Source: Candidatus Saccharimonadota bacterium (GTDB lineage: Bacteria; Patescibacteriota; Gracilibacteria; Absconditabacterales; Absconditicoccaceae). Taken from it: DNA of 32,000 nucleotides. Each line of letters opens with the position of its first letter. Positions within the stretch are counted from its first letter, which is position 1. A model generated the notes under the pieces. It did not search any database and was not told the DNA's origin. It saw only the letters and a program-made list of their open reading frames with translations. Location: positions 180,001 to 212,000 of the forward strand of contig CP006913.1 of NCBI GenBank assembly GCA_000503875.1, written 5' to 3'. Below are positions 1 through 32,000 of this stretch, piece by piece. The translations under genes were made by a program, and so were the position numbers.

Positions 1-373
1 GAACAGCAATATTCTCATCTACCTGTTTTTGTTGTTCAAGAAAACTTAATATAAATTTCTCTACATCATAACCATTTGCTAGCGCAAATTTTGTTTCTTG
101 TTTGTTGTTGCCCAAAAGAGTAAAGATGTAGCTATCTCAATTTTTTTGTATTTTAATATCTTTGAGATCTTTTACATTATTTTCATTTAGGGTTAGCAAA
201 AACTGGGCCTCATTGTTTATAAAACTCAATGGGGCAGTGTCTTTTACCTCTGAGATCTGGATTGTCTTACTATCCATTGTGTAATCGATAAATAAAAGTT
301 TCATTACCAAGTATATTCCAAAAAACTTTTCAATCAAAAAAAATCCACCTTTTATATAAAATGGATTTGACAA
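1..373 (-). CDS. hypothetical protein, partial (C-terminus runs off the left edge)
   Basis: ORF-track ORF 137..373 ends at TGA (137-139). With TGA read as Gly the frame stays open to position 2. Start is uncertain: TTG at 373 or an internal ATG. Confidence 0.45.
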
Positions 374-399
374 TTTATTTTTAAATGATTTAATATGTT

Positions 400-993
400 T
401 TAGCTATAAAGTTCGTTTTTTACCTGTAAAATAAATTTTTCACGCTGCTCTTCATCCAAAGATGGAATATCGTATAGTTTATAATGATTTATGACAGCTA
501 TCAAAAAGTCCATAAGAAGTGACGCATCCAAAGGGATATTGTCATGATATTTGATAGATAATTTTTTGATATAATTGATATATCATGTTAAATTCATGGG
601 TTCCTTGGTAAGTAGTTCTTCAAAAACTCAAGAAATTCAGATTTTTTTTGCTTCTTGTATATAAAAAGGAAAAAAGAATCAGATTACTACCAATGTATTT
701 ATTTTTTTTCTCAAATATGTTGTCCCTGTGGAAGGGTGTTTTGTTTTGAAAAAAAGTTCATATAAAAGTGTTATAAGTTTTTCATCTTTTATATTATTTA
801 TAAGAAAAGTAAGAAAACTTGCCAATTTAGCATTAGCTTGTTTATCTTGCTGTATTTGTTGATGAACTTGTTTTGCCTGTTTTGATTCTTCCTGGATTCT
901 TCTAGTAGCTTCTTCGGTTACTTTGTTGATATCTTCTCTAGGTGCTCATCCAATATCTAGTCCTTCTCAAAGGTTTCAAAATTCATTCGCCAT
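400..993 (-). CDS. hypothetical protein (197 aa)
   Basis: ATG at 993..991 and TAA at 402..400, 594 nt. Open only if about 6 in-frame TGA codons are sense. N-terminus reads MANEFGNLGEGLDIGGAPRED. No family recognised. Confidence 0.55.
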
Positions 994-1119
994 GTTTCCT
1001 TTCCTATAAAATAAAATGGCTATAATTATATATGTACCAATAGTTAAATTAGCTTGAAATTCAACACCAATTAAGTATATGATAAAACACTGCTATTTTT
1101 TTGTTGCAAAAAAAATCAA

Positions 1120-1206
1120 GGTGAGGTGGATGAGTGGCCGAAATCAACTCACTGCTAACGAGTCAGACGAGTAATCGTCTCGCGGGTTCGACTCCCGCCC
1201 TCACCG
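1120..1206 (+). tRNA. tRNA-Ser (anticodon GCU), class II with long variable arm
   Basis: Acceptor GGTGAGG/CCTCACC. Anticodon loop CTGCTAA with GCT at 1154-1156. Variable-arm hairpin GACGA-GTAA-TCGTC. T arm GCGGG-TTCGACT-CCCGC. Discriminator G. No encoded CCA. Confidence 0.9.
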
Positions 1207-1226
1207 AGTTGTGTAAACATACAATT

Positions 1227-1440
1227 AGACATGGCACCGCAAACGAAGTGCGTCCAGCTCCGCAGGATAGCTCAGTGATTAAGAGAGCATCTGTTGAGTT
1301 ACGGGAGATAAATAACCTCCCAAACTTATTATTATAGACATGGCACCGCAAACGAAGTGCGTCCAGCTCCGCAGGATAGCTCAGTGATTAAGAGAGCATC
1401 TGTTGAGTTACGGGAGATAACCTCCCAAACTTATTATTAT
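1227..1440 (+). repeat. two tandem tRNA-derived units (1227-1335, 109 nt; 1336-1440, 105 nt)
   Basis: The units are near-identical; the second lacks 4 nt (ataa) in the loop of a GGGAG..CTCCC hairpin. Each begins with agacatggcaccg, the same 13 nt that form the leader plus 5' acceptor strand of the downstream tRNA-Met. Each contains a canonical D-arm string TAGCTCAGT..GAGC but no 3' acceptor strand. Confidence 0.85.
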
Positions 1441-1446
1441 AGACAT

Positions 1447-1520
1447 GGCACCGTAGCTCAGTTGGTTAGAGCGCGCCTCTCATAAGGGCGAGGTCGGCGG
1501 TTCGAATCTGCTCGGTGCTA
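1447..1520 (+). tRNA. tRNA with CAU anticodon (elongator Met, or Ile2 if lysidine-modified)
   Basis: Cloverleaf: GGCACCG / TA / GCTC-AGTTGGTTA-GAGC / CGCCT-CTCATAA-GGGCG / AGGTC / GGCGG-TTCGAAT-CTGCT / CGGTGCT-A. CAT lies at 1481-1483. Pair 1-72 is G-U, so it is not an initiator-type tRNA. Confidence 0.85.
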
Positions 1521-1541
1521 AATTACCTAGAATGCCTGTCG

Positions 1542-1625
1542 CTGACCGAGCCCTTAGTGGTAAACGGCGGCAAAGTCCTATGCGAAATGAAATGAAGTCA
1601 TAGGATTCGAATCTGCTCGGTGATG
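1542..1625 (+). pseudogene. degenerate tRNA-like unit carrying a duplicate of the tRNA-Met T-loop/acceptor 3' end
   Basis: The 17-mer ttcgaatctgctcggtg (1606-1622) repeats 1501-1517 exactly 105 nt downstream. The sequence 5' of the T loop cannot pair as a T stem. A 7-bp hairpin TCCTATG..CATAGGA with a 16-nt loop occupies the middle. Confidence 0.4.
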
Positions 1626-1687
1626 AAATTGAATGTGGTCATCTCATCATTCAAACATAAGTTTTATTTATTTTAATTTGTGAAATT

Positions 1688-1861
1688 ATGGCAAAGAAAA
1701 AAGGAGGAAGAATCATTGTTGCTATGCAATGCAAAGAATGTGGTGCTACAAACTATCAAACAATGATTAACAAAACAGCTACTCCAAAATTGGAACTTAA
1801 AAAGTACTGTAAAAAAGACAAAAAGCACACAACTCATGCATCAAGAGAAAAACTTAAGTAA
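1688..1861 (+). CDS. rpmG: 50S ribosomal protein L33
   Basis: 57 aa: [57 protein letters not shown]. Typical L33 length and CxxC..LELKKYC pattern. Too short for the ORF track. Confidence 0.9.
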
Positions 1862-1899
1862 TTTTTTCTAACAAACAATTTTATACTTAACACTATTTC

Positions 1900-2196
1900 A
1901 TGTTAAAAATCAGATTATCAAGACAAGGAAGAAAAGGGAGACCTTTCTATAGAGTTGTTCTTACAGAACACACAAAGCCAGTAAAATCTTCTTTTAAAGA
2001 AGTTTTTGGATGGTTTGATCCTCTAGCTCACAAGATGGAAGTAAATGTAGAAATGATAAAATCTTGGATTGCAAAAGGAGCACAATTATCAGAAAGAGTA
2101 GCTAAAATTTTGTTTGCAGAAACAAAAGACGCTATTTTTCAAAAATTCTTCATAGAAAGGACAAGAACAGCAAAAACAAAGAAAGAAGTTAAATAA
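1900..2196 (+). CDS. rpsP: 30S ribosomal protein S16
   Basis: ORF-track protein MLKIRLSRQGRKGRPFYRVVL..FDPL matches the S16 N-terminal signature. Confidence 0.95.
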   Translation: MLKIRLSRQGRKGRPFYRVVLTEHTKPVKSSFKEVFGWFDPLAHKMEVNVEMIKSWIAKGAQLSERVAKILFAETKDAIFQKFFIERTRTAKTKKEVK

Positions 2197-2252
2197 TTTG
2201 TGATTTGCTAATAATTATACCGTATCAGCTTTTACTTAATAACTAAAAAAAG

Positions 2253-2678
2253 GTGGTAGACGCATATAGTTATACTAGTTTAGAAGGTGTAATACTAACG
2301 GTTTTCGCTATTGTTGTAATAGTCGTTTTGGCTGGATGTTTGTATGCATTTTTTCGTGCAATTTTCTTTTTTATCTTTAGTTGATGAAAAGAAGAACAAA
2401 AGAAAAAATGATGGAATTCTATTAGATTTATGGTTATAGGTGTTATCCTTTGTATAGGATTATTAATTAGTTTCCCTTACGTAATCAAATCAATGAATGT
2501 AGAACTTTCAGAAGAATATTCTACCAAACAAGTGTTCAATAAAGCATGAGAATTGTTTAAAAAAATATTTGAAGTAGGATCAATGGTCAAAGACGCTCAA
2601 AAGGAAAATGAATTTCGTGGACAGCTCTATTACGATATTAATAGTGAAACACCAAATGGAGAATGATATGATTTATAA
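2253..2678 (+). CDS. small membrane protein, hypothetical (141 aa)
   Basis: GTG start directly after an in-frame TAA. Two hydrophobic segments. 5 sense TGA codons. TAA at 2676-2678, followed by a terminator hairpin. Confidence 0.5.
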
Positions 2679-2685
2679 GATACCA

Positions 2686-2716
2686 AGAAGCCTTCTTCAC
2701 TAAGAAGGTTTTTTTA
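2686..2716 (+). terminator. rho-independent terminator
   Basis: CCTTCTT-cact-AAGAAGG hairpin (2691-2708) followed by a T7 run. Confidence 0.6.
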
Positions 2717-2793
2717 TCATAAAGATAACAGTTGAAATAACATTGAAAAACATTATACAGAAAAAAACTATTTTTATACTTTACGCATATATT

Positions 2794-3399
2794 ATGTATA
2801 AAAAAGATCTCAAACATCAGGTAATGCTGCTTTTACAAAAGTTTACAAGATTCACTAAACAACAAAAATCTTTTGTATTATATTTGTTTGGACTGACATT
2901 TTTATTAATTTTCTTCCCTATTATTAAAGTAGCTCCTGTTTCTTGACAAGAATATGGAATCTGGATTTTAAATGGGTCATTTTTTACAACAATGATTATA
3001 TTGTTGGCAAGTTTAGGATTCCTTTTGGGATGGAATATGAGTTTTAGATTTAAAACTATGGTTATAAATTCTTTAGGATTTAAAGATAATGATTCTCTTA
3101 TTAATTTTGCATTTATTGCAGTGATAACTACTATTTTCTTTTCTATAGGAAATACAGTTTCTGTAGTAAATAATGTGACAGCAACAATATCTCTTTCCAA
3201 AATTTATTATTTTACTTGGTTATATTTGTTGGCAGGTCTTATATTTATGTTGATTACTATAGTCAAAAAAGCAAAAGAAAATTCATGAAAAACCAAAATA
3301 ATTAACGTTGTTGATGAACAAACATTGAAAGAAATCAGTAATAGAAAGTCTTTGAAATGATTGTTTGATCACGATGGAACTGATAATGATGAAGAATAA
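2794..3399 (+). CDS. multi-pass membrane protein, hypothetical
   Basis: ORF-track pieces 2743..2946 and 2992..3288 share one frame and join through sense TGAs at 2944 and 3286, with another at 3358. TAA at 3397-3399. ATG at 2794; an alternative TTG lies at 2743. Confidence 0.6.
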
Positions 3400-3424
3400 T
3401 ATTTATCTCTTATAGTATAATAGA

Positions 3425-3646
3425 ATGGTATTTGTAAACGAAACATGTATTGGATGTGGTGTATGTGAAAGTATTGCTGAATGAATATTTAAAGTAGAGG
3501 ATGGTATGTCTCACGTAATTAAACAACCAGAAAATGAAGCAGAAAACGCAGCAACAAAAGATGCAATAGGAGCTTGTCCTGTTAATGCAATTCAAGAAGG
3601 AGCACCAATTATAGAAATTGCTTCATCAGAAAAGATGGCGGCATAG
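3425..3646 (+). CDS. small 4Fe-4S ferredoxin
   Basis: 73 aa: MVFVNETCIGCGVCESIAEGIFKV..AIGACPVNAI. Has the CxxCxxC...CP cluster pattern, one sense TGA, and ends at TAG. Confidence 0.8.
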
Positions 3647-3652
3647 ATTAAT

Positions 3653-6600
3653 TTAATAAGAAATTCCCAATTCCAAAGAGTATCCCCATGGATACTTTTT
3701 TTGTTTGTCCCAAAGAACGGCTTTTACGGTATCATCATTGGTAAGATCACTATCAACATCTACAAAAGGACAAGGACATTGTAAGCAAGGTGGGGTTGTT
3801 ACAAACAAACAATCTTTCATATCTTGAGGACAATTTAAACATGTTTCTCCAGCATCTTGTCATCCATTTCCGCAATTAGGTCATCATCATGGAATAATTG
3901 GTCAATCTATATCAGTAATATCTCCTAATCATGGTTGACCTGCAGGAGACCAGTTATTATCACAATATATTTCCAATCACAATTCAGGGCATCCATCATA
4001 ATCAGTAATTCCATTTCGTGATTCTGGAATAAGAGGACAAAGATCTTCCTTATCTGGAAAACTATCACCATCAGTATCTATAATAGGAGCAAGTCGATCA
4101 ATAGAGTCTTTATCAAAAGCTGTTTCCATTGCATCACCAATACCATTTTTATTTTGATCTCATTGATTGGGGTTGGGCATATATGGAGCATTATCTAATG
4201 TACAAATTCCTTTGAAATGTATTTTGAGAAGATCGGTATTGATCAGCGTTTGATTTGGACTTTTCGTAATAGTTGTTAGATAACTACAGTTTTTTGGAAC
4301 ATTTGGATTTATTGTTCCCAAGAGATTATTAATTCCATCGCCATCAATATCCATATCACAGATATCAGGTATACTATCTTTATCCATATCACAAACAAAA
4401 TCTAAGAGTGTTCCATCTAATTTTGATTGAAGACAGAAATCTTGTCCGCCTACAGCTAAAGTTGCTTGCGCAGAAAGCTGAGTACATTGATCCAAAGAAA
4501 GATTTGTTTGAGGATAATACACTCATGGATTCTTATAGATATGTTTATTTTCTAGAGGAAAAACGATACGATTGGAAAGAGGAAATATAGTGGAATTGTT
4601 ATCACCAGCAACAATATTTGCAAAAATAAGATCGGCAAAAGAATCTCCCAAAGGAAGTATTTTAAAAGTAAATGTTTGAAAAGTAGTTAATTCCAACGAA
4701 GAAGGAAGAAGTTGAATTGCATATGAAGAAAACAAATTATTTGATCCTACAAAAAGAGTAATCATATTTTGAAGTCTAGTTCCATCATCAAGAAAAATAG
4801 TTTGAAGAACAACTTTTTTCCCCACAGATTGATAACTATAACGAGTTGTTGTTAGTGTTGTTTCTATCGTTTCTCAGTCACCGAAATCCCATATAATACG
4901 AGAAACAGAAGAAGGAAGAAAATTAGATAATTTTGTTTCAAAAACAACTTCTTCATATTTTTCTGGAAGCAATGTTGAAGGCAATAACATGCTTCAATAT
5001 GCAGTATCTCATACACCAAATGAAAACAAAGTAGCTGCTACAATTTCTCATTTACGAATTGCTTTTATACTAATTGGATATGTTCCTGCTGTAATAAATT
5101 TCTTTTTGAGAACTGGCTTTTCTGTAGTAGCTGTTGCGCTTCAAAAAGTTCGTTCATAAGAATCGTGGTTACCCAATGCAGACAAAGAAAAAGATCATTC
5201 TCCTCAAACTGGAGCAATCAACGAAGTATTTAATGCATATAATCATTGTTTTTCATTGGTATCTCTTCAAACAATAATAGTAGTTTTTGCATAAGCATCA
5301 TTGGTTCATTTTCCTTTGGCAAAAAGGCGAATAGTATAAAGTCATGGACTGAAATAAGTATGAGAAATGCTAGATCATGATCCAATAGATCAATCACCGA
5401 AATCCCATTTAAGATCTGTTACTGGTCATTTACTTAATGCACCAAATGTGATGGTTTTTGGTACGGAACCTTCCATTTTCTGGATAGCAATACTCAAAGA
5501 TAAGTTCGCAGATAATTGTTCGCATGCATCACCAACTCAATTTCAATTAGTATCGGCTTGATCTTTATTGACAATAAATAAACAATTATCGATAGTAGGA
5601 GTCCAAAGCGCAACATTAACATTTCAGTTATCATCTAATATACCTATCGGATTTTTGATACCTTCATTATCAACGTCATCATCACAAACATCACCTATTT
5701 TATCTTTATCATAATCTCTTTGTTGAGGATTGTAGCCAGTTGGACAGCTATCTTGAGCATTATCAATTCCATCACAATCATAATCGTTATTGAAAGAACA
5801 TCCAATCAAACTATTAATTCTAGAAAGAATTTCTACAGCCAATTTTCCGTCAATTAATGTTCCTATATTATATTTTACAGCATCATCTAGGGAAATCATT
5901 TGTTGTCTATAGAGCACATTAAGTTCTGCAACAGGCCAATATCCTTCCTTAATTTTTTCAAAAGGAATCATACCACATTCCTTGAGATTAAACATACAAT
6001 ATTTGAGATAAATATTTAATTCATTTGCATCCTGGAGACTGCATATTTGTTTACCGCATTCTTTAGATCTTTTTTCAATTATTTTGATATCATCTTCACT
6101 AAGATTTTTATAAGCGTAACTTCGAGAATTTAAATCATCTACCCATGCCTCCACAGTATTCCAATTAAGTGAATAAATTGGATACAAATATTTGGCTATC
6201 ATATTGATAATTACTTGCAAAAATTCAGCTTTGGTAGTATTTCTTGTTCCACAAAATTCACCCGCACAGACAGGACTGGTTTCCAAGGGATAACCTCTCA
6301 TATACGTTCTATCCCCAACGTATGCTACACAATAATAATAACTTTTTTTATTGTACGAAGCCTGTCTATATAAAATATCATCAAAATCCCTTCCAGGCTC
6401 TGCAGTAAATTTTTGCCAAAAAAGATTAGTATATCTATTGAGATAATCATTATTTGGAACGATACAATCTTTACATTCTACAGCATTCAATAATCTAGTT
6501 AGCTCATAACGGTTAATTCCTGTATTGGAAAGTATAGAATTAATAGGAATATTCATGTTTAGAAGCTGCTCTACAAAACCAGAAAAATCTGCACGGGCTT

Positions 6601-6664
6601 GTGTTCCTGCATATAATCACAAAAAAGCAACTATACCATAGATAAATATTCTGATTTTTTTCAT
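3653..6664 (-). CDS. large secreted/cell-surface protein with thrombospondin type-3-like Ca-binding repeats (1003 aa)
   Basis: ORF-track pieces 5624..6556, 4523..4825 and 4160..4522 share one frame. I found no in-frame TAA or TAG between 6664 and 3656. Signal peptide MKKIRIFIYGIVAFLGLYAGTQA. Repeated DxDxDGxxDxxDxCP motifs (DYDCDGIDNAQDSCP, DMDIDGDGINN, DTDGDSFPDKEDLCP). Cys-rich C-terminus. Confidence 0.8.
3677..3702 (+). terminator. terminator hairpin for the ferredoxin gene
   Basis: GTATCC-ccat-GGATAC followed by a T run. It lies inside the last codons of the convergent 3653..6664 gene. Confidence 0.45.
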
Positions 6665-6822
6665 GATTTAAGTATACGTTTTTCGGTAGGATTTGTCAAA
6701 TAAAAGTAAGCTATTTTAGCCGAAATATACTCCATTGATGCTAGTATAATATCTTTTGGTATTTTAATAGTTAATTAATATTGATTTATTTGTATAAAAG
6801 TATATAGTATGACAAAAGAAAA

Positions 6823-6872
6823 CTAATGTCAAATAAAACAAATAAAACTAATGTCAAATAAAACAAATAAAA
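6823..6872 (+). repeat. perfect 25-bp tandem duplication
   Basis: ctaatgtcaaataaaacaaataaaa occurs twice (6823-6847 and 6848-6872), duplicating an ATG. Confidence 0.9.
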
Positions 6873-7417
6873 CCATGGAACTTATTAATCTGGACATAAA
6901 GAGATGTCTTATTCACGAATTAGGAACAGAACTCTTTGATTGTATTGTGGGACTTCCTATTGAGGTTAGGTCAGACACAAACCAAAGAACCGGTATTCAG
7001 GTTGTAGCAAGGGAAACCAAAACAAGAAATTTAGTAATGGTATCAGTATATAATCCATCTGAAGCCGCCCATTTCTTTGCTATTGAAAAAACAGTAAGGA
7101 CAGAAACGTATTATTCACAAACATCACAAGAGAGTGCAAATCCAAGTGAAATGAAGTTTGCTGGTAATGTATCTTTCGTGGATAGTTTCGGCCGTGTCAT
7201 CCATGTATCTACTTCCGGTTTAAAAGCTGAAGAAGATACCTTTGTTTCGATAGTGATACTCGCCAGAATTCTTGAAGTATCCGTGAATGATGTAATCCAA
7301 AACATTAAAAAAGAGGCGGAGGTGGAAAATACAGAGCGGAATATAGATGATATTTTACCATCCCAATTTTTTGATCCAAACCATTATCTCTATGCCTTGT
7401 TAAAAGAATATAGATAA
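6851..7417 (+). CDS. hypothetical protein (188 aa; alternative start ATG 6875)
   Basis: Intact ORF under both genetic codes, with no TGA. The weak motif VSTSGLKAEEDTFVS is reminiscent of GlcG/DUF336 proteins, but the call is not secure. Confidence 0.65.
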   Translation: MSNKTNKTMELINLDIKRCLIHELGTELFDCIVGLPIEVRSDTNQRTGIQVVARETKTRNLVMVSVYNPSEAAHFFAIEKTVRTETYYSQTSQESANPSEMKFAGNVSFVDSFGRVIHVSTSGLKAEEDTFVSIVILARILEVSVNDVIQNIKKEAEVENTERNIDDILPSQFFDPNHYLYALLKEYR

Positions 7418-7539
7418 TATTATAGAAAAGAAACATCTTGCGTATATGCAGATGTTTTTTAAAATTTGGAAATTACATAGCATTTTATTGGAAAATGTGT
7501 ATATGTTGGGAAGCTAAAATTTATACTCTATATTTTTCA

Positions 7540-8583
7540 ATGCATAAATTAATAAACCCCAATTATCACGAAATATTAAATGTATATACCAAAGAAAGGC
7601 CAGCATTTCTCTTGCCATTTCTCGAATCAAAAACAATGCAGAGATTATCAGATATATCACAGGCATGTGGAACAGATTATTGTAAATTTTATAATTATAA
7701 ATTTAAACAGTCTCGTTTAGATCATAGTCTTTGAGTTGCCCTAATTATTTGGCATTTTACCAAGGATCAAACACAGACCCTAGCAGGACTATTTCACGAT
7801 GTTTCCCATTCTGTTTTTTCTCATGTAGGAGATTATCTGATGTGAGATACAGAAAATCAAGAATCATCAGAACAACACACAACAAAATTATTGTCCGAAG
7901 ATGAAGTTATTATGAGAGAATTAGAAAAATTATGAATAGCATTGGAAGACGTAGACGATTATACAAAATATACTATTGCAGATAATCCATGACCGAAATT
8001 ATCAGCAGATAGACTAGAGTATACATTAAGTATAGCAATTACACTGTCAACAAAATCTATTGAAGAAATAACAGAAATGTATAATGATCTTCGTGTTCTT
8101 ACCAATGAAAAAGGCGAAGAAGAAATCGGATTTTGAACAAAAGATATCGCAGAGAAATTCGCAATACTATCAATCGCGAATGATGAAGGATGTTATTCAT
8201 GTTATGATAGTGTTGTCGCTCAAAATTTTTTATCAGAAATTCTTCGTTATATGCTGGTGCATAAGATAATTTCTCCTATGCAGTTATATACTCGAACAGA
8301 GTCTGAATTAATTGACAAGATTAACCAAAGTAATGATGCTAAGTTACTAGATATGTGGAACTATTTTACACAGATGTCTCAATATAAAATCTATAGATAT
8401 AAACCAACAACAGACCAATATTTTGTAAGTTCGAAAGTGAAAAGAAGATTTATAGATCCTTTGGTTTGGCTACCAAATTGAAACAAAAGAGTATCAGAAC
8501 TATCAGAAATATTTGTAGATATGAGAGACTATCATCTCAAGAGAAGAGAAGAACGAATCAGAATAAATTATAAATTAGCATAG
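7540..8583 (+). CDS. HD-domain metal-dependent phosphohydrolase
   Basis: RLDHSLGVA...[12 protein letters not shown]...ADRLEY. ORF-track pieces 7438..7734 and 8251..8481 are in one frame and join through 6 sense TGAs. TAG at 8581-8583. Confidence 0.8.
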
Positions 8584-8605
8584 TATTTATCATCAATCAT
8601 CTTGC

Positions 8606-9370
8606 ATGAAATCCTATCCAAATCTTAAACAATATATGCAACCACATAAGGATCAACCCTATCCTGCTTTTCTCGAACATTTGCTCGGGAAGATGGATGA
8701 ACATATCAAACAAAAAGGGAAAATTCTTTTGCTTACTTTGACCAAGAAATCTTCTGAAGAAGTAACTAATTTTCTGGTTTCAAAAGGATACAAAGCATTT
8801 TATCTCCATAGTGAGATTGATACTTTTACGCGTTGGGAGATCATCAAGAAACTGAAAAGCGGAGTCATAGATATTATCGTAGGAGTTAATCTCCTAAGAG
8901 AAGGTATTGATCTCCCCGAAGTCTCGCTTATCGCGATCCTAGACGCTGATAAAGAGGGGTTTCTGAGATCGACAACGTCGTTGATCCAGATTATCTGACG
9001 TGCAGCCAGAAACCCCCTCAGCGAAGTTATCTTATACGCTGACAAATTTACCGAAAGCATCGTAAAGTCCTTGTGGGAAACCTATCGTCGTCGTAAAATT
9101 CAGCACGAACACAACGTGCTCAACAATATCACCCCACAAAAAGCATCATCCAATGTCAAAGAACTTGAATCCGTAAAAACAGATGAAGATCTCACTCAAA
9201 CATTTTCTGCAGATATGTTCAAAAAGAGAAAACTCAAACGTATGACCAAAAAAGAGAAAGAAATAATTCTCAAAGATCTTAAAGTCCAACTAGACGAAGC
9301 AATCAAAGCGTGGGAGTTTGAAAAAGCTGCCGTGATAAGAGATCAGATTAAAGAAATTGATGAAGGATAA
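8606..9370 (+). CDS. uvrB: UvrB C-terminal fragment only (helicase domain 2 plus UVR domain, 254 aa)
   Basis: [87 protein letters not shown] corresponds to about E. coli UvrB residues 420-673. An in-frame TAG sits 9 codons upstream of the ATG. Confidence 0.8.
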
Positions 9371-9386
9371 TTTTTTTACAATAGAA

Positions 9387-9410
9387 AAAGGCTGGAAATC
9401 CAGCCTTGTT
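9387..9410. terminator. bidirectional terminator
   Basis: AGGCTGG-aaat-CCAGCCT hairpin flanked by an A run and T-rich sequence, between convergent genes. Confidence 0.65.
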
Positions 9411-9413
9411 AGT

Positions 9414-9794
9414 TTATTGTTTTTTTTCCAACTTTTTAAGTTGGTCTACATCTCTTCCGGAAAGCCTAAAGACAAGAATAAATTCTGATTTATCGTTGTC
9501 CTTTAAATGACCTTCCAAAGATACAATATTCTTAGAACGATAGCAATTTGTTACGACTCCTTCCAAAGGAGTAGTTTGACCATCAGCGTCGATAAATAAA
9601 GTCAATTGTTCTGTATCTGCTTTAATGTAGATCCCATATTGTTGTATAACATTTAATTGATTATACGATGGACTAATTTTTTTTGTTAATATGGAAACAT
9701 CGTCTAAATTGGTAAAAGCAGGGTTGTTTGTTGTTTGCGCACATGATGCATTTGTAATTATTACAAAAAACATCAAAATCATAGCTGTTCTCAT
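9414..9794 (-). CDS. small secreted or lipoprotein-like protein, hypothetical
   Basis: Signal peptide MRTAMILMFFVIITNASC. TAA stop. No TGA. Confidence 0.65.
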   Translation of the reverse strand: MRTAMILMFFVIITNASCAQTTNNPAFTNLDDVSILTKKISPSYNQLNVIQQYGIYIKADTEQLTLFIDADGQTTPLEGVVTNCYRSKNIVSLEGHLKDNDKSEFILVFRLSGRDVDQLKKLEKKQ

Positions 9795-9880
9795 CTTTTG
9801 TTTGATTTATGTTTGCATATTTATTATAAACAAAAAAATAGAAAAGTCAATAGTAATTTTATTTATAAATTAGTCACTTT

Positions 9881-11269
9881 TTACCAACACAAGAAACATC
9901 TTTTCTTTTTTCTCAACCACCATTTAGACTGCCTAGTTAGAAACCTTGCGTCATCCTTATTTTTTAACAATTCTTTTACTGTTTCTTCCAAGAAAATGGT
10001 ATTTTGACTTCCTTTTAAAACCAAGAGAGGAGCGTTATCTTCAAATTCTTTATTTGCAAGCATTTTTTTGAGAATAGATGAAGTCTCCAAACAGTTTGAA
10101 AATCTATACATTTTACTTGGTTCATATCATATTTTATTGAGTTCGTCAGCCATCACGGAAGTCATCTGTTCTCATATCAAGAAAATACGATCAGCGACTT
10201 GGCTAACATAAGCAGCTAATAATCTATGTTCACGTTCGGTAAAATCCCCAAGTTCTCTCATATCTCACAGTACCAACCACAATGGACGCTCTTTATAAAG
10301 CTCTTGTTTGAGTGACCACACCGTAGAAATAATACTTTTCATACTCAAAGGCGATGCATTGTAAGTCGAATCAAAAAGAATGGTGTTTTGAATTCCAGGA
10401 AACACAGAAAATCTTCCCGGCTGCAAGATATAATTTAACGAAAGATTGCTTGCGAAATCTTTTTTATGATAATTCTCCATTGATTTAAAGAATTTTTTAC
10501 TTGCTTTATATCAAACAATATCTGCAATCGCTAGCGCTACTCAAATATATCCATAATTAGATTTTCCAAAAAGATTGGTAGTTATGGTATGTTTTTTTTC
10601 TTTTATCCATAGATTAAATTCTGAATTTGGAATTTCGTTTGTTTTTTCAAAGACAATATTATCGAAATAAATATCAGATTTTGTTTTATGTCCTTCTGTT
10701 TGATAGGTAAAGGTATCGATATCAATATGTTTTGCCAATTGCATAGCATAGTTATCATTGAAATTTAAGAAAGCAATTTCTTTGGTATTTTTGATCATTT
10801 TAACTTCTTCATGAGCGATAGCTGCAGGATCTCCAAATTGCTCACTATGCACAGCATCAATAGCAGTAAAGACACCAATATCAGGTTTGGCGATACTTAC
10901 CAAAAATTCCATTTCTTTGGGACGATCGATTCCATATTCCAAGACAATAATATCATACGGCTTTTTCCCAAACAAAAGTTTCCAAGAAGTTTTAATCAAT
11001 ACCCAAAGGAAAATAATTGGGTTTGGTGACCAGGATTCAATTTCAAAAATACTGAGAGATAAGCCTAATTCTCCGTTGAAATTTTTGCTAGATGTCGAGA
11101 TTTTCAGTGTAGGAAAAAAATGCTGAAGTGTCTGAGTAATAATCATACGACATGATGTTTTACCTACACTTCAATTGATTCCTATAATATATGGATTATG
11201 CTTTTTGAGATAACGGCGAGCCAATCATCAAAGAAGTTGATAATAGAGAAAAAGGATCTTTTGTTTCAT
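9881..11269 (-). CDS. murF: UDP-N-acetylmuramoyl-tripeptide--D-alanyl-D-alanine ligase (Mur ligase family)
   Basis: ORF-track pieces 9881..10111, 10265..10480 and 10541..11146 are in one frame. N-terminal extension reaches the ATG at 11269. P-loop GINGSVGKTS; YGIDRPKEMEF; DAVHSEQFG. 462 aa. Confidence 0.85.
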
Positions 11270-11272
11270 GAA

Positions 11273-12529
11273 TTAATCGAAGTCTTTTTCAAATAAAAGA
11301 GTAATAATAGCAGCAATAGGTACTGCAAGAAGTACACCAACCAATCCCATAATCATACCTCATAAGATCATGGAAATAAAGATAACAACTGTATTTATTC
11401 CAAGTGTTTTATTCATAAGTAAGGGAACCATAACATTATTTTCGATAGTATTAATCAAGAATGTAATTCAAAATAACAATGCTCATCCCCAGAATCAAAC
11501 ACCCATTAATCAAGCCAGGATAACTGGGATACTTCCAACAATAGGACCTATATAAGGAATAATATCCAGCAATCCAAAAATCAATGATACGGACACTTTA
11601 TTGGGAATGCTTATTCCAAAAAGCTCCAAAATCCAAAGAGAAACATATAAAGCAATAGCCATATATAAAGAAAGTAATAATCTTGATTTTAACCAGATTC
11701 CAAGTTTTTTATAAATTTTTTCGAGTTTAATATATATGTATTTGTATTTTCTTTCACCGCCTAAACTAGCAATAAATTTCATCACAGAAACTTTTTCTAT
11801 AGAGAAGAGAACTGAAAGGGTAATAACGATCAAACTTTTGGTCAAAAACGTTGCAAATCAAGTTACAAAATTTACTGCAAAATTTCCAATCATTTGTGCG
11901 TAGCTTGACCACATATTAGATAATTCAACCAAACTTGTTTGTAATTTGGTTTGTATATTAGTAATAAGTGCGGGATCAGAAAAATTATGGAAAATTTCTT
12001 TCTCAACATAGTGAGAGAGGAGTCCACTTGATCTCAATACTTCAACCAATCCCTTATCTTGCAAAGCTAATTGAAAAGCATTCATTTTTATCAAGAAAAG
12101 ATTGATAATTTCAGTCATTTGATTTGCTACAAACGGAACAATCAATACAACTCCAGAAAGTAAGAAAACAGCAAGAAGAAAATATGCAATAGTAATAGAA
12201 ATTCCTCTAGTAGCCTTCCAACGTTGGAAAATATCAATAACTGCTTCCATAGCAATAGAAACGATATATGCTGTTAGGATAAGATACAATACATCAAGCG
12301 ATTTAAATAAAATAAATCACAAGAAAACCATAAGCATCCCAACAAACCAAAATTTGATAAAGTGTCTGTTGGTAATCATCATGTCTTTTTTTTCTTTTTT
12401 TTCTTCTTCTTGAAGAGATTGGATTTGCTTTTCCAATTTTTTGATTTCATCAAGTTGTTGCTTATCAGCTGGAGAAATCTTGCTTAAAAAGTTTTTTCCA
12501 TGGTCTATTAGATTGCCGAAGAGTTTCAT
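11273..12529 (-). CDS. AI-2E family transporter (PerM/UPF0118-like permease)
   Basis: Pieces 12317..12529, 11858..12289 and 11510..11845 are in one frame. Multi-TM protein with LDIIPYIGPIVGSIP and C-terminal GLVGVLLAVPIAA motifs. TAA at 11273-11275. Confidence 0.8.
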
Positions 12530-12912
12530 AAATGCTTAGATAAAGCGGTAAAACTTTGAGTGAAATAGTTTTGTATACGGAGAATAATATTTTTTTTCTC
12601 CATCTTTTCAAATTCTTTTTGCAAAAGAGGAAGCTTATTCTTATTGAGGGTAATAAAGATTTTCTGATGTTTTGCAAGAAGTCATTTCTTTGTTAATGTT
12701 TCAGCTTGCTTGATAACAGCTCTTTTTAGTACGTTTCTAGCGGTTGCATTTTTGTCGTATTTTATTGAAACATGGAAAGAAATCTGATTATAATTACGAT
12801 TTGAATATTGATTGATAAAAAAGAAACCAAAGAATCAATACGAGAAATAAGTTTTTTTCTTGGTAAGAAAGAGAACGTCTTTGGTATTTAATCTTTGATA
12901 TTTTGGAAACAT
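12508..12912 (-). CDS. rnpA: ribonuclease P protein component
   Basis: MFPKYQRLNTKDVLFLTKK...SIKYDKNATARNVLKRAVIKQ shows the RNase P protein RNR-like motif. 134 aa with 3 sense TGAs. All pieces are under 60 aa, so it is absent from the ORF track. Overlaps the permease start by 22 nt. Confidence 0.7.
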
Positions 12913-12933
12913 ACGTGATAAATAAGGTAAATG

Positions 12934-13380
12934 TTATATAAGACTAGAATCATTAATTTTATCTAATCTTTCTTTATTGAATGACTTATCTTTTTGTTCG
13001 AAAATGGTTTGTGTTTGATCGCCACCTTTAGCTCTTTTCATAGTTGTTTTTAATGGGTCAACCTTATCATAATTTGCTTGAAATTTTCTTGGAGAATCAA
13101 AAAAAAGATTCCTAACCAGCTTTGCAACAAAAGCAATCAATCCTAATTCTGACATTTTGAAAAAAGCCACAAAAACGAAAATCAAAAGGACAAGAACAGC
13201 TAATAATGCTCAGATAGCTTTCCCTCCTGATTTGGAAAAGGTGTTGAAAATAGCCATTGCTGCCGCTACACCAACTCCCACAACAAAAAGTTGTACAATA
13301 GATAGCGTGATAGGACCAATTTGAAAGGTCATACCAGCAAGCATTCCTTTTTGAATATTTTTTGGAAAAACAACTTTCAT
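12934..13380 (-). CDS. PrgI-family-like small membrane protein
   Basis: MKVVFPKNIQKGMLAGMTFQIGPITLSIVQL, then two TM segments, then LVRNLFFDSPRKFQ. This layout is typical of the PrgI family proteins common in CPR genomes. One sense TGA. Confidence 0.5.
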
Positions 13381-13627
13381 AATATAAATAGAATATAAAC
13401 TAGTAGCTATCGACTAAGCTATCAAACAATAGTGTAGTGTTATTTCAGAAAAATACAAATTTTCCAACAACCATTTTATTTAAAAAGTTATACAATATTG
13501 ACTATACTGATTTTTTTGGACATTGGTACTTGAATATATTCGCTGGGGTTGACAATTCTGGGGGAATATATAAATTCCAAAGATATGATTTTTTAAGCAA
13601 ACAATATTTATTACTTACACATCTTCG

Positions 13628-14566
13628 ATGGAAAAAGTGATTATCATAGGATCAGGACCTGCAGGTCATACCGCTGCAATCTATGCGGCGAGGGCGAATA
13701 TGCAGCCACTGATGTTCGAAGGCTTTATGGCAGGAGGTATCGCCGCCGGAGGACAACTTACTACCACTACCGTTATCGAGAATTTTCCAGGATTCCCTAC
13801 GGGAATAGACGGAAACGAATTGATGATAAATATGAGACAACAATCAATAAACTCTGGTACGAGAATCGAAACCATGACCGTTGATAAAATTGATCTGAAT
13901 TCTTCTCCTTTCAAAGTAGAAGCAGGATGACAAATATACGAAGCTAAATCATTGATTATAGCTACTTGAGCTATCGCTCAACGTATGGGAATTCCCGGTG
14001 AAGACAAATATTGGCAAAAAGGAATCTCAGCATGCGCGGTATGCGACGGCGCCTTGCCATTATTCCGCAACAAACCATTGATCGTAATCGGAGGAGGTGA
14101 CTCAGCAATCGAAGAAGCAAATCATCTTACTCACTTTGCATCAAAAGTTATTATACTTGTTAGAAGAGATCAATTTAGAGCTTCGCAAGCGATGCAAAAA
14201 AGAGCATTAGAAAATCCCAAAATAGAAATTATGCGAAATACTGAGGCTCTGGAAGCCGTAGGAGAAAATTTGCTTACGGGAGTTAAAGTAAAAAACAATA
14301 CAACCAACCAAGAATCATTGATTGAAGCAGCTGGACTCTTTTATGCCATCGGGCACAAACCCAATACCGCATTCTTAGAAGGACAAGTTGCTACAGATGA
14401 TATGGGATATATCGTTACGTCGCCAGGTACCACCCAAACCTCTGTGCCCGGAGTTTTCGCCGCAGGAGATGTGCAAGACAAAAAATATCGTCAAGCAATT
14501 ACCTCTGCTGGTACGGGATGTATGGCAGCTTTGGAAGCTGAGAAACGAATATCTGAACACAACTAA
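13628..14566 (+). CDS. trxB: thioredoxin-disulfide reductase
   Basis: [22 protein letters not shown] redox centre, [17 protein letters not shown]. Pieces 13628..13930 and 13985..14566 join through TGAs at 13928 and 13967. Confidence 0.95.
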
Positions 14567-14597
14567 AAAAAGTCTTTTATTATTAATTATTATAAAA

Positions 14598-14951
14598 ATG
14601 AGTGTACTTCATATCGAAAGCACAGAACAATTTAAAACACAAGTATTAGAATCTGATACATTATCAGTTATTGATTTCCGAGCAGAATGGTGTGGACCAT
14701 GTAGAATGCTAGGACCTATTATGGAAGAACTTGCAGTTGATAATGCAGGTAAAGCCGTACAAATTGTAAAAATCAATGTAGACGAACAACCAGCATTAGC
14801 AGGTTCATTTGGTGTTTCTTCTATTCCAGCTGTTTTCTTTGTAAAAGGAGGAAAAGTAGTTGATGCAATGGTAGGAGCTATGCCAAAAAATATGTTTCAA
14901 GCAAAAATTGATCAACACGCAGGTGCTGCAGAACAAAAAGCTGCAGCTTAA
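14598..14951 (+). CDS. trxA: thioredoxin
   Basis: WCGPC active site. 117 aa from the ATG at 14598, inside the longer ORF-track ORF 14388..14951. Confidence 0.95.
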   Translation: MSVLHIESTEQFKTQVLESDTLSVIDFRAEWCGPCRMLGPIMEELAVDNAGKAVQIVKINVDEQPALAGSFGVSSIPAVFFVKGGKVVDAMVGAMPKNMFQAKIDQHAGAAEQKAAA

Positions 14952-14969
14952 TCAAAAAATATAAAGAAG

Positions 14970-14997
14970 AAACGTTGCCTAATGCAGCGTTTTTTTA
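14970..14997 (+). terminator. rho-independent terminator after trxA
   Basis: ACGTTGC-ctaat-GCAGCGT hairpin followed by a T6 run. Confidence 0.55.
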
Positions 14998-15000
14998 ATA

Positions 15001-15036
15001 AACAAAAAAGACGACACTGGTTTCAGCATCGTCTTT
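15001..15036 (-). terminator. terminator for the 15047..15439 gene
   Basis: AAAGACGA...TCGTCTTT hairpin followed by a T run on the minus strand. Confidence 0.5.
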
Positions 15037-15046
15037 AACATAATTT

Positions 15047-15439
15047 TTAATCATTGAGCTCTTCCATCTTTTTGACTGTCATTACCAATATTTTGGGACC
15101 TCGGGGAGCCAGTACACAGGTATCAATACTCACCATAAGATAATACTCTTCTTCATAGCTTTCAAGACCATACCGATAAAAAGCTTCATCATTTTGTGCA
15201 ACGAAATATTCTTTCTCGCCCAATTTGATTTTGTATTCAGCTTTTTCGATAGCTTCCTCATTAAATTGCTCAAAGAGGTATCTGTAGGTTGGCTCCAGAA
15301 TGATAATTTTTTTGTCAAAATCAATATTATCGATTAATTTCTGAAGTTCATGATCTTTTTTTTCTTTCCAACTTTTACAGGAAGAAAGTAAAAGCAAAGA
15401 AAGAAAAAGTATTATCACTATACGAGTACTTTGTTTCAT
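15047..15439 (-). CDS. lipoprotein, hypothetical
   Basis: Signal peptide with lipobox LLLLSSC. No TGA. TAA stop. Confidence 0.7.
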   Translation of the reverse strand: MKQSTRIVIILFLSLLLLSSCKSWKEKKDHELQKLIDNIDFDKKIIILEPTYRYLFEQFNEEAIEKAEYKIKLGEKEYFVAQNDEAFYRYGLESYEEEYYLMVSIDTCVLAPRGPKILVMTVKKMEELND

Positions 15440-15585
15440 ATTTTAGATCTCCTTTATTTAGTTTGTGTTTTATTTTTCTAAAGAATATATATTAGGAAGA
15501 ATAAGTCAATAAAAATAGCAATGATATTGATTTTGTGGTAAAAATAGATAAAACAACAAAAAGATTTATCTTTTTCTAAGGTTTC

Positions 15586-17094
15586 ATGCCAATTAATACA
15601 CCTTCGAATGGATCAGATTTTCCTCACAAATATCACAAAGTTGCCAATGGTGAACCTATTCGCCAAGTTTTGGATAAGCCACAAGAAGATAAAATTGTTG
15701 ACAATCAAGCGCAAAGACAAGAAACTTTGATCGCTAGCAAAAAAATCAAAAAGATGGAAGGACTTCCAGAAAATCTCAAAGCGAACCAAAATACCAACGA
15801 ATTATATAAAATTCTTCAGATTGCCTGTTCTGACCCTAGATATTTTTTTGTAGATAATGGAAGGTTAATTTTTGATAAACAATCAGCGGAACATAATCAT
15901 AAAATCTATAAAGAACTTGTAGATGACGTAGTAATTGTACCCTCAACACTCCCCGAATCATTTATTCAACAGTTCGGTATTGATCATATAGATGATAATG
16001 CTCAAAACATCAAAAATATTTTTAAATGAGCAAAACCTTTGCATTATGTAGATGAAACCAAAGGAAAATACACCAACAGAGTATTGTTTTATCAAGGAAA
16101 AATAATTATTTTTAGAACAATCAAAACAATGCTTTCCTACGATGATCCTAATACGGTTGGTGAAAAAAGGAAATATGATACCAACAAATATTTCAATACG
16201 TATTGAAGTTTATACGACGCAATTAGAAGTCAAGAATACATAATGGAAAACCAAGATCAGAGTGCTAACGAATTTAAAGAAATTCAAGAAAAAATAATAG
16301 AACTTATTGTAGAAATTAAAATAGATATCAAAAATGGTGAAATACTCAGAAAACTTGACAATATCAAAGAGGAAATAAAAAACGCAAAATCTCACCATAT
16401 TGTTGCAGCACAAATTCATAATATGACTAATATCATATGAAGACATTCCGAAAGAGAAAAACGATATCTTATATGAGCAAAAAATAAATTTTCCAAAAGA
16501 ATTGCAGAAATCAAACAATATGTGGCAATGATAGATATTCAAACCAATGAAATGAACAATATTCGTCATGAACTAGAATATCTCTTGGAAATGTTGGATA
16601 TGGGAATGAATATTAATGTTGCATTTGATGGATCCAAAAACGAACAAATCTTGCGAGTGTTTCAAAGATTTTTTGAGGCAGTCAAAAAATTAGATTATAT
16701 CCCAGATCCCTTTGCCAAATTTTTTCATCAAATTTTTACGAGTTTAGGAAAATCATTGGATGATATAAAAAAGGTTCCTGTGGAAGAATTTGTCTCAAAA
16801 GCATTGATGTTATTTGCATTACAAAGAATAGGAAAAAATATTATGAATATAGAACATGCAATTAAATTAGGTAAAAAAACATACCAAGATATCAATATTA
16901 AAGAGGAATTAGATAGTATCAAAAGAATAGCCGAATATCCGCAAATTCAAGAAAAATATGATGCAGTATTATTTACAATACAAGAAGAAATAGATGATTT
17001 AGAGCTCTTGATGAAACAGCCAGAAAATCAGGAAGATAAAATTCAAAAAAGTTGGGATCTGCTAAAGGAGATATCAACAACTATTTTATTCTAG
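15586..17094 (+). CDS. hypothetical protein, 502 aa, coiled-coil-rich C-terminal half
   Basis: ORF-track pieces 15586..16029, 16243..16440 and 16522..17094 are in one frame and join through 4 sense TGAs. No TAA or TAG lies between them. Confidence 0.7.
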
Positions 17095-17286
17095 AGATTT
17101 TTCGAAATTATTTCTGACCTCACACGCCTTTCTTTTTTCTTCATCACACCCAGAACAAAGAATTTCCAAAAGGCATTTGCTACAATTTTCTTTGAAATGA
17201 AAATGGTGTCATCTGGTATCTATAATACCAAGATTTTCATTAAAACGTAATCATTTTTCACAGACAACATCTTGTTTGTGGTCCAT
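17086..17286 (-). CDS. possible small Cys-rich protein (66 aa)
   Basis: MDHKQDVVCEKGLRF..HHFHFKENCSKCLLEILCSGCDEEKRKAC, with 2 sense TGAs. Overlaps the convergent gene by 9 nt. Coding status is uncertain. Confidence 0.3.
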
Positions 17287-17487
17287 AGGTTTACGATCAA
17301 TGATAAATTATCGAATAGAGTATAGAGAATTGCAAAATAATAGCAATTATACTATTTTTTGACAAACTATACCATTTTTTCCAAAATTTACACGGTAAAT
17401 CAAAAGAGAATCTATTATATTTTTGAGTTTTTCCATTTTTTCAGTAAAATGTAGATACTAAGCTTTTATTTTATAACTTAGTATATT

Positions 17488-17991
17488 ATGGATATTGTTC
17501 AAAAAGATCCTTTTAAACCATTAAGAGCCAAAGAATCTTATTTTATGAAAAAATTTGCTGATTATCCACAAATAACAGCAAAAGATATTATGATAAAACC
17601 TATTTTTCTTTATGAAGATGATGATATTGAAACTATTTTAGGGAAACTTAAGGCAGAAGATATTAATTATTGTATTGTTGTAGATAAAGAAAATAAATTT
17701 CTATGAGAAATAAAAGATGAAGATATTATCAAAATTATAGCTCATTCTTCAGTAAATGAGCCACTAGTTGAAATCCTAGATATATGATATAAAAGAAGTA
17801 TTAATTATACCTCTACAAAAGATTATCTTAAAAAATATGACAATATCGTGCAAGAGGATACCCGTTTGTTTGATATTATGAAAATAATTGATAAAAAATG
17901 ATATCATTATATCCCTGTTATAAACATTGAGAAAAAGGTCGTAGGATTGATTACGCCAAGTAGTATTCTTCGTTTTATTGTTAAAAGATAA
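17488..17991 (+). CDS. CBS-domain pair protein
   Basis: Two CBS-like units (ITAKDIMIKPIFL...CIVVDKENKFLGEI and ...YHYIPVINIEKKVVGLITPSSILR). 3 sense TGAs. Confidence 0.75.
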
Positions 17992-18011
17992 TTTATTCAA
18001 TAATTATAGGT

Positions 18012-18944
18012 ATGATAACCAATATATTTGTTTTAGCAGTTTCAATATTTTTGATTATAAAATGAGCTATGCTCTCTACAAAATATGCAGTAAAATTTGC
18101 AGAAAATTTTCAAGTATCAAAATTTCTTGTAGGATTAATTATTGTGGCGGTTATTTCTATTTTACCAGAAACATTTATTTCTATTAATTCAGTTCTTAGC
18201 GGTGTTCCAGAATTGTGATTAGGAACACTATTTGGTTCTAATGTTGCTGATCTTACCTTAGCGTTTGGAATTATTGTTCTCTTTTCAGGAAGAAAAAATA
18301 TAAAAATAGAAAATAAAATATTAAAAAGTAATGCGATCTTCCCGTTCTTTTTGTTGTTACCGATTATTTTATGATTGGATGGTCATTATGGACGATTAGA
18401 ATGATTGGGTCTTATTTTGATTGGTGTTTTCTTTTATTATTATGCATTTAAAAATGGAGTAAATGAGGCTCCAGCAATAAGAGAAAAAGGGAATCGCCTC
18501 ACTAACTTTTTATGTTTGATAGGAAGTATTTCGTTATTGCTTGTTGGAGCTCATTTCGCAGTTGATTCAGGTGTACAAATAGCAACAACATTAGGATTTA
18601 GTCCAGTATTGATATGAATTTTGGTGATAGGATTGGGAACAGTAATTCCAGAGCTTCTTTTTGCTTTTCAAGCGGTGAAAAAATATGATGATTCTTTGGC
18701 TGTAGGAGATATTTTGGGAACGGTCCTTGCTGATGCAACCATAGTTGTAGGAATTATAGCAATTATTAAGCCATTCTATTTTCCTTGGAAAATTATCGGT
18801 ATAACGTGAGCGTTTATGATGATGGCAGCATTTATTACTTCGTATCTTATGCATACAGGGAAAACGCTAACCAAAAGAGAGGGCGTCTTTCTTATTCTGT
18901 ATTGGCTAACCTTTGTTATTACTGAGTATTTCGTAAATACCTAA
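18012..18944 (+). CDS. Ca2+/Na+ (CaCA family, YrbG-like) antiporter
   Basis: Two alpha-repeats, GLGTLFGSNVADL and GLGTVIPELL..GDILGTVLAD. 310 aa with about 10 TM segments. Pieces 18405.. and 18621.. are in frame with the ATG at 18012. Confidence 0.85.
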
Positions 18945-18967
18945 TTTATCTTTTTAAAAAAGAAACG

Positions 18968-19198
18968 ATGATAAAAAATCTCAAAAAAAGACTTATTCAA
19001 TTAAGAAAATCAGATTCTAATCTGAATATGATTGTTATTGTAATTGCTGTTGTAATGATTTGGAGAGGGGTTCGATGAATTTTGGATACGTTCTTATTTC
19101 CAAATTATCCTCTAGTAAGCTATATTGTTTCCTTGGGATTGGGAATAGTGATTTTGTTGCTTGATAATCAGAAATTAGATGAACTCTCTCATCATTAA
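18968..19198 (+). CDS. small membrane protein, hypothetical (76 aa)
   Basis: ATG..TAA with two hydrophobic segments and 1 sense TGA. Sits between the antiporter and the ATPase. Confidence 0.4.
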
Positions 19199-19229
19199 TA
19201 GATTCTTTACTACATTATTCTACTACTAA

Positions 19230-21809
19230 ATGAATTGGTACCAATTATCTCTTTCATCTTTGTATAAAGAGCTTAAGACAACTTCTCATGGATTATCTTC
19301 CAAAGAAGCGCTTTTGAGATTGGAGACCCATGGAAAAAATATGATCAAGGAAAAAGAAAATAATCCTGCGTGGAAAATATTTTTGAGTCAATTTACTTCG
19401 GCATTGGTACTTATTTTGTTGGCTGCTACTGTTGTTTCTGCTATTATTGGAGAAATAACTGATGCAAGTATTATTTTGGCGGTAGTTGTCCTCAATGCTG
19501 TTTTTGGATTTATTCAAGAATACAAAGCGGATAAAGCTATAGAATCGCTCAAAAAAATGGCAGGTCTCAAATCAAAAGTCCTGAGAGATGGAAAAGAACA
19601 TCTTATTGATTCGTCAGAATTAACTATTTGAGATATAATTCTCCTAGATACGGGAGATAAAATTCCTGCAGACGCCAGAATTATCGAAGCAGTAAACTTG
19701 GAAATCCAAGAATCTATCCTTACCGGAGAATCACTCTCGGTAGCAAAACATACGCAAGTGCTTGAAAAAGTAGGCGCACTTTGAGATATCAAAAATATGG
19801 TCTTTAGTGGAACAATTGTAACAAAAGGAAGGGGTAAAGCAGTTGTTTGTGCTATCGGTATGGATACGGAAATAGGAAAAATTGCAGAAATGATGCAGGA
19901 AACTCCAGACAAAAAGACCAATCTCGAAAAAAAACTCAATGGATTAAGCAAAGGACTTGGAATTGCAACTGTCTTTATTTGTATTATTATTTTTCTCACG
20001 TATTTTTTTGTTAGAGATATTGAAATTCATGAAGCATTTTTGATTGCGGTAGCCTTGGCTGTTGCTGCAATTCCAGAAGGATTACCTGCTGTTGTTACGA
20101 TTTCACTCTGACTTGGAGTCAAAAGATTCGTCAAAAAAAATGTCTTGGTAAGGAGGCTTTCCTCGGTAGAAACACTTTGATCGGTAAATGTCATCTGCAC
20201 AGACAAAACGGGAACGCTTACCAAAAACGAAATGACGGTAACCAAGTTATTTGTAAATAATCATATTGTTGATGTTACGTGAACAGGATACAAAATTGAA
20301 GGAGATTTTTCTCACAATCCAGATGATTTTATGACTTTGTTGGAAATTGGAATATTATGTAATAATTCTAAATTGGAAGGAGAAATGATTATCTGAGATC
20401 CTACCGAAGGAGCGCTCATTGTAAGTGCTTTAAAAGGAGGTATAGATCATCAAAATCTTTTGAAAACACATGAATGGAATGGAGAAAACCCATTTGATAG
20501 CGAAAGAAAAATGATGAGTGCTTTGTATATGCGTCAAAATCAGCAAATTATTTTTACCAAAGGAGCAATAGAAAATCTGCTTCCAAAGTGTAATCAAATA
20601 CTCATCAATGGAAAATTAGAACCATTGGATCATAAAGAAAAAGAAAAAATATTACATATCGCAGGAGAATTTTCTGCACAAGCACTCAGAGTTCTTTGAT
20701 TTGCCTATGGTTATGGAAATGAAGAACAACAGCTAATTTTTGTAGGACTGCAAGCAATGATTGATCCACCAAGAGATGAAGTCAAAGACGCAATGCAAAG
20801 ATGTGCAACAGCAGGAATTAGAGTAATTATGATTACCGGAGATAACTTGATTACTGCCAAAGCAATAGCAACAGAACTATGAATCAAAGGAGAGGCAATG
20901 ACCGGTGAGGAATTTGAAAAAGCTCCAAACAAAGAGCAACTTCTCCAATCTATAGGAATCTTTGCAAGAGTAAATCCAGCACATAAACAGACTATCGTCA
21001 AAATATTACAATCTCAAGGAAATGTCGTAGCGATGACCGGAGATGGAGTAAATGATGCTCCAGCATTGAAAATGGCTGATATCGGAATAGGAATGGGAAT
21101 CACGGGAACCGATGTCACCAAAGAAGCCGCAGATATGATTTTGATTGATGATAATTTCACTTCAATCGTAAACGCAGTCCAAGAAGGAAGAGGAATCTAT
21201 GACAATATCCAAAAATTTGTAAATTATCTCTTGGCAAGTAATATTGGAGAAATTCTTATTCTTTTTGTTGCGAGTTTGGCAGGACTTCCTTTGCCACTTT
21301 TGGCAATACACTTGCTCTGGATTAATTTAGTTACCGATGGACTACCAGCCATAGCGCTCGGCATAGATCCTGTTAATCCTGATGTTATGAAGCACCATCC
21401 AAGAAAATCATCAGAGTCTATCGTTTCGCAAAAAATGATGATCAATATCGCTATCCTATCTTCTATTATGACAATTGCAGCGTTATTCCTATTTTTCAGA
21501 CATCATGATACTGATATTGTCCAAGCAAGAAGTGGCGTTTTTGTTCTCCTTGTGTTTATTGAACTTATCAAAATACAAATAATCAGATCACAATATGGAT
21601 TGGGTATTCTTTCAAATAAACGATTGTTGTTGGCGGTAAGTGTTTCCATGGCTTTGGTATTGGCTGTGGTGTATATCCCAGGAGTTAATACCTTGTTTGA
21701 ACTAACACCATTATCTATGGATATTTGGATGGATATAGGAGTTGCAATATGAGTATTGATAATCGTTTGAATAGTATTGAGTAAATTTATGAGAAAAATA
21801 AGCAGATAG
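19230..21809 (+). CDS. P-type Ca2+-transporting ATPase (type IIA-like), 859 aa
   Basis: [23 protein letters not shown] and [13 protein letters not shown] motifs. Pieces 19230, 19797, 20460 and 20898 are in one frame with 10 sense TGAs. TAG at 21807-21809. Confidence 0.9.
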
Positions 21810-21880
21810 TGATGAAATTTGACAAATAACAATAATTGGAATACAATAATATATATCAGATTTATTTTTGTTGAAAAGAT

Positions 21881-22936
21881 ATGAGAAAAGCAAAATTAAA
21901 AAGTGTAGGAGAAATCCCAGGAAGCATCGTGTATACTTGAGATAAAATGACTGCCGAATCTATTGTGCAGATGATTGAATACAACGAAAAAGAATATACA
22001 GAAACAGCTATTTCTGATTTTCATCAATGCATCGAAAAACACAAAGGTAACGTAAAATGGATCGATTTCATCGGAGTAGATCAAACAAATGATCTTAGTG
22101 AAATAGGTGCTTTGTTTAATATCCATGCTCTGACATTGGAAGATATTGCAAATATTAAACAACGTCCAAAATATGAAGATATGGAAGACTATCTTTTTTT
22201 GACACTCAAAATGTTTTGTTATATCCATGAAGAAAAGCGTTTGAAAGAAGAACAAATAAGCTTTGTATTGGGCAAAAATTACGTGATTTCTTTTCAAGAA
22301 AATGAAGATAGCGATGATTTTGAAAATATAAAAGACCGCATCCGCAAAGGAAAAGGAAGAATTAGAAAAATGAACGCTGATTATTTGATGTATTCTATTG
22401 TGGATACTATTATTGATAATTATTTCGTTGTCTTGGAACATATCGAAGATGAGGTAGAGGAATTGCAAGATGAATTGATGAAAGATCCAAATCCCAAAAC
22501 ATTGCATAAGATCCAGAATCTAAAACAGAATCTTATTATTTTGCGTAAATCTATCTGGCCCGTAAGAGAAATTTTGGGCGCATTGGAAAGAACAGAATCT
22601 GATTTAATTGACGATAGACTTCAAGCATATCTTAGAGACGCTTACGATCATACTGTGCAAATTATCGATACCATAGAAACGTTTAGAGATATTATTGCTG
22701 GGTCACTAGATATCTATCTTTCTAGTCTTAGTAATAAGATGAATCAAGTGATGAAAGTATTGACGGTAATTAGTACGATTTTTATTCCCCTTACCTTTAT
22801 AGTAGGAGTTTATGGAATGAATTTCAAATATATGCCAGAACTTACTATGAAACGAACCTATCCAGCACTTTGGATTATTATGATAAGCATCGCTGGATGA
22901 ATGCTTCGATTCTTTAGAAAAAAGAAATGGATGTAA
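21881..22936 (+). CDS. corA: magnesium/cobalt transporter CorA
   Basis: N-terminal PGSIVYTGDK, YGMNF (GMN) motif, two C-terminal TM segments and a basic tail. Extends ORF 21947..22900 at both ends through sense TGAs. Confidence 0.9.
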
Positions 22937-23024
22937 TTTTTAAATTCTATAAAAAATAATATATCACCGTTCGCTGTTACATTTTTTTAACGGTAGAAAA
23001 CACAAACAAATTCGACTCCATGTA

Positions 23025-23053
23025 TTTTCTTACCTAAAAATGTAAACGCTCAC
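23025..23053 (+). repeat. 29-bp direct repeat, copy 1
   Basis: ttttcttacctaaaaatgtaaacgctcac, identical to 23299-23327. Confidence 0.9.
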
Positions 23054-23108
23054 TTGTGATATATTATTTTTTATCACTTATATATAGTTCTCTTGATAAA
23101 TAAACAAA

Positions 23109-23245
23109 CCTTCCGTGTTGGTTTCAGCTGGAAAGCATAACGTTGACTAAGCAATCCACGGCCAAACAAACGTGGCGGACTTGTTTGGCCTAGACCTTTT
23201 TGGATACTTTTTGGGGCAATGCTAAAAAGTATCCCCAGCGGAGCG
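23109..23245. ncRNA. candidate structured RNA of unknown class (GC-rich island)
   Basis: Clearly more GC-rich than its flanks. Hairpins CCGTG..CACGG (23113-23161), GGCCAAACAA-11 nt-TTGTTTGGCC (23160-23190) and GGATACTTTTT-11 nt-AAAAAGTATCC (23202-23234). A possible closing helix is GCTGG/CCAGC. No credible ORF. Strand undetermined. Confidence 0.4.
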
Positions 23246-23298
23246 AAAAAATAAATGATTAAAAAGAATATAGCGATCGAAATATAAACGCTCACCTT

Positions 23299-23327
23299 TT
23301 TTCTTACCTAAAAATGTAAACGCTCAC
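23299..23327 (+). repeat. 29-bp direct repeat, copy 2
   Basis: Identical to 23025-23053. In addition, the 18-mer taaacgctcacctttttt occurs at 23285 and 23317. Confidence 0.9.
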
Positions 23328-23480
23328 CTTTTTTCATCAAAACTATCTAAAATAACCCAAAAAATATCTGTTTGATAACCAACACCTATCAATCCCAAAT
23401 ATAAAATACAAAAAGTACATATACTCTGAATATGTTTCCAAGATAGCAAGATCTGATTTTAGTCAGATTTTGTTTTTTAT

Positions 23481-23507
23481 TTGAAAATTTCGATTTCGGG
23501 GTATAAT
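23481..23507 (+). promoter_or_regulatory. putative sigma70-type promoter for the 23555 gene
   Basis: TTGAAA (23481-23486), 15-nt spacer, TATAAT (23502-23507). The spacer is short. Confidence 0.3.
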
Positions 23508-23554
23508 TTAAATACACAAAGAAAACAATTTTTATTCTTCTACAAAATATTCTC

Positions 23555-23974
23555 ATGGAAAATTCTATTAATTTCTCAAGCAATGCAGTTAGATCAATTT
23601 CAAAACTTATGGACAAAGTTTGAGCTACCTGTGATCAACTTATCGGAGCATTGGAAGTTTCTAAAGATGGAGTATCTTCATACGGGGTAAGAATTACTGA
23701 TAATGCTATGAGTACAGAATTTGTAGATAGAGTAGTAGGATATCTATTATTACTCAAAAAACATATGTTTGATTTAAGAAAAAATGTTCGCACTCATATG
23801 AACTTTCAAGAACAACATCAAGTAGCTCATATTGTAGAACATCTTCTTGAAACCCAAGATAAATTAAAAGCAAAAATGATAGAAAGCAATTACTTCAATA
23901 ATACGTATGGATACTTAGTAAATGATATCTTTGAAATGATGGATGCTGTGGTAAGAAAGTTACCCGTTAAATAA
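23555..23974 (+). CDS. hypothetical protein (139 aa)
   Basis: The ATG at 23555 is in frame with ORF 23651..23974 through one sense TGA. Terminator-like hairpin downstream. Confidence 0.55.
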
Positions 23975-24048
23975 GGTCATGTGTACAAACATATAGGTGC
24001 CTCATTCCAAAAAAAATCTTCCTGTATATCTTGGAGATTTTTTTTAAC

Positions 24049-24078
24049 AAAAAAAACAGGTTGAGAAAACTCAACCTG
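24049..24078 (-). terminator. terminator for paralog A
   Basis: CAGGTTGAG-aaaa-CTCAACCTG hairpin with a T8 run on the minus strand. Confidence 0.6.
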
Positions 24079-24088
24079 CTCTAGAATT

Positions 24089-24478
24089 TCAATTTAATGA
24101 AGATCCACAGTAAAACATTTTTCCTCTTCTTAAATCTATGATTTCTCTTAGAGGCAATCTTCCTTGACGGAAAATGTAATCATATATATAAGAGAGCTTA
24201 TTGAGGAAACGTTGTCTGAAGCTTTCAGCATCTGGGCCTTTATACAAAAATACTTTCCCAGAATCTAAATTAACCAAAACAACGATTTTTTGAGTCTGCA
24301 TCAAGTCTTTTATTTTTTGTTGGACTTCTGCAGAGTTTTGACAAGGAGTTGGATTGTTTAAGATAACATGTTCTTCCTCCATAATCATTTGAGGAGACAA
24401 AAAATCTTTTTCAACCTTTAGTTTTTCGATTTGTTCCACGGAACACTCAGTTCCGCTAAATAATAAATAATTTTTCAT
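24089..24478 (-). CDS. KGPD-motif small protein, paralog A (uncharacterised family)
   Basis: ORF track 24089..24487; the ATG at 24478 gives MKNYLLFSG. Shares the core VVLVNLDSGKVFLYKGPD and a C-terminal Asn with the genes at 26018 and 27107. No TGA codon. Confidence 0.75.
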   Translation of the reverse strand: MKNYLLFSGTECSVEQIEKLKVEKDFLSPQMIMEEEHVILNNPTPCQNSAEVQQKIKDLMQTQKIVVLVNLDSGKVFLYKGPDAESFRQRFLNKLSYIYDYIFRQGRLPLREIIDLRRGKMFYCGSSLN

Positions 24479-24487
24479 AGATTCCAA

Positions 24488-24544
24488 TTTTTAGGGTTTT
24501 TTGGTAAGCTTAGTTTACATATTTAAATGACAAAGTCAAGTCAA
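24488..24544 (-). promoter_or_regulatory. conserved promoter and 5'UTR of paralog A
   Basis: On the minus strand: TTGACTTGACTT box (24544-24534), an AT-rich -10 candidate, then AAAAAACCCTAAAAA (24502-24488) just upstream of the start. Confidence 0.4.
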
Positions 24545-24629
24545 GCGAGCTATCAAACAAAAATATCTTGAAAAATTTATAACTAAATATACCATATTGA
24601 TCGATTTTTTTATTTTTAATTATTCTTTG

Positions 24630-25979
24630 ATGGCGAAACCAATTCCTAGTATTGGGCTTATGGTCCCTGATATTCTTTTACCAAAAGCTTCTGTTGATCT
24701 CAAAAAACGAGCAGTGGTAGCATGTGATCAATACACCTCTCAACCAGAATATCGACAAGAAGTAGCAAATTTCGTAGGACAAGATCCATCTACGTTATCT
24801 ATTATTTATCCAGAAGTATATCTCGAAGAAGAGAACAAAGCAGAAAGAATTGAAGCAATCAAACAAGCTATGAATACCTATCTTACCCAAGGAATCCTCG
24901 AAAACCAAGGAGAATGTTTGCTCCTTATCGATAGAAAAACATCTCATGCAGACTCGAGAAAAGGACTTATCCTCGCACTAGATCTCGAAGCATATGATTA
25001 TAGTAAAACGTCTCAAACACTTATCAGAGCTACAGAATGAACGATCGTAGATAGACTTCCTCCAAGAATCCAAGTCAGAAAAGACGCAACAATCGAATCA
25101 CCACATATTATGGTACTTATCGATGACGAAAGCAAAACCGTTATCGAACCACTTTTCACAAACAAAGCCAATTATACCAAAGTGTATGAAACCGATTTAA
25201 TGATGAATGGATGACATATTAGTGGATACAAAATCAATGATCCACAAAGCATCGAAAATATCGTTGCTGCACTTACAAAACTCGCAGATCCTGTTGGTTT
25301 CCAACAAAGATACCAAGTTGGTCCAGATAAATGAGTATTGCTTTTCGCAATGGGAGATGGAAACCATTCACTCGCTACAGCAAAAGCTATCCGAGAAGAG
25401 AAAAAACAATCACTTACACCAGAACAAAAAGCCGATCATCCAGCAAGATTTGCACTTATTGAACTCGTAAATGTGCATGATGATGGATTGACGTTCGAAC
25501 CGATTCACAGAGTGCTTTTCAATATCAACCCAGAAAACCTTCTCAACGATATGAAAGCGTATTTCTCACCATTGGGAACTGAGGTAACTATAGAAACATT
25601 TGCTAGCAAAGAGCAAAGAACAGCACAACTCAAAAAGTCTGATCTTACAACACAATACTTCACCTTCGTATATCAAGGAACTTACGGACAAATTGCTCTT
25701 CATCATCCAAAACTCAATCTAGAAGTAGGAAATCTCCAAGCATTTTTGGATGACTACCTCAAACTTCATCAAGAAGCAAAAATAGATTATGTGCATGGAG
25801 AAGACGTAACCGAAAAACTCGGAATGCAAGCAAACAATATGGGATTCCTTTTGCCTATTATGGACAAAAAAGACTTCTTCAAAACCGTAGTCGTAGACGG
25901 AGCACTTCCAAGAAAAACCTTCTCTATGGGAGAAGCTGAAGAAAAAAGATTTTACCTAGAATGCAGAAAAATAATATAG
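24630..25979 (+). CDS. DUF1015 family protein (449 aa)
   Basis: IRATEGTIVDRLPPRI, SPHIMVLIDD, GDGNHSLATAK and PRKTFSMGEAEEKRFYLECR are typical DUF1015 blocks. Pieces 24597.. and 25338.. are in one frame with 3 sense TGAs. Confidence 0.8.
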
Positions 25980-25980
25980 G

Positions 25981-26011
25981 AAAAAAGCCAGCTGGAATCA
26001 GCTGGCTTTTT
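25981..26011. terminator. bidirectional terminator
   Basis: AAGCCAGCTG-gaat-CAGCTGGCTT hairpin flanked by A and T runs, between convergent genes. Confidence 0.65.
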
Positions 26012-26017
26012 CATCAA

Positions 26018-26470
26018 TTAGTTTAAGACAGGATCAACCTCAATCTGTGGTGGACAGTCACTTATATCTTCAATACTTTCCAAACAGGGTTCACACTCAT
26101 CATATACCCAAGCATAAAGGCAAAAGAATGGAGGAAGAAGAAGTTTTTTTACAACTTCCTTATCCGGTCCCTTGTAGATAAATGCTTTGTCTTTCTCAAG
26201 GCTAACTAGAATAGCAACCGAATTTGATTTTAATTGCGAAAGAATGAATTGATTTGCATCTCGATATCCCTCAATTAAAAGCGGTATTCTGACAGTTAAT
26301 CCTAGCTCTTGAACAACAAAAAGTTGTTTCATAGAAGTGATCAATTCCTTTATTTCTTCTTTGATACAGGCATCTGTGCATTTACTGCTACAGGTATTGC
26401 ATCCTAAGATAATTTTTTCATCTAACTCTGGGCCTTTCCCGGCTAGTAGTACTAAAAATTTATCATTCAT
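26018..26470 (-). CDS. KGPD-motif small protein, paralog B (Cys-rich variant)
   Basis: MNDKFLVLLAGKGPE.., CNTCSSKCTDAC, AILVSLEKDKAFIYKGPD, and a C-terminal ..DECEPC..DC..VLN. No TGA codon. Confidence 0.75.
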   Translation of the reverse strand: MNDKFLVLLAGKGPELDEKIILGCNTCSSKCTDACIKEEIKELITSMKQLFVVQELGLTVRIPLLIEGYRDANQFILSQLKSNSVAILVSLEKDKAFIYKGPDKEVVKKLLLPPFFCLYAWVYDECEPCLESIEDISDCPPQIEVDPVLN

Positions 26471-26527
26471 GTTTTAGGTTTTTTTTGTTTTTCTCGTATT
26501 TTATAAATATTTCCTACAAAAAGTCAA
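26471..26527 (-). promoter_or_regulatory. conserved promoter and 5'UTR of paralog B
   Basis: On the minus strand: TTGACTT (26527-26521), 18 nt, TAAAAT (26503-26498), then AAAAAAAACCTAAAAC (26486-26471) abutting the ATG. Confidence 0.45.
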
Positions 26528-26595
26528 TAATTGTTGTTTTTGGAAAGCAAATACTTATATTTAATTCAGAATTTATCTTTTTTAGAAAAGGAAAA

Positions 26596-27075
26596 ATGCT
26601 AACAGACCAGCGAAAACAATTGTTAGATGATGAGTATTTAATAGCAAGAAATGCAACGGATTATACAAGAGAAGAAATTAATGAAGAAGAAGCTTATCAG
26701 AATATAAAAGATTTTATAAAAAAACATATTCATCAAGTCTTGGTAGGCAAACTCGAGGAAGATATTTGGCTAACCGAAAAAGAAATAAAAAAACTTCCTT
26801 ATCGAGTAGGTCATTTTCTCCGTTATAGTGAATATAGAGGAATAAAATATTATGTTCTCAAAAAAAATGATTTAAAATATATCTCTATAGGTGTTTTTTG
26901 ATCAACAGGAGCGAGGACAAACGAATATTATTTTGATAAACTTATTACCGATCCAGATATCCAACCTATCGTCCAAACAACTACTTTCCAACTTTCAGAG
27001 GTCTTGGGTAACCATGGAAAACGAATTAAATGGAAACAAGGAATGCAAAAGAAATGGAGAAGATTGACGAGATAA
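26596..27075 (+). CDS. hypothetical protein (159 aa)
   Basis: ATG at 26596, preceded by aaaggaaaa, inside ORF 26485..26901. Continues through the TGA at 26899 to TAA at 27073-27075. Confidence 0.55.
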
Positions 27076-27076
27076 G

Positions 27077-27108
27077 AAAACCCGCCTACAATTAGGCGGG
27101 GCTTTTTT
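27077..27108. terminator. bidirectional terminator
   Basis: CCCGCCT-acaatt-AGGCGGG hairpin with a flanking A run and T6 run. Confidence 0.65.
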
Positions 27109-27604
27109 AATTTGCACACGTAGTAATTTTGGGAAGATTCTCCAAATCTCGTAGATCTCCCAAATGAAGAATTTCAAGAGATAACCCCGTATATCGAAAG
27201 TTATATAACACCAAGAAATTAGGTATATATAATTCTTGAATACGAGTAGGATCCGGTCCTCGGTAGAGATATCCTTTTTTGGTAACAATATTTACCAAGA
27301 TAAGTACTTTAATACTTTCATCAGGGAGAAGTTCTTGAATAAGTTCGTTTGCGTCTTCAAGACAAGCAAACAAAACAGGGAAATCAAGAGCCATTTTTTC
27401 TTGTTCGATAAACATGTATTTCCCGATAGCAAATCCCATTGAAAAGATAATATGAGGAATGCATTCTGATGGTTCTTCACAATGCTTACAATTTTCTTTA
27501 ATATATTCCTCAATATTTCCTGACTGCTTAAATACGTGTTGAATTTCGACTACTTCCTCATTGAGAGGCTGTTGTCCGACAAATACGACAAATGGAGTCT
27601 CCAT
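27107..27604 (-). CDS. KGPD-motif small protein, paralog C
   Basis: METPFVVFVGQQP.., NCKHCEEPSEC, VLILVNIVTKKGYLYRGPD, and a C-terminal ..TTCAN. No TGA codon. Confidence 0.75.
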   Translation of the reverse strand: METPFVVFVGQQPLNEEVVEIQHVFKQSGNIEEYIKENCKHCEEPSECIPHIIFSMGFAIGKYMFIEQEKMALDFPVLFACLEDANELIQELLPDESIKVLILVNIVTKKGYLYRGPDPTRIQELYIPNFLVLYNFRYTGLSLEILHLGDLRDLENLPKITTCAN

Positions 27605-27612
27605 ATTATTTA

Positions 27613-27670
27613 GATTTTAGTTTTTTTCTATTTACAGTGATGTTTTTATCTATTTTATAGATAAAGTCAA
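27613..27670 (-). promoter_or_regulatory. conserved promoter and 5'UTR of paralog C
   Basis: On the minus strand: TTGACTT (27670-27664), an AT-rich -10 candidate, then AAAAAAACTAAAATC (27627-27613). Confidence 0.4.
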
Positions 27671-27725
27671 TATCTGTTGATTTCAAGAAGTAAATACCTA
27701 TAGTCGCCAGACAAATAACAAAAAT

Positions 27726-27992
27726 ATGGAATTAGATAAATTAAAAAATGGAATACTAGTGGTTACCGATATCCCAAACCACGTATTTGACGGCATAAAA
27801 GGAATTATATTGGATATTGATTTACGCAACGGCGTAGTGGATATGAGTATCGATGATGATAGATACAAAGAAATTACCTCTTTGAAGGTTCACTATACTA
27901 AACTAAAAGAACGAAAATCTCCGTGAATTACACGGGGATTTTTCTATAGTGAAAAGCTTGAAATATATCATAAGAAGAGTAAGCTAAACTAA
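27726..27992 (+). CDS. small hypothetical protein (88 aa under code 25; 66 aa if the TGA at 27924 terminated)
   Basis: ORF 27726..27926 ends at a TGA that sits at the 5' foot of a terminator-like hairpin. Under code 25 the frame runs on to TAA at 27990-27992. Confidence 0.45.
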
Positions 27993-28017
27993 AAATTTAA
28001 TTCATTACTTCAATGCG

Positions 28018-28359
28018 ATGGATATTAAAGAGCTGCAAAAACTTATTTTAGCTTTTAGAGATGCTAGAGATCGAAAACAATTTCATAATCCAAAAGATCT
28101 CGCGACCGCTATTGCAATTGAAGCTGGAGAATTACAAGAAAAATTTCTTTGGAAGTCACAAGAAAAATCATACGAAATAGGAAAAAATGATCCAGAAGTT
28201 AGCGAAGAAGTCGCAGATATTCTAAATTTTCTATTACTTTTCGCAGAAGAATGCAATATAGACCTAATCAAGGTTTCTTTGGATAAATTAGAAAAAAATA
28301 ATAAAAAATACGATGCGGAGAAAGCAAAAGGAAGGAGTGATAAATATAATAAACTTTAA
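28018..28359 (+). CDS. MazG-like nucleotide pyrophosphohydrolase (dCTPase/all-alpha NTP-PPase family)
   Basis: FRDARDRKQFHNPKDLATAIAIEAGELQEKFLW...EEVADILNFLLLFAEECNIDL...KLEKNNKKY carries the EExxE..D metal-binding signature of MazG-domain proteins. Confidence 0.8.
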   Translation: MDIKELQKLILAFRDARDRKQFHNPKDLATAIAIEAGELQEKFLWKSQEKSYEIGKNDPEVSEEVADILNFLLLFAEECNIDLIKVSLDKLEKNNKKYDAEKAKGRSDKYNKL

Positions 28360-28374
28360 TTTTCTTAAACTTTC

Positions 28375-29967
28375 ATGTCAACAATAATTACTGAACATCC
28401 ATTTAATAAAAGTTATGCAGATAGTTTTACTTTTAACGAACGAAACTATAATTGGCCTGTCGTGTATATTTTAAAATGACAAGAATATATTTATATTTGA
28501 GAAACATCTAATATATTTAAAAGAACTCACGACCATTTAAAAAATGAAGAAAAAGTAATACGTTTGAATAATATGTTTGTTCTTTATGATATAGAATATA
28601 ATAAATCTGCTACATTAGATATTGAATCTCAATTAATTCAATATATTTCTGCTGAAAATTCATTTAAATTACAAAATAAAAATGATGGTTTAAAGGATCA
28701 TCACTATTACGATCGTGAAAAATATATTGCTAAGTTTGAAGAAATTTGGAAAGAACTTATAAAGGAAAAAATAGTAAAAAAAGATCTAAACGAAATAAAA
28801 AACAGTGATTTGTTTAAATATTCTCCATATAAAGCTTTAAATACAGATCAATATGAAATTGTATCAGATATTTATGAGCAGATTAAATTATGAAATAATT
28901 GAACATATATAATTAAATGAGAACCTTGAACTTGAAAGAGTGTTGTCGCTAGTTATTTGATTAAATACTTAAAGTGAAAAGAAGAAACAAAAAATTTGAA
29001 AATCTGACTTGTTGTTCCAATGGCTTCGCTAAGATCTACTTTTAAAAAGGTATTTAAAAACATAGATTGATTAAAATCTTCAATGGTTATTTGACCAAAT
29101 GATTTAGCAAAAAATTATAATGTAAATAACAAAGTTCCATATGATATAATAATAGTAGATGAATCTCATAGATTACAAAAGAGAAAAAATATTACTAATT
29201 ATAAAGCATATGATGATGTTAATTCAAAGTTGGGATTGTCAAAAGATTCTACACAACTTGATTGGGTTTTGAACTTATCTAAAATTCAAATATTATTGTA
29301 CGATAGCAATCAATCAATTAAGCCAGCAGATGTTAATCAGAATGATTTTGCCAAAATAGAAAGTGCAAAATCATATGAATTAAAAAGCCAAATGAGAGTG
29401 AAGTGATGAAATGAATATTTAGATTTTGTTACCAATTTATTTGATTGATGAAGAACTGAATTTGATAAAATCAAAAACTATGATTTTAAGATATATGATA
29501 ATTTCAGTGAATTTAGAAGTGATATTATGTGAAAAGACAAAGAATTTTGATTATCTAGAATTGTTGCAGGATATGCACGACCTCGAAGATCAAAAGACAA
29601 TCCTAATGAATACGATATAGAAATTGATTGAATAAAAATATTTCGAAATTCAACAAATATTGATTGGCCCAATTCCCCAAATGCTTTGAATGAAGTATGA
29701 TGTATCCATACTGTGCAGTGATATGATTTGAATTATGTATGAGTTATTTTATGAGAAGAATTATCTTATGATAAGAATACATGAAAATTTATAATCAAGA
29801 AAGAAAACTATCACGATAGTAAATGAAAAATTTGAATTGATGATGAATATGAACTGGAGAGATATATAATAAATATTTATAAAACATTACTTACCCGCTG
29901 AATATTATGAACATATGTATATATAGTTGATAAAGATTTGAGAGAATATTTTAAAGGGAAAATTTAG
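28375..29967 (+). CDS. GIY-YIG-like nuclease domain fused to a DUF2075 P-loop NTPase/helicase-like protein (530 aa)
   Basis: N-terminus VVYILKGQEYIYIGETSNIFKRTHDHL. Walker A GEPGTGKS. Walker B IIIVDESHRL. DUF2075-type C-terminus RIVAGYA..VGCIHTVQGYDLNYVGVILGEEL. 27 sense TGA codons by my count. Only 28564..28893 appears in the ORF track. Confidence 0.75.
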
Positions 29968-29973
29968 AAGTAA
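29875..29973 (+). repeat. 99-bp direct repeat, copy 1 (3' end of the DUF2075 gene)
   Basis: atttataaaacattacttacccgctgaat...gggaaaatttagaagtaa. 95/99 identical to 30771-30869. Confidence 0.9.
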
Positions 29974-29997
29974 TTTTTTATTTCATCATAGAAACAC

Positions 29998-30768
29998 ATG
30001 CGTTATCTCATTATGTTGCTTATGCTTTTTACATTTCTTTTCGGGTCAGTAAGTTTTGCTCATCCTGGTAGAACAGCGTCAGATGGATGTCATTATTGTA
30101 GAACTAATTGTGATTCTTGGTGAGTGGCTTGGAATCAAAGACATTGTCATTGAGGTTCAACAACGCCTAGCTATACACCTCCGCCTGTTTATCAACCAAC
30201 GCCAACTGAGAAATGTCAATCGTCATACTGATCAAACTCCTATTATAATTCTACTTCTAACTCTTGTGATTGTAACTATTGATATGAGCTAAACTCAGCT
30301 AAAACCTATTGTGTAATAGAAAAGACTAAAACACCAACAGAGGAATGTAAAGAAACATATTGATCAAACTCCTATTATGATACCACATCTGATGTTTGTA
30401 AGTGTGTATCTTGATATGAGCTAAACTCAACCAAAACTTCTTGTGTAATAGAAAAGGAATGTAAAGAAATATATTGATCAAACTCCTATTATGATAGTAC
30501 ATCTAATGCTTGTGAGTGTATATATAGATATGAACGAGATTCAGCTAAAAAAGATTGCATTAAATCGAAGATAATTGAAGAAAAAGCTAAGACACCTACT
30601 GAAAAGTGTCAAGATAAATATTGATTAAACTCTTATTGATTAGAGAGCACTGATTGATTAGATGATTGTTATTGTAAGAATTGATATCAATGGTCTTTAA
30701 ATAATACTAGTTGTGTTCTTAAAAAGAAGAAAACACGATGGAATTATATAAAAGATTTTTTTAATTAA
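29998..30768 (+). CDS. secreted YHYH-like N-terminal domain protein with four Cys-rich tandem repeats (256 aa)
   Basis: Signal peptide MRYLIMLLMLFTFLFGSVSFA. HPGRTASDGCHYCRTNCDSWGV..HCHGG. Four repeats of the type C.(E/Q)xYGSNSYYxxTSxxCxCxxGYELNSxKxxC. 11 sense TGAs. Confidence 0.7.
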
Positions 30769-30770
30769 AC

Positions 30771-30869
30771 ATTTATAAAACATTACTTACTCGCTGAATA
30801 TTATGAACATATGTATATATAGTTGATAAAGATTTGAGAGAATATTTTAAAGGAAAAATCCAGAAGTAA
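30771..30869 (+). repeat. 99-bp direct repeat, copy 2 (orphan DUF2075 3'-end fragment)
   Basis: Begins 2 nt after the stop of the 29998 gene. In this copy the TAG of copy 1 is CAG. Confidence 0.9.
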
Positions 30870-30894
30870 AATTTTAATATATTATAAATGAATA

Positions 30895-31242
30895 ATGAGT
30901 CTAAAACGGAAATTAACCCTGTCTTGATGTTTAACATTATTTAGTACAATAGCATTAAGCGTGTGAGCTACTTATTTCTCCTGAATTGATAAGTATTATC
31001 GACTTTTTATTTTATGAATTGTTTTTTGAACTGTTCAGATCTTGTTAAGTATTTTTCATAAAACAATAGAAGAAGAGTGGTATGAACAAGAAAAAAATAA
31101 TCATGCTGCAGTTAGAAGAAAAGAATGATATATGTCCGAACTAGAAGGAGCTTGCTTATATTGAGCAACAGAAGCAATAAAAAAATGAGATTTAGATGAA
31201 GCAAAAAAACTGAGCGATTTAAAGAATAGCTTTTTAAAATAA
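30895..31242 (+). CDS. small membrane protein, hypothetical (115 aa)
   Basis: ATG..TAA is open only with 8 sense TGAs. Two hydrophobic segments followed by a charged helical tail. Confidence 0.45.
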
Positions 31243-31270
31243 ATCTTTTATAAATATTATTGAAATTATA

Positions 31271-32000
31271 ATGAAAATAAGATATTTAGAAAAATTTGAA
31301 AAATCTTTTGAAAATATATTTGGTAAAAATATAGAGATTTTGAATAAAATTGAAAAGTTATGAGCAGAATATTTATTGTCTGTATCGAAACTTATAGATA
31401 AGAACAAACAAATATATATGTGTACATTAATTCCATGAACTAGATTGTTTTTTTATAAAAAAGAACATAGTATCATTTTATTAGACATTATTTCTATAGA
31501 CAAGGATAAAAAAATAGATTTTTTAGAAAAGAATGTGGTTAAAGAAACAAAAAGAAAAAAAATAAATAGAATAATAATGTTTATTTTATTTGTTTTGTTA
31601 ATAATAGTTATAATAGAGGGATCAAACCAACTTTCCGAAGTATATAAACAAAATGCAATAATCAAGAATGATTTATGATTAGTAGATTGACAACTTAGCA
31701 ATGAAGAGAAAAATATAATTACCGATAATGGTTTTTTTACATGAAATAATTATTCTAATTATACATGATCTATGTTTATAAGAGATGATAATACATGTGA
31801 TTTATTATATTCATGAGATTATAAAGAACTTATAATACGAGAAAATTTTAATACGCCTTCATTAGAAACATTGAGATCTACAGATTGATATCTTTCATAT
31901 TCTAAAGAATTTGAAATTCCTAAGTGAATAGAAAAAGCTTGGTTATGTATAGAATCAGATTTTAATGAAATAGGAAATTCTAAAAAGAATTATGCAACAA
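31271..32000 (+). CDS. hypothetical protein, partial (runs off the right edge)
   Basis: In frame with ORF 31445..31678, with 9 sense TGAs. The N-terminal ~70 aa weakly resemble a RelE/ParE-like fold (..RLFFYKKEHSIILLDIIS..). A TM segment IIMFILFVLLIIVII follows, then a further domain. Confidence 0.5.

Follow-up and report, generated by a model that had tools for sequence, protein, structure and literature searches.

The 32,000-nucleotide stretch of DNA analyzed here (the window) is very probably a segment of the chromosome of candidate division SR1 bacterium RAAC1_SR1_1, or of an essentially identical strain, that departs from the standard genetic code at least twice: UGA is read as glycine and CGA appears to be read as tryptophan. 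The strain is assigned from the identity of a protein and from identity to two other assemblies of the same population. The window's DUF2075 protein matches P148_SR1C00001G0209, a protein of RAAC1_SR1_1 (phylum Candidatus Absconditibacteriota), at 503 of 503 non-TGA positions, and the public protein has glycine at all 27 TGAs. The nearest DUF1015 relatives bear Absconditabacteria names, and the GC content of 0.31 agrees with the published value for RAAC1_SR1_1 (PMC3812714). An earlier sequence-only reading had taken the DNA for an Absconditabacteria-type genome and its recoding for known biology; the protein identity bears out the first point, and the second is correct, since Kantor et al. (2013) reported UGA as glycine for the RAAC1_SR1_1 genome itself (PMC3812714).

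Open frames across TGA

Treating TGA as a sense codon, so that TAA and TAG are the only stops, lengthens the longest open frame in the window from 330 codons to 1004. Under the same stops, 100 dinucleotide-preserving shuffles gave no frame above 272 codons; frames that stay open for 100 codons or more hold 16038 codons in the window and 2855 on average in the shuffles. With TAG or TAA freed in place of TGA, the longest frames were 330 and 362 codons, which rules out reassignment of either. Because the shuffles stop at 272 codons and neither of the other stops gives a comparable gain, the lengths of the frames opened by TGA read-through are not due to chance. The features that bear on UGA are these:

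1..32000, both strands: whole window; 36 tiled genes, GC about 0.31, read here with UGA as glycine and CGA as tryptophan
3653..6664, minus strand: secreted TSP3/PKD-repeat protein, 1003 aa, 27 TGA, 4 CGA
3881-3889, minus strand: triple TGA of the TSP3/PKD protein, TGATGATGA in IP-GGG-PNCGNG
9881..11269, minus strand: MurF-like Mur ligase, 462 aa, 8 TGA
11171-11173, minus strand: Mur ligase P-loop TGA, GIN-TGA-SVGKT; the Gly of GVTGSSGKT / AVTGSNGKT in solved structures
11273..12529, minus strand: AI-2E family transporter, 418 aa; 7 TGA, all spanned by a full-length Pfam match
13628..14566, plus strand: trxB, 312 aa
13928-13930, plus strand: trxB TGA at a variable column
13967-13969, plus strand: trxB TGA of IIAT-TGA-A (ATGA motif); 42/43 standard-code homologs have Gly, relatives have TGA/GGA/GGG
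18012..18944, plus strand: Na+/Ca2+ exchanger family protein, 310 aa, 6 TGA; two-stretch Pfam match across the TGAs
19230..21809, plus strand: P-type Ca2+-ATPase-like pump, 859 aa, 10 TGA
20178-20180, plus strand: ATPase TGA of VETL-TGA-S, upstream of DKTGT; Gly in both solved pumps
21881..22936, plus strand: CorA, 351 aa
24630..25979, plus strand: DUF1015 protein, 449 aa, TGG absent throughout
28375..29967, plus strand: DUF2075 / SLFN-g3 helicase, 530 aa
28918-28935, plus strand: DUF2075 Walker A, TGA-E-P-TGA-T-TGA-K-S; all three glycines TGA

The TGA-as-sense frames cover the window, and the read-through lengths given by the sequence-only reading were reproduced (trxB 312, Mur ligase 462, ATPase 859 and CorA 351 aa, the last from its ATG), alongside the 1003-aa protein. 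The TGAs that it had quoted at 3881-3889, 11171-11173, 13967-13969, 20178-20180 and 28918-28935 are all in frame. It was also right that the supplied list of open reading frames was mis-coded: the biggest entry under the standard code is 317 aa. Its label murF for the Mur ligase holds at the level of the family, murF being the best NCBIfam model, but the score of 176 bits lies below the cutoff of 288.6.

The refined gene set contains 160 in-frame TGAs among 9336 codons, or 29% of its glycine codons. That all re-derived genes end in TAA or TAG, as had been claimed, is true by construction (34 of the 34 genes with a 3' end inside the window); the C-termini of CorA and trxB, moreover, coincide with the ends of solved homologs. 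Ten conserved proteins match Pfam profiles end to end across their TGAs. Public records of this DNA differ in the same respect, with full-length gene calls in the ENA record and shattered calls in the NCBI-derived one.

Under table 11 nearly every gene looks fragmented, as it would if the code were standard and the genes were true pseudogenes with nonsense mutations, or contained isolated selenocysteine or programmed read-through sites. However, all 160 interruptions are TGA, with no TAA, TAG or frameshift among them; frames run open for up to 1004 codons; and the TGAs are conserved or exchanged for GGN in relatives whose proteins are 62-99% identical. The number of sites is also far above any selenocysteine usage, and they align to glycine. 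Pseudogenization, selenocysteine and programmed read-through are thus refuted by TGA-only interruptions, long frames and glycine alignment, and we regard a standard code as practically impossible.

Glycine rather than tryptophan at UGA

Homologous proteins from standard-code organisms indicate what UGA specifies. In the DUF2075 protein, where TGA supplies 27 of 31 glycine codons, 17 of the 27 TGA columns are glycine in at least 98 of 108 distant homologs. Over all its TGA columns, glycine makes up 63% of residues and tryptophan 1%; the few tryptophans probably come from homologs of recoded relatives that were translated with code 4. The three TGA columns of the DUF1015 protein are glycine in 41-52 of 61 distant homologs. 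Compared with two solved pumps, the ATPase TGAs fall on glycine in both structures (four columns) or in one (two columns), on alanine in both (two) or on variable columns (two), and never on tryptophan. The second TGA of the Mur ligase aligns to glycine or alanine, the first of CorA (residue 20) to the glycine of VYTG, and TGAs of the TSP3/PKD protein also occupy glycine positions of the PKD motif WDFGDG. In the alignments that had been proposed (trxB, murF, ATPase and DUF2075), the TGA columns are accordingly glycine, and none is dominated by tryptophan. Tryptophan is encoded by TGG, as the sequence-only reading had it: DUF2075 TGG columns are tryptophan in 430 of 432 cases, and the tryptophan of thioredoxin WCGPC is TGG.

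Codon exchange leads to the same answer. Across 38 ortholog pairs with five recoded relatives, 152 TGAs were aligned with a GGN codon and none with TGG; these counts pool related genomes and are not independent events. In these relatives, 62-99% identical in protein, TGA positions are either conserved or swapped with GGN. Genetic code 4, in which UGA is tryptophan, would account equally well for a GC content of 0.31 and plentiful in-frame UGA, and Prodigal chose code 4 for scaffolds in the original study (PMC3812714). Nevertheless, the homolog columns and the codon exchanges both refute it, as do the invariant glycines of the Walker A, P-loop, ATGA and VETLG motifs that are written TGA, and we consider it scarcely credible. 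On this comparative evidence UGA is a sense codon for glycine, with UAA and UAG as sole terminators.

Genes of lower GC write a larger share of their glycine codons as TGA (Spearman rho between gene GC and that share -0.60, p 1.6e-4). AT-biased mutation probably drives the change from GGA to TGA, no other glycine codon being so poor in GC.

Probable tryptophan at CGA

The sequence-only reading had assigned genetic code 25. Its UGA assignment stands, but table 25 is incomplete here, since CGA acts as a tryptophan codon. The window contains 36 in-frame CGAs (39 per 10,000 codons), and the informative ones lie in the following features:

13628..14566, plus strand, trxB: CGA at 14234-14236 (residue 203), Trp in 39/43, TGG in 3/3 recoded relatives
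14546-14548, plus strand: second trxB CGA; column W 20, Y 14, F 8
14598..14951, plus strand: thioredoxin, 117 aa
14679-14681, plus strand: thioredoxin CGA; conserved Trp of DF-W-AEWCGPC
21621, plus strand: lone ATPase CGA; Met or Tyr column
22853-22855, plus strand: CorA CGA; Trp of T. maritima PELRWKWGYP
22907-22909, plus strand: CorA CGA; transmembrane Val
24708, 24753, 25392, plus strand: DUF1015 CGAs; Trp in 56, 58, 59 of 61 distant homologs
27107-27604: orphan gene; three CGAs, two on Lys/Arg columns of a small family
28018..28359, plus strand: MazG-like pyrophosphatase, 113 aa
28072-28074, plus strand: MazG-like CGA; matches the conserved RGW/RDW Trp of solved dCTP pyrophosphatases
28441, plus strand: DUF2075 CGA; Phe/Tyr column
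29578, 29584, 29644, plus strand: DUF2075 CGAs; Trp columns (107-108/108)

Eleven CGAs, spanning about 6-7 conserved genes, fall on tryptophan-dominated columns (three each in DUF2075 and DUF1015, two in trxB, and one each in thioredoxin, CorA and the MazG-like protein), and none of them on an arginine column. A further four occupy aromatic or hydrophobic columns, and two, both in the orphan gene, lysine or arginine columns. In the same 38 ortholog pairs, CGA was paired 18 times with TGG, 16 times with CGA and never with AGA, AGG, CGT or CGC, codons that interchange among themselves and with lysine codons; AGA is the main arginine codon of the window. These patterns argue that CGA specifies tryptophan alongside UGG, making up about one-third of the window's tryptophan codons. 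CGG occurs in frame four times, always in unannotated proteins and at no informative column; its two aligned codons in relatives were AGA and GGG.

Plain table 25, with UGA as glycine and CGA still arginine, rules the public translation, in which P148_SR1C00001G0209 has arginine at the three CGA sites, and it would suit the two orphan-gene CGAs on lysine or arginine columns. Against it stand the 11 conserved-gene CGAs and the 18 exchanges with TGG, and it would also leave the DUF1015 protein without any tryptophan at three nearly invariant tryptophan positions. We therefore disfavor plain table 25 for this window and judge it highly improbable.

In the orphan gene, the CGA at 27260 lies in a column that is lysine in 7 of 7 other family members, and the one at 27149 in a column that is arginine in 5 of 7, where paralog A in the window and family member L006 have AGA. 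A search of 5.8 billion proteins found no orthologs, and only four remote family members were present among 1.84 billion representatives. The two columns could mean that CGA is ambiguous between tryptophan and arginine, or in transition, with some genes tolerating or using arginine; such ambiguity is, according to Shulgina and Eddy, excludable by experiment only (PMC8629427). But just two codons are of this kind, both in a fast-evolving orphan, whose third CGA, like the CGAs of other family members, lies on hydrophobic or aromatic columns, and exchanges between CGA and arginine codons were absent from the 38 ortholog pairs. Because AGA to CGA is a one-base change, the two could instead be tolerated arginine-to-tryptophan substitutions, and we hold ambiguous decoding to be very unlikely.

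A related thought is that the code may not be uniform in practice, and that two regions could hold genes that differ in origin or age. The stretch at about 26.0-28.0 kb, which contains the orphan gene, is strain-specific and missing from syntenic relatives; it could be a recent import from a donor with CGA as arginine, now mistranslated or ambiguously decoded. In the adjacent low-GC block at 28.4-32 kb, 81% of glycines are TGA, against 22% elsewhere, and this could be a mobile or defense block that is long-resident or adapted to code 25. We think this unlikely; were it true, codon usage would trace the passage of genes across a genetic-code barrier, or would be evidence of ambiguous decoding of CGA.

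Decoding and known codes

With ARAGORN and Rfam, neither the window nor some 60 kb of the same genome nor 12 loci of relatives yielded a tRNA(UCA), tRNA(UCG) or tRNA(CCG); the tRNAs of the searched loci were Ser-GCU, Met-CAU and Leu-GAG only. A 109-bp tandem unit between tRNAs had no Rfam match at E up to 1. The glycine identity elements expected of a tRNA(UCA) are G1:C72, C2:G71, G3:C70 and U73. Kantor et al. (2013) reported an additional tRNA-Gly(UCA) gene for the RAAC1_SR1_1 genome (PMC3812714), and UGA would accordingly be read by this dedicated tRNA. CGA and CGG may be decoded by tRNA(UCG) and tRNA(CCG) bearing tryptophan identity elements, as the literature predicts (PMC8629427, PMC13092985). 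Release factor 2 may have been lost from the recoded lineages, to judge by the contrast with two Gracilibacteria that retain UGA as a stop and have RF2 genes (Shulgina and Eddy, 2021; PMC8629427). RF2 goes unmentioned in Hanke 2014 and in the Vampirococcus paper.

Campbell et al. (2013) reportedly described the code of table 25, with UGA as glycine, in SR1. The window shares with NCBI table 25 (Candidate Division SR1 and Gracilibacteria) UGA as glycine, the stops UAA and UAG, UGG as tryptophan and a low-GC CPR genome; the table, however, keeps CGA and CGG as arginine. If CGA is tryptophan, 36 codons come out wrong under table 25, or 40 should CGG be tryptophan too, and arginine is left at about one-third of tryptophan positions. 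The misplaced arginines include that at the tryptophan three residues upstream of thioredoxin WCGPC.

A close counterpart is the code that Codetta predicted computationally for Absconditabacteria, with UGA to glycine and CGA and CGG to tryptophan (Shulgina and Eddy, 2021; PMC8629427). There too CGA falls on tryptophan columns and swaps with TGG, AGA is the main arginine codon, and the reported range of CGA frequency is close to that of the window. The window differs in its two arginine-like orphan-gene CGAs and in its four CGGs, which lend the predicted tryptophan reading no support; both analyses are computational. Code 4 (Mycoplasmatales, Entomoplasmatales, Hodgkinia, Nasuia, Zinderia and Stammera) shares a small AT-rich genome and the change of UGA from stop to sense, but there UGA is tryptophan and, going by Kantor et al. 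(PMC3812714), is read by a wobbling tRNA-Trp, not by an additional tRNA-Gly(UCA) as in RAAC1_SR1_1. Anaerococcus and the RFN20 Bacilli (Onthovivens in PMC13092985) also combine low GC with the capture of an arginine CGN codon by tryptophan (PMC8629427, PMC13092985); theirs is CGG alone, with CGA staying arginine, whereas the abundant reassigned codon of the window is CGA.

In summary, the earlier observation of UGA as glycine is correct, important for annotation and already known. The biology is not new, UGA as glycine having been published for this genome in 2013 and CGA and CGG as tryptophan predicted for the clade in 2021. What follows for annotation is that table 11 makes every ORF-based reading of the window wrong, table 4 places tryptophan at 160 glycines, and table 25 places arginine at 36 probable tryptophans, including neighbors of catalytic sites such as the tryptophan of thioredoxin DFWAEWCGPC. 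Other findings on the window need re-evaluation with TGA as glycine and CGA as tryptophan. All three kinds of mistranslation sit in public protein databases for this clade, and they thereby weaken profile searches and structure predictions.

Open reading frames and the meaning of UGA

Under the standard code the window falls apart into short ORFs, the largest listed being 317 aa. Once TGA is treated as sense, both strands are tiled by ORFs, including one for a 1003-aa protein, and the lengths of 312, 462, 859 and 351 aa that the sequence-only reading had given for trxB, the Mur ligase, the P-type ATPase and CorA are indeed reached. As a chance control we used 100 dinucleotide-preserving shuffles of the window. 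With TAA and TAG as the only stops, the longest open frame was 1004 codons, compared with at most 272 in the shuffles, so the frames opened by freeing TGA are not due to chance; freeing TAG or TAA instead gave a longest frame of only 330 and 362, respectively. Pfam profiles are spanned end to end across TGAs by ten proteins: thioredoxin reductase, the Mur ligase, the P-type ATPase, CorA, the SLFN-g3/DUF2075 helicase, a UvrB C-terminal part, an AI-2E transporter, a Na/Ca exchanger, DUF1015 and an HD protein. The refined gene set holds 160 in-frame TGAs in 9336 codons, and termination in the window is at UAA and UAG only. Five TGA positions quoted earlier from the sequence all proved to be in frame and in the contexts described:

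13967-13969, plus strand: in-frame TGA of trxB, in IIAT-TGA-A
11171-11173, minus strand: in-frame TGA of the Mur ligase, in GIN-TGA-SVGKT
20178-20180, plus strand: in-frame TGA of the P-type ATPase, in VETL-TGA-S
within 28918-28935, plus strand: Walker A of the DUF2075 helicase, with TGA at all three glycines
3881-3889, minus strand: in-frame TGAs of the PKD protein gene, TGATGATGA

To avoid bias toward any residue, each TGA was masked as X ahead of alignment, and the solved structures used for comparison came from standard-code organisms. In these structures the TGA of the trxB ATGA site, that of the Mur ligase P-loop (G-x-x-G-K-T) and the first TGA of CorA all correspond to glycine. When the ATPase was set against human SPCA1 and Listeria LMCA1, four TGA columns were glycine in both and two in one of them; the remainder were alanine (two) or variable (two), and none was tryptophan. 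Among 108 homologs of the DUF2075 protein (50-55% identity), 17 of the 27 TGA columns are glycine in at least 98, and the TGA columns overall are 63% glycine and 1% tryptophan; at TGG columns, tryptophan is found in 430 of 432 cases. The trxB ATGA site is glycine in 42 of 43 standard-code genomes. Finally, a codon alignment of 38 ortholog pairs with five recoded relatives, which needs no translation, gave 152 TGA-GGN pairs and not a single TGA-TGG pair. The glycines at homologous columns and these codon pairs show that UGA means glycine in the window, upholding the earlier assignment. The 1% tryptophan at the DUF2075 columns and the lack of TGA-TGG pairs exclude code 4, in which UGA is tryptophan.

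At every non-TGA position, the DUF2075 protein matches P148_SR1C00001G0209 of candidate division SR1 bacterium RAAC1_SR1_1, which is classified as Candidatus Absconditibacteriota; that record has glycine at 27/27 TGA sites. Exact-match look-ups also place the window DNA on a 264-kb sediment-metagenome contig (ENA ERZ936476, run SRR944699, PRJNA167727) and on the UBA MAG GCA_003543185.1. The RAAC1_SR1_1 genome is closed, with 1,177,760 bp and a GC of 0.31; its ORFs are fragmented under code 11, glycine is the most likely meaning of UGA, and it has a tRNA(UCA) gene that hardly differs from the ones in other SR1 genomes (Kantor et al. 2013, PMC3812714). Because that paper describes the same genome, the assignment of UGA to glycine is correct, and it had been reported before for exactly this genome.

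CGA codons and their exceptions

In Absconditabacteria, both CGA and CGG have been predicted to have moved from arginine to tryptophan (Shulgina and Eddy 2021, PMC8629427), and a 2026 NAR paper takes the reassignment as established in Absconditabacterales (PMC13092985). The window has 36 CGA, 4 CGG and 68 TGG codons in frame. CGA was masked before homolog columns were scored:

28375-29967, plus strand: DUF2075 helicase; three CGA sites, Trp in 107, 107 and 108 of 108 homologs; a fourth, Phe or Tyr in homologs
24630-25979, plus strand: DUF1015; three CGA sites at residues 27, 42 and 255, Trp in 56, 58 and 59, respectively, of the 61 distant homologs
14598-14951, plus strand: thioredoxin; one CGA site at residue 28, Trp of DF-W-AEWCGPC
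21881-22936, plus strand: CorA; first CGA site, Trp of PELRWKWGYP; second, a transmembrane Val
28018-28359, plus strand: MazG-like; one CGA site, Trp of RDW/RGW
13628-14566, plus strand: trxB; residue 203, Trp in 39/43 and TGG in 3/3 recoded relatives; residue 307, W 20, Y 14, F 8

Unlike CGA, the codons AGA, CGT and CGC lie in columns that are mostly arginine or lysine. In the pooled codon alignment CGA is paired with TGG 18 times, with CGA 16 times and with AGA, AGG, CGT or CGC never; these last four swap freely with each other and with lysine codons. The alignments show that CGA is read as tryptophan in the window. Since CGA falls on tryptophan columns and exchanges with TGG, translation by table 25 alone is still wrong for the window. 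The NCBI protein for the DUF2075 gene has arginine at three invariant tryptophan positions, and at the CGA columns of DUF1015 the only residues in public translations of clade relatives are R and W. The four CGG codons lie outside conserved columns, and their two codon pairs are with AGA and GGG.

The CGA sites that do not fit are in the last of three small paralogs of 144-165 aa:

24044-24478, minus strand: first paralog
26018-26470, minus strand: second paralog
27107-27604, minus strand: third paralog, an orphan gene

One CGA of the orphan gene is in a column that is lysine in 7/7 other family members, another in a column that is arginine in 5/7 (with AGA in one of the window paralogs and in the member from the relative contig L006), and a third in a hydrophobic column. 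No ortholog of this gene was found among 5.8 billion proteins, and it sits in a stretch missing from syntenic relatives. The arginine-like CGAs could possibly be tolerated Arg-to-Trp substitutions, AGA to CGA being a single base change; they might also reflect recent import from a donor in which CGA is arginine, or ambiguous decoding. Two codons are too few to decide between these.

All three paralogs have a common (F/Y)-(L/I)-Y-K-G-P-D motif, in which the third has CGA for the lysine codon. Pfam gave no match for them, and 1.84 billion representative proteins include just four remote relatives. The variable stretch covers about 26.0-28.0 kb of the window. The region downstream of DUF1015 looks like a variable, defence-type hotspot, because its DNA differs in each relative: L006 has a PCMT methyltransferase there, and the relative contig L007 has Mrr together with type I restriction-modification genes.

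Decoding and codon usage

According to the literature, UGA would be decoded by an extra tRNA-Gly(UCA) (PMC3812714, PMC8629427), and CGA and CGG by tRNA(UCG) and tRNA(CCG) with tryptophan identity (PMC8629427). RF2 was presumably lost in this lineage, as the two non-recoded Gracilibacteria retain it (Shulgina and Eddy 2021, PMC8629427). No tRNA(UCA), tRNA(UCG) or tRNA(CCG) was found in the window or in the ~60 kb of the same genome examined. The TGA share of glycine codons drops with rising gene GC (Spearman -0.60, p 1.6e-4, n = 35), which is consistent with AT-biased mutation that would drive GGA to TGA. This share is 6% in trxB and nil in ribosomal proteins, thioredoxin and the MazG-like gene; in a low-GC block (28375-32000) TGA encodes 55/68 glycines (69-89% per gene), versus 104/478 elsewhere in the window (Fisher p 2e-21).

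The window displays each testable defining feature of code 25 and, as far as CGA is concerned, those of the extended Absconditabacteria code, whereas the defining feature of code 4 is absent. It shows no departure from published descriptions.

Repeats, neighbouring genes and annotation

1229-1446: two tandem copies of a 109-bp unit, between tRNA-Ser(GCU) 1120-1206 and tRNA-Met(CAU) 1446-1521
8636-9370: stand-alone UvrB C-terminal ORF, its match to the 653-position UvrB model confined to positions 428-651
28375-32000: low-GC block of four genes, GC 0.21-0.32 per gene
29867-29980 and 30762-30876: 115-bp direct repeat, 93% identical

At its start, each 109-bp unit shares 13 bases with the sequence surrounding the 5' end of tRNA-Met, agacatggcaccg; it also carries a stretch resembling a D-arm and a GGGAG/CTCCC hairpin. 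Neither Rfam nor ARAGORN gave a match; the unit may be a tRNA remnant. The duplication breaks or collapses three assemblies: it is single copy in the ENA assembly, and the UBA and Logan contigs both stop inside it (about 1424-1429).

The UvrB-like ORF covers Helicase_C, the UvrB interaction domain and UVR. Its counterpart in the relative contig L009 (5478-6239) is a 253-aa gene with 92% identity that directly adjoins the gene of the PKD protein. This makes hyp188, the HD-domain gene and hyp126 (6851-8583 and 9414-9794) unique to this genome.

In the 115-bp repeat, the DUF2075 helicase gene's final ~100 bp and its stop recur directly downstream of the Cys-rich gene (29998-30768), a layout like that expected from an insertion of the Cys-rich gene accompanied by a long target duplication. 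The Cys-rich gene encodes a secreted protein of repeats C..YGSNSYY...C.C..GYELNS.K..C, with TGA at the same two glycine positions in repeat after repeat, and CGA in one repeat where two others have leucine and a fourth TGG (Trp). The MazG-like pyrophosphatase adjoins the helicase both in the window (28018-29967) and in L006 (12634-14848). By our reading the helicase N-terminus is GIY-YIG-like, and in PADLOC it is moderately similar to the defence helicases Nhi and AbiO (E about 1e-12); the two genes may be a defence pair.

With TGA as glycine and CGA as tryptophan, trxB scores 397 bits and passes its NCBIfam equivalog cutoff of 343. The gene first called murF is better named MurF-like: its 176 bits are below the NCBIfam family cutoff of 288.6. 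The window trxB is nearer to the thioredoxin reductases of yeast and Entamoeba (E about 1e-123) than to E. coli TrxR (about 1e-81). Copies about 70% identical are present in MAGs of standard code that carry the labels Omnitrophota and Spirochaetales (L010-L014), which hints at horizontal spread of this type.

The MAG contigs L008 (CAYRHE010000028.1) and L009 (CAZPFR010000012.1), both entitled 'uncultured Candidatus Peribacteria bacterium', are TGA-recoded, with 6 and 3 in-frame TGAs in trxB and long-ORF coverage of 0.05-0.15 under the standard code versus 0.88-0.98 when TGA is sense. The trxB genes of these contigs are 88-92% identical to that of the window, with which their regions are syntenic; they are probably mislabelled Absconditabacteria.

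Database translations within the clade disagree: at the same columns, TGA sites appear as G or W (code 25 versus code 4) and tryptophan sites as R or W (CGA read as arginine). The inconsistent records are P0001 (the NCBI DUF2075 protein), P0121-P0240 and the ENA calls on L004, the ENA record of the same DNA. For the 1003-aa gene, the ENA product gives only 'faint' PKD hits, compared with E = 7e-22 for the Gly/Trp translation. The practical value of the finding is that any other reading of the window has to take TGA as glycine and CGA as tryptophan.

What the first reader, a model, noticed from the sequence alone, without database searches (positions are those of the whole stretch)
23025..23334. 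GC-rich, hairpin-dense non-coding element bracketed by perfect 29-bp direct repeats downstream of corA
Between two identical 29-mers (23025-23053 and 23299-23327) lies a ~245-bp segment. A third partial copy, taaacgctcacctttttt, occurs at 23285. The core of the segment (23109-23245) is far more GC-rich than its surroundings and forms several long helices, including two 10-11-bp stems that each have an 11-nt loop. No plausible ORF exists under either code; the ORF-track ORF 23074..23295 runs antisense through the stems. In AT-rich genomes such islands are usually stable RNAs. The flanking direct repeats also fit a small inserted element with a target duplication or att-like sites. I could not match it to SRP, RNase P, 6S, tmRNA or the riboswitch motifs I know.
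Basis: seen in the sequence. Interest (0 to 1): 0.65.

Follow-up and report, generated by a model that had tools for sequence, protein, structure and literature searches.

The report
Mosaic of dispersed palindromic intergenic repeats
The two identical 29-base "brackets" are matching arms of two copies of a short hairpin-forming repeat scattered through Absconditabacteria genomes, so this stretch downstream of corA is a patchwork of such repeats, not one RNA gene or an insertion with target duplications.

Summary
In detail: the perfect 29-mers, a third partial copy, a 46-48% GC core in a 31.5% GC window, and two perfect hairpins with 11-nt loops are all there. The interpretation needs changing. 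The 29-mer is the 3' arm ("E") of a conserved palindromic module. The left copy belongs to a complete 126-nt module (22949-23074). The right copy is a solo arm plus T-run. The module is a dispersed family: at least 9 copies lie between unrelated housekeeping genes on Absconditabacteria contigs, they are 88-99% identical, and their stems carry compensatory changes. Hairpin H2 of the GC core is the family's 5' hairpin (covariance model built without the window: E=7e-5, minus strand). The remaining 85 nt, which include H1, have no DNA homolog in anything I could search. One other assembly carries the same H2-H1 string, and its sequence on the right-repeat side does not translate as E. Relatives show the same pieces inverted, truncated or re-ordered, and k=31 assemblies break inside them. 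There is no Rfam, phage or plasmid match, and no recombinase gene nearby. Best reading: an ERIC/BOX/NIME-like intergenic repeat mosaic, probably transcribed in the corA 3' region. A multi-copy sRNA family is the main rival. Function was not tested.

The parts
22949..23074 (+). Complete 'class B' copy of the dispersed palindromic module (126 nt). It has outer 19-bp arms, a 7x7 internal loop (CGTTCGC / CGCTCAC), inner arms TGTTACATTTTT / AAAAATGTAAA, an apical stem GGTAGAAAACAC / ATGTATTTTCTTACC, and a loop.
   Evidence: Perfect inverted repeat I4. nhmmer hit to the family HMM, E=6.7e-24. The homolog in L102/L117 is also exactly 126 nt and 82% identical, with compensatory changes in the outer stem. 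Stem covariation was counted.
23025..23053 (+). Left 29-mer, called E here: the 3' arm of the class B module.
   Evidence: It is 100% identical, in reverse orientation, to the module of relative L081 over 60 nt.
23085..23105 (+). Short spacer (TAGTTCTCTTGATAAATAAAC) that resembles the spacer directly after the corA stop in relative L081.
   Evidence: By-eye comparison with L081 7057-7092 (sequences printed). Weak, because the stretch is AT-rich.
23106..23190 (.). Segment G: an 85-nt stretch of about 50% GC of unknown origin. It ends in hairpin H1 (23160-23190: GGCCAAACAA / ACGTGGCGGAC / TTGTTTGGCC). It sits where L081/L084 carry the reverse-complemented long hairpin of a class A unit.
   Evidence: No BLAST hit in 167 kb of related DNA, phages, plasmids, E. 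coli (79) or viral contigs (87). The only relative is the translated ORF P0163, which covers 23140-23277. The positional replacement is seen.
23190..23202 (-). Linker. CAAAAAGGTCTAG on the minus strand corresponds to the family linker CAAAAACCCCTC.
   Evidence: Alignment with class A copies. The model R1 hit extends into it.
23202..23234 (-). Hairpin H2 (GGATACTTTTT / 11-nt loop / AAAAAGTATCC): homolog of the 5' hairpin of class A units.
   Evidence: The pattern ACTTTTT-N9-13-AAAAAGT occurs once each in the window, L084, L089 and L091. The stems and CAAAAA are identical to L089. A compensatory A-T/T-A change separates it from L084/L091. Model R1, built without the window: 24.7 bits, E=7e-5 on the minus strand, against 18.9 bits on the plus strand.
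23234..23244 (+). CCCAGCGGAGC, a short GC-rich piece also present beside H2 in the nearest relative (L091).
   Evidence: win 23234-23244 = composite 176-186.
23280..23303 (+). Partial E copy (AAATATAAACGCTCACC) plus T-run: a solo 3'-arm fragment.
   Evidence: D1.
23299..23334 (+). Right 29-mer (E), then C and TTTTTT: a solo class-A-type 3' end. The last 15 nt plus the flank are shared with relative L091, so they predate the window/L081 split.
   Evidence: nhmmer E=3.2e-6 to model positions 106-146. Collinear 93% match from 23314 onward with L091. The same 3' flank type occurs in L110, L101 and L129.
23363..23392 (-). Sigma-70-like promoter match (TTGATA-18-GATATT) pointing leftwards into the mosaic. 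This is context only.
   Evidence: The same hexamers and spacing are present in L084 (by eye). Consensus match only.
23445..23484 (+). First canonical terminator-like hairpin plus T-run downstream of corA. It bounds the mosaic if the mosaic is read through from corA.
   Evidence: Conserved in all relatives, with one compensatory G-C/C-G pair.

Best explanation
The feature is not one element. It is a mosaic of whole, variant and broken copies of a lineage-specific, dispersed palindromic repeat family that lies between genes in Absconditabacteria.

**The family**
- The canonical 'class A' unit is about 141 nt. It consists of a 5' hairpin H2 (10-bp stem, 11-nt loop), the linker CAAAAACCCCTC, a roughly 88-nt imperfect long hairpin with arms GTGAGCTGTTACATTTT / AAAATGTAAaCGCTCAC, and then a T-run.
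- 'Class B' is the long hairpin alone, lengthened by an outer stem to 126 nt.

**The window**
- A complete class B copy sits 13 nt after the corA stop. Its 3' arm is the left 29-mer.
- A variant unit lies on the minus strand. It keeps H2 and the linker, but the long hairpin is replaced by the GC-rich segment G, which contains H1.
- One and a half solo 3' arms follow. They include the right 29-mer.
- The direct repeats are therefore homologous arms of repeat copies brought together by recombination or duplication among copies. They are not target-site duplications or att sites.

**Shown**
- Family membership, multi-copy dispersal, conservation of the hairpins with compensatory changes, and rearrangement between close relatives.

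**Inferred**
- The mosaic is probably transcribed as the long corA 3' region, up to the conserved terminator at 23445-23484.
- Its hairpins would then act in cis on RNA 3'-end formation or stability, as reported for ERIC elements (my own knowledge).
- At the DNA level, the repeated arms act as recombination substrates that keep reshuffling this spacer.
For: 1. **The 29-mer is part of a module shared with relatives.** It is found reverse-complemented in L081 (100% over 60 nt) and L084 (87%), in the same orientation in L082, and elsewhere in the genome in L089.
2. **The module is dispersed.** A scan of public metagenomes with TTACCTAAAA-N7-CGCTCAC gave 9 true copies on 8 AT-rich contigs. Two of them lie 6 kb apart on one contig. 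The flanking genes are unrelated housekeeping genes: rlmH|uvrB, radical-SAM|DJ-1, Mur ligase|rsmE, ligA|pth.
3. **Copies are highly conserved.** Class A copies are 88-99% identical over 129 nt, while CorA is only about 69% identical between the species involved.
4. **The hairpin is maintained.** Of the 27 pairs, 93% of cells are paired and 3 pairs carry double changes (TTACAT/ATGTAA, TTATAT/ATATAA, TTGAAT/ATTCAA, TTAAAT/ATTTAA). The covariation score is 0.076 against 0.029 in shuffles, reached by 0 of 500.
5. **H2 belongs to the family.** Model R1, built without the window, gives E=7e-5. Its stems and linker are identical to L089, and it differs from L084/L091 by a compensatory change.
6. **Logan k=31 contigs break inside these pieces.** Contigs from at least 5 samples end or start inside the module, H2 or E (L081, L082, L083, L091, L093, L139). 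This is expected for repeats with exact identity of 31 nt or more.
7. **The spacer is rearranged between close relatives.** The module is inverted in the 97%-CorA relative, a partial E is already present at the right-hand site there, and G replaces the long hairpin.
8. **Another copy is also flanked by arm-like repeats.** The class B copy in L102/L117 is bracketed by roughly 31-nt direct repeats that resemble its own 5' arm.
9. **The arrangement itself is genuine.** L138 and L140 are 100% identical to the window across the whole spacer.
Against: - Segment G and H1 (85 nt, most of the GC-rich signal) are not explained by the family. They have no DNA homolog in anything searched.
- Unpaired parts of the unit (the linker, the internal loop CTTAAC, and ACAAACAAA) are as conserved as the stems across species. 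A passive repeat would not need that, so it points to a sequence-specific function (an RNA or a protein-binding site).
- No transposase, terminal-repeat-plus-duplication signature, or other mobilising mechanism was found for class A.
- Only one full copy lies in this 32-kb window, so copy number per genome is moderate and was not measured.
- Transcription, termination and stability effects are pure inference. H1 and H2 lack an adjacent U-tract on either strand.
Confidence: 0.6

Rival explanations
1. The family units are genes for a multi-copy small RNA of about 140 nt: a 5' hairpin, a single-stranded C-rich linker CAAAAACCCCUC, and a long terminator hairpin with a U-run. The window's core would be a divergent paralog on the minus strand, transcribed from the promoter-like site at 23392->23363. 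The E fragments would be debris around it.
For: - Unpaired positions are conserved as strongly as stems across species with 69%-identical CorA.
- The T-run follows the long hairpin directly only on the unit strand.
- In 4 of 6 independent contexts the unit is antisense to both neighbouring genes. In 5 of 6 its T-run end faces the 3' end of a convergent gene.
- Promoter-like hexamers lie upstream of the unit in the window/L084 and in L110.
- The linker CCCCUC is complementary to GAGGGG, a purine-rich ribosome-binding-site-like sequence. This is the architecture of C-rich Firmicute sRNAs (my own knowledge).
Against: - No consistent promoter lies at a fixed distance in L104 or in either L101 copy.
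- Both strands fold equally well relative to shuffles (z -5.1 and -5.2).
- Wobble and mismatch states occur on both strands, so the transcribed strand cannot be decided.
- Solo arms, class B copies without H2, and insert-bearing copies (42 and 123 nt) look like repeat decay rather than gene paralogs.
- The window's variant has lost the CCCCUC linker.
- No Rfam match.
Confidence: 0.2
2. One reading: a miniature integrated or transposed element of 245 bp, whose insertion duplicated a 29-bp target or att site at the 3' end of the conserved module.
For: - The 29-bp direct repeats are perfect.
- The repeat is the 3' end of a conserved, gene-like module, as with integrases that target tRNA or sRNA 3' ends.
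- A third partial copy resembles remnants of tandem integration.
Against: - No integrase or transposase gene was recognised within the window's ORFs (read by eye).
- No empty site exists in any relative.
- The nearest relative has a partial E at the right-hand site without the insert, and H2 and CCCAGCGGAGC inside the 'insert' are shared with that relative.
- P0163 shows the core with a right-side sequence that diverges from the window and does not translate as E.
- E occurs at many loci as part of whole modules, without adjacent insertions.
Confidence: 0.07
3. A site-specific invertible or recombining switch. E sequences would be recombinase sites. In the relative L081/L091 they form an inverted pair around the module body and H2, and the window and that relative would represent alternative states.
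For: - The module is inverted between two genomes with 97%-identical CorA, and the inverted piece is 100% identical over 60 nt.
- E is an inverted pair in L081/L091.
- Assemblies break at these sites.
Against: - The sequences outside the inverted piece also differ, so the change is not a simple flip.
- H2 keeps its orientation between the two genomes.
- No invertase or recombinase gene is nearby.
- The multi-copy nature of the module already explains the contig breaks.
Confidence: 0.05
4. A small membrane protein is encoded on the minus strand (ORF 23295->23074, 73 aa): a hydrophobic N-terminal half and a basic tail.
For: - The ORF is open in the window.
- A called ORF in another assembly (P0163) is identical but for one residue over the last 38 aa and hydrophobic upstream, with an in-frame indel.
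Against: - Only one homolog exists among 1.8 billion representatives and 5.8 billion clusters.
- The equivalent frame in class A units is interrupted by a stop in insert-bearing copies and lacks a start codon in L089.
- The hydrophobicity follows from the T-rich strand.
- The conserved part coincides with the two perfect hairpins.
Confidence: 0.03

Closest known systems
ERIC / IRU (enterobacterial repetitive intergenic consensus) elements
   Same: - Imperfect palindromes of about 126-140 nt.
- Confined to intergenic, probably transcribed DNA between ordinary genes, in either orientation.
- Nucleotide sequence highly conserved between species, while the genomic positions differ.
- Longer variants arise from internal insertions (here +42 and +123 nt).
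- No encoded protein.

The properties of ERIC are from my own knowledge (Hulton 1991; Wilson & Sharp 2006; De Gregorio 2005).
   Different: - No sequence similarity, and a different phylum.
- This family has an extra 5' hairpin and linker module (class A), and solo arms.
- RNA-level effects are untested here.
BOX elements of Streptococcus pneumoniae and NIMEs/Correia elements of Neisseria
   Same: - Modular build from short sub-elements that occur in different combinations and orders.
- Stable hairpins.
- Clusters in intergenic spacers, with short repeats flanking other blocks, as dRS3 repeats flank RS blocks in NIMEs.
- A role as recombination substrates (my own knowledge).
   Different: - No homology.
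- Correia elements have terminal inverted repeats with a TA duplication, which was not seen here.
- Copy number here appears lower.
MITEs (miniature inverted-repeat transposable elements)
   Same: - Short, non-coding and multi-copy.
- Class B ends in 19-bp inverted repeats.
- The arms of the long hairpin are formally 17-bp terminal inverted repeats.
- Solo arms resemble solo terminal repeats.
   Different: - No target-site duplication at any copy.
- The class A unit has no terminal inverted repeats.
- No parent IS or transposase was identified.
- Internal unpaired sequence is conserved across species.
REP/BIME elements mobilised by RAYT transposases
   Same: H1 and H2 are extragenic palindromes of about 31-33 nt lying side by side, as REPs do in a BIME.
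   Different: - No GTAG or CGTC tag (defining feature as described in the abstract of PMC3733652).
- One copy each in 32 kb, rather than high copy number.
- No RAYT gene was seen.
att-site duplications made by integrases that target tRNA, tmRNA or sRNA genes
   Same: A direct repeat equal to the 3' end of a conserved structured module, plus an extra partial copy.
   Different: - No integrase.
- No cargo beyond 245 bp.
- Part of the 'cargo' is ancestral to the locus.
- No empty site.

Membership tests
Any Rfam 15 RNA family (SRP, 6S, RNase P, tmRNA, riboswitches, HEARO/omega RNAs and others) | Covariance-model score at or above the family's gathering threshold | tested here: not met
   Whole window at gathering thresholds: only 2 tRNAs. 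E-value mode on 22850-23600, on the canonical copy L104 8540-8820 and on L089 10150-10760: only chance-level hits such as miRNA-type long hairpins.
Dispersed intergenic palindromic repeat (ERIC/BOX-like) | Multiple copies at unrelated intergenic loci within and between genomes | tested here: met
   9 true copies on 8 metagenome contigs, 2 of them on one 10-kb contig. Copies also lie in the window, L082 and L084 (corA locus) and L089. The flanking genes are unrelated housekeeping genes.
Dispersed intergenic palindromic repeat (ERIC/BOX-like) | Imperfect palindrome whose pairing is kept by compensatory change | tested here: met
   27 pairs, 93% of cells paired, 3 pairs with double changes, covariation score above all 500 shuffles. 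H2 has an A-T/T-A swap. The sample is small (9 sequences).
Dispersed intergenic palindromic repeat (ERIC/BOX-like) | Co-transcription with flanking genes and an effect on mRNA fate | not testable with these tools
   No expression data are available. The only indirect point is that the first canonical terminator after corA lies at 23445-23484.
MITE | Terminal inverted repeats | tested here: inconclusive
   Class B ends in perfect 19-bp inverted repeats. The ends of the class A unit (TTTTCTATGTTAC... / ...GCTCACCTATTTTAT) are not inverted repeats (by eye).
MITE | Target-site duplication flanking each copy | tested here: not met
   No shared flanking duplication at the window copy (AATTCT | ... 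| CACTTA) or at the class A copies.
MITE | A related autonomous IS with matching ends | not tested
   This needs the full genomes. No transposase was seen among the few genes beside copies that were scanned against Pfam, or among the ORFs read by eye.
REP/BIME | 20-40-nt palindromes with a conserved GTAG or CGTC tag, in high copy number | tested here: not met
   H1 and H2 are the right size but carry no tag. H2-type hairpins occur once per locus, and H1 has no second copy.
Integrative element with att duplication | An integrase or recombinase gene in or next to the element | tested here: not met
   The 245-bp interval holds no such gene. None was recognised by eye in the window's ORF translations, which were not scanned against a profile library.
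Integrative element with att duplication | An empty site with a single att copy in relatives | tested here: not met
   L084, L085-88 and L081+L091 show different arrangements. None has a single 29-mer in place of 23025-23327.
Intrinsic (Rho-independent) terminator | A GC-containing stem followed directly by a U-tract | tested here: inconclusive
   The long hairpin of class A copies is followed directly by T-runs on the unit strand. In the window, the right E has the T-run but no nearby 5' arm. H1 and H2 have no adjacent T-run. The scanner flags only 23445-23474.
Independent sRNA gene | Own promoter at a fixed distance, and a discrete transcript | tested here: inconclusive
   Promoter-like sites lie upstream in the window/L084 and L110, but not in L104 or L101. 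Transcripts cannot be tested here.

The most novel reading that the evidence does not exclude
The roughly 141-nt class A unit is a new class of multi-copy structured RNA gene in Absconditabacteria, a lineage with no described sRNAs. It has a 5' hairpin with a variable 11-nt loop, an invariant single-stranded C-rich linker, and a long terminator hairpin. Almost every nucleotide is conserved across species whose proteins are about 69% identical. The window's H2-H1 core would be a divergent paralog. The arms would double as recombination sites that reshuffle loci.
Probability: 0.2. Interest if true: 0.6.

Novelty: new member of a known kind. Interest (0 to 1): 0.33.

Why it matters
- **For annotation.** A striking GC-rich, repeat-bracketed island in an AT-rich CPR genome can be a patchwork of dispersed repeats rather than an RNA gene or an integration scar. 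These repeats also fragment k=31 assemblies of this lineage at predictable places.
- **For biology.** Absconditabacteria have genomes of about 1 Mb, recoded so that UGA reads as Gly, and are usually thought of as streamlined. Three full-text literature searches turned up no description of a conserved interspersed repeat family in them. One that keeps even its unpaired nucleotides across species suggests either an RNA or protein-binding function, or an active way of spreading or homogenising copies.
- **Practical use.** The family gives a handle for studying recombination and regulation in organisms that are hard to culture. Its consensus can be used as a marker and as a covariance model.

Tried and rejected
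- **Rfam.** Searched at gathering thresholds and in permissive mode, on the window, a canonical copy and L089. Nothing but chance hits.
- **BLAST of the 245-bp interval or core.** Phages, plasmids and E. coli genomes gave no real match.
- **IMG/VR pattern scans.** Scans for E, H1, H2+linker and the module gave 0 hits, so there is no sign of phage origin.
- **corA-based locus search in one-genome-per-species GTDB.** The best hits were only about 50% identical and from other phyla.
- **Coding hypotheses.**
  - The 73-aa antisense ORF has a single homolog, P0163. Two 'hits' to giant repeat proteins are chance.
  - The 41-aa ORF through class A units is broken in several copies.
  - A 10-codon ORF through H2 on the opposite strand shows two synonymous-looking loop changes. 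However, the compensatory stem change removes its stop codon, so I judged it incidental.
- **+ strand three-way junction for the core.** The outer helix is GGUUUCAGCUGG/CCAGCGGAGC. Its 5' partner is missing in L091, which keeps the 3' half.
- **XerCD/dif-like site.** Only ATGTAAAC resembles the XerD arm of Bacillus dif (from memory). The spacing and the other arm do not fit, and the motif is multi-copy.
- **Link between segment G and the GC-rich piece next to H2 in L089.** They share TGGATTGCTT, GTCCGCCAC and a 24/30 stretch. The local-alignment score (23) lies within the shuffle range (maximum 25), so this is unproven.
- **Literature.** Searches for repeats or ncRNAs in Absconditabacteria, Gracilibacteria and Vampirococcus found nothing relevant.
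- **Retrieving the DNA of P0163.** Blocked by the look-up cap.
Full report
**1. Context**

The window is AT-rich (31.5% GC), and every sizeable gene carries in-frame TGA codons, so it uses code 25 or 4. The closest named homologs are from Candidatus Absconditabacteria.

The finding lies in a 618-bp spacer between corA (21881-22936, +) and a lineage-specific 139-aa gene (23555-23974, +). No gene call fits the spacer under table 25. Under table 11 there is only the 73-aa antisense ORF 23074..23295.

Two public records, L138 (ENA) and L140 (GCA_003543185.1), are 100% identical to the window across the whole spacer. The arrangement is therefore not an artefact of a single assembly record.

**2.

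- The 29-mer occurs exactly twice, with none expected by chance even at 3 mismatches.
- A third partial copy at 23280-23303 forms a 32-nt tandem unit with the right copy.
- GC content is 46-48% at 23100-23250.
- H1 (23160-23190) and H2 (23202-23234) are perfect hairpins of 10 and 11 bp with 11-nt loops. Only about 10 sites in 32 kb have a perfect stem of at least 9 bp.
- Folding energies are only moderately better than shuffles on either strand.

**3. What the 29-mer is**

CorA homologs led to syntenic loci in relatives. A segment of about 90 nt that ends in the 29-mer is present in several of them:
- reverse-complemented in L081 (CorA 97%; 60 nt at 100%) and L084 (CorA 69%; 87%);
- in the same orientation in L082;
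- at a different locus in L089.

This segment is an imperfect long hairpin, and the 29-mer ("E") is its 3' arm.

A scan of public metagenome contigs with TTACCTAAAA-N7-CGCTCAC returned 44 loci. Nine matches on eight AT-rich contigs are true copies, and two of them lie 6 kb apart on one contig. The genes beside these copies are unrelated housekeeping genes: rlmH|uvrB, a radical-SAM enzyme|DJ-1, a Mur ligase|rsmE, ligA|pth. The module is therefore a dispersed repeat family.

**4. Anatomy of the family**

Class A units (about 141 nt) have four parts:
- H2: GTTACTTTTT, an 11-nt loop, then AAAAAGTAAC;
- the linker CAAAAACCCCTC;
- the long hairpin: GTGAGCTGTTACATTTTCTTAACGGTAGAAAACAC, an apical loop, then GTGTTTTCTTTACCTAAAAATGTAAaCGCTCAC;
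- a T-rich tail.

Copies from different contigs are 88-99% identical over 129 nt. Some carry in-unit insertions of 42 nt (L101c1, L129) or 123 nt (L089).

Class B is found in the window at 22949-23074 and in L102/L117, with a class-B-type 5' end in the truncated contig L082. It lacks H2. It has CGTTCrC instead of GTGAGC in the 5' arm, which gives a 7x7 internal loop, and it is closed by an extra outer stem. The two complete class B copies are both exactly 126 nt long.

Pairing is maintained by compensatory changes. On 9 distinct copies:
- 93% of cells are paired;
- 3 of 27 pairs show double changes, one of them with four pair types;
- the covariation score exceeds all 500 shuffles.

Wobble or mismatch intermediates occur on both strands, and both strands fold equally well relative to shuffles. 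The data therefore do not say which strand matters, or whether the relevant molecule is RNA or DNA.

**5. The GC-rich core**

H2 in the window is the family's 5' hairpin.
- The motif ACTTTTT-N9-13-AAAAAGT occurs once each in the window, L084, L089 and L091.
- Its stems and the following CAAAAA are identical to L089.
- Relative to L084/L091, the second stem pair has swapped A-T for T-A.
- A covariance model of H2 plus linker, built from seven class A copies without the window, finds it at E=7e-5 on the minus strand and E=0.004 on the plus strand.

On the minus strand the window reads H2, CAAAAAGGTCTAG, H1. That is the class A layout with the long hairpin replaced. The replacing segment G (23106-23190, 85 nt, about 50% GC, ending in H1) has no DNA match anywhere I could search:
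- 167 kb of related DNA;
- phages, plasmids and E. coli;
- IMG/VR viral contigs.

An exhaustive protein-level search with the antisense ORF found one relative, P0163, a 64-aa ORF on a 6.3-kb Logan contig. Over the part that translates H2-linker-H1 it matches the window except for one residue, which lies in the H1 loop. Upstream, on the side of the right-hand E copies, it diverges and does not translate as E. So the H2-H1 core exists in a second assembly, whose called ORF shows no E sequence on the right-repeat side.

**6. Comparison with the nearest relative**

The relative is sample SRR8925820, represented by contigs L081 and L091 with a gap of about 21 nt between them.
- The right flank from 23314 onward is collinear at 93%. 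It includes a 15-nt partial E plus TTTTTTCATC, so a solo arm at the right-hand position is ancestral.
- H2's left half and the piece CCCAGCGGAGC are collinear.
- The module is present but inverted, and it is of class A type. It lies where the window has G.
- The class B copy in the window sits between the corA stop and a short spacer that resembles the one directly following corA in L081.
- L082 and L083 (CorA 81-82%) also start with class-B-like 5' arms after corA.

The spacer is thus built from the same few pieces (the 5' arm, E, H2, the linker and CCCAGCGGAGC) in different orders and orientations in each lineage.

Logan (k=31) contigs from at least five samples end or begin inside these pieces. 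This is what exact repeats of 31 nt or more produce. In L102/L117 the class B copy is itself flanked by roughly 31-nt direct repeats that resemble its own 5' arm. This shows that arm-derived direct repeats around family members recur.

**7. Interpretation**

The direct repeats are homologous arms of repeat copies, not target duplications or att sites. The "element" between them is partly ancestral family material (H2, the linker, CCCAGCGGAGC and a solo arm) and partly a private GC-rich segment (G with H1).

I commit to an intergenic repeat mosaic of the ERIC/BOX/NIME kind (confidence 0.6). Recombination among repeated arms generates the duplications and inversions seen here.

The hairpins probably act in cis on the long corA 3' transcript, because the first canonical terminator after corA is at 23445-23484. 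That last step is inference.

The main rival (0.2) is that class A units are genes for a multi-copy sRNA.
- For it: the unpaired linker and internal loops are as conserved as the stems, a T-run follows the long hairpin only on the unit strand, and units mostly lie antisense to their neighbours.
- Against it: promoters are inconsistent and the family shows typical repeat decay (solo arms, truncations, insertions).

The remaining rivals are weak, for the reasons listed with each:
- a mini integrative element (0.07);
- a site-specific inversion switch (0.05);
- a small membrane protein (0.03).

**8. Novelty and interest**

There is no Rfam family and no description in the searchable literature. 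The kind of element, an interspersed intergenic palindromic repeat, is well known. This appears to be an undescribed member from a CPR lineage with small, recoded genomes.

Interest is modest (0.33). The finding is explained in structural terms. Two questions remain open: why the unit is conserved nucleotide for nucleotide across species, and what segment G/H1 is.

Noticed in passing
window 23375-23554: A non-coding stretch of about 180 nt upstream of the 139-aa gene is 85-93% conserved in all relatives. This includes L089, where the gene lies in a different neighbourhood. It contains the palindrome TTGATAaccaacaccTATCAA, a terminator-like hairpin (23445-23474) with a T-run and one compensatory G-C/C-G pair, and then TTGAAA-17-TATAAT. 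It is a candidate conserved sRNA or leader and has no Rfam match.
   Followed up: partly
window 23555-23974: The 139-aa protein has no Pfam domain and only 34 homologs among 5.8 billion protein clusters. It is nevertheless 89% identical in a genome whose CorA is 69% identical. It is a very conserved, lineage-restricted small protein of unknown function.
   Followed up: partly
window 1226-1453: A 109-bp tandem repeat (2.1 copies, 96% identical) lies directly upstream of tRNA-Met and runs into it. Each unit begins with TAGACATGGCACCG, which ends in the first bases of the tRNA. Each unit also contains a piece resembling a tRNA 5' half (GCAGGATAGCTCAGTGATTAAGAGAGC) and the hairpin GGGAGATAACCTCCC.
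   Followed up: no
window 24044-24478, 26018-26470, 27107-27604 (all minus strand): Three paralogous small ORFs (144-165 aa) share a motif ...(F/Y)(L/I)Y(K/R)GPD.... They are interleaved with other small genes, and relatives show the same arrangement.
   Followed up: no
window 30341-30557: A 114-bp tandem repeat (1.9 copies, 81% identical) lies inside a Cys-rich repeat protein gene (29998-30768).
   Followed up: no
L102 1895-2160 (= L117, reverse strand): The class B repeat copy there is bracketed by direct repeats of about 31 nt, (G/T)ATAAATAAAA(C/G)ATCAA(C/T)GTTCGCGGTTTA. These resemble the element's own 5' arm. Similar tandem 5'-arm motifs follow corA in L082 and L083.
   Followed up: partly
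L089 9900-10750: An 850-nt stretch with almost no genes is packed with hairpins. A GC-rich piece (10313-10396) next to H2 folds into a multi-branch structure (z -3.9). It shares TGGATTGCTT, GTCCGCCAC and a 24/30 stretch with the window's segment G, but this is not significant by shuffling.
   Followed up: partly
window 24009-24045 and 25982-26011: Two classic bidirectional terminators (A-run, stem, T-run) lie between convergent genes. They show what ordinary terminators look like in this genome, and H1 and H2 do not resemble them.
   Followed up: no
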